Below, one piece after another: positions 1 through 52,046 of a stretch of DNA of 52,046 bases. The first letter of the stretch is position 1; each line of letters begins with the position of its first letter. A model generated the notes under the pieces. The model saw nothing but the letters and a program-made list of their open reading frames with translations, did not search any database and was not told the origin of the DNA. This stretch comes from Myxococcota bacterium (GTDB lineage Bacteria > Myxococcota > XYA12-FULL-58-9 > JALHOP01): assembly GCA_041288095.1 (NCBI GenBank), contig JBGGMJ010000001.1:1-52046 (forward strand), given 5' to 3'. The position numbers and the translations under genes are program-made.

Positions 1-882
1 CGCCTCACCGGCCGCGAACGGCACGCCGTCCTCGACGAGCTGCACGCCAACCCACGACCACTCGGTGGTCGGCGTGAACAAATCGTCCGGCGGCGCTTGG
101 CAAATCGGCGCGTCGGGCGGGAACTCGTCGGGCAAGCAGTACCCGGTCGCGGGATCGGGATCGAGCGTCAGCTCGCAGTACTCGCCGACCTCGCAGTCGA
201 GGAACGTCTGGCAAGTGTCGCCGCGCTGCACGCAGCGATCGAACACGCAGACATCATCGTCGTTGGGACCGGCGCCGCGAACATCACAGCAAACGGTGCC
301 GAAGGTTCCCGCTGCACCGTTGTTGCCGCAGAGCTGACCACCGCCCGTGAGCGAGCAGTCCTTGATGCAGGACACACCCTGGTCGCAGATGAACCCGTTC
401 GCCGAGTCGCAGCAGAGGGAGCCGTCGGTGCCGCAGCGATCGTCGTTGCTGCTCGGGCACGGGGGCTGGCACACGCGATCGTAGACGCACTCGGTGCCGC
501 CCAAGCAGCACTCGCGCGAGATGGTGCAGCGGGGCACCGCGCAGACGGGGACGCATCCACCCTCGACGCACTCTTGGCCACCGGGGCAAGGATCGGGATT
601 GAAGCCGCAACCACCGCCGCCACCATCGCCATCGAAGTCGCCGAAGCCATCGCCGAGGATACTGTCGCCGTCGAAGTCGCCGTTGTCGCCGCTGCCGTCA
701 CCATTGGTTCCGTCGCCGCCGTCCGCGTCGTCGTCAGTGGGATCGCGGTCGAATGGATCGAACTCGGTGATCGCATCGTCGGCGTTCAGATAGAGCTCGC
801 CGCCGCAGCCAGCTAATGGCGACAACGCGACGAGAGAGACGAGGAACACCGACCGAGGGCAACGGCCAAAAATGATGCGCAT
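1..882 (-). CDS. Cys-rich secreted lipoprotein, N-terminal part (3' end lies beyond the window start; absent from the ORF track)
   Basis: Manual translation from ATG at 882, preceded by AGGA: MRIIFGRCPRSVFLVSLVALSPLAGCGG (lipobox LAGC), an Asp/Gly-rich linker, then many Cys-rich modules (CPGGQECVEGGC, CCLGGTEC, CEVGEYC). The frame stays open to position 1. Confidence 0.85.
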   Translation of the reverse strand, partial: MRIIFGRCPRSVFLVSLVALSPLAGCGGELYLNADDAITEFDPFDRDPTDDDADGGDGTNGDGSGDNGDFDGDSILGDGFGDFDGDGGGGGCGFNPDPCPGGQECVEGGCVPVCAVPRCTISRECCLGGTECVYDRVCQPPCPSSNDDRCGTDGSLCCDSANGFICDQGVSCIKDCSLTGGGQLCGNNGAAGTFGTVCCDVRGAGPNDDDVCVFDRCVQRGDTCQTFLDCEVGEYCELTLDPDPATGYCLPDEFPPDAPICQAPPDDLFTPTTEWSWVGVQLVEDGVPFAAGEA

Positions 883-967
883 ACGATCCTTCAGAACCTA
901 GCCAACCGTAGAGTCAGCTAGAGCAGCTACGTGACGCCCGCACCCGGGTCGTGTCATAGCCTATTAC

Positions 968-1942
968 ATGCAGGCGCTCACGGAGCTCCAACATAACCAG
1001 CCTCACGCTGTGCCTGTCCTGGCCGCCGCCTTACGCAGCCAGCGTCTCCACCACGCCTATCTATTTACCTCGAGAGACGTGGGTTCCGCACGAAACCTGA
1101 TGCAGTCTTTTGCCGCGAGCCTGGTGTGTGCGCAGCGCCAGGGCGTCGATGCCTGCGGCGTCTGTGTGGCCTGCCGTAAGCTCGCGGAGGGCAATCACCC
1201 CGACGTCATCCGGCTGTTGCCCAACGATAAGGGCGTGATCCCGATTGACGCGGTGCGTGAGGTAACGGCGCGCCTGTCGCTCAAGGCCTCCGAGGCACCC
1301 ACCAAGGTGGTCCTGGTCGAGCGGGCCGAGCGCATGAACGAGGCCGCCCAGAACGCCCTCTTGAAGACTCTCGAGGAGCCGGCTGGGCCGACGTGTTTCC
1401 TCATCGCGACCTCACGCATCAAGGCGCTCGCCATCACCATCAGGTCACGGTGCCAGCACATTCGCTTGGCGACCCGCGCCGAGTCGACGGCGGTCGCCGA
1501 GCTGCGTGCCGCGCACCCCGACCTCGATGAGAAGCTCGCGCGTATCGCCGCCGCGCTCGCCTCGGGTGACACCGAGAGCGCCCAGGCGACGCTCGAAGGC
1601 GGGCTAGCCGAGCTCGACCAGCGCCTGAGCGAAGCGACCGGCGACACTTCGATGCGCGGGGCAATAGCCGCCGCGGCGGACCTCGGGTCGGAGCGTGAGA
1701 AGGCGGATCTCGCCCTCGCGCTCCTCGAGATCGCCGTGCGCGATGGGCTCGCCAAAGCCCACGGCGCGGGCGACAATCACGTCCTGGGGAAGCCACTCGA
1801 CGTGCCGTCGCGACGCCTCGCCAAGGCGGCGGCGGTGCTGACCGAGCTACGCAGCATGCAGAACCTCTACGTCAACCGCACTCTCGCTCTCGAAAGCGTG
1901 CTCTTGGCGCTGCGCGGCGACGTGCGCGGCCAGGCTTCGTGA
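968..1942 (+). CDS. holB: DNA polymerase III subunit delta'
   Basis: HAYLF, Zn-binding C...CGVCVAC, HPD, AQNALLKTLEEP and TIRSRC motifs; followed by a PSP1/yaaT gene as is typical. Confidence 0.95.
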   Translation: MQALTELQHNQPHAVPVLAAALRSQRLHHAYLFTSRDVGSARNLMQSFAASLVCAQRQGVDACGVCVACRKLAEGNHPDVIRLLPNDKGVIPIDAVREVTARLSLKASEAPTKVVLVERAERMNEAAQNALLKTLEEPAGPTCFLIATSRIKALAITIRSRCQHIRLATRAESTAVAELRAAHPDLDEKLARIAAALASGDTESAQATLEGGLAELDQRLSEATGDTSMRGAIAAAADLGSEREKADLALALLEIAVRDGLAKAHGAGDNHVLGKPLDVPSRRLAKAAAVLTELRSMQNLYVNRTLALESVLLALRGDVRGQAS

Positions 1943-2880
1943 GCGAGCAGAGGGTCTTCGTCCGCTTTCGCGTTCCAGGTGACGGAGCGATCTACCGCGC
2001 GGGGGAGCACGTCTTGCGACGCGGCGATCGGGTCATCGCCGAGACCGAGCGGGGGCTCTCGGTAGGTACGGTGCTCGCGGAGAGACCGGCGAGCGACGAC
2101 GCGGCGCGCCCGGTGACGCGGCTCATGACGGAAGCCGACGAGCGGCAAGCACGCACCAACATTATCCGCGAGCGTGAGGCGTTCACCTTCTGCGCCGAAG
2201 CCATCAAGCGGCACGGCCTCGCCATGAAGCTGGTGTCGGTCGAGGTCACGCACGCCGGGACACGCGCCATCTTCAATTTCTCGAGTGACGACCGCATCGA
2301 CTTTCGTGGGCTCGTGAAAGACCTCGCGCAGCGCTTCCAGACGCGCATCGAGATGCGGCAGATCGGCGTGCGCGATGCCGCCCGCCACACCGGTGGCGTC
2401 GGCGCCTGCGGCCGCGAGCTGTGCTGCTCGACCTGGCTCCCGGAGTTCCAACCGATCTCCGTGAAGATGGCCAAGGACCAGAACCTCACGGTGAACCAGG
2501 ACAAGCTCTCGGGCCTCTGCGGCCGCCTGCGCTGTTGTCTGCAATACGAGCAGAGCGCCTACGAAGCGCAGCGCGACGAGCTGCCGAAGCTCGGCAAACG
2601 CGTCGTCACGCCCCAAGGCGAGGGCCGAGTCAAAGACGTCAACGTCTTGAAGCGCTTGGTGCGCGTGCAGCTCGAGAGCGGCACCTACGTCGAGGTGCCC
2701 GCCGAGGCCATCACCAGGCCCGCCGATGTCATGGAGCAGATGGCCATGTCACAAAAGGCCGAGGCCGAACGAGCGGCGATCATCGCCGCCGGCGGTACTC
2801 CGCCAAAGCGGAAACGCCGCAAGAAGAAGAAACCCTCCGGCGAACCGGACGGCTCGGGACCTCAAGGACAGAGCGTATAG
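1939..2880 (+). CDS. yaaT: PSP1-domain Fe-S protein (YaaT/RicT family)
   Basis: RIDFRGLVKDLA..F.TRIEMRQIGVRD, GACGRELCC and LSGLCGRLRCCL motifs; GTGA overlap with the holB stop; basic C-terminal tail. Confidence 0.93.
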   Translation: MSEQRVFVRFRVPGDGAIYRAGEHVLRRGDRVIAETERGLSVGTVLAERPASDDAARPVTRLMTEADERQARTNIIREREAFTFCAEAIKRHGLAMKLVSVEVTHAGTRAIFNFSSDDRIDFRGLVKDLAQRFQTRIEMRQIGVRDAARHTGGVGACGRELCCSTWLPEFQPISVKMAKDQNLTVNQDKLSGLCGRLRCCLQYEQSAYEAQRDELPKLGKRVVTPQGEGRVKDVNVLKRLVRVQLESGTYVEVPAEAITRPADVMEQMAMSQKAEAERAAIIAAGGTPPKRKRRKKKKPSGEPDGSGPQGQSV

Positions 2881-4385
2881 TCCTGGTCGCAGCACTCGGG
2901 CCACGGCACGTAGCAGAGCGCGCCCGGTTCGCTGCTCGCTTGGTTGTAGCAGCGCCAGTAGAAATCCTCGCCGAAGAAGCAACAGCAGACACTGGAGCCG
3001 GGGTCGCCTCCAGGGGGGCCGCCGTCGTCGCCACCGATCGGTGGTAGCTCGGCGATGATCTGAGCGGACGTCGGCTTCATCTTGTGGTCGGCGTTCCAGA
3101 TCGGCGCGGCGTCGAAGAGCGCGTGCACCAGATCCGAGCCGTGAAGGTCGTTGCGGCCGGCGTCCTCATAGGCCTTGGCGATGACGTTCGTTACCTGCGG
3201 CGCCGCGAACGATGTGCCCGGCGGACACAGACCGGTCTCGGGGCAACAAGGACCGTCACCGTAGGCGTACATGGTGTCATCCATGCGCGTGGAGCGGTTG
3301 GTGAAGCTGCTCTTGCCGTAGGTCGACATCATCGACGTCGCGATGACGACGTTCTCGAAGGCGGTTGGGTAAAGCAGCCGCACGCGGTTGATCTCGTTCG
3401 TCATGTCGAGGCCCTCGTTGCCCGCGGAGATGACGATCACGAAGTCGTCGCCGACGACCGAACGGCCGGCGGTCGCCAAGGCCGCGATGCCGGACATCCA
3501 ATTCGTCCAGGCGCGGCGGTAGCAGGCCTCGGCGCACGTGGCCGTCAGCTTGGGTCCCATGCTGACGTTGATGACCGACTTGTGGCCGCGGAGATCCGCG
3601 CCGGCGAGCAAGCCGGCGATGGCCCACTGCACCTCGAGGAGCGATGTGTTGCCGCCAACCTCGGTTCCACCGTTCATCGCCGTGCCGAAGTCGACGTCGA
3701 CCGTGCAGGCGGGGCCACCCTCGATGTACTGGTCCGTGATCCCGAGCAGGCACGCGACCTGGGAGCCGTGGGACACGCAGGGCTCGGCGCGCGCTCGGTG
3801 ATTCTTGAAGAGGTCGACAGCCGCGACTTCGAGGTCGCCGCGCGTGCCCGCCGTGCACGGGTGCGGGCCAGCGAGCTGGTTGCCGGCGTCGAGCACGCCA
3901 GGTGGCGCACAGGTCGCATGCAGGTCGGCACCGACATCGGGATTCGGGAAGGCGACGCGCACCCAGCTCTGCGCCTGCAGGGCGTCGAGCGTGGCGCTCG
4001 TCTGCGCGGCAGCGGTGCCGATGAGATAGAAGCCGGTCGCCGGGAGCTTGGCGAGCACCTGGTAGCCGCCGGCGGCCGCCCAGGTGTAGACTGTTTCAGC
4101 GGACGTCCCGAGCTCCGCGTAGGCGACGATCTCGCCCGCTATGGCGGGCACCGTTACCGCGGCCGCGCCGGAAGGTGTGTAGGTGACGAGGGTCGACCCA
4201 CCGTGCGTCACCAAGGTTTGTTGGCCCACCAAGAGTGGCGGCGGCTCGTCGGTATCGCCGTCACCGTCGCCGGAGAAGTCATCTTCGTCGTGATCGTCGG
4301 CGCCGCCGTTGCTCCCTCCGCCTTTGCAGGCGGCCAGGAGACACGTCGCCATCAGAATTCCGCGTATTACGCGGGCGTGATGCAT
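2862..4385 (-). CDS. S8 (subtilisin-family) serine peptidase, lipoprotein with Cys-rich C-terminal tail
   Basis: ATG at 4385 after GGAG; lipobox LAAC; catalytic-type motifs VAAVD, SHGSQVA, NVSMG, SAGN and GTSFAAP. Confidence 0.85.
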   Translation of the reverse strand: MHHARVIRGILMATCLLAACKGGGSNGGADDHDEDDFSGDGDGDTDEPPPLLVGQQTLVTHGGSTLVTYTPSGAAAVTVPAIAGEIVAYAELGTSAETVYTWAAAGGYQVLAKLPATGFYLIGTAAAQTSATLDALQAQSWVRVAFPNPDVGADLHATCAPPGVLDAGNQLAGPHPCTAGTRGDLEVAAVDLFKNHRARAEPCVSHGSQVACLLGITDQYIEGGPACTVDVDFGTAMNGGTEVGGNTSLLEVQWAIAGLLAGADLRGHKSVINVSMGPKLTATCAEACYRRAWTNWMSGIAALATAGRSVVGDDFVIVISAGNEGLDMTNEINRVRLLYPTAFENVVIATSMMSTYGKSSFTNRSTRMDDTMYAYGDGPCCPETGLCPPGTSFAAPQVTNVIAKAYEDAGRNDLHGSDLVHALFDAAPIWNADHKMKPTSAQIIAELPPIGGDDGGPPGGDPGSSVCCCFFGEDFYWRCYNQASSEPGALCYVPWPECCDQDYTLCP

Positions 4386-4398
4386 GATGAGCTCCCGC

Positions 4399-5748
4399 CT
4401 AAAGGCCGGAAATGACGCCGCTGCGCCGCGCCTTCCGCTCGAGCTCGGTGAGCGCGGCATCGAAAGACGCGAAGCCATAGAGGGTAGCGCTCGACGCTCC
4501 ATCGTGTCCACTGCCGCGGAACTCGTCGCAGAGCAGGCGCGCGCGTGCGTCGTTGGAGCGCGCCACCACCACCGCGGAGCTTTGCTGTTGCACCACCAGC
4601 GCCGCGCACCCGTACGTGTGTTGGTAGGCCGCCAGCTCGCCCTTCAAGACCTGCATGAGATCGGACTCACCGAAGTTGGGCTCCTCGGCGCGCGCGGTGG
4701 AGAGGAGCTTCTGCCAGCTCGCGAGGTTGATGCTGAGCATCTTCATCCTGAGCGATTCGCCGAGGACGCGGCGCGTGATGACGCCGGTTTGGTAGTCGAT
4801 CGCGGCGCGCAGGCCTTTGGGCGTGTCGAAGCGAATCCGGGCGCCGAGGTCATCCATCGACGCGCCACTCTTGGTGGCGATGTACTTGAAGTACTGCGAC
4901 GTCGTCGCGTCGATGTTGCGTGTCCCCGCGGCGGTGTCGGTCCACATGCCCGCGAGCGCCGGCTCGTAGATCGACTTCAACAGGGCTTGGTCGATGGTCC
5001 TGCCCACGAGCAACTGCTCCGTGATAGCGCACACCTGGAGAGAAGCAGCGTCGTAGTGGTCGTGCCAGGTTTCCTCGGCGCGAAAGCGGCTGACGAGGTC
5101 ATCGCGCTGGCCGACCTTGTGGTGGTCGACGAGCGAAACGAAACGCGCCAAGCGCAGCAAGTCGCGAGCGCCGCCGATGCGCCCGCTGCTCGCGGCATCG
5201 AGGACGATCGCGACATCCCATCGCTTACCCGCGAGGTCCTCGGCGAGCTTGATCTCGCGGGGGGCCGTGAAGCGCCGGTGCGTGTGGCTGAGCTCGTGGT
5301 CGATGCAAACGTCGACGTCCTTGCCGAGTAGCTTGAGCGCCCGGGCCAAGGTGAGCGTGGCGCCGACAGTGTCGTGGTCGGGGAAGACGTGGCCAACCAG
5401 CAGGATGCGCTTGTTGTTGGTGTCGGACAGAAGCTTCATCAGGCCCGCGGGGGCCGGCATGCCGATCATGGGATTGATGGGCGGGAAGCTCGCGTCCGCC
5501 ATAGCGGCACGGAAATCGCGACGTGGCACCGCGCCTGAGGCGCTGTCCCACCCGGCACCGAGCTTGCGCGCGGCACCTTCACTGATGGTGTAGCCGGGAG
5601 CCGAGCGGACGACGACGTAGCCCGCCGAGTTCATCCTGGCTTGTTCGCTACGGCGGACCGAAGCGACGGCCGGCGCGGTGGCTGCGGGCGCACGCGGCAG
5701 CGCCTTCCCCAGGTCGTTCAAGGTCAGGATGCGCCGCGTTTCAGTCAT
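4399..5748 (-). CDS. DHH family phosphoesterase (NrnA-like) with about 110-aa N-terminal extension; start could be 5748-5760
   Basis: GHVFPDHDTVG, IVLD, LVDHH, GMWTDT and C-terminal GSGH (GGGH variant) motifs. Confidence 0.85.
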   Translation of the reverse strand: MTETRRILTLNDLGKALPRAPAATAPAVASVRRSEQARMNSAGYVVVRSAPGYTISEGAARKLGAGWDSASGAVPRRDFRAAMADASFPPINPMIGMPAPAGLMKLLSDTNNKRILLVGHVFPDHDTVGATLTLARALKLLGKDVDVCIDHELSHTHRRFTAPREIKLAEDLAGKRWDVAIVLDAASSGRIGGARDLLRLARFVSLVDHHKVGQRDDLVSRFRAEETWHDHYDAASLQVCAITEQLLVGRTIDQALLKSIYEPALAGMWTDTAAGTRNIDATTSQYFKYIATKSGASMDDLGARIRFDTPKGLRAAIDYQTGVITRRVLGESLRMKMLSINLASWQKLLSTARAEEPNFGESDLMQVLKGELAAYQHTYGCAALVVQQQSSAVVVARSNDARARLLCDEFRGSGHDGASSATLYGFASFDAALTELERKARRSGVISGL

Positions 5749-5758
5749 CGCCATCATC

Positions 5759-5784
5759 ATCGGCTCGGAAAGCCGTGAAGTTGC
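5759..5784 (-). promoter_or_regulatory. Candidate alternative-sigma promoter GCAAC-N15-GCCGAT upstream of the DHH gene
   Basis: Minus strand reads GCAAC ttcacggctttccga GCCGAT; ATG at 5748 lies 10 nt downstream. The motif recurs at four other intergenic sites. Confidence 0.6.
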
Positions 5785-5852
5785 CTGATTTTACTGGGTT
5801 TGACCCCGCGGGTTGCCGAACGGGCACCGGGGGAACTAGAAGGCATGCCGAC

Positions 5853-7934
5853 ATGACCTCCCGCACCCTCCTGACCGCCGCCCTGCCCTATGCCAACGGC
5901 AGCCTCCACTTGGGGCACCTCGTCGAATACTGCCAGGCGGACATGTACATCCGGGCCCTCAAGCGGCTCGGCCGCGACGCCCTCTATATCTGCGCCGACG
6001 ACACCCACGGCACGCCCATCGAGCTCAACGCGCAGCGTCAGGGCATCGAGCCCATCGCCCTGGTGACGCGCTACCACGAGGAGCACAAGCGCGATTTCGC
6101 CCGCTTCGACGTCGTCTTCGACAACTTCGGGCTCACGCACTCGGAGACCAACCGCAAGGTGGTCGAGGACATCTACGCGACGCTCGGCAAGAAGGGCTTG
6201 CTCGAAGACCGTGAGATGGACGGCATCTGGTGCGAGGTCGACAAGCGCTTCCTCCCCGACCGTTTCATTCGCGGTACCTGCCCTGTGTGCGCTTCAGCGG
6301 ACCAATACGGTGACGTCTGCGAGGTTTGCGGCTCGACGTACACGCCGCAGGAGCTCAAGGCGCCGCGCTGCGCTCTCTGCGGCACGACGCCGGTCGTGAA
6401 GAAGACGACCCATGTCTTCTTCAAGATCAGCCGCGAGGACATGGTCGCCTTCCTACGCAAGTGGATCGACTCCGGCACCTTGCAGTCCGACGTAGCGAAC
6501 TACGTGCGCAACTGGGTCGACGGCGGCTTGAAGGACTGGTGCATCACCCGCGACGGGCCGTACTTCGGCTTTTCGGTCCCGGACAAGCCGGGCAAGTTCT
6601 TCTACGTCTGGCTGGACGCGCCCATCGGCTACATCGCCTCGTCCGTCGAGTGGGGCGAGCGCCACGGCGTGTCGTTCGACGAGCTCTGGCGCGGCAACAA
6701 GACGCGCATCGAGCATCTCATCGGCAAGGACATCGTCTACTTCCACACGCTCTTCTGGCCGGCGGTGCTGCACGCCGCCGACCTCACCCTGCCCTCGAAG
6801 GTGCACGTGCACGGCATGCTCACCATCGACGGCGAGAAGATGTCGAAGAGCCGAGGCACCTTCATCAATGCCGCGACCTTCGCCGATCACGTCGATCCGC
6901 AGGCCCTTCGCTACTACTACGCCTGCAAATACGGCGCCGCGAGCGACGACCTCGACCTCTCGTTCGACGACTTCGTGCTGCGCGTCAATGGCGAGCTGGT
7001 CAACAAGCACGCCAATCTCTTCAGCCGCTGCACGCAGTTCCTGACGCAGAAGCTCGAGGGCAAGCTCGGTGACTTGCCCTTCGACGCCAAGGACGCACAG
7101 GCCGAGCCCACGGGCGACGGCTCGCTGCTCGATCAGGCGCGCCGAGTGGTCCAGGCGGCGCGTAAGACCGAGCAGTTCTTCGCGAACCGCGAGCTCGGCC
7201 AAGCCATGCGCGAGCTGTCCGCCATCGCGGATATCGGCAACGAGTACATGCAGTCGGCGAAGCCTTGGGATCAGCTCAAGTCCGACCCCGAGAAGGCGCG
7301 AGAGACCTGCACCTTCGCCGCCAACGTCTGCCACGCTCTGGCCATGTATCTCTGGCCGGTGGTGCCGCGCTTCTCCGAAGCCGGCGCGGCGCTTCTGGGC
7401 TCGAAGATCGATCGCATGAGCAGCGAGCTGCTCTTCGCCGAGCGCAAGCGCGCCATCGGTCCGCAACAGAGACTGTTCGAACGCATCGATAAAGCGCAAG
7501 TCGAGAGGGTCGTGGAGGCCTCGAAGGAATCACTGACGCCGAAGGAGACGCCGAAGAAAGGTCTCGCCGCGGTTGCCGCGACCAAGATCGAGGTCGCTCC
7601 TCTCAAAGCGACCATCGAATACGGCGACTTCGAAAAGCTCGACCTGCGCGTCGGTCTCGTCACCGCGGCCGAGCGCGTGCCGAAGAGCAAGAAGCTGCTC
7701 AAGCTCGTGGTGGACCTCGGCGAAGACAAGCCGCGACAGATCGTCGCCGGTCTCGGCGCGGTGTACGAGCCGGAGATGCTCGTCGCCACACGCGTCGTCG
7801 TCGTCGCCAATCTCGCGCCCGCCAAGCTCATGGGCATCGAGAGCCAAGGCATGGTGCTCGCCGGCGGCGAAGGTGAATCGTTGTCGGTGCTGCGCGTCGA
7901 CCGTGATCTGCCGCCGGGCAGCGGCGTTCGCTGA
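5853..7934 (+). CDS. metG: Methionine--tRNA ligase with C-terminal tRNA-binding OB domain
   Basis: TAALPYANGSLHLGH (HIGH), Zn knuckles, YVWLDAPIGY, KMSKS, and a C-terminal KLDLRVG...NLAPAKLMGIESQGM domain. Confidence 0.97.
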   Translation: MTSRTLLTAALPYANGSLHLGHLVEYCQADMYIRALKRLGRDALYICADDTHGTPIELNAQRQGIEPIALVTRYHEEHKRDFARFDVVFDNFGLTHSETNRKVVEDIYATLGKKGLLEDREMDGIWCEVDKRFLPDRFIRGTCPVCASADQYGDVCEVCGSTYTPQELKAPRCALCGTTPVVKKTTHVFFKISREDMVAFLRKWIDSGTLQSDVANYVRNWVDGGLKDWCITRDGPYFGFSVPDKPGKFFYVWLDAPIGYIASSVEWGERHGVSFDELWRGNKTRIEHLIGKDIVYFHTLFWPAVLHAADLTLPSKVHVHGMLTIDGEKMSKSRGTFINAATFADHVDPQALRYYYACKYGAASDDLDLSFDDFVLRVNGELVNKHANLFSRCTQFLTQKLEGKLGDLPFDAKDAQAEPTGDGSLLDQARRVVQAARKTEQFFANRELGQAMRELSAIADIGNEYMQSAKPWDQLKSDPEKARETCTFAANVCHALAMYLWPVVPRFSEAGAALLGSKIDRMSSELLFAERKRAIGPQQRLFERIDKAQVERVVEASKESLTPKETPKKGLAAVAATKIEVAPLKATIEYGDFEKLDLRVGLVTAAERVPKSKKLLKLVVDLGEDKPRQIVAGLGAVYEPEMLVATRVVVVANLAPAKLMGIESQGMVLAGGEGESLSVLRVDRDLPPGSGVR

Positions 7935-7939
7935 CCCGC

Positions 7940-8653
7940 ATGACCGAGCCGGTAACCATCGACTTCGACGGCGCCTCGCTCCCCGAGCTGGTGGCGCTGA
8001 TGCACAGCGAGCACGCGCAGGCGCGCGCCGACGCGGCCACGGCCATCGGTGATCGCTTGCGAACCCGCGAGCTCGACGTCATGCCGCCGGACATTCACGA
8101 GCTCATCGTCGACCTCCTCGGTGACCCGGTGCCGATCGTCCGCTTCGAAGCCGCGATGACGCTCGCCGAGGCGCACGACCAACGCGGCACGGATTTGCTC
8201 GTGGAAGCGGCGGCGCACCGCACCTTCCGCCTCGATGCCGTCCGCGCGCTTGGAGCAATGGGCGACCAGCGAGCCGCGCCGACGCTCGCCGCCATGATGG
8301 GGAAGCTCCTCATGCCCTGGGCAGACCGGCTGCAGGCCGCCGCCGCGCTCTGCGCGCTGCGTGATACGCGCGGCGCGGAGTATCTCGCGAAGAAGCTCAC
8401 GAGCCGCCGCAAGGCCGAGCGAGCCGCTGCGATTCACTTCATCGGCGAGTCGCGCCACCCGAGGGCGCGCGAGCTGCTCACGCCCATGGTCGACGACGCC
8501 AAGGAGCCGATGCGCGACGTCGCGGCGCGGGCGCTCGGCATCTTGGGCGACCCGGCCGCAACGCCGGTGCTCGAAGCGGCGCGTGCGGGCGCCGACGAGG
8601 CGCTGCGCGCCGACATCGACCAAGCGCTGGCGCAGCTCAAGGCGGCCTCATGA
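7940..8653 (+). CDS. HEAT/PBS-lyase-like repeat protein
   Basis: Repeated helical units of the form VR.xAA.ALG..GD..A; 5 bp after metG. Confidence 0.85.
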   Translation: MTEPVTIDFDGASLPELVALMHSEHAQARADAATAIGDRLRTRELDVMPPDIHELIVDLLGDPVPIVRFEAAMTLAEAHDQRGTDLLVEAAAHRTFRLDAVRALGAMGDQRAAPTLAAMMGKLLMPWADRLQAAAALCALRDTRGAEYLAKKLTSRRKAERAAAIHFIGESRHPRARELLTPMVDDAKEPMRDVAARALGILGDPAATPVLEAARAGADEALRADIDQALAQLKAAS

Positions 8654-9033
8654 CCTTCGCCGTTCACCACCTCGCCGTCGTCGTTCGCGACCTCCCGCGC
8701 GCTGAGCGCTTCTATGTGGGCCTCCTCGGGCTGCGCGTCAGCCAACGTTGGCAAGACGACGCCGGCGCGGCGCGCTCGTTCTGGTGCGAGCTCGAGCACG
8801 GGGCGTTCCTCGCCGTCGAGAAGGCGGCCGACAACTTGCCCGCCAAAGCAGACAAGACGGTTGGCTGGCATTGCTTGGCGCTCGGGATCACTCCCGACCA
8901 GCGCAAGCCGCTCGCCGAAAAGCTCCTGACCGCCGGACACCCAACGGTGCGCGAGACGGCGTACACGTTCTACGTGCGCGATCCGGACAACAACTTGGTC
9001 GGCTTCTCCACCTATCCTCAGAAGAGCGCGTAG
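8650..9033 (+). CDS. VOC/glyoxalase family protein
   Basis: VHHLAVVVRDL..AERFY..LLG and FYVRDPDNN motifs; ATGA overlap with the upstream gene. Confidence 0.9.
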   Translation: MTFAVHHLAVVVRDLPRAERFYVGLLGLRVSQRWQDDAGAARSFWCELEHGAFLAVEKAADNLPAKADKTVGWHCLALGITPDQRKPLAEKLLTAGHPTVRETAYTFYVRDPDNNLVGFSTYPQKSA

Positions 9034-9200
9034 ACGAACGGCGCCACGTAGGCGAGGCCGCCGGTGAGCACCAAGAGCAAGCCCGCGGCGAGCAGCACCA
9101 AGACGAGCGGAATGAGCACGAAGCTCTGCGAGCGCGCGAAGTGCCCTAGCACCTCGCGAATGGTCTGCAGGCGGTTGCCGAGTCGCCGGAGCCCGCTCAC
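9018..9200 (-). CDS. DUF5989-like small membrane protein
   Basis: 60 aa with a hydrophobic segment ending VAPFVYALF, the hallmark of the small proteins that follow NodU/SxtI-type carbamoyltransferases; GTGA overlap. Confidence 0.8.
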   Translation of the reverse strand: MSGLRRLGNRLQTIREVLGHFARSQSFVLIPLVLVLLAAGLLLVLTGGLAYVAPFVYALF

Positions 9201-10894
9201 GCGGGCCTCGTGAGCATCACATCGTCGATGAACATGCGGTCGACGCCGTGGCGCACGAAGAAGGAGAGCGCGTCGGTGGCGGTCGCGACCATGGGCTCAC
9301 CGGGCCCATTGAGCGACGTGTTCAAGATGACCGGAATGTCGCCGCGCTGCTTCAAGTGCCCGAGCACGGCGCCGAGCTGGGTCGACGGTCCGACGGTTTG
9401 GACGCGCGCGGTGCCGTCCACGTGGGTCACCGCCGGCAACGCTTCGGGCTTCAAGACCTCGGCAACCGTCGTCATGAACGGCGTCATCGCGTTCGCGCCG
9501 CCGGCGAACCACGCGGCGGCGTCGGACTCGAGCACGACTGGCGCGAACGGGCGGAAAGGCTCGCGCTTCTTCACGGCGCGGTTCAGGCGCTCGCGCATCT
9601 CGACATCGTCGGCGCGGGCCAAAATGGAACGAAAGCCGAGGGCGCGTGGACCCCACTCGCAGCGCCCCTGGACACAGGCGACGATCTCGCGCGCGGCAAT
9701 TGCGTCTGCTATCGCGGACGCGACATCCACGACCGGCAACGCGATGAGCCCGAGCGCCCGAGCGTGCGTCGCGATAGGCGCACCCGCGACGGCTACGCCC
9801 AGATCGGCGCCCGCGAGCGGCGCGGGACGCGGCGAGCCCCGGGTCAGCGCCCCGAGAATGGCGGCGCCCAAGGCACCGCCAGCGTCGCCCGCCGCCGGCT
9901 GCACGAAGACGTTCGCGAAGCCGGCTTCACGAGCGATCCGCCGGTTGGCGACGGCGTTGAGCGCGACGCCGCCGGCAAGGCAAAGCGCGTCTTCTCCCGT
10001 GCGCCGCTTCGCTTCCGTGGCGATGGCGATGAGCGCGTCTTCGAGAGCGTCTTGGGCGCTGCGGGCAATGTCGGCGTAAGCACGGTCGCGCTCGGTCGTG
10101 AGGTCCCAGCGCTCGAACGGCGAGCGCGCCGGCCCCAAGAGGCCGATGAGCTTCTGGCCGTAGCCGAGCTCGGTGCGCGTGAAGCGGTCGAAGTAGTCGA
10201 GCCCGAGCTCGTAGCTGCCGTCGCTCGCGACCTTGAGGAGGCGCGCCATCTCTTCGCGACGCGCCGGCTTCCCGTACGCCGCGAGCCCCATCACCTTGTA
10301 CTCGCCATCGTTCACCTCGAAGCCGAGGTAGGCGGTGATGGCCGCGTAAAAGAGACCGAGCGAATGCGGGTAGTCGATGTGCGTGAGCTCGCGCAGCCCT
10401 TCGGCGTCGGCGTGCCACAAGCTGGTGCACGCCTCCTCGCCAACCGCGTCCACCACCATCACGGCGGCGCGCTCGAATGGGCTGCAATAGACTGCGCTCG
10501 CCGCGTGCGCCTGGTGATGGCGCACCAGCTCGATACGGGCGCGGGGGATGCTCAAGGCGTCCGCCAAAGCGTCCATAACCCAGATCTTGCCGCCGAGCTG
10601 CGAGCCCAGTGCTCTCGGGAACTGCCGCAGCGCCCGCGGAAAAGCGCGCAGGGTGCCGACCAAGACGCGTTCGAGCTTGGCGTACGGATTCTCGTAGAAG
10701 ACCACGGCGTCGAGGTCACCGGCGCTGATCCCACCCAGCCGCAAGACCGCATCCATGGCGCGTTTCGGCAGCGAAGCGTCGTTCTTGATGCGCGACAACC
10801 GCTCCTCGTGTTGCGCCGCGACGATGCGGCCGTCGATGACGAGGGCGGCGGCGGCGTCGTGATAGTGCGCCGAGACCCCGAGGACCGCGGTCAT
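9197..10894 (-). CDS. Carbamoyltransferase (NodU/CmcH/TobZ family)
   Basis: HYHDAAAAL, EERLSRIK, HHQAHAAS, HSLGLFY, GEYKVMGLAAYG, LAGGVALN, EWGPRALG.RS, KKREPFRPFAP, HVDGTARVQTV and NTSLN motifs. Confidence 0.96.
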   Translation of the reverse strand: MTAVLGVSAHYHDAAAALVIDGRIVAAQHEERLSRIKNDASLPKRAMDAVLRLGGISAGDLDAVVFYENPYAKLERVLVGTLRAFPRALRQFPRALGSQLGGKIWVMDALADALSIPRARIELVRHHQAHAASAVYCSPFERAAVMVVDAVGEEACTSLWHADAEGLRELTHIDYPHSLGLFYAAITAYLGFEVNDGEYKVMGLAAYGKPARREEMARLLKVASDGSYELGLDYFDRFTRTELGYGQKLIGLLGPARSPFERWDLTTERDRAYADIARSAQDALEDALIAIATEAKRRTGEDALCLAGGVALNAVANRRIAREAGFANVFVQPAAGDAGGALGAAILGALTRGSPRPAPLAGADLGVAVAGAPIATHARALGLIALPVVDVASAIADAIAAREIVACVQGRCEWGPRALGFRSILARADDVEMRERLNRAVKKREPFRPFAPVVLESDAAAWFAGGANAMTPFMTTVAEVLKPEALPAVTHVDGTARVQTVGPSTQLGAVLGHLKQRGDIPVILNTSLNGPGEPMVATATDALSFFVRHGVDRMFIDDVMLTRPA

Positions 10895-11565
10895 CGCCAA
10901 CCGCTGGCGCGCGGAGCACGTGCTCGCATGACCAGCGCGAACGGCGCGATGACCAGGTACAGGAGCCACATGGTCGCCGTGAACAGGTGATTCGAGAGAG
11001 CACGGCCGTGGCGCAGCCAGGTGCGCTTGAGCTCCCAGCGGACCGAGGCGCGCAGTGCTCTCGCGGCCGCCGCCTCACCACCGCTCAAGCGGACGAGCAG
11101 CTCGCGGGTATAGAGCTCGTGCCGGCGCTCGTCTTCCAAGACGCGCGCGAACACCGAGGCGGTCTTGGCGTCATCATGCGCTTCGAAGTAGCGCTGATAG
11201 ACCTCGAACTGTGTGCGGGCGCGGCATTAGCCACGATGCACGAAGGCGAGGAAAGCCACCTCGCCGAGCATGCCGTATAGATGGTCGACGTCGGCGCGCG
11301 GTGCGCCGTAGGACGGCATTCCGCGCTTGCTCTGCAGCTCGCCGGCGCGCCGCGCGAACATCACCGCGTGGCGCGACTCGTCCATGGCGTGCTGCAGGTA
11401 CAGCGCGGCGCGATCGGGGTCGCCCGCGAGCTGCGCGGCCATCGACAGGTCGATGGCGCTCCCCTGCTCGGCCAGCGCGAAGCCGTGGAGCTTCCCGGCC
11501 GTGTGCCCGAGCGAACGCCAGACAACGAGGCTCGTCAGGCGAGCGAAGGTGCCGCGCAGACTCAT
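10891..11565 (-). pseudogene. Ferritin-like di-iron protein with C-terminal SxtJ-like membrane segment, interrupted by an in-frame TAA at 11227-11229
   Basis: ORF-track pieces 11227..11598 and 10891..11154 share one frame. Reading through gives ..LAEQGS..MDESRH..VHRG*CRARTQFEVY..LEDERRHELYT..LLYLVIAPFALVMR. ATGA overlaps occur at both ends. Confidence 0.8.
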
Positions 11566-13754
11566 GTTCCGCCCAAGCAGACGCGGGTCTCCGGCCATTC
11601 ACCGCACTGCCCCGAGCCGCAGGCCACCTCGTCGCTGCACAGTGGAAAACACTGAGACGTGCCACCTGCGAGCGTCGTACCCTCCGGACACGTCGGCCGG
11701 CTACTCGGGAAGCCCTGCGCGCACTCGAGGAGCTTCGCGCATTGGCCACGGTCGAGATGCTCCATCTTGTAGGTGGCGAAGCACTCCGGCCGCGTCGAGC
11801 CATAAACGTCGAGACAATCCGCCGAGCCGGTGAAGGCGCGGTGACACTGACACAGCACCTGCTCCTCGTGACTGACCGCGCTCGCGGGGGTAGCGCCCGC
11901 CGTCGGCGCCGCGAGCGTGCCGGCGATGACACCGTCCGCGCCGCGTGTTGCCTCGAGACGCTGCGCGCGGTCGGCCCACGTAAGGTCGATCACGAGCTTC
12001 TTGCCCTCGAGCACCGGCGCGACGACGCTCATGACCTCGCCGTTGGCGTTGACGTAGCTATCTCCTGGACCTTCGACGACTTTGACGAAGCGCGGCGTGT
12101 TGCCTGGACCTTTGCGGCATTGGACGCGCAGCCACTCGTCGATTTGCACGGTCTCGCAACCGGCCTTTCCGCTGCCGCGGACGATGATCTCGGGAGTACG
12201 TCGAAACTCCTCGGCGCTGGGAACGCGGCTGCGGCCGACACTGAGCGCACCCGAGCTGGGCGCGAGCGGCGCGGGCTTCGCGAGCACGGCGGCGATTGCA
12301 TCCGCCACGGCGGCGTGACCTTTCGGCGTCATGTGAATATCGCGGTCGAGAAACGCGCCGGGCTCGGCGGCTTTCAAGGTCGGTAGCGCATCGAGCGTAC
12401 GCATACCGCGCTGCGCCGCCGCGGCGATGAGATGCTCGGTCAACACCGCGAGATCACCGACATCATGCTGCTCGAGCCCGTATTTGGCCCACTCGGCGGC
12501 GTCGACCTGGAGGTCGATCGGCAGCACCACCAACATCGGGTCGCAAGCCGGCCGACGGCACAAGCGCGCCAGCTCGTCGAGCTGGGCATCGAGCGGCGAG
12601 GCGACCCGTTTCATGTCCAGAGGCTCGCGACGCAGATCACCGAGCTTCTTCAGCGTCGCCATGTAGTGCGCCTTGGCTTCCTGAAGCTCGGCGATGTCGG
12701 TGGTGCCGCTGCGCCGCTGCAGGGCTTCGCGGTACTCGACGCTCTTGCGGACGACGTCCGGGGTCACCTTGCTGTCTTCTTCTTGGGCGCGACGCGTGGC
12801 CTGGCCGGCGCGCACGAGCTGATAGAACGTGTAGTCACCGCGACGCGCCGACTCACTGAAGAACGCGGGCGCGACGATGTCACCGGGATTGCCGCGCGCG
12901 GCGATGAGCTTCTTCTCGACGTCTTCGGGGTCGGCCTCTTCCTTGTTGGCGCTCCAGAACACCAGCGCCAGGTCGAGACGGCGCGCCGCATCGTCCGCGG
13001 CGACGAGGCTCTCTTGATATGCCGCGGCCCCTACCTTGTCCGGGACCACGGTCAAATCGGGTGCCTTGGTGAGCCCGGCGAGCTCCTTCCACGAGCCTTC
13101 CGACGGCAGCGCCCCGATGGTCGCGGCGGTGGTCTCATGGGTGAGGCGGCGCACCGCGTACACCAGGTGCGACTTGCGCATGATCAGATCGCGCAACGGA
13201 AACTCGGCCACGTCCGCTGGAGCGGTCTCGATACGCACGGCCCAGCCGTCCCAGACGCGGTGACGCTCGCGGTTGGGACGGGCGATCTCGAACAGGTCGT
13301 TGACCATGTTGATGGTCAGAATCAACGTCTTCGGCTTCTGCTTCTCCACCACCTCGCGGGCGATCTTCATGAACTCGGGTGGGCCCAGAGTCGGCACGCC
13401 GACGTTGAGCACGGGCCGTCCAGTGTGCAGACCCAGCTGCGCCGCGAAGCTTTCGTTCTCTTCGACGCCCAGCCCGAAGACTTGCGAATCACCCACTACG
13501 GCGATGGCGTTCGTGGCGTCGTCGGGCCAGTCGGCGCCACGGTAGCCCGCGGAGTTGATACGAACGCTGCTCGTCGGATTGCCGCCAAAACGTACGCGCT
13601 GGCTCGCCCCCGGACGCAGCCGCACCCCGAGCTCCGCGTCTTCGGCATAGAGATTGAGATGCGGAAAAGCTCCGTCATCCCGGAACCAGAAAACTGCTTC
13701 AGCAACCACGAGGCCCACGGTGAGGCCCACGAGAACCTGCAGCAGACGACGCAT
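11562..13754 (-). CDS. Membrane-anchored SGNH/GDSL hydrolase-like protein with helical insertion and Cys-rich C-terminus
   Basis: N-terminal TM helix; INSAGYRG; VGDSQVFG (block I); VLNVGVP (block II); NDL (block III); DIHMTPKGH (block V). Confidence 0.85.
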   Translation of the reverse strand: MRRLLQVLVGLTVGLVVAEAVFWFRDDGAFPHLNLYAEDAELGVRLRPGASQRVRFGGNPTSSVRINSAGYRGADWPDDATNAIAVVGDSQVFGLGVEENESFAAQLGLHTGRPVLNVGVPTLGPPEFMKIAREVVEKQKPKTLILTINMVNDLFEIARPNRERHRVWDGWAVRIETAPADVAEFPLRDLIMRKSHLVYAVRRLTHETTAATIGALPSEGSWKELAGLTKAPDLTVVPDKVGAAAYQESLVAADDAARRLDLALVFWSANKEEADPEDVEKKLIAARGNPGDIVAPAFFSESARRGDYTFYQLVRAGQATRRAQEEDSKVTPDVVRKSVEYREALQRRSGTTDIAELQEAKAHYMATLKKLGDLRREPLDMKRVASPLDAQLDELARLCRRPACDPMLVVLPIDLQVDAAEWAKYGLEQHDVGDLAVLTEHLIAAAAQRGMRTLDALPTLKAAEPGAFLDRDIHMTPKGHAAVADAIAAVLAKPAPLAPSSGALSVGRSRVPSAEEFRRTPEIIVRGSGKAGCETVQIDEWLRVQCRKGPGNTPRFVKVVEGPGDSYVNANGEVMSVVAPVLEGKKLVIDLTWADRAQRLEATRGADGVIAGTLAAPTAGATPASAVSHEEQVLCQCHRAFTGSADCLDVYGSTRPECFATYKMEHLDRGQCAKLLECAQGFPSSRPTCPEGTTLAGGTSQCFPLCSDEVACGSGQCGEWPETRVCLGGT

Positions 13755-13831
13755 CTTGCGAGGATAGCCTGTCGGGTTACCCACCGACTCGGATTTTTGT
13801 AAAGCGCCGCGTCAGGGCCTACACTCTTGCG

Positions 13832-14275
13832 ATGGGCGTCGGCAGCGCGGAGCAATTCGAGCGCGGCAAGCGCGCGATGGCGGACGACCGCCTCCTGGAA
13901 GCGCTCGCCGCCTTCGAATCGGCGTACCGCGCCGAGCCCAGCAATGCCGAGTACCAGTCGTTCTACGGGCTACTGCATGCGCTCGAGCGCGGCCGTACCC
14001 GCGAGGGGGCGGTCCTGGCGCGTGACGCTGCCGAGCGCGCACCCGAGCTCGCGAGCAGTCACTTGAACCTCGCCAAGGTCCTATTGGCTTGCAAAGACAA
14101 GGCCGGAGCCGTCGCGGCGCTGAAGCATGGGCTAGCACACCACCCGGGCAACGAGGCCCTGCTGGCCGAGATCAAGAAGCTCGGAGTGCGCAAGCCACCC
14201 GTATTCAAGAAGCTCCCGCGCGACCATCCGCTCAACAAGTACGCCGGCAAGATCGCGCACTGGTTCCGTCGCTGA
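13832..14275 (+). CDS. Tetratricopeptide repeat protein
   Basis: TPR-like helices (A..AFE.AY..EP.N, HLNLAKV..A); C-terminal KLGVRKPPVF..LPRDHPLNKY. Confidence 0.8.
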   Translation: MGVGSAEQFERGKRAMADDRLLEALAAFESAYRAEPSNAEYQSFYGLLHALERGRTREGAVLARDAAERAPELASSHLNLAKVLLACKDKAGAVAALKHGLAHHPGNEALLAEIKKLGVRKPPVFKKLPRDHPLNKYAGKIAHWFRR

Positions 14276-14276
14276 G

Positions 14277-14750
14277 CTAGCGGTGGCGGCGGCTCAAGCG
14301 ACGACGCTTGATGCCGTCGTTCGTGGGACTCTCGTTTTCACCCTGCAACTGCGGATCGACGGCGCTGGTGAGCGTGCGATCCTGCTCGGCGACGGCCGGC
14401 TGCCCGGCGGCGACCTCGCGGACATCGGCGCGCATCAGCAAAACGACGACGATGGCGACCAGGAGCATGACCGCCTGCGCGATGACGACACCCATGAGCA
14501 GACCCTGGCGCTTGCGCGTACGTTCCGCTATAGCGTGCACCCCGTCGACGCGCTCGGCGACCCGCAGCGACGCGCTCGGGTCGCTGGTCGCCATCAGGTT
14601 CTCCATGCGGAAGACGGCTTCGCGGCTTTGCTCGACGAGCTGGCGCACCTCGGCCAGGCTCTCTTGCATCTGCTCGCGGACGTCCTCGACGGCGCCCATC
14701 AGGGCTTCGAGGCGCACGTCTACGGGTGGGCTGCCTGAATCGTCGGCCAT
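14277..14750 (-). CDS. Hypothetical coiled-coil protein with one TM helix
   Basis: Heptad-like N-terminal half and hydrophobic LLMGVVIAQAVMLLVAIVVVLLM; directly downstream of hemH on the same strand. Confidence 0.7.
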   Translation of the reverse strand: MADDSGSPPVDVRLEALMGAVEDVREQMQESLAEVRQLVEQSREAVFRMENLMATSDPSASLRVAERVDGVHAIAERTRKRQGLLMGVVIAQAVMLLVAIVVVLLMRADVREVAAGQPAVAEQDRTLTSAVDPQLQGENESPTNDGIKRRRLSRRHR

Positions 14751-14763
14751 CGGAAAGATTGTT

Positions 14764-15798
14764 TTACCCTACGGCGAGGCTCCGGACCATCGCTTCGACA
14801 GTCTTGAGCCAGCGTGGGTGGTCATTCAAAGACGGCACCAGAACCAGGTCTTCGCCACCCACCGACAGCCACTGCTCCCGCCCACGCATGCCCACTTCCT
14901 CGAGGGTCTCCAGGCAGTCCGCGACGAACGCCGGGCACATCACGGCGAGGCGTTTGACGCCCCGCGCCGCGAGCTCCGGAAGAACGATGTCGGTGTACGG
15001 CTTCACCCAGGGGTCGCGCCCCAGCCGAGATTGGAACGACATCATGACGCGGTCGCTCGCGAGCCCGAGGGTCTTGGCCAGCGCCATTGTGGTGTGATGG
15101 CAGTGTGAGCGGTAGCACTTCACGTTGGCGGCCACACGCTGGGCGCAACAATCGGGCGACGCGAAGCAGTGTGCCCGCGTGGGATCACTCTCTCGTACCT
15201 GGCGCTCCGGGAGCCCGTGGTAGCTGAAGAGCACCATGTCCGGTTGAAAGCTCCACAGCACCGGCGTTGCCACCTCGGCAAACGCGGCGATGAACTCGGC
15301 ATCCCCGAAGAAAGGGGGTACGAATCGCAGGTCATCGATGCCGGCGCGGCGCGCCAGGTCGGCCAGCGCGACCATGGAGCTGCCGGTCGCCGCTTCCGAG
15401 TACTGGGGATACATCGGTACCCCGACGATGCGCTTGACGCCGCGATCGCGAAGGTCGCGCACCACCGACAAAAGCGAGGGATTGCCGTAGCGCATGCCGA
15501 CGCGCACCAGGAAGTCCGGTCCGAGGAGAGCCTGCACCCCCGCGGCGGCGCGCTGGCTGAAGACGAGGAGCGGTGAGCCCTCCTGCGTCCAGACCTTGGC
15601 ATAGGCTTCGGCGCTCTTCTTGGGCCGGGTCCGCAGGATGATGCCGTGGACCAGGAGCCAGCGCTTCCACGTCGGGATGTCGAGGACCTTGGGGTCCATG
15701 AGGAACTCACCGAGATAGCGGCGGACCTCGTTCGTGCGGGGAGCGTCGGGGGTACCGACATTGATGAGCACGACGCCGACAGGTGATGCGGTAGCCAT
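14764..15798 (-). CDS. hemH: Ferrochelatase
   Basis: NVGTP, YLGEFL.D, GSPL, MRYGNPS, PMYPQYS, FSYHGLP, FQSRLG..PW.KPYT and FVADCLETLEE motifs. Confidence 0.97.
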   Translation of the reverse strand: MATASPVGVVLINVGTPDAPRTNEVRRYLGEFLMDPKVLDIPTWKRWLLVHGIILRTRPKKSAEAYAKVWTQEGSPLLVFSQRAAAGVQALLGPDFLVRVGMRYGNPSLLSVVRDLRDRGVKRIVGVPMYPQYSEAATGSSMVALADLARRAGIDDLRFVPPFFGDAEFIAAFAEVATPVLWSFQPDMVLFSYHGLPERQVRESDPTRAHCFASPDCCAQRVAANVKCYRSHCHHTTMALAKTLGLASDRVMMSFQSRLGRDPWVKPYTDIVLPELAARGVKRLAVMCPAFVADCLETLEEVGMRGREQWLSVGGEDLVLVPSLNDHPRWLKTVEAMVRSLAVG

Positions 15799-15821
15799 GG
15801 CCGACGCGCTACATAACGCGC

Positions 15822-17720
15822 GTGCCCTACGACGTCACGCATTTCGACAATCTAGGCAGGCTCCTCGAGCTCGAGCGGGCCGAGGAGGAGAGCCGTCACC
15901 GTGCTCTCGTCGACGGGACCAGCGACGCCGAGCTCGTGCGTTTGGGCCTACGCCTCACCGAGCTCGAGGCGCACGAAGAATCGGTCGGTTTTGGCGGGCG
16001 GGTCATCATCACCTTTCAGCGAGCCGGTAACGCCGAGCTCGGCGACGGGTTCGACCCGGGCGCGGTGGTCGAGGTGGCCCCAAAGCGCAGCGAAACCGCG
16101 CTCGCATGGAAAGCCATCGTGGCGCGCAGACGTAGCGGCAGCATCGCCCTCGCCTTCGATGAGCCACCGGGCGAGGAGCTCTGGAACGGGCGCATGACGC
16201 TCACCATCCTCCCCAACGACGTAACCCACCGCCGCGCCAAAGCCGCGCTTGCCGAGGTTCGCGGCATGGAAAAAGGCACGGCCCGGCGCCGGCGCGACGT
16301 GCTGCTGGGGGAAGCCGAGCCACGCGCGACGACTCCCGACGCCCGTCCGCTCGAGCGGCCACTGAACGCCGAGCAGACGCTCGCGGTCCATGGCTGCCTC
16401 GCCGCGGACGACGTGTTCTTGGTCCACGGTCCGCCCGGCACCGGCAAGAGCACGGTGCTGGCCGAGGTCGCGGTGCAAGCAGTACGGCGCGGACGGCGCG
16501 TGCTCGCGACGGCCGCCAGCAACTCCGCGGTCGATCACCTGGTGTCCATCTGCGCGGCGCAGGGCCTCGACGTCGTGCGCATCGGCCACCCGGCGCGTGT
16601 CGCCGAACGCCTGCATCCTCACGTCTTGGACGTACGCCTGGAGGAACATCCCGACGTCATCGTGGCGCGCGATCTCTTCGAGCAAGCGCTCGCGGCGAAG
16701 GGCTACGCCCGCCGGCAGCGCCAGCGCGGCCGCAGCCAGGACCGCTTCGCCAACGCCCGCGAAGCCTCGGCCGCGGCGGCCGGCATGTTCAAGGACGCGC
16801 GGCTCCTCGAGCGTCGCGCCGCGAAGGCCATCCTCGACGACGCCGACGTCATCTGTGCGACGCTCACCGCGCTCGGCGGCTCCGAGCTCGCCGACGAGCG
16901 TTTCGATCTGGCGTTGCTCGACGAGGCGACGCAGGCCATCGAGCCGCTGTCGTTGCTCGCGTTCTTGAAGGCCGATCGTTTGGTGCTGGCTGGTGACCAC
17001 AAGCAGCTCGGTCCAACGGTGTTGTCTCAGAAAGCAGCGCGCGAGGGCCTCGCGACCAGTCTCTTCGTCCGCTTGCTCGAGGTCCACGGCGACCCAGTGA
17101 AGGTGATGCTGCGCGAGCAGTACCGGATGCACGAGGCGATCATGGCCTACCCGTCGTCGGCGATGTACGGCGGCGAGCTCCGCGCTCATGCCAGCGTCGC
17201 CCAGCGCCGGCTCGCCGAGCTGCTCGAAAAGCCGGACGGCTTCGACGATGCGCCGCTCGTCTTCATCGACACCGCTGGCAAGGGCTTCGACGAAGAGCGA
17301 CCGGAAGGCAGTGAGAGCCTGGCGAACCCCGGCGAAGCGGACCTCGTCGCGACCTACGTCCGCTGTGTCATGGAGCGCGGCCTCCCCGCGGAGGCAATCT
17401 CGGTCATCGCACCCTACTCGGCGCAAGTCGCCGCGCTGAAGGCCCGCATCGAAGGCGTCGGCATCGACACCGTCGACGCCTTCCAGGGCCGCGAGAACGA
17501 GCTCGTGGTCGTCTCCCTCACGCGCGGCAACGCCGAAGGCGTCATCGGCTTTCTCGCGGACATCAATCGCATGAACGTGGCGATGACGCGCGCCAAACGG
17601 CAGCTCGTCGTTGTCGGCGATAGCGGAACAATCTCGGGTCACCCCTTCTATGCGGGGTTCATCGAGCACACCCAAGCGACCGGTGCCTACCGTTCGGCCT
17701 GGGAGCTCGAGATCGCCTGA
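15822..17720 (+). CDS. SF1B helicase, IGHMBP2/Upf1-like
   Basis: GPPGTGKS, SNSAVD, RIGHPAR, DEATQ, GDHKQL, QYRM, IAPYSAQV, TVDAFQGRE and RMNVAMTRA motifs. Confidence 0.95.
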   Translation: MPYDVTHFDNLGRLLELERAEEESRHRALVDGTSDAELVRLGLRLTELEAHEESVGFGGRVIITFQRAGNAELGDGFDPGAVVEVAPKRSETALAWKAIVARRRSGSIALAFDEPPGEELWNGRMTLTILPNDVTHRRAKAALAEVRGMEKGTARRRRDVLLGEAEPRATTPDARPLERPLNAEQTLAVHGCLAADDVFLVHGPPGTGKSTVLAEVAVQAVRRGRRVLATAASNSAVDHLVSICAAQGLDVVRIGHPARVAERLHPHVLDVRLEEHPDVIVARDLFEQALAAKGYARRQRQRGRSQDRFANAREASAAAAGMFKDARLLERRAAKAILDDADVICATLTALGGSELADERFDLALLDEATQAIEPLSLLAFLKADRLVLAGDHKQLGPTVLSQKAAREGLATSLFVRLLEVHGDPVKVMLREQYRMHEAIMAYPSSAMYGGELRAHASVAQRRLAELLEKPDGFDDAPLVFIDTAGKGFDEERPEGSESLANPGEADLVATYVRCVMERGLPAEAISVIAPYSAQVAALKARIEGVGIDTVDAFQGRENELVVVSLTRGNAEGVIGFLADINRMNVAMTRAKRQLVVVGDSGTISGHPFYAGFIEHTQATGAYRSAWELEIA

Positions 17721-17726
17721 GGCGGC

Positions 17727-18476
17727 CTAGGCTTGCGTCAGAATGATCGGCGCCCCTTCGGTGACGACCATCGTGTGCTCGAACTGCGCCGAGCGGCGGC
17801 CCGGCTTGTTGAGGAGGGTCCAGCCGTCGTCGGCTTCGCGCGCCCAGGTCGACGGGCCGGTGCTGAAGAACGGCTCGATGGTGATGACCTGGCCGAGCTC
17901 GAAGCGGCGGTGGTCGTTGGGGTCGTTGTAGCCGGCGATAAACTCGGGTTGCTCGTGCAGACCCTTGCCGATGCCGTGGCCGCCGAGGTTCTTGATGACC
18001 CCGTAACCGCCACGGTCGGCTTGCGCCTGGAGGATGCGGCCAACCTCGTTGAAGCGCCGTTCGGCGCGCACGGCTTCGAGCGCCCGCTCGAGAGCGGTAC
18101 GCGTCGAGTCGCAAAGCTTGACGATCTTCGGGTCGTACGGCGGCATCTGCAGGGTCGCGCCGGTGTCGGAGAAGTAGCCGTCCATTTCGGCGGACACATC
18201 GATGTTGACGACGTCGCCCGCCTCGATGAGACGATCGCCCGGGATCCCGTGGGCAATCTCTTCGTTGATGCTGATGCAGGTGGCGCCGGGGAAGTCGTAC
18301 ACGACGCGCGGGGCCGAGCGCGCGCCCTCACGCGTCAAGAAGGCCTCGCCGAACGCGTCGAGCTCGCGGGTGCTCATGCCGACCTGCGCGTGCTTAACCA
18401 TGGCGTCGCGACAACGCGCGACGATACGGCCAATACGGCGTAGCGCTTCCAGCTCATTGTCGTTCGAGATGGTCAT
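17727..18476 (-). CDS. map: Type I methionine aminopeptidase
   Basis: TCISINEEIAHGIP, NIDVS...GYFSD, GHGIG..LHE, TIEP and SAQFEHT motifs. Confidence 0.96.
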   Translation of the reverse strand: MTISNDNELEALRRIGRIVARCRDAMVKHAQVGMSTRELDAFGEAFLTREGARSAPRVVYDFPGATCISINEEIAHGIPGDRLIEAGDVVNIDVSAEMDGYFSDTGATLQMPPYDPKIVKLCDSTRTALERALEAVRAERRFNEVGRILQAQADRGGYGVIKNLGGHGIGKGLHEQPEFIAGYNDPNDHRRFELGQVITIEPFFSTGPSTWAREADDGWTLLNKPGRRSAQFEHTMVVTEGAPIILTQA

Positions 18477-18518
18477 GCCTGGCCACCGACGTTACCACAC
18501 CGGCACCGGACCGTGCGA

Positions 18519-19403
18519 TCAGATCCGGGTGATGGTCGTCGTGATCTGGGTCTGACGCTCCGCGTGCTCGTTCAAGATCTTCAACGCGAGCTTCATGCCT
18601 TCTTTGGCTTCGTCGTAGTTCTGCTTGGCGTTCTCGATGCCCTGCTCGAAGACCTCTTGCATCATCTGGTGACGCATACCCTTCACCTTGAGCTGGTCGG
18701 CTTCGCGCTGTGGGCCGGCGGTCTTGTTGAGGTACTGGCCGGTGGCGCTCACCAACGAGTTCGCCGCCTGGCTCATGGCGACGCCCATGTTCGGGTTGCC
18801 GGCGGCTTCGCCGTACTTGTAGCCAGCGTACGATGCGGCCGCGGCGCCGATGCTCATGGTCAGATTGAAGCCGGCGGAACGGCGCTCGGCGCTGTTCTGA
18901 TCCTCGACCGTGCTCATCTCGGCCCGCTTCGAATCGACCTTGCCCTGCTGCTGCGCATTGCGCAGGCGCTTCGCCAGATCCATGTCGGTCTGCGAGGTGC
19001 GCGCCATCTCGGTCATGGCTTCCCACATCAACGCGGCATCACCGTCGTAAGTGCGCTCGAGAAAGTCGCCGAGCGCGGATCGCTCGGAGCGCCCGAGAAC
19101 ATGCACACCCGCCGAGGGCAGCGGCGGGGCGTTATCGAGGATGGCGCGAAGCTCGGGGTCTTCCGTTCGCGTGCCGATGCGTTCGGTGGCGTCGACGGTC
19201 GCCGTGGGCCGTATGCCGACGCTCGCGGTACCGGATGTGCCGAGACCGCGCACCGCACCACTGCCGGTCGTCACGCGCACTGGAGTGCCGCTCGTCGCCT
19301 CAGGGTCCTGGGCAGCCGGGTCCAAGGTGCCGGCACGCCGCGCGGGGGCTTGTGGGTCAACGGAGGTGTTCCGGAGTCCCCGGTCTCGAATATCGACGGA
19401 CAT
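18519..19403 (-). CDS. Hypothetical protein with type III translocator (SctB/YopD-like) architecture
   Basis: Low-complexity S/T/P/G N-terminus without a signal peptide, a Q/R/K-rich helical block, a small-residue hydrophobic segment (FNLTMSIGAAAASYAG) and an amphipathic C-terminal helix (MKLALKILNEHAERQTQITTTITRI). The gene looks real; the family call is inference. Confidence 0.55.
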   Translation of the reverse strand: MSVDIRDRGLRNTSVDPQAPARRAGTLDPAAQDPEATSGTPVRVTTGSGAVRGLGTSGTASVGIRPTATVDATERIGTRTEDPELRAILDNAPPLPSAGVHVLGRSERSALGDFLERTYDGDAALMWEAMTEMARTSQTDMDLAKRLRNAQQQGKVDSKRAEMSTVEDQNSAERRSAGFNLTMSIGAAAASYAGYKYGEAAGNPNMGVAMSQAANSLVSATGQYLNKTAGPQREADQLKVKGMRHQMMQEVFEQGIENAKQNYDEAKEGMKLALKILNEHAERQTQITTTITRI

Positions 19404-19503
19404 GCTCCACTTATCCACTTCGGCGGCGGATAGGTGATTATGTCACGCTGCCAGGACGTCATCACTAGGAATCGACTGCGCAATCGCGGCGCTACGGTTC
19501 GAC

Positions 19504-19528
19504 ACAACAGGCCCTGCGACCTGCCGAT
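19504..19528 (+). promoter_or_regulatory. Candidate promoter ACAAC-N14-GCCGAT
   Basis: ACAAC aggccctgcgacct GCCGAT, intergenic and oriented toward the CDS at 19637. Confidence 0.45.
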
Positions 19529-19636
19529 GATGGGAGCACGGTCGTATCGGCCATCAGCCCCAGCTGCGTCTTTCGAGCAGTTATTCGGGCTGGGACGGGG
19601 CATCGGGCAATGCGTAACACGGCGAGCGAGAGCGGC

Positions 19637-19957
19637 ATGTGCGAGCTTTGTTGCAAGCTCATCAACTCGGAAGACGATGTTGTGGGCGTGGATCTGGTCG
19701 CGGAGCAAATGGCATCGACGGGGACCTCGAAGGCTCACCGTCACTGCGCCTCGCTCTCGGTCAGTCTTGGCTCGTTGGCCGAGGCCCGGCAGCTCCTGGC
19801 GCCGCGCACCAGCCGTCAGTTGCTCTCACCCGAGCAGCAGCCCGCACGCCGCGAAGCGCGCACCATCACCATTCGGCCGGCCCGGGTGGTCATCAACACG
19901 ATGCACACCGGCGCTCTGTTCACGCCCGGTCAGCGTACCGCCACCCGCCCGGCGTAA
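19637..19957 (+). CDS. Small hypothetical protein with CxxC...HxxC (possible Zn site)
   Basis: MCELCC...KAHRHC; GAGAG upstream of the ATG; third codon positions are mostly G/C. Confidence 0.55.
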   Translation: MCELCCKLINSEDDVVGVDLVAEQMASTGTSKAHRHCASLSVSLGSLAEARQLLAPRTSRQLLSPEQQPARREARTITIRPARVVINTMHTGALFTPGQRTATRPA

Positions 19958-20045
19958 CTTGCCTCCTTGGAAATAGCGCGGCCCGCGAACGGGTTCCGGT
20001 TGGCATGGCATGGCCAGCCGCCTCACTCGTGCTACAAGCGGCGCC

Positions 20046-21221
20046 ATGACGCCCAGACACCGACGCGCGGCCATCGCGCTTCTCGTGCTGGCGGCCTTGG
20101 GCTGCCTGGACACGGTGTACCTGCTCCTCGAGCACATGCAGGTCCGCACCACGGGGGCTGGCTCCGGCGCCTGTGACGTCAGCGCCCGCTTCAACTGCGC
20201 GGCAGCCGCGCTCTCGAGCTACGCCGAGCTGTACGGGGTCCCCATCGCCGGGCTGGGCCTCGCGTATTACATCGGCTTTGCCGTGCTCGTGCTCATGGCC
20301 ATGCGCTCCGAGGCCCGCCGGCCGGTCATCGTACCGGCCCTCGTGGCCCTGACCGCGCTCGCGACCGCGTATTCGGTCTTCCTCCTAGTGGTGTCGCTCA
20401 CCCGCTTGTCGGCGCTCTGTCCGGCCTGCTGCATCACCTACGCGGTCAACCTCGCGACTTTCGCCGGGGCATTGTTTTGGGCGACGCCGCACCTCGGGGC
20501 GAGCTTGCGCACCTTCGACCGTCGCGCGGGCGAAGCAGCGGCCCCGTTCGCGACCTTCGCGCTCATTCTCGTCGCCGTCACCGCGGGCGCGACCGTCTGG
20601 TCACATCGCCCCATCACCGCCCCCAACCCAGTCGCCGCCCCGGCGCCACCCAAGGCACCTGCGCTATCGACCGCGGAAGTGAACGCCATAGCGCACGCCG
20701 CTTACGCACCCTCGATGGGCCCGGCCTCGGCCAACGTGGTCCTGACGGTCTTTTCGGACTTCGAGTGCCCGCACTGCGCGAGGTTCGCGGCCACCCTGCG
20801 CCGCCTGCATCGCAACTACGGTGACGCCCTACGCATCGAGTACCGCAATTACCCTTTGTCGATGCACAAGAACGCCGAGCTCGCGGCGCGTCTGGGCGTC
20901 TGCGCCGAGCAACAAGGTAAGTTCTGGGGCTTCCACGATCTCGTGTTCGAAAAGCACGACCAGCTCAACCTCGAGGCCCTGGCCGAGATCGCCGATGACG
21001 CCGGTGTCGATGCGCGCGCCGCCATGGCCTGCGCGGATCGGTCCGACGTCAAGCAGATCATCGCCGCGGACATCGCCGCCGGAGAGAAGCTCGGCATCGA
21101 AGGCACGCCGGCGTTCGTCCTGAACGGCGAGCTTACCGTTGGCGCGGTCATCTACGACGAGCTCGAGCGGCGCATCGGCAAGCTGTTGCAGAGCAACGAG
21201 CGCGCCCAGCTCGCTCCTTGA
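20046..21221 (+). CDS. VKOR - DsbA/thioredoxin fusion protein
   Basis: VKOR loop CDVSARFNC, SSYAELYGVP and TM CPAC; thioredoxin-fold FSDFECPHC and GTP cis-Pro motif. Confidence 0.92.
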   Translation: MTPRHRRAAIALLVLAALGCLDTVYLLLEHMQVRTTGAGSGACDVSARFNCAAAALSSYAELYGVPIAGLGLAYYIGFAVLVLMAMRSEARRPVIVPALVALTALATAYSVFLLVVSLTRLSALCPACCITYAVNLATFAGALFWATPHLGASLRTFDRRAGEAAAPFATFALILVAVTAGATVWSHRPITAPNPVAAPAPPKAPALSTAEVNAIAHAAYAPSMGPASANVVLTVFSDFECPHCARFAATLRRLHRNYGDALRIEYRNYPLSMHKNAELAARLGVCAEQQGKFWGFHDLVFEKHDQLNLEALAEIADDAGVDARAAMACADRSDVKQIIAADIAAGEKLGIEGTPAFVLNGELTVGAVIYDELERRIGKLLQSNERAQLAP

Positions 21222-21231
21222 GCTACGCGAC

Positions 21232-21654
21232 TCAGTCGAGGGCGGCGTCGAGGAAGTGCGCCCGATCCTCGCGTGATGGCGCCGGGCAGGCCTCGTGTTT
21301 GCCGAAGATGCGATAGCGGAAACGCGCGACGAGGTCGTAGACGACGTCCGCGATGAAGGACGGAACCAGGCGTAACAGCAGCACCAAGGGCCAGGCTTTC
21401 CCGAGTCTCGCGAAAACACTGAGCGCCGCGCGGCTCTTTGCCTCGAGCCGTTCGTGGGGCGTGCCGTAGCCGATGACGAGATAAAACGTATCGAGGCGAT
21501 CGGGGTCGCGCCCATAGGTGTTCAAGATGCGCCGCGCCACGTTGCTCTGGAGCGTCGCGAAGCGAAAGGCGCGGCGTTGGTCGCGCCGCAGGATGAAGCG
21601 CACCAAGCGGTCACACAGGCCGCAGACGCCGTCGTAGAGGATCACCGCGGGCAT
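21232..21654 (-). CDS. DCC family thiol-disulfide oxidoreductase (DUF393)
   Basis: YDGVCGLC (DxxCxxC), FATLQS and YDLVARFRYRIFG motifs. Confidence 0.92.
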   Translation of the reverse strand: MPAVILYDGVCGLCDRLVRFILRRDQRRAFRFATLQSNVARRILNTYGRDPDRLDTFYLVIGYGTPHERLEAKSRAALSVFARLGKAWPLVLLLRLVPSFIADVVYDLVARFRYRIFGKHEACPAPSREDRAHFLDAALD

Positions 21655-21680
21655 GCGCCCAGTGTGACGCTACGCGCGCC

Positions 21681-22646
21681 TCATGTCGATCCGCGCCGGC
21701 GGCTGAAATCGAAGATCTTGAAGAGGCCGTGACGGATCTCCACCGGCTCGGCGGGGTAGACGGTGTCCACGAAAACGTTGATGGCCTTCGGGAAGGAGTC
21801 CTTGAGGACCACACAGTTCGCGGGCGCGTTGTCGAAAGTCGCGACGACCGGACCCCAGGCCAACAAGGTGGAGCGCACGCTCTTCTTGAACGCGGCATCG
21901 TCGTCGTCTTTGTGCGGCTTCAGGAAGACCTTCACGCGCGACGAGAGGCGCGGCAGACCACTCTTGTTGATCGCGGCGCGTGTGCCCTTCCCCATCCGTG
22001 CTTCGTCACGGCCGGTCAGGTAGGCGATGCTCGCGCCGAGGTCGTGGAGCTTCTTCACGTATTCGAGGGCGCCGTACTGCAAGGGGTCGTCCTGGCAATA
22101 TTCGTTCGAGAAGAAGCGCTCGTTCCAATACTTGTCGAAGTCGGCGAGCGCCTTCTTCACCCGCGGGGCCCCGAGGTCGAGACCCGCGACCTTCGAGAAG
22201 GTGTCCTTGTTGGTGTAGGCGAGCTCCTCTGCGCGGACCGTCTCGAGGCTCCGGCGGATCTCCCAGTGCAGCGACGGGCGGTCGTCGAGCCACTCGCGCA
22301 AGATCCGCATGGTACGGACCTGATTGCTCTTGAACACGGTGTCGTCGAGGTCGAACACCACGACCGGCCGCTCGATGCTGGTGTCGCTGCCACGGTGCTT
22401 GTAGCGGTCCATCGCGCGCTCGACCGCCGCGATGACCATGTCGAGCGTCTGGTACTGGTTCGCCGCCTGAAAGCGGCACACCTGGACCCAGGTGGCGGCG
22501 GGAACCCGCGGTTGCTCGCGGGGACGCCAGTCGATGCCGATGCGATCGAAGCCCCCGCGCTGCATCGAGCGATGAGCTTGGCTGGCCACCGCCATGACCA
22601 GCGAAGGATGCGAAAACGCGCGCGCACTTGGGGAAGCGACCCGCAT
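21681..22646 (-). CDS. HAD-superfamily acid phosphatase-like protein with N-terminal extension
   Basis: VVFDLDDT (motif I), YLTGR (II), FKK (III) and FDN (IV); about 90 aa of extra N-terminus with no hydrophobic signal. Confidence 0.82.
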   Translation of the reverse strand: MRVASPSARAFSHPSLVMAVASQAHRSMQRGGFDRIGIDWRPREQPRVPAATWVQVCRFQAANQYQTLDMVIAAVERAMDRYKHRGSDTSIERPVVVFDLDDTVFKSNQVRTMRILREWLDDRPSLHWEIRRSLETVRAEELAYTNKDTFSKVAGLDLGAPRVKKALADFDKYWNERFFSNEYCQDDPLQYGALEYVKKLHDLGASIAYLTGRDEARMGKGTRAAINKSGLPRLSSRVKVFLKPHKDDDDAAFKKSVRSTLLAWGPVVATFDNAPANCVVLKDSFPKAINVFVDTVYPAEPVEIRHGLFKIFDFSRRRGST

Positions 22647-22655
22647 GAATAGGTT

Positions 22656-22681
22656 ATCGCGCCCGTTTTTACGGATGTTTC
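22656..22681 (-). promoter_or_regulatory. Candidate promoter GAAAC-N15-CGCGAT(AA), a variant of the shared motif
   Basis: Minus strand reads GAAAC atccgtaaaaacggg CGCGATAA; ATG at 22646 is 9 nt after CGCGAT. Confidence 0.45.
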
Positions 22682-22752
22682 AGTATTGTCACTGAGCCAT
22701 GCTGGCACTCCGGAAGTGGGGCCGGAGCCATGTGTGTGCTAAACCCCCGAAG

Positions 22753-23649
22753 ATGCGCCCGTTGTTGCTGGCAATCGCTGCGTACGCGACGTTCCTGGGC
22801 GAGTCCGCCTTGGCGGCGCCCGCTGCGCAACAGGCAACCGACCAGGACGGGCAGCGACTGCTGGCGGAGCTACGCACGCTCGCGGCGGACCTCGAGTACG
22901 ACCGCGTCGTGGCCGTCGGCCGGCGGGTCTTGCTGCGTGGCGACCTCAGCGAAGACCAGCGCATCGAGGCACTGGTGCTCCTCGGCTCCGCCTTGGTCAT
23001 CATCGCCGACCCGAGCGCGCCGGACGTGCTCGACGAAATCCTCCGCTTGCGCCCGTCGTACGAGCTCCCCGCCGGTACCGAGCGCAAGGTGACGGTCGCT
23101 TTCGCGGACGCCAAGGCCCGTCAGCGCCGCGCCGAGGAAGCCCAACGCATCGCCGCGGTGCGCGCCATGGTCATCGAATCACCCGACATCGCCAAGGCCG
23201 CCGCCGGCGAGCCCTTGGTCTTCGAGTTCGCCATCCGCGACCCGAACCGCGTGGTGAACAGCGCCGCGCTCAAGTACCGCCTGGCGACGAGCCCCGACTT
23301 TCTCGCGCTCACCCTGCGCCCACCGAACGACGGCAGCGACCGCTGGAGCGGACAAATTCCCGGCACCGTCACCGCCGGCAAGGGAGGTGTCGACCTCCAG
23401 TGGTTCCTCACCACGAGCGACGCCGCCGGCCAGCCGCTGATTGGTGTCGCCGACGCCGCCGCGCCGCGCCTCGTGCACATCGACAAGGCCCCGGCCCCGG
23501 CCGGCGACCCGTTCTACAAGAAGTGGTGGTTCTGGACCGCCGTTGGCGTCGGCGCGGCCGCGGCGACGACGGCCGTCATCCTCGCAACCAACTCCGGCGA
23601 CGACGGCAACGTGCCGCAGGGAGACCTGCCGACCGTGGAGCTTCGGTGA
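22753..23649 (+). CDS. Exported TPR-like / Ig-like protein with C-terminal membrane anchor
   Basis: Signal peptide (..ESALA/AP), helical N-domain, beta-rich domain, then PFYKKWWFWTAVGVGAAAA TM segment typical of myxobacterial proteins. Confidence 0.75.
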   Translation: MRPLLLAIAAYATFLGESALAAPAAQQATDQDGQRLLAELRTLAADLEYDRVVAVGRRVLLRGDLSEDQRIEALVLLGSALVIIADPSAPDVLDEILRLRPSYELPAGTERKVTVAFADAKARQRRAEEAQRIAAVRAMVIESPDIAKAAAGEPLVFEFAIRDPNRVVNSAALKYRLATSPDFLALTLRPPNDGSDRWSGQIPGTVTAGKGGVDLQWFLTTSDAAGQPLIGVADAAAPRLVHIDKAPAPAGDPFYKKWWFWTAVGVGAAAATTAVILATNSGDDGNVPQGDLPTVELR

Positions 23650-25406
23650 CCACCACCGGTGAAGTCACCACCTCCCTAGTCTTCGATCGCTACCGCCCCA
23701 TCCGCAGACTCGCGGTCGGCGGCATGGGCGAGATCTTCTTGGCGCGCCAAGTCGTCGGCCTCGACCGCCTGGTGATCTTGAAGAGCTTGCTGCCGCATCT
23801 CGCGCAAGACACGGACGCCGTGCAGCAGTTCATCAACGAGGCGCGCGTCGCGGCGACCCTCAATCATCCGAACATCGTCTCGATCTACGACGTCGGCTCG
23901 TGGCACGACGTGCACTTCATCGTCATGGAGTACATCGCTGGCGAGCATCTGGGCCAGGTGATGTCCGCTTTGGCGCGCGACGGCAAAGCGGCTCCACCCC
24001 AGGTCGTCATGCAGATCATTCGCGACGCCCTGGCGGCGCTCGACTTCGCGCACCACGCCAAGAACGCCGATGGCCAGCTGATGACCGTCATTCACCGCGA
24101 CGTCAGCCCGCAGAACGTCATGATCCGCGAAGACGGAGTGGTGAAGGTCGTGGACTTCGGCATCGCGCGTGCCGATAGCCTCGCGGTGCGCACTCGCACC
24201 GGCATGGTGAAAGGGAAGCTCCCCTACATGGCGCCCGAGCTCTTGCACGGCCAGCCGGCGACGACACGCTCGGATCAGTACTCCGTCGGCGTCCTCGCCT
24301 GGGAGATGCTAACCGGCGGCCGTCTCTTCCAGGGTGTGAACGACGCGGCTATCGCCAGCGCCATCGTCGCTGGCAACGTACCGATGCCGTCGTCGGTAAG
24401 GCCCGAGCTCCCGCCCGAAGTCGACGAGTGGGTGTTGACCATGCTCGCTGCTCAGCCCGAGAAACGCTACGAGCGTTGCTCGGCCGCCGCGCGCGTCGCG
24501 ACCACGATTGCCGCGAGCCTCTCCGATCCTTCGGACGAGAACAGCGTCGCGCGTTACATCGGCGACCTCATCGGGGGGAGCGTCGCCGAGCGCGTCCGCA
24601 ACCTGACTCCGACCGACCATGATCTGTTGCAGCAGCAGGTCACGCGCACGACCTCGCAGGTACCGGTGCCGACCACCAAGAAGGTGCCGGTCCACGGACA
24701 CGACAAGCGCGCGGTGCGCTGGGCGACGGTAGCGCTCATCGTGTCCGTTTTAGCGTTGGTGGCGATGAGCATCGTCAACAAAAAGAAAGACGCGCCCGTG
24801 GCCACGAGCACCGCGCGTCTCACCCTCGAGAGCGAGCCTGCTGGAGCGACCGTGACCCTCGGTGAGACATATCTCGGCGCGACACCCCTCACGCTCGCGG
24901 CGTTCCCCGCGGGCCAGACCCAGACGTTGCGAGTCACCCTGCGCGATCATCAGTCACTCCTCGTCGAGGTCGGCATGAACGCGGGCGAGCAGCGCACCAT
25001 CCACCTCGACCTCACGCCCCTCGCCAAGGTCGCGGCTGGGGCGCGAGAGATTCCGCAGACCATCACCTCGCCGCCCAAACCGCAGGCGAAGCCCCGCGAG
25101 ACCTCGAAGAGTCGCCCCACGAAGCCCGCTCAGATACCCCAGAAGCCGGCACCGACACCGGCGCCAGCACCCGCGCCGACCGCTACAGCGGCCGAAGACG
25201 CGCTGGTCACCATTCGCACCAAGCCGTGGACCAAGGTGACGATCGACGGGCGCAATCGCGGAGAGACACCCCTCAGCAAGATCGCGCTGACGCCCGGACC
25301 GCACACCATCGTCTTCGATAATCCCGAGGAGAAGATTCACAAGACGCACAAGGTCGTGCTGAAGAGCGGCGAAAATCAGAAGGTCGACCTCGACTTCACG
25401 CATTGA
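23646..25406 (+). CDS. Membrane Ser/Thr protein kinase with PEGA domains
   Basis: GTG start overlapping the upstream stop; LAVGGMGEIF, HPNIV, HRDVSPQN, DFGIA and YMAPE motifs; TM helix; PEGA-like ESEPAGATV..GATP and TKPWTKV..GETP. Confidence 0.94.
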   Translation: MTTTGEVTTSLVFDRYRPIRRLAVGGMGEIFLARQVVGLDRLVILKSLLPHLAQDTDAVQQFINEARVAATLNHPNIVSIYDVGSWHDVHFIVMEYIAGEHLGQVMSALARDGKAAPPQVVMQIIRDALAALDFAHHAKNADGQLMTVIHRDVSPQNVMIREDGVVKVVDFGIARADSLAVRTRTGMVKGKLPYMAPELLHGQPATTRSDQYSVGVLAWEMLTGGRLFQGVNDAAIASAIVAGNVPMPSSVRPELPPEVDEWVLTMLAAQPEKRYERCSAAARVATTIAASLSDPSDENSVARYIGDLIGGSVAERVRNLTPTDHDLLQQQVTRTTSQVPVPTTKKVPVHGHDKRAVRWATVALIVSVLALVAMSIVNKKKDAPVATSTARLTLESEPAGATVTLGETYLGATPLTLAAFPAGQTQTLRVTLRDHQSLLVEVGMNAGEQRTIHLDLTPLAKVAAGAREIPQTITSPPKPQAKPRETSKSRPTKPAQIPQKPAPTPAPAPAPTATAAEDALVTIRTKPWTKVTIDGRNRGETPLSKIALTPGPHTIVFDNPEEKIHKTHKVVLKSGENQKVDLDFTH

Positions 25407-25432
25407 CCATGGGGCGTGTTAACCTCCTCGCC

Positions 25433-26593
25433 ATGACCCGCCGCATAGCTCCCCTCCTTCTGCTGTGCGTCTTGGTCTGGGACTGTGGCGAGCGGGAAAG
25501 CACGACACCGCCACACGTCACGCTGCGGATCGAAGACCCACGGCAAATCGCCGCGGAGCTCGGCCAGCAGGTCACGCAGCTCGTCCTTACCGACGCGTCG
25601 GGCAACAGCACCGAGCTCGATCCTTCTACCTTTCCCGTGCGGGTGACGTTGACCTCGAAACGCGCGGGACCGCAGCTCGTGACCGTCGATGCGTTTGGGC
25701 CTCCAACTGACAGTGTCGAGCCGCCGACGATCGCCGTGCGCGGGCAAGTCACCATCGACATCGACGCCGACAACGGCAAGGAGGTGCCGCTGACGCTCGG
25801 CCTCGTCTGCGGCGGGGGCACGGACGCTTGCCCGCCCCTGGCGCCGTCCTACGCGCCATGCACGAGCGACGCTGCGTGCGATGACGGTGTCTTCTGTAAC
25901 GGTCAGGGCCGCTGCATCGACGGTGAGTGCCACGTCGAAGCCGTCACCTGCGCGTACACCGCCGACGGCTGCCAGGTGTCGATCTGCATCGAATCGCAGG
26001 AAACCTGCTACACGGTGCCCAGCGGTTTGGAAGGCTGCGACAGCCAAGCGTGCTTGCCGGATGGCGAGATCCAACCCGACGGAACACCTTGCGACGACGC
26101 CTCCTGCTATGCCGGCGTCTGCGGCGGATCGCCGCTACCTTGCCGCGGCGACCTGGTCGACTTCGCCGACATCCCGGACGGCACGACACTCGGGGGCCCC
26201 GGCAACGAGCTCACCTTCTTGGGGCTCAGGTTCCCCGAGAGCGATCCTTCGGGCTACGGCGTCACTTGGCAAGTCGTCGGTAGCGCGCGCGAGCTGGTGC
26301 CCGACGCCGACGCCAACGGCATCTTTACGTTCTCCGTCGACGAGCCCCGACAATTGGCTTCGCTGCGGATCCGCACCGGCCATGGCGGGCGCTGCGCGGT
26401 GAGCTTCTCCCCGAGCCTCGAGCAGCCGGTCCAATACGTGCGCGAAACCGAATACGCGACTTTGACGTTCCGCGACGGCTCCTTCGTCTCCAATGAGGAG
26501 CAGCGCGTGCGCATGACGGTCGCATGCGAGGCCCAGACTCCGCGGACGTTGCGGATCGAAGACATCTGCCTCGTGAATCGCGGCCCGCGGTAG
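25433..26593 (+). CDS. Cys-rich exported protein / probable lipoprotein
   Basis: MTRRIAPLLLLCVLVWDC leader; CDDGVFCNG..C..G.C and PDGTPCDD..C..GVC modules. Confidence 0.75.
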   Translation: MTRRIAPLLLLCVLVWDCGERESTTPPHVTLRIEDPRQIAAELGQQVTQLVLTDASGNSTELDPSTFPVRVTLTSKRAGPQLVTVDAFGPPTDSVEPPTIAVRGQVTIDIDADNGKEVPLTLGLVCGGGTDACPPLAPSYAPCTSDAACDDGVFCNGQGRCIDGECHVEAVTCAYTADGCQVSICIESQETCYTVPSGLEGCDSQACLPDGEIQPDGTPCDDASCYAGVCGGSPLPCRGDLVDFADIPDGTTLGGPGNELTFLGLRFPESDPSGYGVTWQVVGSARELVPDADANGIFTFSVDEPRQLASLRIRTGHGGRCAVSFSPSLEQPVQYVRETEYATLTFRDGSFVSNEEQRVRMTVACEAQTPRTLRIEDICLVNRGPR

Positions 26594-26598
26594 TCCGC

Positions 26599-29500
26599 TT
26601 AGGCGGATTTGTACAGCGCCGCGGCCAAATGCCGCGGCAACAGCAGCGGCTGCTTCACCACGCGGGCGCGGTCGATCGGCTGCTCCACGGGCACCATCAC
26701 CGCGGTATAAGCGCTGGTCGAGCGCACGATATGACGATGCTCGAGCTCGCCGCGAATCTTCACGCTGCCACCGCCCGCCGGCATGACGTAGAACGACACG
26801 TCCGCGAAGGCGGTCACGAGCTTCGAGGAGAGCTTGGGGTCGAGCCGCAGGCGAACGCCGCGTTCGAACGGCTCCGCGTCGAAGTAGAGCGGGATCTGGA
26901 GACCGACCGCGCTCGTGAAGGTCTCCTTGATCTTGCCCTTCTCGGGGACGAAGCTCGCCATGAACAGCTCTTTGCGGCGTCCGTCCTCACCGATGACATA
27001 GCGATTCCAGTGCGTCACGCCCTGGCGATCGCGCAGCAACTCGGTTTCGACGTTGAACTCGCCCGAGGTCACCACCTCCGTCCCCAGGACCGCGCCACCC
27101 AGGTGCGCGCTGATGTTCGTGGCGACGACGTTCATCGTCTGCGCCATGAAGTCGAAGAGATTCGTCGGGGAGGGGACGCCCGCCACGACCTCGATTCGCG
27201 ACTGGCCGCGATAGCGGTCGGGATGCTTGTAATAGGCAACGACGCTCGGGTCGACCTGCGCCAGCTCCTCCGGCTCGAGCACCTCGCGAAGATCGAGGAG
27301 CTTGTCGGCGATGGTGTGCACGGGAATGTGCTTGCCGTCGGGGCCACGCCCGTTGAGCACGCCGCCGCGGAAAAGCGTGCGCGCGATACCGGACGTCGTC
27401 ACCAAACCCTGGAGCATGCGCTTGGTCAGCATGCGGTCGGTCGGCAGGCCGCGCGCGTCGAAATCGGGCTGCGAGCCGGTGAGGGTGTCGGTGAAGAGCT
27501 TGGCGACGGAGCGCAGCTCCTCGCCCAAGAACGGAATGGTGCCTGACGCGAACAGCGTCTCACGGAAGTGATCGAAGGCGCGCACCAGTGCTTCTTCGTA
27601 GGGCAGCTTGTCGGCGACGGCTTGATCGTAGACGTCGCGGCCGTGCACCATGGCGATGAAATAGGTGGCCAGCGGCGCCAGCGCCGGGTCGCGGATGGCG
27701 TCACGCCAGAAGAGCTGGGCTTGCTTGCGGAACTCCGGTGAGTCGAGCTGCGCGAAGTCTTCCATGTGCGCTTCGAACCAGAGACGTTCGATGGTCTCCT
27801 TCGACGGCCCCAATCCGCGGCGCGCGCTCGCATGGGCGTCGACGTACACTTGCCACTTGGCCGTCTTCGGGCGGCCGAAGTTGTCGACCGGCATGATGTA
27901 GTTGGGGACCATGCCGTAGGCGGTGTGTTGGTGATAGGCGCCGGTGAGCGCCAGCATGTTGGCGCTGTACTCGAGCAGACCGTTCATCGGCGTCGGGTAT
28001 TTGCGCTGGAAGTCGTGAATCAAGTTGCTGCGCACACGGGCCTGCGCTTGCCGGACGACACCCAGCAGCTCCTTGGCCTGGAAGACGCCGTCGGTGCCAG
28101 AAACCCGGGCCGGCGCGTGAATGGGGTCGACGCGGTCGAAGTCGGAGAAGTCGAGACGGTAGCGCGGGAGCGTAAGGCCCTCGACACGGCCGCGCGGCGG
28201 CTCGGCGAAGGTCGCGCTCGCGAGCTGCTGCTTCTCGACGGTGCCCACACCCACCGGCAGCTCGAGATCGAGTGCTTGGCGCAGCTCGAGGCGCTCGGCG
28301 GGCGATATATCGACGGCGATGGCGTCCGCTTTGGCGGCCTTCGGCTGGTGACCCGTGATGAAGGTGCCGAGCATGCCCCAGAAACCGAACCACCACTCGC
28401 GCGTGAGGGGATTCCAAGGGTTCGAGCCATTGTCCATGCTGGCGCGATTCCAGATCATGCCGATGGTGCCGCGGCGGACGAGCTCGCGGGTCACCGACAG
28501 CGGATAGAAGCGCGCGACGCTGGTCGCCTTCACGCCCTGGTCGAGGTCGGCTTCGACGCTCTTCAAGGTGTTGACGTAGGCGTCGACGATGCGGCGGTGC
28601 TTCATCGGCGTCTCGGCATAGAGCTTCGCGAACTGTGGGCTCGCGACCGCGCGCTTGAAGTCGGCGATGTGCGCCCTGAAAAACGCCTCTTCGATGACTT
28701 CGCGCGGCGCGGCGCTGCGCACCGCCGCGACGTATGCCCGCCAAAGCGGACCGCGCGGCTTGCCGTCGGCGTCAATGGGGTTCGCCGACGCGTAGTCGTA
28801 GCCGATGATCGGCAGGATGTGGAACGTCTCGTTGATGGCCCAACCCGAGCAGAATGCGGAGAGCTGGCGACCGCCGGTCGAGGGATAGCGCTTGAAGAAG
28901 TCGCGCATCTGGTGCGCGACGCGGTACCCTTGCTCCTTCGTGAACGTGTAGCCCGATGGCGGCGTCGAGGGTCCCGGTGGCGGCGCCTGCAAGGCCTCGG
29001 TCCGCCAATCGGCGCGCGTCTGCTGCCACAGCGACGTGAGGCCGGCGTTGACGGTGGCGACGGTGCCGTTGATCGGACCCAACGCGAGATACTCGTCGAG
29101 CGCCGCGCGGGCGTCGGTGCTGAACGCCGCCGCATGCTGGCGGCGGAACGACTGCAGCGCCTCACGACCGTCGGTCACTGGGTCATTCAGGCGGGCGCGA
29201 TGGGCAAGCTGCCAGACCTCGTGGGTGTCGATGCGTTGATCGGCGAGGAGCTTTTCGATGAGCGCCGGAGGCAAGACCTTCGCGGGCGGCGGTGGCAAAC
29301 GAATGATGCCTTCGCGCGCCGGTACGAGCGGCAAGCCGAGCTGCTGCGCGACCAGCGTCATCAGCGGCCCGAGACCGTGCTTCTCCGCCTCTTCCTGGGC
29401 GAATTTCACCTCGCGCTTGCTCAGCTGGCCGTCGTGGATGCCGGCGAAGGCAAAGCGCCGCAGCCAAGTCACGCCGGCGAGCTGCTCGACCGCGTCGGCG

Positions 29501-29748
29501 CTGTGGAAGGCTCGCCGCACGTGACCGAGCCAGGTCTCGACCTGCTCGAGCCGCAGCGCCGGCTCCTTGCCGACGGCGATGATGTCGCGAACGCCCTGAC
29601 GCGCCAAGGCCGCGCGGTACTGCACCGGCACGTCCTTGAGGAGCACGAGCTCGCCGAGTCGCGGGTAAACCGTGGCCCGCGCGCGCAGCTGCGCGCAGAG
29701 ATGTGCCGTCACGCGGTCGACCGCGTGCAGTGTAGACAGAGCTGACAT
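26599..29748 (-). CDS. Large hypothetical protein (1049 aa) with an internally duplicated domain of about 100 aa
   Basis: Long ORF with natural composition and two aligned segments (DFFKRYP...SPQFAK and DFQRKYP...SPEFRK); no signal peptide. Confidence 0.85.
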   Translation of the reverse strand: MSALSTLHAVDRVTAHLCAQLRARATVYPRLGELVLLKDVPVQYRAALARQGVRDIIAVGKEPALRLEQVETWLGHVRRAFHSADAVEQLAGVTWLRRFAFAGIHDGQLSKREVKFAQEEAEKHGLGPLMTLVAQQLGLPLVPAREGIIRLPPPPAKVLPPALIEKLLADQRIDTHEVWQLAHRARLNDPVTDGREALQSFRRQHAAAFSTDARAALDEYLALGPINGTVATVNAGLTSLWQQTRADWRTEALQAPPPGPSTPPSGYTFTKEQGYRVAHQMRDFFKRYPSTGGRQLSAFCSGWAINETFHILPIIGYDYASANPIDADGKPRGPLWRAYVAAVRSAAPREVIEEAFFRAHIADFKRAVASPQFAKLYAETPMKHRRIVDAYVNTLKSVEADLDQGVKATSVARFYPLSVTRELVRRGTIGMIWNRASMDNGSNPWNPLTREWWFGFWGMLGTFITGHQPKAAKADAIAVDISPAERLELRQALDLELPVGVGTVEKQQLASATFAEPPRGRVEGLTLPRYRLDFSDFDRVDPIHAPARVSGTDGVFQAKELLGVVRQAQARVRSNLIHDFQRKYPTPMNGLLEYSANMLALTGAYHQHTAYGMVPNYIMPVDNFGRPKTAKWQVYVDAHASARRGLGPSKETIERLWFEAHMEDFAQLDSPEFRKQAQLFWRDAIRDPALAPLATYFIAMVHGRDVYDQAVADKLPYEEALVRAFDHFRETLFASGTIPFLGEELRSVAKLFTDTLTGSQPDFDARGLPTDRMLTKRMLQGLVTTSGIARTLFRGGVLNGRGPDGKHIPVHTIADKLLDLREVLEPEELAQVDPSVVAYYKHPDRYRGQSRIEVVAGVPSPTNLFDFMAQTMNVVATNISAHLGGAVLGTEVVTSGEFNVETELLRDRQGVTHWNRYVIGEDGRRKELFMASFVPEKGKIKETFTSAVGLQIPLYFDAEPFERGVRLRLDPKLSSKLVTAFADVSFYVMPAGGGSVKIRGELEHRHIVRSTSAYTAVMVPVEQPIDRARVVKQPLLLPRHLAAALYKSA

Positions 29749-29764
29749 GGGATTGACCCACTGA

Positions 29765-29790
29765 ATCGGCAGGTCGTGCCACGGGGTTGC
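29765..29790 (-). promoter_or_regulatory. Candidate alternative-sigma promoter GCAAC-N15-GCCGAT upstream of the 1049-aa gene
   Basis: Minus strand reads GCAAC cccgtggcacgacct GCCGAT, 16 nt before ATG at 29748. Confidence 0.6.
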
Positions 29791-29814
29791 GCGGTTCGGG
29801 GCTGACTCGAAGGC

Positions 29815-30858
29815 CTAGATCGGCGGAAACAGGCGCATGAAGTGCCCGGCGAACCAGAAGAAGGCCCCGAGCCCCACCCCGACGCCCAGTATGAAGGCAA
29901 TGAGGGCGACCAAGACCCTGCTCGCGCCTCTGGTTTCGCGTTTCGGCGGAGTCACCAAAGCAGCGTCGGAAACCTCCGCCGTATCGACCGCGACTTCGTA
30001 GTCCTCGAGCACCTGCCGCACCTCGACGACCCGGTGCTGCGCAAGACCCCGCAGGATTGCGTCTCGCAGCTCCTCGGGGTCGCCTACGCGCTCCTTGGGC
30101 TTGATGGCGACGCAGCGCCTGACGAGCTCGACGAATTCTTCGCTGAGCGTCGGGACGTACGTGCGCGGGTCGACGAAGTCACCGCGGCCAAAACGCCCGT
30201 CCTCCGAAACCGCGCTCTCGTACGGCAAGTGCCCTGTCGTGAGGTTGTAGAGCACCGCGCCGACCGCGAAGATATCGCAGCGGTGATCGATGTTGCGGCC
30301 CTCGAGCTGTTCAGGGGCCATGAAGCCGGGCGTGCCGATCGCCTGCGTGTGCGACGCGATCTCGTCGACCCCCAAGAGGTCGCTCGCCTCGAGCACCTTG
30401 ATGACGCCGAAGTCGGCGAGCACGACGCGACCGCGGTGCAACATGATGTTCTCGGGCTTGATGTCGCGATGCACGACCTTGAAGCGGTGAGCGTGCTGCA
30501 AGGCGAGTGACAGCTCGTGACCCACGCACAAGGCGGTGCGCTCGCGCATCGGCCCACGCTGCAAGAGCGTGTCGTACAGGTTCTTGCCGGGGACGTACTC
30601 GAGCACGAGGTAGAGGTCGTTCCCCTGGTGGCCGCTGTAGTCGTAGAGCTCGACGATGTTGGGGTGCTTGAGCACCGCGATGGCCCGCGCTTCGAGCTCG
30701 AAGCGCTCGCGGGTGCGCTCGTCCACTTTAGCGGCCAATATTTTCAAGGCCACTTCACGGTTCAGCTTGGGATCGGTCGCGAGGTAAACGCGTCCCATGG
30801 CGCCCTGCCCGAGCAAGCGGTCGATGCGATAACGGTCGATGGCGATGGTCTTGGTCAT
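29815..30858 (-). CDS. Ser/Thr protein kinase with C-terminal TM anchor
   Basis: LGQGAMGRVY, VALK, HPNIV, HRDIKPEN, DFG and GTPGFMAPE motifs; hydrophobic C-terminus. Confidence 0.94.
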   Translation of the reverse strand: MTKTIAIDRYRIDRLLGQGAMGRVYLATDPKLNREVALKILAAKVDERTRERFELEARAIAVLKHPNIVELYDYSGHQGNDLYLVLEYVPGKNLYDTLLQRGPMRERTALCVGHELSLALQHAHRFKVVHRDIKPENIMLHRGRVVLADFGVIKVLEASDLLGVDEIASHTQAIGTPGFMAPEQLEGRNIDHRCDIFAVGAVLYNLTTGHLPYESAVSEDGRFGRGDFVDPRTYVPTLSEEFVELVRRCVAIKPKERVGDPEELRDAILRGLAQHRVVEVRQVLEDYEVAVDTAEVSDAALVTPPKRETRGASRVLVALIAFILGVGVGLGAFFWFAGHFMRLFPPI

Positions 30859-33740
30859 CAGTAGTTGCTGGACAGGAGCACGAAGAAGCCGTCGATGGCC
30901 GAATCGGGTCCGAGGCCATGACCATAACCCAAACGCAGCGTCGTGAAGATGCTGTATGCGATGGTCATGCCCAGACGTGCTTCGGCGCCGACGCTGTAGT
31001 GCTGACCGTCGGCAAGCCCCGATGGGTGGTCGGCGATGGCCGCGGCGTCGAGGAACGGCGCGATGTGGAAGGTACGGAAGAAGAGCGGCAGCGTGTCGAG
31101 GCCGCGATAGACGTCGACGAGCGGCAGGCGATACTCGAGGTGCCCTTCGACCAAGCAGTTGCCCGAATACGGGGTCAACGGGAAGCCGCGCAGAGCTTGC
31201 GAGGCGGTGAGGCGACCGGAGAGCGCGTCGAGGATGAGATTGCGTGACGGCAGGCCGGCGATGCTGAAGAGGCGGCGACGGTCGTACGACGAGACACCGT
31301 AGGCACCGTAGAGATTCACGTAGAGCACCTGGCGCTTGAACCAGGGGTTGGTGAGATAGCCGCTGAAGTCGATGCTGCCGAGCCGTGAGCTGTATTCCGA
31401 GCCGAGCCAGGGCTCTTCGACGCGCCCGCCGAGCGAGATGACGATGCCGTCTTGGGGACTGATCGAGCCGAGATAGGAACGCGTGTTCGAATACGTGAGC
31501 GTCGCCGCGAACGAGTTGAAGAACCCGTATTCGGGTGGCGCCACCGGGGTCACGTCGTCGGGTGCTTCGAATGGGTCGCGATAGCGGACATTGTACGACA
31601 AGCCCAAGGAAAGTGAGTTGAAGAAGCGACGGTAGAGGGGAATGCTCGTGGCGAGCGAGCCGTAATACTGCTCCTCTTCGATGTACTGGGTGACTCCGCT
31701 CGCCGTGCGCACCGGCACGGCCGCGAAGCCCAGGGAACGCTGCAACGCCAAGGTAAAGCCGTAGCGGAAGGTCTGGTTCTGATAGACCGCGACGAAGCTG
31801 TTGAAGTGCGAGTCGGTGCCCCAGGTGTATTGCAAGTCGAAGGCATGGCGGCCGAGCGCATCCTGGCCCGTGACCTCGAAGCCGATGGTGTCGCCGCGTG
31901 GATCCTGGCCGAGGATGGGCAGCCAGGCGCGCGGGTAAACACTCGCGGTCGGGTCATACGGCTTCGACGGATAGGTCTCGAGCCGAGCGCGGTCGATCGG
32001 ATCAGGGCGAGCCACACTATCCGCTTCAGCGGTCTGCCATGCGTCGGGAGTCACCGGCAAGCGCGCGAGGTCGAAGCCCTCCGAGTCGTAGCTGCGGTAG
32101 ACGAGGAAGGCCCCGTCGGGTGACGGCTGCGGATCGAAGGCGCCGCCCACCACCCTGGTGACCCGCCGCACGTCGCCGCCCGCCACCGACATGGCATACA
32201 GATCGAACACCCCGGTGCGATCGGAGTGGAAATAGATCCATTTGCCGTCTGGCGAGTAGATGGCGCCGCTGTCGACCGCGCGATCGAAGGTGAGCCGCCG
32301 CACCACGTGGGACGTGACGTCCACGGCGTAGAGGTCGCGCTGACCGCCGGCAAAGCCGCTGAACACCACCGTGCGCCCGTCGGGCGAGAAGTGCGGATTG
32401 TAAACGTTGGTCGCCTCGCCGAGGTCGGCGATGACTTCGATGCGCCGCGTGTCCGCGAGATCGATGCGCTTCAAGACGCTATGGCCGCCGTCGTTGCTGC
32501 CGAACACGGCGTGCGTACCATCGCGGTCGACATCGAGCCCGAAAGCGCGGGCGCTCTCGGTGAGCCGCTCCTTGTCACCGGTCTCGAGATCGATGCGAAA
32601 GAGGTCGCCGAACACATAGTAGACGTCGCTGATCTCGTTCTGTACCGCGAGGACGTGACGCTGGTCGGGGAGCACGGCGAGATCCGCGCCGCCGTTGAGC
32701 CGGCAGATGACGCGCTCGCGCCCGGAGGGGTCGCGCACGCGCAGGCGCGTCTGGTCACCGATCGGCGACTCGAAGAAGACGATGCCGCCGTCGTTCATGA
32801 CGCGGGCGCCGCCGATGTCCTGACCACGGAAGGTGAGCCGCTCGCCCTCGACGTTACCGGCCTCGCGGATCGCCGCTTCTTGCGCGTGATAGCGGCTGCG
32901 CGTGTCGTCCATGAAATCGTCGTAGAGCTCGTTGTACTCGCGGCCGGTGTGGTCCTTGGCGGTGTAGTTGAGGCCGTAGGGAATGAGCTGGCTGCCGTAT
33001 TGATGACCGATGTCGCGGAGCGCGCTCTCGTCGTAGTGGAGGCGGATCCAGTCGATGAAGTGAGCGCCATAAAGATACGCCGAGGTGCCTTGCGGCCAGC
33101 GCAGGGGTGCGCCGGTGATCTCGTCCAGGCTGAGCTCGCGCCCGCGCAACACCTGCATACGCAGGAGCATGTCGAAGTAGCTGCTGCGTAAGCGGCCGCG
33201 CGACGTGAGGTCGGTCTCGAAGTAGGTGGCGAGGCCTTCGGTGAACCAGCTCGGTTGCGCCGAGTTCGGCACCAAGATGCGCCCGAAGATCGCATTCACC
33301 AGCCACGGCAAGCCGTGGATCTGATCGATGTGCACGTTGTGCACCATCTCGTGCGTCACCAGGAGGTTGAGCCAGTCGTCGAAGTCGGAGAGCACGGAGG
33401 TGTCGTCGGGCGCAACCGCGTTCAGCCCGATTAGGTTGTAAGGGTAAGCCCGTGAGAAACCATTGGCCGAATCGCCCTCGTCATCGAGGACGATGTCGAT
33501 CGGCGTCTTCGGTCGCCACTCGAGGCGCGCGGTCATCAGAGCGAACGCGGTCTCGGCGCGACGCGTGGCTTCGACCGCTTGAACGTACAGGCCCTTGGGA
33601 TAGTGCAGGCGAAAGTTGGGGCTGACGACCGTGTGCCACTCGAGCGCCGGGTCATACGCTTTAGCGGACATTGGCGTCAGGAAGACCAAGGCGCCAAACA
33701 GGCCCAAGATCATCGTGACCAACAATGAACGGCGACTCAT
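30858..33740 (-). CDS. Exported protein with gluzincin-like domain, TolB/PD40 beta-propeller and Omp85/BamA-like barrel
   Basis: Signal peptide; THEMVH and WFTEGLATY; propeller repeats (PHFSPDGR, YSPDGKWIYF.SDRTG, PQPSPDG); barrel motif LRGF and EYRLPL; terminal aromatic residue. Confidence 0.85.
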   Translation of the reverse strand: MSRRSLLVTMILGLFGALVFLTPMSAKAYDPALEWHTVVSPNFRLHYPKGLYVQAVEATRRAETAFALMTARLEWRPKTPIDIVLDDEGDSANGFSRAYPYNLIGLNAVAPDDTSVLSDFDDWLNLLVTHEMVHNVHIDQIHGLPWLVNAIFGRILVPNSAQPSWFTEGLATYFETDLTSRGRLRSSYFDMLLRMQVLRGRELSLDEITGAPLRWPQGTSAYLYGAHFIDWIRLHYDESALRDIGHQYGSQLIPYGLNYTAKDHTGREYNELYDDFMDDTRSRYHAQEAAIREAGNVEGERLTFRGQDIGGARVMNDGGIVFFESPIGDQTRLRVRDPSGRERVICRLNGGADLAVLPDQRHVLAVQNEISDVYYVFGDLFRIDLETGDKERLTESARAFGLDVDRDGTHAVFGSNDGGHSVLKRIDLADTRRIEVIADLGEATNVYNPHFSPDGRTVVFSGFAGGQRDLYAVDVTSHVVRRLTFDRAVDSGAIYSPDGKWIYFHSDRTGVFDLYAMSVAGGDVRRVTRVVGGAFDPQPSPDGAFLVYRSYDSEGFDLARLPVTPDAWQTAEADSVARPDPIDRARLETYPSKPYDPTASVYPRAWLPILGQDPRGDTIGFEVTGQDALGRHAFDLQYTWGTDSHFNSFVAVYQNQTFRYGFTLALQRSLGFAAVPVRTASGVTQYIEEEQYYGSLATSIPLYRRFFNSLSLGLSYNVRYRDPFEAPDDVTPVAPPEYGFFNSFAATLTYSNTRSYLGSISPQDGIVISLGGRVEEPWLGSEYSSRLGSIDFSGYLTNPWFKRQVLYVNLYGAYGVSSYDRRRLFSIAGLPSRNLILDALSGRLTASQALRGFPLTPYSGNCLVEGHLEYRLPLVDVYRGLDTLPLFFRTFHIAPFLDAAAIADHPSGLADGQHYSVGAEARLGMTIAYSIFTTLRLGYGHGLGPDSAIDGFFVLLSSNY

Positions 33741-33769
33741 TTTTGTCGACGCCCGCCTCGAAGCCTGCG

Positions 33770-34897
33770 ATGCTTGGCTCCGTGCCCGAGCTCTCCGTCC
33801 TCGTCGTCGACGACGACCAACGACTGCTGCAAGCCCTTACGACCGAGCTGGCCAAACGCTACCGTGTGACCACCGCGTCCGATGGCGATGAGGCTCTCGC
33901 GAAGGCGCGGCATGCGCCGCCCGACGTCGTGGTGGCCGACGTCATCATGCCGAATCTCGATGGTCACGCGCTCTGTCGCACGCTGCGCGCCGAACCGGCA
34001 TTCCGTACCACGTCGATCATCATCATGAGCGGCCGCACCGGCACCGACGCCGTGGTCGCGGCCCTCGAGATCGGCGCCGACGATTGCATCTCGAAGCCCT
34101 TCGAGATGCGCGAGCTGATCGCGCGCATCGACGCGCAGGTGCGGGCGCGCCGCATGGAGCGCTCGCTGGTCGAGCGTGAGACCCGACTCGCCGCCATCGG
34201 CACCTTGGCGAGCTCGGTGGTTCATGACGTGCGTAACGGCCTCACTGCGCTGCTTGCCCGCGCCGACTTTGCCCGCACGAAGCGAGGAAACGCGGCGGTC
34301 GAAAAGGACCTCACCATCATCGAGGGCTTGGCGGTTCGTCTCAACCGCAATTTGCAGGACATTCTCGATTTTGCCCGTGGCGACGATGTGGTCTTGAAGC
34401 GCCGCCCGATAAGCGTCGCCGACTTCTTCCAGCGTTTGCAAGACGAGCTGACGAGCACCTTCGCGCACGGCGCGGTCGAGCTATCGGTGGTCATCGAGGG
34501 TGAGACCCAGGTCGAGGTCCATTGCGACGCCGATCGCTTGCACCGTGCGCTCGAGAATCTCCTGCTCAATGCGCGAGCCGCGAGCGTCTCGAGCAAGCGT
34601 CAGCCGGCCAGGGTCGCGCTCAACGTCCAGGTCGCGCCCGACGAGCTCCACGTCGTCGTCGACGATAGCGGCGACGGCATTCCCGCCGCGCAGCTCCAGA
34701 GCTTGTTCGGAGTTTTCGCGGCCCACGGCACCAACGCCGGCACGGGTCTCGGACTCGCCACCGTCCGCAACATCGTCCGCGCCCACGGGGGCGAAGTGCA
34801 CGCTCAGGGCAGCGGCCCGCTCGGTGGCGCGCGGTTCCACTTGTGGATCCCGAACGTCATCCCTGCTGTAGAAACCGCAGCACCCGCTGTTCGATGA
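33770..34897 (+). CDS. Hybrid response regulator - sensor histidine kinase
   Basis: VLVVDDD, ADVIMP and KPF receiver motifs; HDVRN H-box; NLLLNA, DSGDGI and GTGLGL ATPase boxes. Confidence 0.93.
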   Translation: MLGSVPELSVLVVDDDQRLLQALTTELAKRYRVTTASDGDEALAKARHAPPDVVVADVIMPNLDGHALCRTLRAEPAFRTTSIIIMSGRTGTDAVVAALEIGADDCISKPFEMRELIARIDAQVRARRMERSLVERETRLAAIGTLASSVVHDVRNGLTALLARADFARTKRGNAAVEKDLTIIEGLAVRLNRNLQDILDFARGDDVVLKRRPISVADFFQRLQDELTSTFAHGAVELSVVIEGETQVEVHCDADRLHRALENLLLNARAASVSSKRQPARVALNVQVAPDELHVVVDDSGDGIPAAQLQSLFGVFAAHGTNAGTGLGLATVRNIVRAHGGEVHAQGSGPLGGARFHLWIPNVIPAVETAAPAVR

Positions 34898-35714
34898 GGC
34901 CACGCTGCTCGATGGGCGCGACGTGGCTGCCCTCGGGCACGACGAACAAGTTGGCGTTGGCGAGCAGGTGCGCCATGCGCTCGGAGAGATGCACCGGCGT
35001 CACCGTATCGCGCTCGCCGGCGACGACCAGCGTCGGCGTGTGAATCTCGGGCAGGCGCGTCTCGAGGGTGTGCTCGCGGGCATCGTCGAGCAGCCGCATG
35101 AAGATGCGGATGTCCATCTTGGCCACGTGGTCGAAGTAAGGCTGGAAGTCTTCGCGACGGATGAGGTGACTCGCGACCTCGCGCGAAGCCGCGTACGCGT
35201 AGACCAGCTCCATGGCGGCGGCGCGGCTCCAGAAGCGCTGAGCGGCCTCCGGAAAGCGGCGGACCACGCGCATGAGATAGGGGAAGGCGCGGTTCGCGAG
35301 GTCGTTGCCATGCAAGTTGTCGAGCGGACGGCCGTAGCTGCCGCAGATCGGCACCAGCGACAGCAGACGCTGCGGCGCCGCGAGCGCCATCTCGAGGGCA
35401 ACTTGGACGCCCATCGAGTGGCCGAAGAGATGAGCCTCGCGCAGCTCGAAGGCGTCGAAGACGCGATGCAGGTCGCGCGCGAAGATCTTCACGCCGATGT
35501 TAGGGTGCTCTCCTTGCACCAAGCTGTTGCCGTGTCCGCGATAGTGCCAGTGGATGACGCGGTAGTGCTCGGCGAGCCGCGCTCCCAGGTAGCGCCAAAT
35601 GAAACCGTCACAAGCGAGGCCGTCGCACAAGACAACGGCCTGCGCCTTGCTGCGGCCGATCTCCGAGGCGTAGAGCCGCACACCGTCCTCGGTCGTGACG
35701 AACCGCTCGATCAC
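34857..35714 (-). CDS. Alpha/beta fold hydrolase
   Basis: YRGHG, nucleophile elbow GHSMG, GERD and GSH catalytic motifs. Confidence 0.92.
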   Translation of the reverse strand: MIERFVTTEDGVRLYASEIGRSKAQAVVLCDGLACDGFIWRYLGARLAEHYRVIHWHYRGHGNSLVQGEHPNIGVKIFARDLHRVFDAFELREAHLFGHSMGVQVALEMALAAPQRLLSLVPICGSYGRPLDNLHGNDLANRAFPYLMRVVRRFPEAAQRFWSRAAAMELVYAYAASREVASHLIRREDFQPYFDHVAKMDIRIFMRLLDDAREHTLETRLPEIHTPTLVVAGERDTVTPVHLSERMAHLLANANLFVVPEGSHVAPIEQRGLIEQRVLRFLQQG

Positions 35715-36391
35715 GGCGGGGCTAGCTCCGTGACGCTGAACGAATAGGTGAGCATGAGAGTGGCGGCGTCGGCGGCGACGATCACCACATCGCCCTCGCT
35801 GGGGCGCGCCGGAACCTGGTAGACCTGCGCGCCGCTGTCCGCTGCGACGGACAACGCGACCGCCGACAAATCGGGGCTGGTCGCGCGCCCTACCCCTCCG
35901 ACCTCCAGCTGGGCGAGCTCGTCGCTACCGTCGGCGCCGAGGTCGAACGAGACTGGTCCGCTGCTGGTCGCATTGACCAGGCGCAGCGCCCCCAGCGCGA
36001 CGCGCGCGAGGTCGTCGGCGAAGCGCACGGGCATGAGCGCCTCGGCGGTGCCGGCGAGGACGACAGTGACGCGCTCGCGGCTCGCGAGGGTGATCTCGAA
36101 GGAGCTCATCACCTCGGAGTTTGGGGACGCCGCGGCGAGACGCAAGTCCACGGTGTACGAGCGCGCCGCCACTTCGATGAAGCCTTGCGCGAAACCATGC
36201 CCCAAGCTCGAGAGGACCGGGTCTCGCGTCTCGCGGAGATAGACGTCGAGCGCCGGCGTGTCCGCCATGACGTGCAAGAGGCGCAGCTGTGCCCAACCAT
36301 CGGGCGGCGGTGGCGGTAGGACGTCGTAGTTCGTCGGCTCGGTCTCGGTGCAGGCGGTGGCGGCGAGCACGAGCAACAGCCACCGCTTCAC
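35711..36391 (-). CDS. DUF4397-like lipoprotein
   Basis: GTG start overlapping the upstream stop; lipobox ATAC; LRLLH.MADTPALDVY and LRLVNA repeats. Confidence 0.75.
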   Translation of the reverse strand: MKRWLLLVLAATACTETEPTNYDVLPPPPPDGWAQLRLLHVMADTPALDVYLRETRDPVLSSLGHGFAQGFIEVAARSYTVDLRLAAASPNSEVMSSFEITLASRERVTVVLAGTAEALMPVRFADDLARVALGALRLVNATSSGPVSFDLGADGSDELAQLEVGGVGRATSPDLSAVALSVAADSGAQVYQVPARPSEGDVVIVAADAATLMLTYSFSVTELAPP

Positions 36392-37191
36392 TGGAGGCCG
36401 CGCTCCTCGAGCTCGGCCTCGGAGAGCCCCAACGCGTGCCCGACTTCGTGGACCACGGTCAGTGTCACCTCGCGCACCAGCTCGTCGCGATCCAAACAAG
36501 CGCGCTCGAGATTGCGCTTGAACAAGAGGATGGTGGCCTGCTCGATGGGTGGGGCATCGAACGCGCCCGCTTTGCCGGGCGGGGTGCCGACGAACAAGCC
36601 GAGGGCGCGCGGCGACAGTGGCGGATCCGAGAGCCGCAGATCTTCCGGGTGCGGCAGCTCCGCGACCAGCACCGGGATATTGCGCACCGCCTGCGCCACC
36701 GTTGCCGGCAGGCTGGTGAGCGCCTCCTCGACGATGGTCTCGAAGGCCTCACGCGCGAGCTGCGGCCGTGGTGTGTAGAGGTCGGCGTCGAGGCGGCGGG
36801 CTTGCCGGAAATGCTCGGCCTCGGCCCCGCTCCCTTGCAGCTCGGCGATCAGCCCCAAGGTGTAGTGCGCCTCGGCGAGATTCGCGTCTCCACGCAGGGC
36901 GCTGCGTAGCGCGTTCTCGGCCTCGGCGAGCCGCCCGAGCTCGAACATGGCAACACCGCGCGACAGATCGACGTCGGGATCGGCGACATCGGGATCGGCG
37001 ACGGACTCGAAGCTCGACAATGCGCCCGCCGCGTCCCCCAGCTCGAGGAGAATGTCGCCGCGCATCATCGCGGCGAAGTAACGCGCGTCTTCCCCCTGCA
37101 TGGCGGCGCGGTCGCAGGCCTGGAGGGCGTCGTGGTGACGTCCGTCGTGCCAGGCCTCTTCGGCCTCGTCCATGAGGTCTTCCCAGGTCAT
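36388..37191 (-). CDS. TPR + minimal zincin (DUF1025-like) metallopeptidase
   Basis: N-terminal TPRs; LGLFVG, ILLFKRNLE and TVVHEVGHALG motifs. Confidence 0.9.
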   Translation of the reverse strand: MTWEDLMDEAEEAWHDGRHHDALQACDRAAMQGEDARYFAAMMRGDILLELGDAAGALSSFESVADPDVADPDVDLSRGVAMFELGRLAEAENALRSALRGDANLAEAHYTLGLIAELQGSGAEAEHFRQARRLDADLYTPRPQLAREAFETIVEEALTSLPATVAQAVRNIPVLVAELPHPEDLRLSDPPLSPRALGLFVGTPPGKAGAFDAPPIEQATILLFKRNLERACLDRDELVREVTLTVVHEVGHALGLSEAELEERGLQ

Positions 37192-37198
37192 CTCGGCC

Positions 37199-38674
37199 CT
37201 AGCTCAACATTTCGATCAGGGTCGCCACCATCACGCCGGTACCCCCCTTGCTCATGGCCCCACTATCCTTCTTGCTCCAGATCGGGCCAGCGATGTCGAG
37301 ATGGCACCATGGCACGTCGCCGACGAACTCCGAGAGGAATAGCGCCGCGGTGATGGCTCCGCCAAAGCGGTCACCGGTGTTCTTGGTGTCGGCGATGTCG
37401 CTCTTGAGCTGCTCCTTGAGCAACGGATTGAGCGGCATGCGCCAGGCGTCCTCGCCGGCACGGCGCGAGGCATCCAGCAGCCGGTCGGCCATGTCGTCGT
37501 CGTTCGAGAAGACGCCCGTGGTGTAAGGCCCGAGCGCCACCACGCAAGCGCCGGTAAGGGTCGCGAGGTCGATGATGCGCTTGGGCTTCAGGCTCTTCGC
37601 GTAGTGGATCGCGTCCGCTAAAACGAGCCTTCCTTCGGCGTCGGTGTTGTTGATCTCGACGGTGCGACCCATCGCGGATTTGATGACGTCGCCGTTACGA
37701 AACGCGGTGCCGCTCGGCATGTTCTCGGCCATGGCGAGCACCCCGTGCAGCTCGATGGGCAGCTCGAGCGCAGCGGCGGCGATCATTGTCGCCAGCACCG
37801 TGGCGGCGCCGCCCATGTCGTCTTTCATCTCGTCCATCGAGCTCGGCGGCTTGATGCACAGACCGCCGGAGTCGAAGGTGACGCCTTTGCCGACCAGCAC
37901 CGTCGGGCCTTTCTTGGCCTTCTTCGGCGTGTACGACAGGTGCACCAGCCGCGGTTTCCTGTCGCTGCCGTTACCGACCGCGAGCAGCAGGTTCATGTCC
38001 ATTTTAGCGAGCTGGGCTTCGTCGTAGATCTTGGCGTCGATGCCGTGCTTCTTGGCTTCGGCGGCGGCGAGCTTCGCGAAGGTCGCGGGATAGAGCTCTT
38101 GCGGCGGCTCGTTCACGAGGTCGCGCGCCAGTGCAACGGCTTCGCTGACCACCAACCCGCGGGCGACGGCGCGCTTGTCGACGCCGTGTTTGCTGTCCGC
38201 CGAAGCGATGGCGATGGTCTGCACCGTTTGCTTGCGACCCTTGTCGGAGAGGTAACGCGTGAAGCGGTAGGCACCGAGGGCCGCGCCGCGCGCGATCAAG
38301 CCGTGCGCGTCGATGCCGGTCGGCAGCTCCTTCGGCAGCACCAGAGTCACGTGTTTGGCGCTGACCGCGTTACCGAGGCGGGTCGTCTGTCCGCCCAGGG
38401 CCATGAGCCCCGAAGGTCCAAGGCTCTTCTTGGCGCCGAGGCCGAGGAGCGCGACCCGCTTGGCCCGGAGCTTCCCCATGGTGACCATTTGCAGCCGCTG
38501 CTCGGATTTGCCCTTGAACTCCTCGTCCTCGATGGCTGTCACGATGGCACCCCCGAGGGCGCGATCGAGGGCCTTCATGAGGGAGCCCTTGCCGGGGTCA
38601 TCGGAGAAAACAGCGATTGCCAACAGGTCTGTAGCGGCCGAAAGCGGCTCGCCGTTGAAGGGGACGACGTGCAT
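37199..38674 (-). CDS. pepA: Leucyl aminopeptidase (M17)
   Basis: GKGVTFDSGG, MKDDMGG, NTDAEGRL, DLATLTGA and HLDIAG motifs. Confidence 0.96.
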   Translation of the reverse strand: MHVVPFNGEPLSAATDLLAIAVFSDDPGKGSLMKALDRALGGAIVTAIEDEEFKGKSEQRLQMVTMGKLRAKRVALLGLGAKKSLGPSGLMALGGQTTRLGNAVSAKHVTLVLPKELPTGIDAHGLIARGAALGAYRFTRYLSDKGRKQTVQTIAIASADSKHGVDKRAVARGLVVSEAVALARDLVNEPPQELYPATFAKLAAAEAKKHGIDAKIYDEAQLAKMDMNLLLAVGNGSDRKPRLVHLSYTPKKAKKGPTVLVGKGVTFDSGGLCIKPPSSMDEMKDDMGGAATVLATMIAAAALELPIELHGVLAMAENMPSGTAFRNGDVIKSAMGRTVEINNTDAEGRLVLADAIHYAKSLKPKRIIDLATLTGACVVALGPYTTGVFSNDDDMADRLLDASRRAGEDAWRMPLNPLLKEQLKSDIADTKNTGDRFGGAITAALFLSEFVGDVPWCHLDIAGPIWSKKDSGAMSKGGTGVMVATLIEMLS

Positions 38675-38705
38675 GCGCGCATGTAACGGCTCGCGCCAGC
38701 GAAAC

Positions 38706-38730
38706 GCAACATTCGCCGTAAGTTGCCGAT
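38706..38730 (+). promoter_or_regulatory. Candidate alternative-sigma promoter GCAAC-N14-GCCGAT upstream of the C39-like gene
   Basis: GCAAC attcgccgtaagtt GCCGAT(AT), 27 nt before ATG at 38758; AGGGG Shine-Dalgarno lies in between. Confidence 0.6.
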
Positions 38731-38757
38731 ATTCCGATCAGACAAGGGGCGACGTGT

Positions 38758-39612
38758 ATGACCCGTATCGATCCGATCAGTTTGAACCAGGCCGATCAGT
38801 TCTCGGCGGCTGCCGCTAACATGTCTCCGGCGGCGCTGAGGTCGGTGCAGGATCGCAGCACCAAGCTGGTCAACGGTGTCCTGTCGGGCCGCATCAGCAT
38901 GGCCGAGTTCCAGCAGAGCATGGAGCTCAACATCAACGAGGCCATGAAACCCGGCCGCTTCGCGAACGGCGAGACCGCATATCGACGCCAAAACGGCATC
39001 CGTGAAACCGAGCCGTTGCCACCAGCCAGCACGGCCGAAACGAGCGATCCCTACCGCATCAATCAGCTCGCTTATCGCGGCCAGACGCTCGGCGACGGTG
39101 GCAGCGATCTCGGGCGCGCCGGCTGCTTGCTCGCCGCGACCACCACGGCGTCGAACCGCTTGAACAACAGGGCGGTCACCCTCCCACAGGCCAACACCAC
39201 CGTCCGCAACGCCCGCCAGTTCAGCGGCTCCGACATGAACTTCGGTGGCGCGGCCGAGGCCATGGATGTCACGGTCCTCTCACGCCGTCGCGTCACACCC
39301 GATAGCTCGGCCATGCCGGAGGCGATCGCGAACATGCAGAATGGCCGGCCGCCCCGGCAGCTCATCGTCGGCGTCGACTACAAGGAAGGCTCCCAGAACG
39401 GCTGGGGCACCGATCACTTCATCAACGTGCACAGCGTCTCCGCCGACGGTCAGCGCCTCCATGCTGTCGACTCGGTTGGCGGTCGCGATCTGACGTTCAC
39501 GCGCGACGGCTCTGGCAACTGGCGCGCGGGTCATTACACGATCAGCGAGGTCTCGGAGCTAGCCTCCACCCGCGACGTACCACCGCGCGTCTTGCTGGCT
39601 CGCAAGGCCTAA
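38758..39612 (+). CDS. Papain-fold / peptidase C39-like protein with N-terminal helical extension
   Basis: INQ..Y...LG....LGRAGCLLAA (Gln, Cys), TDHFINV (His) and AVDS (Asp) in the order and spacing expected for C39-like proteins; no signal peptide. Confidence 0.65.
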   Translation: MTRIDPISLNQADQFSAAAANMSPAALRSVQDRSTKLVNGVLSGRISMAEFQQSMELNINEAMKPGRFANGETAYRRQNGIRETEPLPPASTAETSDPYRINQLAYRGQTLGDGGSDLGRAGCLLAATTTASNRLNNRAVTLPQANTTVRNARQFSGSDMNFGGAAEAMDVTVLSRRRVTPDSSAMPEAIANMQNGRPPRQLIVGVDYKEGSQNGWGTDHFINVHSVSADGQRLHAVDSVGGRDLTFTRDGSGNWRAGHYTISEVSELASTRDVPPRVLLARKA

Positions 39613-39722
39613 CTCCAGGTGCCAGACCGGCAATCCGGTCGCTAGGTCACTGGTCGATCTAGTGTCCAAGCCCTTTTTCGCGCCGATAACCCGCCGGTGG
39701 TTCGCACCCCGGGGGTTCCCGC

Positions 39723-41894
39723 ATGACTAAGACGACATGCCTTTCGCGCCTGGTATTTGGCGTGCTGCTCGGTCTTTTCGTTTCCGCTTGCGGTGGCGAA
39801 ACGCGTACCAAACCGCAGACTTGCCAAACCGATGCTCAATGCACCGGCGGCAAGGTTTGCGTGAGCAACACCTGTCAGACGCCGCCATCGGTCACGACCG
39901 GTAGCTGCGTGACCTCGAGCGACTGCTCGACCGGCGAGCACTGCGACGAGGGCGATTGCATCCAAAACACCGGCGGCAGCTGCACCACCGCGATGGACTG
40001 CCCCGAAGACGAATATTGCCAGGCCGGCCACTGCGTCGACGGCGGCGGTGATGATCCCGAAACCTGCGCGACCAACGCCGACTGCCCCACCGGCAAGAAG
40101 TGCAACGACAACGGCGAGTGCGTCGGCTGCGTGACCAACGCGGACTGCACCGGCGGTAAGATCTGCGGCCCCGGCCAGATTTGCAGCAGCCCGACCTGCG
40201 ACGCCGACTCCGATTGCCCCGGCGCCAAGTGCCTCGAGTCCCAGAGCAAGTGCGTGCAGTGTGAAGTCGACGCCGACTGCGCCGGCCGCCGTACGCGCTC
40301 GAACGCCGCCAAGGTTTGCCGCAACAACACCTGCACCAGCCCGAGCTGCACCACCAACGCGGATTGCGGCAGCGGCGTTTGCAAGGGCTCGCCCAAGACC
40401 TGCCAACCCTGCGCGACCAACACCGAGTGCGGCACCGGCAAGACCTGCACCAGCGGTCAGTGCAGCGGCACCAACCCGACCTGTACCAAGCCTTCCGACT
40501 GCGGCGGCATCGCCTGCGTCGGCGGCAAGTACGAGAACTGTGACAACGACAACGACTGCGTGAACGGCTCGACGCTCGGCATCTGCGACGCGAGCACCGG
40601 TAAGTGCGGCGCCGTCGAGTGCACCACGGCCGATCAGTGCGATTCCGGCGAGGCCTGCTACACCCCCGGTCGCTGCGGCCCCTGCATCGCGGACGACGAG
40701 TGCCGAACCGGCGAGTACTGCGTCATCACGGCTCCCGACACCACCGGCTGGTGCCAGACCAATCCGGGCGGCGGCACCGGCTGCACCACGAACGCGCAAT
40801 GCGCGGCCGACCTCGTCTGCTATCAAGGACAGTGCACCACCTGCCTCGCCACCAGCGAGTGCGACTCGTGCGAGGTCTGCGCCTGGAACAACCGCTGCAT
40901 CACCGACACCGCGGGTAGCTGCACGCCGAGCACCGGCTGCACCAGCAACACCCAGTGCCCGTGGGGCCAGAGCTGCATCGCCGGCTACTGCACGACCACG
41001 GGTGGCGGCGGCGGCAGCGGCCAGTTCGGCAGCGCCTGCACCAACAACTCGCAGTGCGCTTTCGGTCTCACCTGCGCCGGCATGGAAGCCGGCTCGTCGA
41101 TCTGCACCCGCCCCTGCATCGGCTCGGGCCAAGGTGGCCTCGACGATTGCCCGACCAATTACTCCTGCGTCGACTGGGACGATACGGTCCTCGACGGTCT
41201 GAAGATCTGCTACCACAAGGATCAGATCGGCGCGGGGATGATGGGCTACCCGTACACGACGCCACCGGGCGGCACCTGCGACGGCAACAACCCTTACCAG
41301 AATAGCTGCCAGACCAGCGTCTGCACCGCGTTCAACGACTGCGCGAGCCTCTGCAACAGCAACGGTGACTGTGGCTCGGGTGAAGTCTGCTACGCCTATC
41401 CCGACCAGTACGTAGGCTACGTGCACCAGTGCTGGCCGAGCGACACCGAGAGCTACTTGGTGGCCGGCGAGGCCTGCAGCGACAACTCGCAGTGCTACAG
41501 CGGCGTGTCCTTGGGCCAGTGCTACGACGGTAACCCCTGCGGCTCCGACTACGATTGCACCGACGGTCAAGGCTGCTACGGCGCCTGCGTCGATCACTGC
41601 CGTACCGTGAACGATTGCGCCGGCGACTCGGCCTGTAACTTCTGGCCGATGTACATCAGCGGCGGCTACCAAGGCTGGACCCCGGTCTGCTCGGGCCGCA
41701 TCTACAGCGGCTACTCCGGCCTCGGCAGCGGCTGCTACAGCGACGCCGACTGCGACAGCGAGTGGTGCATCGACGGCATGTGCACGACGCCATGCGGTAC
41801 GTCGGACGACTGCTGGTCGGGCACGGCCTGTACGCCGATCAACTTCTATAGTGGATCGACACCGGTCTATTCCGGCAGCTTCTGCTTGGACTAG
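39723..41894 (+). CDS. Extremely Cys-rich repeat lipoprotein
   Basis: Lipobox VSAC followed by numerous C-x4-C-x5-C-x4-C modules (e.g. CQTDAQCTGGKVCVSNTC, CATNADCPTGKKC). Confidence 0.9.
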   Translation: MTKTTCLSRLVFGVLLGLFVSACGGETRTKPQTCQTDAQCTGGKVCVSNTCQTPPSVTTGSCVTSSDCSTGEHCDEGDCIQNTGGSCTTAMDCPEDEYCQAGHCVDGGGDDPETCATNADCPTGKKCNDNGECVGCVTNADCTGGKICGPGQICSSPTCDADSDCPGAKCLESQSKCVQCEVDADCAGRRTRSNAAKVCRNNTCTSPSCTTNADCGSGVCKGSPKTCQPCATNTECGTGKTCTSGQCSGTNPTCTKPSDCGGIACVGGKYENCDNDNDCVNGSTLGICDASTGKCGAVECTTADQCDSGEACYTPGRCGPCIADDECRTGEYCVITAPDTTGWCQTNPGGGTGCTTNAQCAADLVCYQGQCTTCLATSECDSCEVCAWNNRCITDTAGSCTPSTGCTSNTQCPWGQSCIAGYCTTTGGGGGSGQFGSACTNNSQCAFGLTCAGMEAGSSICTRPCIGSGQGGLDDCPTNYSCVDWDDTVLDGLKICYHKDQIGAGMMGYPYTTPPGGTCDGNNPYQNSCQTSVCTAFNDCASLCNSNGDCGSGEVCYAYPDQYVGYVHQCWPSDTESYLVAGEACSDNSQCYSGVSLGQCYDGNPCGSDYDCTDGQGCYGACVDHCRTVNDCAGDSACNFWPMYISGGYQGWTPVCSGRIYSGYSGLGSGCYSDADCDSEWCIDGMCTTPCGTSDDCWSGTACTPINFYSGSTPVYSGSFCLD

Positions 41895-41928
41895 CGAGCA
41901 CGGGCGGAGCGCTGCATAGTGCCCGCCC

Positions 41929-43893
<1,965 letters not shown>

Positions 43894-43914
43894 TCCGTCA
43901 TAAAAGAGGGGCCC

Positions 43915-46347
43915 ATGTTCCCCCTCATCGCGTTGACCGTCTTGAGCGCGCCTCTCAACGTTCAACAAAAAGACAGCGGCTACTTCGCGCCCGCCGGCCT
44001 CGACAAACAGACCGACGAGCTCGACGAGGGCACCTCCGAAGCAACGCCTGGTCCGCTACCGCTGACACTCACGATCCGCGGCGGCATCAGCTTGGGCGCG
44101 TACGAGGCGGGTTACAACTGGGCTCTGCTTCGGCTCATGCGTCGCAGCGGCGCCGAGTCCGGCAGGCGGCTCAAGGTGGAGCTCAAGGCGCTGTCGGGCG
44201 CCTCCGCCGGCAACATCAACGTGTTCCTCGGCGCCATCGACTGGCTCGAGAGCACACCGACCGAGCTCGAAGGACCAACGAACCTCTTGTGGAAGGCCTG
44301 GATCAACGTCGGCCTGCAACAGCTCTTGCCACCGGTCGACGACTGCAAGGGCTATCAGAAGATCCTCGGCGCGTATGATCCGCTCGGCAACGGCGTCACG
44401 ACGGCCACCGAGGACGGCGACAAATGCCAAACCTATGGACCCGATGACGGTGTGCTGAGTCGCAGGGCGTTCGAGCGCATCTACGGTCATCTGCACGAGC
44501 GCCTGGGCAACGGCGGCTTCCGCGACGCGCCCGAGATCCCGCTGGGCGTCTCGATGACGCTCACTCAACCGCAACCGAAGGCCGTCGGCAGCCTCGCCAT
44601 CGAAACGCAGCGCGCCTACACCGCGTTCACCGCCGTCGTCAGCAACGGCCACCTCGACTTCAAGTCACGCGAGCTCGAGGCACCGAAGTCGCTGGGCCAC
44701 CACGTCTACCTCGAGCCCCATGCCAACGATTCGCTCAACGCCGCGGTCAGTGACATCGCCACGGCGTCGTCGGCTTTTCCTGTCGCCTTTGGTCCGAAGG
44801 CGCTGTGCGTCTATCTCTATCCACCACGCCTGCGCGGCAAGGACGGCGTACCGACGACATGCACGTCGCTACGTTTCCTCGATGGCGGCGTCTTCGATAA
44901 CGCACCGGTGCGTCTCGCACAGACCCTCGGCAAGGGCCATCGCCTGTCGCTCGATCTCGATCCCGACTTGCCGGCGGCGCCGGGCGCATCCAAAGCCGCG
45001 CCGGCACCCGGTCTCGCCGAGACCTTCGGCATCCTGGGTGGCGCCGTGACCACCGCGCGACGCGCCGAGATGTTGAACCTCGCCAACAACGACCGGGTGC
45101 TGCCGATGCGCCGGTCGGTGCGGGTCTACGGCGAGCGCCTGGGTGCTTTCGCGGCCTTCATCGCGCGGGCCTACCGTCGCTACGACTACTACGTCGGCGT
45201 CTTCGACGCGGCGCGCTTCTTCGCGATCGATCGTTGTTACGCCCTACGCTCGCGCTTGTGGGAGCGTCCCGACCTCAAGTCGCTGCCTCCGCCCGCTGAA
45301 GCGGACACCTGCTACTTCGAAACCCTGGCGTCGCTGTACGGAGAGCTCGCGGTCGGTGGTTCACCCGACGCGGCCTACATCTTCGGCGAGCTGGTGCGCA
45401 CCGACGCGGCAACGACGCACGTCCCCGACGCCGCGGAGCGCTGGCAATTCTCGTCAGGTGAGCCGTCGGTCGTCATCAAATCGGTGGCGAAGGCGATGCT
45501 CCTAGGCCCCGTCCCAGAGGCTCGCGGCACCGACCTCGCGAGCGTGGCGCTGCAGCGCGAGGGCACCTTGGGCCTCCTGCAACGACTCGAGGAAGACGAC
45601 GACTTGAGCAAGGAGCGCGCGCGTTGCCGCCACGCACGTGACGACACGACCTGCATCGAGGTCCGCGAGCTCGATACCATCTTCGAGGACACCAACGGCT
45701 GGGTCGCGTCTCAAGCACGAGCGGCCCTGTCACGCATGTACGACGTCGAGCACGCCACCGCCGGCGCCGGCGAGACGGTGGCCGACTTCGCGCAATTCGC
45801 CTTCGAGCAGGACGCCATGCCTCGGCGCACCGGCTTCCAGCTCGAGTGGACGGTGCCGCGCTGGAGCAAACATCGCTACTACCTCTGGCTCCTGCCGACC
45901 GTCGTCGACTTGCATTTGAAGGACGGCGGCGGGGCCCTGCGCTACATGCCGGCGCTGGCGCTGACCAGCCACTGGGTGCTGGTGGCGCCACTGACGCCGC
46001 TCTGGTGGCAGCGCGACACGCAGAAGGAGAATGCCTGGCGCGCCATGGGCTCGGTCGGCATCGGTGCGCAATACCGTACCGGGAGCCTCGGGCTTTCGGC
46101 CATCGAGCTCGCCGGCCACTTCATCGTCGACACCTACAACCGTGGCAACCGCGAGGAGTGGGCGCAGCGCCTGTCGGGTGAGCTCGGCTTCTACTGGGCC
46201 GCGGGCAAGGTCCACACGGCCCTCCAGTGCGGCGACGGCCCCGCCTTCCGCGACGAAGGGTTGCTGCTCGGCCGCAACTGCCTCTTCAAGCTCGGCCTCG
46301 CCGATCTGCCCGGTCTCGCCTATTGGGCAGCGCGGCTCGGTGACTGA
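43915..46347 (+). CDS. Exported patatin-like phospholipase with C-terminal beta-rich domain
   Basis: GGISLGAYEAG (oxyanion), GASAG (Ser), ASSAFP and DGG (Asp) motifs; short hydrophobic N-terminus. Confidence 0.88.
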   Translation: MFPLIALTVLSAPLNVQQKDSGYFAPAGLDKQTDELDEGTSEATPGPLPLTLTIRGGISLGAYEAGYNWALLRLMRRSGAESGRRLKVELKALSGASAGNINVFLGAIDWLESTPTELEGPTNLLWKAWINVGLQQLLPPVDDCKGYQKILGAYDPLGNGVTTATEDGDKCQTYGPDDGVLSRRAFERIYGHLHERLGNGGFRDAPEIPLGVSMTLTQPQPKAVGSLAIETQRAYTAFTAVVSNGHLDFKSRELEAPKSLGHHVYLEPHANDSLNAAVSDIATASSAFPVAFGPKALCVYLYPPRLRGKDGVPTTCTSLRFLDGGVFDNAPVRLAQTLGKGHRLSLDLDPDLPAAPGASKAAPAPGLAETFGILGGAVTTARRAEMLNLANNDRVLPMRRSVRVYGERLGAFAAFIARAYRRYDYYVGVFDAARFFAIDRCYALRSRLWERPDLKSLPPPAEADTCYFETLASLYGELAVGGSPDAAYIFGELVRTDAATTHVPDAAERWQFSSGEPSVVIKSVAKAMLLGPVPEARGTDLASVALQREGTLGLLQRLEEDDDLSKERARCRHARDDTTCIEVRELDTIFEDTNGWVASQARAALSRMYDVEHATAGAGETVADFAQFAFEQDAMPRRTGFQLEWTVPRWSKHRYYLWLLPTVVDLHLKDGGGALRYMPALALTSHWVLVAPLTPLWWQRDTQKENAWRAMGSVGIGAQYRTGSLGLSAIELAGHFIVDTYNRGNREEWAQRLSGELGFYWAAGKVHTALQCGDGPAFRDEGLLLGRNCLFKLGLADLPGLAYWAARLGD

Positions 46348-48779
46348 CCGAGGGTGAAGTAGAAGGTCGCGCCCTCGCCTACCGCGCTCTTCGCCCAGAC
46401 GCGTCCGCCATGGCGGTCGATGATGCGATGCACGGTCGCAAGCCCGATGCCGGTGCCGGGGAACTCCTTGCTGCTGTGCAGGCGCACGAACGGCATGAAC
46501 AGCTTGCCGGCATTGGCTCCGTCGAAGCCGGCGCCGTCGTCACGCACGTAGAAGACGACGGCCCCATCGGAGCCATCCTCGCGGCCGATCTCGATGTGCG
46601 CTTCCGCGCGCTTCGAGGAGTACTTGAAAGCGTTGCCGATGAGGTTGTCGAGGACGATGCGCAACAAGCCTGGGTCGCAGTCGCACTCCAGCGACGCCGT
46701 CACGCGGACGTCGACTTTGCGCTCCTTTGCCCCATGCATCTGAATCGCGACGATGTCGTTCACCAAGGCTGTGAGATCCGTGTTCGTCCGCTGTAGCGGC
46801 TGCCGAGAAAGCCGAGCAAGGCGCAACAAGTGTTCGATCATCGCCAACATGTCGGCAGCCGCGGACGCGATATACTTGACGAAGGTTGCACCGCGCTCCG
46901 AGAGCCGCGACTCGGAGTCAGCGGCCAAGAGCTCGGCGAAGCCTTTCACCTGGCCAGCGGGGTTACGCAGATCGTGCGACACCGAGGATGCGAAAGCGTC
47001 GAGCTCGCGGTTGATGCGCGTGAGCTCCTGGACCCACTCCTTACGTTTGACGGCGAGGTCGACGTGGGTGCGCACGCGCGCCAGGAGCTCGCGCGCCGTG
47101 AATGGCTTGGCGACGTAGTCGTCGGCTCCGGCGTCGAGTCCTTCGACGGCGGACTCCTCACCGACCCGCGCCGACAACAAGATCACCGGCAACGAGCTGG
47201 TCGCCGGATCGGTACGCAAGGCTTTCACCAGGCCGATGCCGTCGAGGTGCGGCATCATCACGTCGCTGACGACGATGTCCGGCATTTGCTCCGCGATCGA
47301 CTCGAGCGCGGCGCGCCCATCCGCGACAGCGGACACGTCGTAGGCACCGGCGAGGAGCCCCCGAATGTAGTTGCGCAGGTCGGGGTTGTCGTCGACCACG
47401 AGGACGCGCGGGCGTTCGCCAGTCGCGGCCTTCGCGGAAATCGGCAGCTCCGCATCGGCGATGTCGTTTGCCCAGTGGCGCGCCTCGGCGGTGTGCGTTT
47501 CCAGATCACGCCGCGAGCCCGGCGGTAATGCCGTCTGCGAGACGTCTTCCTGCGGCAGATGCGCGAACCCTTTCGGGATCTCCACCCTGAAGGTCGTGCC
47601 CTTGCCGAGCTTGCTCGCGACGCTGACCGTGCCGCCGTGCAGCTCGACGAGCTCGCGCACCAAGGAAAGGCCGATGCCGGTGCCCTCGTGGGTGCGGCCG
47701 ACCGCGCCCTCGACCCGGTAGAAACGCTCGAAGAGACGCGGCACCGAGGACTCGGGGATGCCGATGCCGGTGTCCGAAACCGTCACCACGACTTGGGCGG
47801 GCTCCTCGTGGCAGCGCACCGCCACCTCTCCCGCATGGGTGTACTTGAGGGCGTTCGAAACCAGATTCGGAACGATCTTCTCCCAGAGATCCCGGTCGAC
47901 GAAGACCTTCTCACGCAGTGGCGGACAGTCGACGACCAGCTTCAGGTGCGCCTTCTCCGCCGCCGATTGAAACATGCCGGCGAGCTCACTGGTGACCAGG
48001 GCGATGTCGAGCGGCGCGAAGGTCGCATGCAACCGCCCCGCCTGCAGGCGCGAGAAATCGAGCAGCGCATTCACCAGACGCAAGAGGCGCAGCGCGTTGT
48101 CGTGCGCCATGCGCAGGCGCTCGCGCAACACGGGGTCGAGCTTCGCGTCGGCGAGGCTGTCTTCCAGCGGAGCCAGCATGAGGGTCAGCGGCGTTCGCAG
48201 CTCGTGGCTCACGTTGCTGAAGAAGGCGGTCTTCGCGGCGTCGAGCTCACCAAGCTTGTCGTTGGCCGAGCGCAGCTCACGTACGGCGGCCGAAAGCTCG
48301 GCGCTGCGCTGGAGGATGTCGCGCTCCATGGCGTTGGCGCGACCGCGAAGCTCATCCGAGAGCTCGTTGGCTTTGGCGAGCGCGGTGACGTCCTCCACCG
48401 TGTGGAGGATGAAGCGAACGCTCCCTCCTTCACCGAGGATGGGAACGTTCTTCGGGCTCCAGTAACGCGCTTCGTAGCCGCCGTCGGGCCGGCGAATGTC
48501 GTAACGCTGCACCGCCATCGTGTCCGGCTTGCCGGTCTCGCGGACCCGATCGAGCGAAGCGCGGAGATTGCTCGTCCCGGTGGCGGCGGGGTCGTCGGGA
48601 TTGTCGGGGAAAAGCTCGAATAGGCCCACGCCGATGCACTGCTCGGGCGTCGTCATGGTGGCTTCGTAGCGGGCGCGAGTCGCGGCGACCATGGTGTAGC
48701 GCGGCGCGTCCGGTAGCAGCACCAGGAGGACGTCAGGTGATTCCTCGAAGAGGAGGCGGAAGTCGAGGTCGACCGTCAT
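46320..48779 (-). CDS. Cytoplasmic hybrid histidine kinase: PAS - HisKA/HATPase - REC - HisKA/HATPase
   Basis: PAS (FELFPDNPDD); SHELRTP with N/G boxes; VDDN..SDVMMP..KPF receiver; second SHDLRNP with NAFKY, DDGAG and GTGIGL. Confidence 0.94.
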   Translation of the reverse strand: MTVDLDFRLLFEESPDVLLVLLPDAPRYTMVAATRARYEATMTTPEQCIGVGLFELFPDNPDDPAATGTSNLRASLDRVRETGKPDTMAVQRYDIRRPDGGYEARYWSPKNVPILGEGGSVRFILHTVEDVTALAKANELSDELRGRANAMERDILQRSAELSAAVRELRSANDKLGELDAAKTAFFSNVSHELRTPLTLMLAPLEDSLADAKLDPVLRERLRMAHDNALRLLRLVNALLDFSRLQAGRLHATFAPLDIALVTSELAGMFQSAAEKAHLKLVVDCPPLREKVFVDRDLWEKIVPNLVSNALKYTHAGEVAVRCHEEPAQVVVTVSDTGIGIPESSVPRLFERFYRVEGAVGRTHEGTGIGLSLVRELVELHGGTVSVASKLGKGTTFRVEIPKGFAHLPQEDVSQTALPPGSRRDLETHTAEARHWANDIADAELPISAKAATGERPRVLVVDDNPDLRNYIRGLLAGAYDVSAVADGRAALESIAEQMPDIVVSDVMMPHLDGIGLVKALRTDPATSSLPVILLSARVGEESAVEGLDAGADDYVAKPFTARELLARVRTHVDLAVKRKEWVQELTRINRELDAFASSVSHDLRNPAGQVKGFAELLAADSESRLSERGATFVKYIASAAADMLAMIEHLLRLARLSRQPLQRTNTDLTALVNDIVAIQMHGAKERKVDVRVTASLECDCDPGLLRIVLDNLIGNAFKYSSKRAEAHIEIGREDGSDGAVVFYVRDDGAGFDGANAGKLFMPFVRLHSSKEFPGTGIGLATVHRIIDRHGGRVWAKSAVGEGATFYFTLGQSPSRAAQ

Positions 48780-48845
48780 TCACGGACAATTTAGTCAGAA
48801 AGTCAGCCGAAATCGAGCGGGTCCCGCTGACTCGGGTACACCGGT

Positions 48846-51800
48846 TTAGCGGAACATGAAGAGGCGCGCCGCGAAGCGCTGCACCACGAGGAGCTGGCTG
48901 CGATCGAGCGCCGAGCCGGGCGTGTAGGCGCGAACGCCCGCCAACGTGCTCGCGAAGCCGGGACCGCCTTGGAGAATCGCGCGCTTCTCGAACGCGTCGG
49001 CGTCCGCGTCGAACGAGAACAAGAAAGTGTTGTACGGGCCGCCGCTGCTCGTCGTCCCCGGGCCGACGACGATGTCGATGCCGCCACGGCCGTCGAAGTC
49101 GCCAATGCTCGCGATTGACTGACCGAAGCGCGCGGCTGGGGTGCCGTTCCAGCCGGTGCCGTCGAGCGTGACGTACGAGGCCAGGGGATAGCTCGCGCTC
49201 ATGAAGCCGGTGGCGAAGACGACGACGCGGTCGTCGGTGGTGCCGACCAGGAGCCAATCGCCGGTCGTGCCGCGTGGCGAGCGCACGGTCGCAAGCTGGT
49301 TACCGAAGCCGGTCGCGGACGGCTCGTAGGTCACCACCGTGGTGAACGCGCCGCCATCGTAGGTGAAGACTTGCGAGTCGTCGGAGATTGCGAGCTCGTC
49401 GACGCCGTCGCCGTCGTAGTCGCCGAGCGCCAAGCGACGCGGCCAGCCGAGGGCGGACGGCTCCGGCGCGATGAGCACGTCGGGCGCGAGGTCGAAATAG
49501 GACTGACCGAGCGGGAGCTTGCCGCGGTCACCGCCGCCGATGATGTAGGCACGCGGGTCGGGCGACGTGGTGCTGGTCGTGAGCACGAGATCGACGCTCA
49601 CGTCGCCGATGACGTCACCGAACGCGACGTTGGCGCAGAGCCGCTGACCCGCGGCACCGAGTAGGCTCACGTCGGGGTGGAGCGAGGGGACCTGCGGCGT
49701 CGTCGTGTTGATGTTGCGTGCGATGCCGTCGCCCAGCACGCCGTAGTAGAGAAACAGCGCGCCGCCCGCGGCGCCGGCCTGCGGGAAACCGCTGGTGAGC
49801 AACGTCGGATCGCAGATCACCAGGTCGTTGAGACCGTCACCGTCGAAATCGCCACCAGCGACCGCCGCGCCGAAGGAGCCGCTGTACGCGATAGCGGGTG
49901 CGTTGATGGTCACCGCGGGCGCGAATGCAGCGGATGAAGAGAGAAAGACCTGCACGCTCCCTGAGGTAAGCTGGGTCACGGCGAAGTCGTCGCGACCGTC
50001 GCCGTCGAGATCCGGCAGACTGGTGGCGAAGGCGCCATAGTCGGGCGGCGACGCCGGCTCGCCGCGGAACGCTCCGACGGCTTGTGCGTCATCGCGGACG
50101 ATGCCGTCGAAGGGCTGAATCGCGGGCGCGGTCACCAGCGGGATCTTTCGTCGGCTCACGAAGCCGGCCGTAGGCCCGCTGTTGCCGACGTCGTCGGTGG
50201 CGACGACCAGGAAGCAGTAGTCGCGGTGCGGATAGAGCTCGGGGACCGCGACGAGCTCGGTCGCGCCGCCGCTTTGCGGAGCGCCGGGCAGGACAGCGGT
50301 GGTCTCGAACGGTCCGGCGGGCGTGAGCTCCGCGCAGCTCGCATAGGTGGTCGCGCCGTAGGGGATCCCGAGCGCCGCGATGCCGATGGTGTAGCTCACG
50401 ACGTTGCCACTCGAAGCATCGTCGCCGGGCGCGCTCCAAGTGAGCGCGGCGGAAGCCTCGGTGCGGCTGCACGCGCCGGTCGCCGAGCATGCCGCGACAC
50501 AGGCAGGCGCCTCGATCGTCGCCGCGTCGAAGCCACTCACCGGCGGTGTCGACTCGCCGATGCAGGCACTCGCCTGAACGCCGGCGGGCGCGATCACGTC
50601 GGTGCGCGCATAGATGCTCTCGCGCGCGCTATCGACGCGCACGGGCCGTGGCACCGCGGGGTTGCCGGCGCGGTCACTGAAGCTGACGCTGATGCGGCGA
50701 ACGGCGGTGCCCGGCAGATGCGACGCGGTGAGCGTGAACACCTTGGCGCAGGCTGGGGCGCCGGCGCAGCCATCGGAGGGGAGAACGTTGCCGCCGAGCG
50801 AGCCGAGATCGGTTTCGAGGCTGAGCGCGCGGCCGTCTTCGATACCGGACAGGCTCAAAACGACCGGCTGCGCATTGAAGCCGTTGGTGCCGTCGTGGTC
50901 GGCATCCTGAGCCAGGTTCCAGATCGCGGGATTGCCTGGGCCCGCGATGTTCGAGGCCGCCGTCGCGTCGCCGCACGCCGCTGGGCAAGCGATGCTGACC
51001 ATGGGGACGGCGTTGGCGCACAACGAGCAGCGATCGAATTCGTAAGTCGGGGCTTGGATGTCGGCGACGATGCCTCCGTAGGCGCGCGTGCCACAGACAT
51101 CCGGGCCGCACATGGCCTCCACGGTGACGGCGTTGGTCGACGGGCTCGCCGGATTGGTGGCGACCTCGAGCTCGACACCAGCGATGGGACTACCGATCGG
51201 AGCTTCGTAAGCCGTCGAACCACCAGCGTTGTCGACGCTCAGTCGCACCGTCGTCGGGCTCACCCCGTAGGCGTCGAGCGTCGCCACGAAGTTGGTCTGG
51301 AAGCGGCCGCTGGTGGGATCGAGAACGTCTTCGGCGATTCCGTAATAGCGGTCATCGTCGAGGAGGTCTCCAGTGCTTCCGAGCGCGGCATCGAGGCGCT
51401 CGACGCTTACGACGAGAACGCCGGCGAAGTTGAGGGTCACGAACGCCGAGTTGGACACGCCCGGGTTGTGATTGGTGTCTTCGGTCACGAGGCGTAGCTC
51501 GCGCACCGTGCCCGGCTCGAATTCGGGTCCGGCGTAGATGGAGGCGTCGGCAACGTCGCCGCTCGAGAACGTGCCGGCGAAGACATCGGTCCAGTCGAGC
51601 TCGCCGGGAAGCCGCGATTGCAGACGCACCACCACCGGGCAGGTCTCGAGCGAGGCGTCGCTGTTCACGCACTGAGCGAGTGTGAAGAAGAGGTCGGTGC
51701 CGTCGGGGCTACACGGTCCGAAGCCGCCGCAGGTCGGATTGGCCGCGAGCTTGTCGAGGCGAATGCGGCGGGTCGAGGAATCGAAAGGTAAGGTGTCGGC

Positions 51801-52046
51801 GAGGCAACTGGTGCCGAGGGTGCCGCAACCCTGCACGGCGCCCGCGGCGGTGCGAACACCGAGCGTGAGGCTCGGACCGACGGCGTCGACGCTGTAGAGC
51901 ACGCGGTCGCTGACCACGACGTTGCCGAACCCGTCGGTGTAGGTCGCCTGCAGGTAGTCGAGGCCTTGTGCCAGCGCGAAGGCGGCGAAGTCGAAGCGCG
52001 TCTGGCCGTTCGCGAGGGCGCCGCTGGAAGCCGATGCGAGCGCCGA
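48846..52046 (-). CDS. Large extracellular protein with Ig-like/FN3-like domains and C-terminal FG-GAP repeats (5' end lies beyond the window)
   Basis: The frame is open from 52046 (SALASASSGALANGQ...) through 51917; FN3-like LTWSAPGDD..YCFLVVATDDVGN; FG-GAP Ca-binding loops DLDGDGRDD, GDFDGDGLND, GDYDGDGVDE and GDFDGRGGID. Confidence 0.88.
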   Translation of the reverse strand, partial: SALASASSGALANGQTRFDFAAFALAQGLDYLQATYTDGFGNVVVSDRVLYSVDAVGPSLTLGVRTAAGAVQGCGTLGTSCLADTLPFDSSTRRIRLDKLAANPTCGGFGPCSPDGTDLFFTLAQCVNSDASLETCPVVVRLQSRLPGELDWTDVFAGTFSSGDVADASIYAGPEFEPGTVRELRLVTEDTNHNPGVSNSAFVTLNFAGVLVVSVERLDAALGSTGDLLDDDRYYGIAEDVLDPTSGRFQTNFVATLDAYGVSPTTVRLSVDNAGGSTAYEAPIGSPIAGVELEVATNPASPSTNAVTVEAMCGPDVCGTRAYGGIVADIQAPTYEFDRCSLCANAVPMVSIACPAACGDATAASNIAGPGNPAIWNLAQDADHDGTNGFNAQPVVLSLSGIEDGRALSLETDLGSLGGNVLPSDGCAGAPACAKVFTLTASHLPGTAVRRISVSFSDRAGNPAVPRPVRVDSARESIYARTDVIAPAGVQASACIGESTPPVSGFDAATIEAPACVAACSATGACSRTEASAALTWSAPGDDASSGNVVSYTIGIAALGIPYGATTYASCAELTPAGPFETTAVLPGAPQSGGATELVAVPELYPHRDYCFLVVATDDVGNSGPTAGFVSRRKIPLVTAPAIQPFDGIVRDDAQAVGAFRGEPASPPDYGAFATSLPDLDGDGRDDFAVTQLTSGSVQVFLSSSAAFAPAVTINAPAIAYSGSFGAAVAGGDFDGDGLNDLVICDPTLLTSGFPQAGAAGGALFLYYGVLGDGIARNINTTTPQVPSLHPDVSLLGAAGQRLCANVAFGDVIGDVSVDLVLTTSTTSPDPRAYIIGGGDRGKLPLGQSYFDLAPDVLIAPEPSALGWPRRLALGDYDGDGVDELAISDDSQVFTYDGGAFTTVVTYEPSATGFGNQLATVRSPRGTTGDWLLVGTTDDRVVVFATGFMSASYPLASYVTLDGTGWNGTPAARFGQSIASIGDFDGRGGIDIVVGPGTTSSGGPYNTFLFSFDADADAFEKRAILQGGPGFASTLAGVRAYTPGSALDRSQLLVVQRFAARLFMFR

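Follow-up and report, generated by a model that had tools for sequence, protein, structure and literature searches.

A sigma-28-type promoter with a changed -35 box before some 330 genes, many of them candidate type III secretion cargo, in an uncultured Myxococcota bacterium

The window is a stretch of 52,046 nucleotides from the genome of an uncultured Myxococcota bacterium (G000). It holds three exact copies of the motif GCAAC-N14/15-GCCGAT, lying before the genes for a DHH-family phosphoesterase, a 1049-residue orphan and a 284-residue protein (Table 1). An exact-match search returned all three copies at the positions given in the original prediction, with 0.28 expected and none of 100 shuffles reaching three. 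Of the two near copies that had also been listed, the one at 19504 scores well and is conserved, while the one before the HAD gene is present in the sequence and plausible but scores too low in the matrix and was left uncounted. No housekeeping gene in the window has an upstream site of at least 12 bits, in agreement with what had been claimed, and the motif is kept before 10 of 10 orthologues of the window genes.

N-terminal extensions had been described for three of these genes. They are found in the DHH protein, whose domain begins at residue 114 of 449, and in the HAD protein (from residue 95), respectively. The "C39-like" label of the 284-residue protein is weakly supported; this protein has a weak match to PDB 9jdd (E 0.032) and no Pfam match, and a promoter of the same type also precedes a 28%-identical homologue in another family. 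The DHH gene probably starts at the ATG at 5748, which lies 10 nt behind the -10 box in this genome and in three congeners. Among five genomes tried, orthologues of the DHH gene (40–67% identity) and of the 1049-residue orphan (66–87%) are confined to the genus. The 115-residue open reading frame has an N-terminal 70 residues that are near-identical in one congener (G002). Upstream of the SctB-like gene of the window there is no full motif, only GCCGATA at about 19545–19551 on the minus strand; its paralogue, C203:38242-39285, matches SseD at E 2.6e-5, below cut-off.

Table 1. Promoter sites and associated genes in the window
Feature	Position	Strand	Details
DHH-family phosphoesterase, about 110-aa N-terminal extension, without signal peptide; candidate cargo	4399..5748	-	PF01368 at 114-217 of 449
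Promoter GCAAC-N15-GCCGAT	5759..5784	-	exact; 18.8 bits; before DHH gene; kept in 3/3 congeners, 16.4-21.9 bits
SctB/SseD-like paralogue, 294 aa	18519..19403	-	50% identity over 174 aa to C203:38242-39285 (translocon-like operon)
Promoter ACAAC-N14-GCCGAT	19504..19528	+	19.4 bits; kept in G001 and G002 (2/2 congeners examined)
115-aa ORF behind 19504 site	19610..19957	+	weak coding score 15.5; no Pfam
HAD/acid-phosphatase-like, N-terminal extension; candidate cargo	21681..22646	-	PF03767, PF00702 from residue 95
Degenerate candidate promoter GAAAC-N15-CGCGATAA	22656..22681	-	<7 bits in matrix; 9 nt before HAD ATG; uncertain
1049-aa orphan, without signal peptide; candidate cargo	26599..29748	-	no Pfam at E 0.05
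Promoter GCAAC-N15-GCCGAT	29765..29790	-	exact; 16.3 bits; kept in 3/3 congeners
Promoter GCAAC-N14-GCCGATA	38706..38730	+	exact; 23.2 bits; kept in 3 congeners
284-aa protein, possibly C39-like cysteine peptidase, without signal peptide; candidate cargo	38758..39612	+	Cys123 and His220 invariant in 5 homologues

In a whole-genome matrix scan of G000, 347 of the 417 matches to GCAAC-N14/15-(G)CCGATA are intergenic. The upstream enrichment is pronounced, with 336 intergenic matches in the real sequence against 1–8 in each of ten shuffles, and a sense to antisense ratio of 171:6. Exact copies peak at spacers of 14 (66 copies) and 15 (29), the other spacers from 8 to 23 giving 1–18, and an ATG follows 7–13 nt behind the -10 box in 70 genes, with a peak at 9–13 nt. 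The -10 box in the matrix from the 347 intergenic sites, (G)CCGATA, is of the sigma-28 type, with GCAAC in place of the sigma-28 -35 box TAAAG/TTAAG; TAAA or TAAAG paired with CCGATA occurs 0–1 times per spacer in G000. By these sequence properties the motif is almost certainly a promoter, placed before about 330 genes, and the five genes first proposed were too small a set. A full-text literature search found no paper on the promoter or its sigma, though subscription papers and supplements, the primary T3SS* paper in particular, may mention the sigma.

The motif-marked set comprises 333 genes and is depleted in signal-peptide-like N-termini (25/333, 7.5%, vs 583/1892, 31%) and in proteins with three or more transmembrane segments (1/333 vs 93/1892), as judged by our own hydrophobicity heuristics on our own gene calls. 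Marked genes are mostly orphans (71% vs 24%), and Pfam matches were found for 63 of 216 marked genes compared with 61 of 80 neighbours, the search covering 216 of the 333 with products of 60–2000 residues and 80 of 496 neighbours; three window members were scanned apart. The set is rich in proteases, peptidoglycan hydrolases, lipases and nucleases, and includes thermolysins, subtilases, carboxypeptidases, a trypsin, a nuclease, a lipase and lytic transglycosylases without signal peptide. It also has ordinary members such as a DEAD-box helicase, an aminotransferase, a pilin-like gene, an ABC permease fusion and kinases, while no transcription-factor family was seen among the 63 annotated marked genes. 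The original picture of a scattered set of mostly orphan, mostly non-Sec genes carries over to the whole genome, but the set is neither purely hydrolases nor, with its 25 signal-peptide-like members, purely non-Sec.

The N-termini of the marked proteins are biased in composition. The S+T+P fraction of residues 2–30 is 0.255 compared with 0.196, and 0.247 compared with 0.183 in the 145 starts supported by a ribosome binding site. Extensions of at least 25 residues over an in-genome paralogue occur in 27 of 54 marked genes compared with 45 of 151 (p 0.012). A paired comparison of paralogues gave no significant loss of signal peptides (10 vs 5, p 0.30), and non-signal proteins showed no enrichment for N-termini free of acidic residues over their first 12 positions (0.32 vs 0.30). 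A classifier trained on the set reached a modest AUC of 0.77 on the N-terminus, 0.64 at residues 100–130 and 0.54 on the C-terminus. Held-out proteins linked to the secretion system described below ranked high (tip-like protein at percentile 98.5, SctE 99, SctE-like 94, the SctB-like protein of the window 96); the rod (32), an SctP-like protein (32) and a 704-residue operon protein (41) ranked low; three non-secreted controls ranked at 79–87, and the HAD protein of the window at the 95th percentile. The S/T/P-rich, non-Sec N-termini look like those of the translocators of G000 itself, a likeness that applies to the set and not to each protein, and an N-terminus of low complexity is no specific mark of type III export. 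We consider it probable that the marked products are mostly type III secretion system (T3SS) cargo.

The type III export apparatus on which that view depends is present in G000, and structural genes of the system carry the motif. In profile searches SctV, R, S and Q score over their own sct cut-offs; SctN, U, J and L have an sct family as best match below cut-off, and SctT and SctO are closest, below cut-off, to FliR and FliJ. The export gate and ATPase complex (SctRSTUV, N, L, O, Q) and the ring component SctJ are all represented. The gene order is small protein, needle-like, TPR, 159-residue protein, sigma, sctI, sctJ, FliG-like, sctL, N, O, P, Q, R, S, T. The inner rod candidate SctI is a 163-residue gene before sctJ (PF17001, E 0.008, below cut-off). 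The 185-residue needle candidate falls in an Atlas row at 0.90 in which 11% of members have PF09392; one of 25 orthologues matches the HrpA pilin (E 0.0027), and the model of the candidate (pLDDT 52) has a long C-terminal helix. Fold searches with the candidate gave no specific match, and among the 120 matches listed of its 778 homologues none has a Pfam or informative name. For the 159-residue protein the nearest Atlas family, as a lead, is YopR/PscH at 0.77, and a fold search found nothing specific (best Z 6.4, rmsd 4.3, 94 aligned).

A second operon (C203) runs tip-like, SycD, SctE, SctB-like. Its translocon-like character is given by SseC (PF04888, 42.4 vs cut-off 30.2) and SycD (TIGR02552, 130.7 vs 104.8); SseC matches occur in 12 of 22 genomes, 8 of them over cut-off. 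The tip-like protein has no PDB, Pfam or relevant NCBIfam match, and the tip, SctF, SctG and SctH are assigned by position and weak similarity. No dedicated secretin SctC exceeds the TIGR02516 cut-off in any of nine genomes (best 142 vs 238 bits), other secretins being present. In each of the four genomes of the genus the translocon-like operon is preceded by a perfect GCAAC whose -10 partner is degenerate (matrix score at most 1.4); five other genomes show no clear site there.

A FliA-like sigma gene (C92:35188-36072) is located between the needle-like gene and sctI-sctJ in this cluster. Its best family is TIGR02479 (FliA/WhiG), at 163.7 bits below the cut-off of 189.6. Region 4.2 is altered, reading SKSWxSRxH in 21 of 21 aligned orthologues compared with SRVCQLH in the FlgM-linked paralogue of G000. 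Among related loci the sigma adjoins an SctI-like gene in 34 of 39, and a motif of at least 12 bits lies upstream of the SctI-like gene in 21 of 34 and of the needle-like gene in 16 of 24, but not of the sigma itself (0/35) and hardly of the other neighbours (0/14, 0/20, 2/33). The question raised earlier, whether marked genes include sct genes or the sigma gene, is answered positively for the former and negatively for the latter. Three distant genomes whose sigma is 37–45% identical also have the motif before a needle-like or rod gene, despite few sites. In G010 and G015 the motif is present, the T3SS sigma is the sole FliA-like match and there is no flagellin. No flagellin or FlhA was found in G000 (90% complete), so a flagellar regulon was rejected. 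A flagellar cluster is present in the three congeners, together with a third FliA of the ordinary kind.

Motif counts follow this sigma, which is present in 52 of 91 sampled Myxococcota genomes. Across 89 genomes the median is 9 matches (1.75/Mb) in the 51 with the sigma and 1 (0.22/Mb) in the 38 without, counts that treat kin as independent although related genomes are not. Within family f12 there are 5–53 matches with the sigma and 0, 1 and 1 without; within f17, 3–8 and again 0, 1 and 1. Ten of the 38 genomes without a detected sigma hold 6–15 matches, seven of them in family f10. G005, which seems to lack the sigma because a contig break lies inside the gene, was rejected as a counter-example. 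The comparative sequence evidence makes it very probable that the motif is read by the C92 sigma, and the first suggestion, one alternative sigma whose promoter combines a -10 box of sigma-28 type with a non-canonical -35 box, is supported.

Two other readers of the motif were considered. The second FliA-like sigma of G000 (C127:21759-22571), alone or with the T3SS sigma, is improbable. In its favour, counts are highest (54–136) where a close orthologue exists (G001-G003, G005), and a true anti-sigma gene adjoins it (PF04316 over cut-off), the sole FlgM match in G000. Against it, region 4.2 follows the ordinary FliA pattern, the adjoining flgM is preceded by a TCAAG-type and not a GCAAC site, close orthologues were found in only 6 of 40 relatives while the motif is far wider, and matches number 40 in G015 and 44 in G025, both of which lack this sigma. 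A transcription-factor site or an ECF-sigma promoter unrelated to FliA is more improbable still. AAC in a -35 box is ECF-like and most of the 36 sigma-70 region-2 matches in G000 are of ECF size, but the one-sided orientation, two spacers, ATG peak and -10 box fit a sigma-28 promoter, and motif numbers per genome follow the T3SS sigma. Of the classes first named (FliA, WhiG or ECF), a FliA-like gene was found in the T3SS cluster, and the ECF reader was rejected since both the -10 box and the co-occurrence pattern indicate a FliA paralogue.

What the same sigma controls is a separate matter. It may run a general life-stage programme, attack or starvation phase as in Bdellovibrio, in which T3SS parts are few members and most products stay or exit otherwise; we regard this as rather unlikely. 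The set's signal-peptide-like proteins, pilin-like gene and ordinary enzymes and kinases would suit it, orphan genes are often of low complexity at their ends, and the classifier still separates at residues 100–130. T3SS cargo repertoires usually run from a few to about 70 proteins, far below 333. However, the bias is strongest N-terminally and absent C-terminally, enzyme families normally exported by Sec appear without signal peptide, polytopic membrane proteins are nearly missing, the 63 annotated genes show no transcription-factor family, and distant genomes with few sites still keep one before a needle-like or rod gene. In the available text on Bdellovibrio bacteriovorus, flagellar FliA reads TTAAG-N16-CCGATA and marks 92 of 140 attack-phase promoters of mixed functions (PMC3627812). 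The two regulons share the CCGATA box and, by that account, a large predator gene set with proteases and many uncharacterised genes; G000 differs in its GCAAC box and in having a FliA paralogue inside a non-flagellar T3SS, distinct from the flagellar FliA of its congeners.

Overall we favour, as probable, a T3SS-sigma promoter that marks mostly T3SS cargo. The FliA-like sigma would be a fixed part of the Myxococcota non-flagellar T3SS cluster, keeping sigma-28 specificity for GCCGATA while the changed region 4.2 helix presumably reads GCAAC rather than TAAAG/TTAAG. As at flagellar late (class 3) promoters, the export-gate genes and the sigma itself would not be transcribed by it; the exported building blocks (SctI-like rod, needle-like subunit) and scattered cargo genes would be, a set grown in the genus to more than 300 genes, including the four or five of the window. 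Most products would leave by the T3SS, directed by an unstructured N-terminal signal rich in S, T and P, and would serve as enzymes that digest or manipulate a prey or host cell, prey being the presumed target. A fuller version is tentative: the lineage would have a system that injects on contact, with needle, tip and translocon but without a secretin of its own, and still under late control of the flagellar kind. A secreted anti-sigma, perhaps the neighbouring 159-residue protein (sigma-binding score a weak 0.53 vs best control 0.24), would restrain the sigma-28 paralogue, and the promoter would mark some 250–300 injected effectors. If true, the repertoire would be several times the usual T3SS size, and the promoter would point to unknown prey-lysis effectors.

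Linked as it is to a sigma of the cluster itself, the short promoter consensus yields ranked candidate cargo, which would include hundreds of orphan proteins, for any Myxococcota genome with the sigma. With the reader so assigned, the case would also exemplify a duplicated sigma-28 kept apart from its flagellar counterpart through an altered -35 box alone. In flagellar class-3 FliA/FlgM logic sigma-28 transcribes late exported parts, and in the accessible text on Campylobacter the Fed/FspA proteins are co-expressed under sigma-28 (PMC9856085). G000 would resemble both in that a sigma-28-type factor transcribes genes for the late exports of a type III machine, structural parts as well as other cargo, but its exporter is non-flagellar, its -35 box is changed, no FlgM lies beside the sigma and hundreds of genes rather than a handful are involved.

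The Ysc-type injectisome has the orders sctE-F-G-H-I-J-K-L and lcrV-lcrH-yopB-yopD. Both blocks are paralleled in G000, which differs in the inserted sigma, the retained FliO-like and FliG-like genes and the lack of SctC. The retained sigma-28-type regulator, FliG-like and FliO-like genes and translocon-like operon would bear on the origin of the injectisome from the flagellum, and published work puts the Myxo systems in a basal position among non-flagellar T3SSs (PMC3459982). As far as the accessible accounts go, T3SS* of Myxococcus xanthus (MXAN_2434-2464) has a similar Sct make-up, with SctRSTUV, N, L, Q, J, I, LcrH-like chaperones and no dedicated secretin (PMC10433427, PMC12075869, PMC3459982), and myxobacterial T3SS* is described as without needle and translocon, its effectors unknown (PMC10433427, PMC12075869, PMC12428579). 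Unlike that system as there published, with no sigma mentioned, G000 has a needle-like gene, a tip-like gene, an SseC-family operon and the sigma. A 9-Mb relative (G029) has a long locus, likened to T3SS* by gene make-up, whose SctV is 62% identical and which also contains the sigma, a needle-like gene and the motif, and therefore the "needle-less" label may be wrong.

The motif GCAAC-N14/15-(G)CCGATA is a real promoter. The three exact copies noted in the window are present, against an expectation of 0.28, and across the source genome (5.85 Mb, 66% GC, 90% complete, with the window as contig C1) exact GCAAC-Nn-GCCGAT occurs 66 times at n = 14, 29 times at n = 15 and 1–18 times at other n. Using 5022 genes called for this analysis and a matrix built from intergenic matches (cGCAAC-N14/15-(G)CCGATA(A/C), at least 14 bits), we obtained 417 matches, 347 of them in the ~7.5% of the genome that is intergenic; intergenic DNA gave 336 matches and its shuffled counterparts 1–8. 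The matrix was trained on this same genome, and the independent tests are spacer, orientation and cross-genome comparison. With the same boxes, 244 and 106 intergenic matches fall at N14 and N15, compared with 2–11 at other spacers; between co-directional genes 171 sites are sense and 6 antisense; and both boxes are kept, with a drifting spacer, at 10/10 orthologous loci of the window DHH, 1049-aa and 284-aa genes. An ATG lies 7–13 nt past the -10 box in 70 of 333 target genes. The intergenic scan of this genome found no canonical TAAAG-type sigma-28 promoter set. Of 418 intergenic CCGATA words, 232 lack a GCAAC-like box at the usual distance; tandem repeats of the GCCGATA heptamer account for part of these, and -10-only promoters may account for others.

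The genome encodes two FliA-like sigma factors, both below the family cut-off, and the one inside the type III secretion (T3SS) cluster, here the C92 sigma, very probably reads the motif. Synteny, footprint and co-occurrence, all at the level of sequence, tie the T3SS-encoded sigma to this promoter, which is sigma-28-like and has a new -35 box. Motif sites stand before T3SS genes: with the source-genome matrix, 21/34 of the relatives' loci have one upstream of the 163-aa SctI-like gene and 16/24 upstream of the needle-like 185-aa gene, compared with 0/35 for the sigma itself and 0/14, 0/20 and 2/33 for other neighbours. It also stands at T3SS loci in three genomes whose sigma is just 37–45% identical, and SKSWxSRxH is invariant in region 4.2 of the C92 sigma and its orthologues. 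Among 90 phylum genomes at least 90% complete, whose kin are not independent (G005, its sigma cut by a contig end, left out), the median of strict matches is 9 in the 51 with a C92-type sigma and 1 in the 38 without. This split is clean within families f12 and f17 and not within f16, f19 and f6; seven f10 genomes and G016, G023 and G031 have 6–15 matches without a detected sigma, and counts of 113–136 occur in this genus only. The second sigma, on C127, is followed by a FlgM-like gene with a TCAAG-type sigma-28-like site upstream, has an ordinary region 4.2, and has close orthologues in 6/40 relatives. Three congeners carry a flagellar cluster with flagellin, FlhA, FlhB and ordinary FliA; none was found in the 90%-complete source genome, through loss or an assembly gap.

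In relatives the T3SS genes run contiguously as 111-aa, 185-aa, TPR, 159-aa, sigma, 163-aa, sctJ, FliG-like, sctL, N, O, P and Q; in the source genome an efflux operon separates sigma from sctJ. The cluster of this genus carries several insertions, which are lacking in other families. A search at the secretin cut-off found no SctC. The 185-aa protein appears needle-like from its position, its modelled C-terminal helix of 58 residues and an Atlas lead (0.90, PF09392 in 11% of the cluster; no firm match).

Features in the source genome (G000) and three congeners (G001–G003)
Feature	Location	Strand	Remarks
Exact motif copies	window 5759-5784 (-), 29765-29790 (-), 38706-38730 (+)		
T3SS genes	C92		sctJ, L, N, O, FliK-like sctP, Q, FliO-like, R, S, T
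sctV; sctU	C31; C41		
T3SS cluster insertions	C92:24471-35154, 6713-9981, 10570-16749		RND efflux operon, Kup transporter, GNAT, several orphans
C92 sigma	C92:35188-36072		inside T3SS cluster
FliA-like/FlgM-like pair	C127:21759-22853		stand-alone, without flagellar genes
SctB/SseD-like gene	window 18519-19403	minus	50% identity over 174 aa to C203 gene
Translocon-like operon	C203:36063-45069	minus	parent of stand-alone second copy in window; 393-aa tip-like, double SycD/LcrH chaperone, SseC-family plus paralogue, SseD-like
LcrH/SctY-like TPR genes	C181:30486-36441, C41:139-5144, C210:20756-23494, C188:8081-8926, C46:1720-2649		
Flp/Tad-like prepilin gene	C23:7871-8122	minus	motif promoter; possible link to Tad-type predation pili
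Two extra ClpX-like ATPases	C22:68985-70457, C149:28751-30190		N-terminal extensions, motif promoter
Flagellar clusters	G001:C2, G002:C2, G003:C59		

By our own heuristic, signal-peptide-like N-termini occur in 25 of 333 motif genes compared with 583 of 1892 controls, and at least three membrane segments in 1/333 and 93/1892. Pfam matches cover 63 of 216 scanned motif genes and 61 of 80 neighbours. The annotated set holds about 20 peptidases (M4 x2, S8 x3, M14, M28, M1, M64, S9 x2, trypsin, calpain-like C2, M74, VanY), three lytic transglycosylases, two serpins, phospholipase D, lipases, two nucleases, Fic, adenosine deaminase, GH97 and four flavin amine oxidases. A large share of these proteins come from normally Sec-exported families and yet start with S/T/P/A-rich stretches. 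The bias is limited to the first ~40–60 residues, and holds for RBS-supported starts, and the GC3 of the codons concerned is of coding type (0.73); half of 54 motif proteins have at least 25 extra N-terminal residues relative to an in-genome paralogue, compared with 30% of controls. The original prediction of scattered non-Sec, N-terminally extended proteins stands, with hundreds of them; three points speak against a pure cargo list: ordinary genes are also in the set, a paired signal-peptide test with paralogues failed, and the classifier is modest. The case for motif genes as T3SS cargo is a statistical one.

In the translocon-like operon SycD/LcrH and SseC exceed their cut-offs and the SseD-like match is weak; tip-like, SycD and SctE genes are found in the same arrangement in several further families within this order. 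A classifier trained solely on motif genes placed four held-out translocon-type proteins at percentiles 94–99, the C203 SctB-like protein at 81, the rod, SctP-like and 704-aa proteins at 32–41 and ten non-secreted controls at 10–87. Upstream of the operon four congeners have GCAAC-N14 followed by CGCCAT, CGCGAT, CTCGAT or CACCAT (at most 1.4 bits), which makes a motif promoter here equivocal. The further TPR genes lie beside genes for proteins whose N-termini are type III-like and whose C-termini are similar to those of the needle-like family or SseC; these are probably additional chaperone–substrate modules.

At its N-terminus the 159-aa protein, whose gene immediately precedes that of the sigma, is type III-like (81st percentile). 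Its predicted complex with the sigma scored 0.53 (best control 0.24; at least 46% of contacts agreeing between runs; partner pLDDT at least 64), and since passes at or below 0.60 came from 18/157 solved complexes and both passing mismatches (2/215), such a pass is more often wrong than right. The model faintly suggests an anti-sigma candidate; by position the protein could equally be SctH/YopR-like, its nearest family match (score 0.77), and we treat both as leads.

The C92-sigma regulon would work much like the class-3 regulon of flagella; the Bdellovibrio FliA regulon (PMC3627812) and the Campylobacter sigma-28 Fed/FspA genes (PMC9856085) are similar to it. FliA membership is not reached by the C92 sigma and its promoter, which fall below cut-off and have a different -35 box. 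Our literature search, with subscription papers mostly outside it, found no description of the motif promoter or a C92-type sigma. Similar secretion systems are the Myxococcus xanthus non-flagellar T3SS* (PMC10433427, PMC12075869, PMC12428579, PMC10849154, PMC10196010, PMC3459982) and that of Bradymonadia (PMC11509652); the M. xanthus T3SS* is described in the literature as having neither needle nor translocon and as having unknown effectors. With the motif, the question of what the myxobacterial T3SS exports becomes directly testable, the cargo claim itself being statistical.

Judged from sequence, the motif stands before genes for probable exported parts of the T3SS and before hundreds of genes whose products are non-Sec and extended at the N-terminus. 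The sigma would place exported parts and cargo under late-class control, the cargo would leave through the T3SS, and the products would act on prey. The peptidoglycan hydrolases in the set suggest bacterial prey; the translocon, serpins and calpain-like protease suggest eukaryotic target cells. The outer membrane may be crossed by a borrowed secretin or a Tad pilus, a Flp-like pilin gene being in the motif set; PMC12075869 proposes a Tad pilus as the route in M. xanthus. Small genomes of family f16 (G028, G037, G060, G064 and G092; 1.3–2.4 Mb) keep the sigma with few motif sites, and SctV where searched, and are possibly host-associated users of the T3SS.

Follow-up and report, generated by a model that had tools for sequence, protein, structure and literature searches.

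A stand-alone SctB-like gene in Myxococcota is an isolated duplicate of a gene in a translocon operon

The locus

The window, a stretch of 52,046 nucleotides from a genome of the Myxococcota, contains on its minus strand a gene that we call P0001. It has the following features:

18519..19403, minus strand: stand-alone SctB-like (minor translocator-like) gene P0001, 294 aa, with its ATG at 19403 and its stop codon ending at 18519
19161..19403, minus strand: disordered, fast-evolving N-terminal region, residues 1-81, with pLDDT below 50 and few identities to the operon copy
19113..19130, minus strand: PxLP motif, residues 92-97, candidate class II chaperone-binding site
18822..18878, minus strand: weak hydrophobic segment, residues 176-194, aligned with a far more hydrophobic segment of the operon copies
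18720..18794, minus strand: second, weakly hydrophobic helix, residues 204-228
18522..18713, minus strand: long C-terminal helix with an amphipathic stretch near residues 266-279, the best-conserved part of P0001
17727..18476, minus strand: map, type I methionine aminopeptidase, the syntenic neighbour
19412..19440, minus strand: two-box site TAATCACC-N16-GGATA, candidate promoter similar to that of the translocon operon, in 4/4 orthologues with a free spacer
19448..19461, minus strand: additional conserved boxes TGACG-N2-[CT]TGGCAG, in 4/4 orthologues

The sequence-only reading of this DNA had described an ORF of about 294 aa that adjoins map and lies far from any secretion cluster, and each of these points was confirmed. 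The map gene, which scores above the TIGR00500 cut-off, begins after a gap of 42 nt, and no type III gene was found among the larger ORFs of the window (38 scanned with Pfam and 15 with NCBIfam). P0001 has no SctE or chaperone gene alongside. Its neighbours in the window are housekeeping or uncharacterised genes, namely map, a helicase, ferrochelatase and a VKOR-thioredoxin fusion. The gene order vkor-orphan-map-helicase-hemH is kept in all four genomes of the genus, and in one of these (G001) the orphan and SctV share a contig and lie about 132 kb apart. The association between P0001 and map looks positional only.

Ser, Thr, Pro and Gly make up 43% of residues 1-81 of P0001 compared to 23% of the remainder. 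An AlphaFold2 model built from a 26-row alignment had a mean pLDDT of 57 and a pTM of 0.27, with pLDDT below 50 over residues 21-87. The N-terminus is thus disordered and rich in these four residues as had been claimed. From what is known of the family, this region is predicted to carry a type III export signal. The model contains helices at residues 105-117, 121-201, 204-228 and 231-293, and the motifs quoted in the earlier reading begin at residues 92, 132 and 276. The second weakly hydrophobic helix of that reading corresponds to residues 204-228, where the Kyte-Doolittle peak is about 0.5, and its C-terminal helical part to residues 231-293, where pLDDT is 63-85 per block across residues 231-294 and the hydrophobic moment reaches 0.58 at residues 266-279. 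According to this model, P0001 carries the C-terminal amphipathic helix expected of SctB minor translocators. Neither a Pfam scan nor the model revealed an added domain. In the structural comparison that had been proposed, Foldseek returned no match at E 0.001, and a VIA fold search gave a best Z of 9.3 among generic helical bundles.

P0001 is a duplicate of a gene in a translocon operon

The genome contains a single paralogue of P0001 on a separate contig (G000:C203:38242-39285), encoding a protein of 347 aa that is 50% identical to P0001 across 174 aa (pairwise E 2e-54). This paralogue is the fifth gene of a co-oriented run that begins with a 393-aa tip-like gene, a gene for a tandem TPR protein and two SseC-like genes. 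It is followed by a 704-aa low-complexity gene and a prenyltransferase-like gene, and then by ECF sigma and lexA genes. The tandem TPR protein matched TIGR02552 (LcrH/SycD) with 130.6 bits (cut-off 104.8), and the two SseC-like proteins matched PF04888 with E 8.5e-11, above the cut-off, and E 0.0023. The paralogue itself matched NF052420 (SseD) with E 2.6e-5 and 24 bits, which is below the cut-off of 130. The run matches the tip-chaperone-major-minor order of translocon operons, as this order is outlined in PMC10664548. The first gene is inferred to be tip-like from its position and a weak likeness; in a fold search nothing matched its model at E 0.001, and IpaD chains (E 0.13-0.34) ranked below pore-toxin helices. 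A search for paralogues beside sctE- and SycD-like genes had been suggested, and it was this search that led to the sister copy behind the SycD/LcrH chaperone and the two SctE-like genes, in agreement with the proposal that P0001 is a stand-alone paralogue of a translocator gene. P0001 is an isolated, genus-level duplicate of the gene behind the SctE-like genes in the translocon operon.

This operon (L034:2482-15833, G000:C203) is found order-wide and consists of tip-like, tandem (double) SycD, SctE and SctB genes, a long low-complexity gene and a DMATS-like prenyltransferase gene, with a convergent ECF sigma gene and lexA. The presence of a prenyltransferase-like gene within a translocon operon is unusual, and its product could modify a secreted part.

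Using a profile of the family, we found it at 26 places in 19 of the 22 genomes of the order. A sample of 284 genomes from the rest of the phylum, in which no more than 8 candidates per genome were scored, gave no match to the family. In all 19 family-bearing genomes one copy immediately follows an SctE-like gene. The chaperone-SctE-SctB order can be seen in 17, and in the other two a contig end cuts the stretch. There are seven additional copies: the four syntenic orphans between vkor and map (G000-G003), a second isolated copy in G003, one in G015 beside a single SycD gene and one in G010 in tandem. An SctV match was present in all 22 genomes of the order, above the hrcV cut-off in 20, the two below it being fragmentary. 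Homologues of P0001 and type III genes therefore occur together, with SctV found in 19/19 genomes that carry the family. Among 1.84 billion representative proteins, 241 matched at E 0.001 or better, so the SctB-like family is small. Two word-index protein searches returned 19 and 20 relatives; no Pfam family or informative name was attached to any of them.

Two of the additional copies have features of their own. In G010 the module of SctB and its downstream gene is duplicated in tandem inside the operon (L056:7115-13965). The second isolated copy in G003 (L036:1920-2666) has a normal hydrophobic segment, with a best 19-residue Kyte-Doolittle mean of 1.90, and a sigma-54-like GG-N10-GC site upstream that was spotted by eye.

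Identity of the family

No SctB model of Pfam or NCBIfam matched P0001, and a search of the genome with PF05802 found neither P0001 nor the operon copy. NF052420 (SseD) was matched by 9 of the 26 family members, all below the cut-off (best E 3.8e-6), NF011888 (SseD) by one member, and SseD weakly by 1 of 44 distant relatives. No family member scored above any curated SctB cut-off. A feature search of the Atlas, limited to named clusters, placed P0001 nearest to clusters with scores of 0.92-0.95 and 188-208 of 256 features in common; 8 of the 10 best agree. These clusters carry SctB2 (13-24% of members), IpaC_SipC (13-16%) and, in one of them, YopD (79%). A structure search of the Atlas with P0001 named no family. 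The two PDB matches obtained with the family profile, at E 0.79 and 3.4, were unrelated and were discarded, and no convincing match to an unrelated family emerged from any profile. Based on the Atlas and profile matches and on gene order, SctB homology is very likely, although no curated cut-off was passed.

P0001 resembles the SctB minor translocators YopD, PopD, SseD, IpaC/SipC and EspB, as these are described in parts of PMC3443056 and PMC9993115, in its size, disordered N-terminus, N-terminal Pro/Leu motif, single hydrophobic segment and C-terminal coiled or amphipathic helix. Its sister copy stands in the tip-chaperone-SctE-SctB order and its family has the weak SseD matches. Unlike them, P0001 is isolated, passes no curated cut-off, has a very weak hydrophobic segment and has PxLP in place of P/VxLxxP, while the chaperone of its operon sister is a tandem (double) SycD. 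The canonical chaperone-binding motif of minor translocators is P/VxLxxP, according to the portion of PMC3443056 that treats it. This motif is missing from P0001 and the operon copy and present in 1 of 28 family rows. By contrast, PxLP is kept in 27 of the 28 rows, and P93 is invariant in alignment A3. The partial PxL motif of chaperone type that had been noted at residues 92-97 is thus real and family-wide as PxLP, but it is not the canonical form.

Injectisome genes are dispersed in the host genome

Genes for a non-flagellar type III export apparatus are present in the host genome. Contig C92 contains SctR, S, T, Q, O, N, L, J and I-like genes, broken up by unrelated genes; SctU is on C41, and SctV is alone on C31, above the hrcV cut-off. 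SctR, S and Q were also above their cut-offs, and T, U, N, J, L, O and I-like genes gave matches. Purpose-built profiles (E below 1e-8) revealed four tip-like loci, three SctE-like, two SctB-like and seven SycD-like genes. Needle matches were below the cut-off, with a best E of 7.7e-5 and a short candidate on C46, and no secretin in the genome reached the SctC cut-off. The matches above cut-off thus do not add up to a complete injectisome. Flagellin, which 3/3 genomes of the same genus have, was not found in this assembly, which is 90% complete.

G008, G009, G011 and G020 likewise contain SctE-like genes that stand by themselves; the 5-13 kb inspected there yielded no match for SycD, tip or SctB. 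Isolation of translocon genes is thus a habit of the order and not a one-off. The earlier reading had called P0001 an orphan. It is isolated, but the surprise was overstated, as injectisome genes here are scattered over many contigs.

Other genes of the genome bear on this dispersal. Tip-like or needle-like genes at G000:C181:33054-33965, C82:35586-36665, C210:21230-22954, C196:70-885, C10:81060-82298 and C46:2446-2640 have a common C-terminal helix, and some stand beside SycD-like or TPR genes, which suggests a varied filament or tip repertoire. On C94 (L058:672-2386) a SycD-like gene precedes a divergent SctE-like gene that has lost strong hydrophobic segments (best 19-residue Kyte-Doolittle mean 1.26). 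The interrupted core type III cluster (L059-L060, G000:C92, and L063:2188-3072) includes a gene that is FliO-like by position and size, and a sigma factor gene of the FliA/WhiG family lies 11 kb from this cluster.

Evolution of the orphan and its membrane segment

In a 28-row tree, from which the copies of G006, G010, G013 and G018 were left out, the four syntenic orphans and two proteins of unplaced gene context formed one clade (100/98) on a stem of 0.69 substitutions per column. This clade was nested with the operon copies of the genus in a larger clade (100/99). The orphan is intact in 4/4 genus genomes at dS 0.65-1.08. Across the six pairs, Nei-Gojobori dN/dS ranged from 0.18 to 0.39 over the whole gene and from 0.12 to 0.31 over the core; core values of the operon copies were somewhat lower, at 0.10-0.24. 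The orphan is under purifying selection.

These results bear on the possibility that P0001 is a duplicate that is redundant or in decay, or that it is a coiled-coil protein with a merely compositional likeness to SctB. The lack of a direct HMM match for P0001 and the slightly higher core dN/dS of the orphans would fit such a reading. However, the gene is intact in every genome of the genus at this dS with dN/dS well below 1, its upstream boxes are conserved, its similarity to the operon copy is strong, and its family stands behind SctE throughout. We consider this reading largely refuted and very improbable.

Between orphan and operon copy, 18 of the first 100 residues are identical compared to 44 of the last 54 (81%). 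Gene conversion as a source of the C-terminal identity was not indicated in three of the four genomes, where dS between the copies was 0.70-1.12 over the last 65 codons; in G003 it was lower, at 0.37, over only about 40 synonymous sites.

We compared membrane segments by KD19, the best 19-residue Kyte-Doolittle mean. The Ala/Gly hydrophobic segment that had been predicted is present at residues 176-194 but is weak, with a KD19 of 0.77. The four syntenic orphans had values of 0.62-1.03 versus 1.04-2.33 in 15 operon copies, with 1.81-1.94 in the same genus and 1.81 in P0001's own operon copy. Because the value of P0001 is below those of all 88 near-full-length relatives among 150 representatives (minimum 0.78, median 1.63), its entry into a membrane is doubtful. 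The four orphans are kin, so the loss of hydrophobicity counts as one evolutionary event. The two orphan-clade proteins of unplaced gene context had values of 1.08 and 1.13, overlapping the lowest operon copies.

P0001 might be a non-inserting SctB derivative that keeps the chaperone motif and docking helix and caps the tip, stops the pore, acts as a competitor or regulates translocation by titrating the chaperone. The low KD19 of all four syntenic orphans, the 81% identity that persists over the last 54 residues, the long stem branch and the orphan's own upstream boxes are consistent with this, as is the regulatory side-role that YopD and its chaperone are known to have. Against it, the segment has kept its full length and its richness in Ala and Gly, the two other proteins of the orphan clade overlap the operon copies in hydrophobicity, and a minor translocator candidate with no predicted TM, LI1159 of Lawsonia intracellularis, has been described as secreted and chaperone-bound nonetheless (PMC10664548, in part). 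Injectisome TM segments are in any case just moderately hydrophobic according to a section of PMC9993115. A non-inserting role is conceivable, and we think it rather unlikely.

P0001 could also be an effector derived from a translocator, or a membrane-active protein in its own right, that leaves through the type III system and acts apart from the translocon. This would account for the isolated position and the diverged N-terminal third, and there are other isolated SctE-like and tip-like genes in the genome and the order. But P0001 has no added domain, its conservation is centred on the C-terminal helix expected to touch translocon partners, and the weak hydrophobic segment speaks against independent pore formation. 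This explanation is improbable.

SctE is duplicated in the same four genomes as the orphan, and the two SctE genes of the genus form one clade with a support of 0.986 (last 330 residues, C94 copy left out). Two translocator pairs are therefore possible, as reported for Chlamydia in part of PMC4068993. No support emerged for a general rule by which the second SctE is strictly paired with the orphan; additional SctE copies occur elsewhere with a single SctB. The co-duplication of SctE and SctB thus counts as a single event in related genomes and is no evidence of pairing.

Upstream DNA

Two promoter elements had been proposed upstream of P0001, GCCGAA as a -10 half (19419-19424, minus strand) and a GTGA-N5-TCAC inverted repeat (19434-19446). 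Both are located there, but each is intact in only one of four aligned orthologous upstream regions, and we abandoned them. When the 100 upstream bases were shuffled 500 times, 429 of the shuffled sequences contained an inverted repeat of 4 bp spaced by 3-8 nt, which is chance level, and 62 contained GCCGA. Membership in a sigma-28-like regulon was also rejected. The pattern GCAAC-N16/17-CGATA has 133 sites at N16 and 60 at N17 genome-wide, versus about 8, and the best site upstream of P0001 ranks 34,679 of 11.7 million, approximately chance for a 250-nt window.

The conserved two-box site lies 8-9 nt before the ATG and there is no consistent Shine-Dalgarno, suggesting a nearly leaderless message. 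A sigma-54 reading of the TGGCAG box was discarded, as by inspection none of the four sequences has GC at -12. Upstream of the translocon operon, AAC-N17-GTGTA is exact in 11 of 14 loci across the order (L034 upstream of 15069 and 10 others), and it has 15 occurrences in the genome; it is a candidate target of the ECF sigma adjoining the operon. The counterpart at the orphan is CAC-N17-GGATA in 4/4. A matrix built from eight AAC-N17-GTGTA sites picks the orphan's conserved site, in the same register in three of four genomes and shifted by 2 in one. Among 4588 crude gene calls this matrix ranks the orphan 161 and SctE genes 12 and 43. It is possible that the orphan is co-regulated with the translocon operon.

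A possible alternative translocator

On balance, we think it somewhat probable that P0001 is an alternative pore subunit of the minor translocator (SctB) type. By analogy with known minor translocators (PMC3443056 and PMC9993115, in the parts that deal with them), a SycD-type chaperone would bind P0001 at the PxLP motif. P0001 would then be exported via the injectisome, and its conserved C-terminal helix would dock it on the tip/SctE assembly. We propose that, with a segment too polar for unaided insertion, it would enter the target membrane only with the help of SctE. P0001 could replace or mix with the operon copy and thereby change pore properties or target range. Of the earlier suggestion of a translocator paralogue or pore-former, the paralogue stands, and an independent pore-former was an overstatement given a membrane segment weaker than that of the operon copy.

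The protein class and duplicated translocators are already known. As far as the sources below describe these systems, one close parallel is Chlamydia, where CopB/CopD and CopB2/CopD2 form two translocator sets for one injectisome (PMC4068993) and the type III genes are spread across several loci (PMC3459982). There the second SctB adjoins the second SctE (PMC4068993), whereas here the main operon contains the second SctE in tandem and the second SctB stands by itself. Lawsonia LI1157-LI1159 has the same chaperone-SctE-SctB order in a system of deltaproteobacterial type; compared by description, it differs in having a single operon-linked copy and in belonging to an intracellular pathogen (PMC10664548). 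The 'Myxo' NF-T3SS of Myxococcales and the needleless T3SS* of Myxococcus xanthus, from the same phylum, share a non-flagellar export apparatus and sorting platform and, like this genome, lack a dedicated secretin, here judged by the cut-off (PMC3459982, PMC12075869). Myxobacterial type III systems are described there as being without needle, tip or translocon. Unlike them, the order studied here has SycD, SctE-like, SctB-like, tip-like and needle-like genes.

With needle-, tip- and translocon-type genes, members of this order may be capable of injection into prey or hosts. Ralstonia is also said to have paralogous translocators that serve a single system (PopF1/PopF2); these reportedly belong to the HrpF/NopX family, which is unrelated to SctB, whereas P0001 is SctB-like. 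In the literature we found neither a translocon in this lineage nor an isolated SctB paralogue with a polar membrane segment, and the word 'translocon' is absent from the main text of two Myxococcota genome surveys, whose supplements could list such genes.

A conserved isolated SctB copy that keeps its docking helix and has lost hydrophobicity forms, with the operon copy, a natural pair for probing the membrane segment of a minor translocator. The pair also lets one ask whether one injectisome uses alternative pores. A broader idea, which we offer tentatively and rather doubt, is that this uncultured order has a translocon-bearing injectisome assembled from dispersed, interchangeable tip, SctE and SctB paralogues, with P0001 as an SctB under its own regulation, whose polar segment would enable the cell to swap or gate its pore for a different target, possibly non-animal prey.

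A divergent small ORF

An unannotated ORF of 106 aa at 19637-19957 (plus strand) is divergent from the orphan and has no Pfam or NCBIfam match. A search of 19300-20100 with Rfam gave one chance match (E 2.3), and a riboswitch in the conserved intergenic block was rejected. The 107-nt leader of the ORF, which has no Rfam match, is highly conserved and contains inverted repeats. The ORF is present in 4/4 genus genomes with a coding-like substitution pattern, and a strong sigma-28-like site (rank 96) at 19504-19529 faces it.
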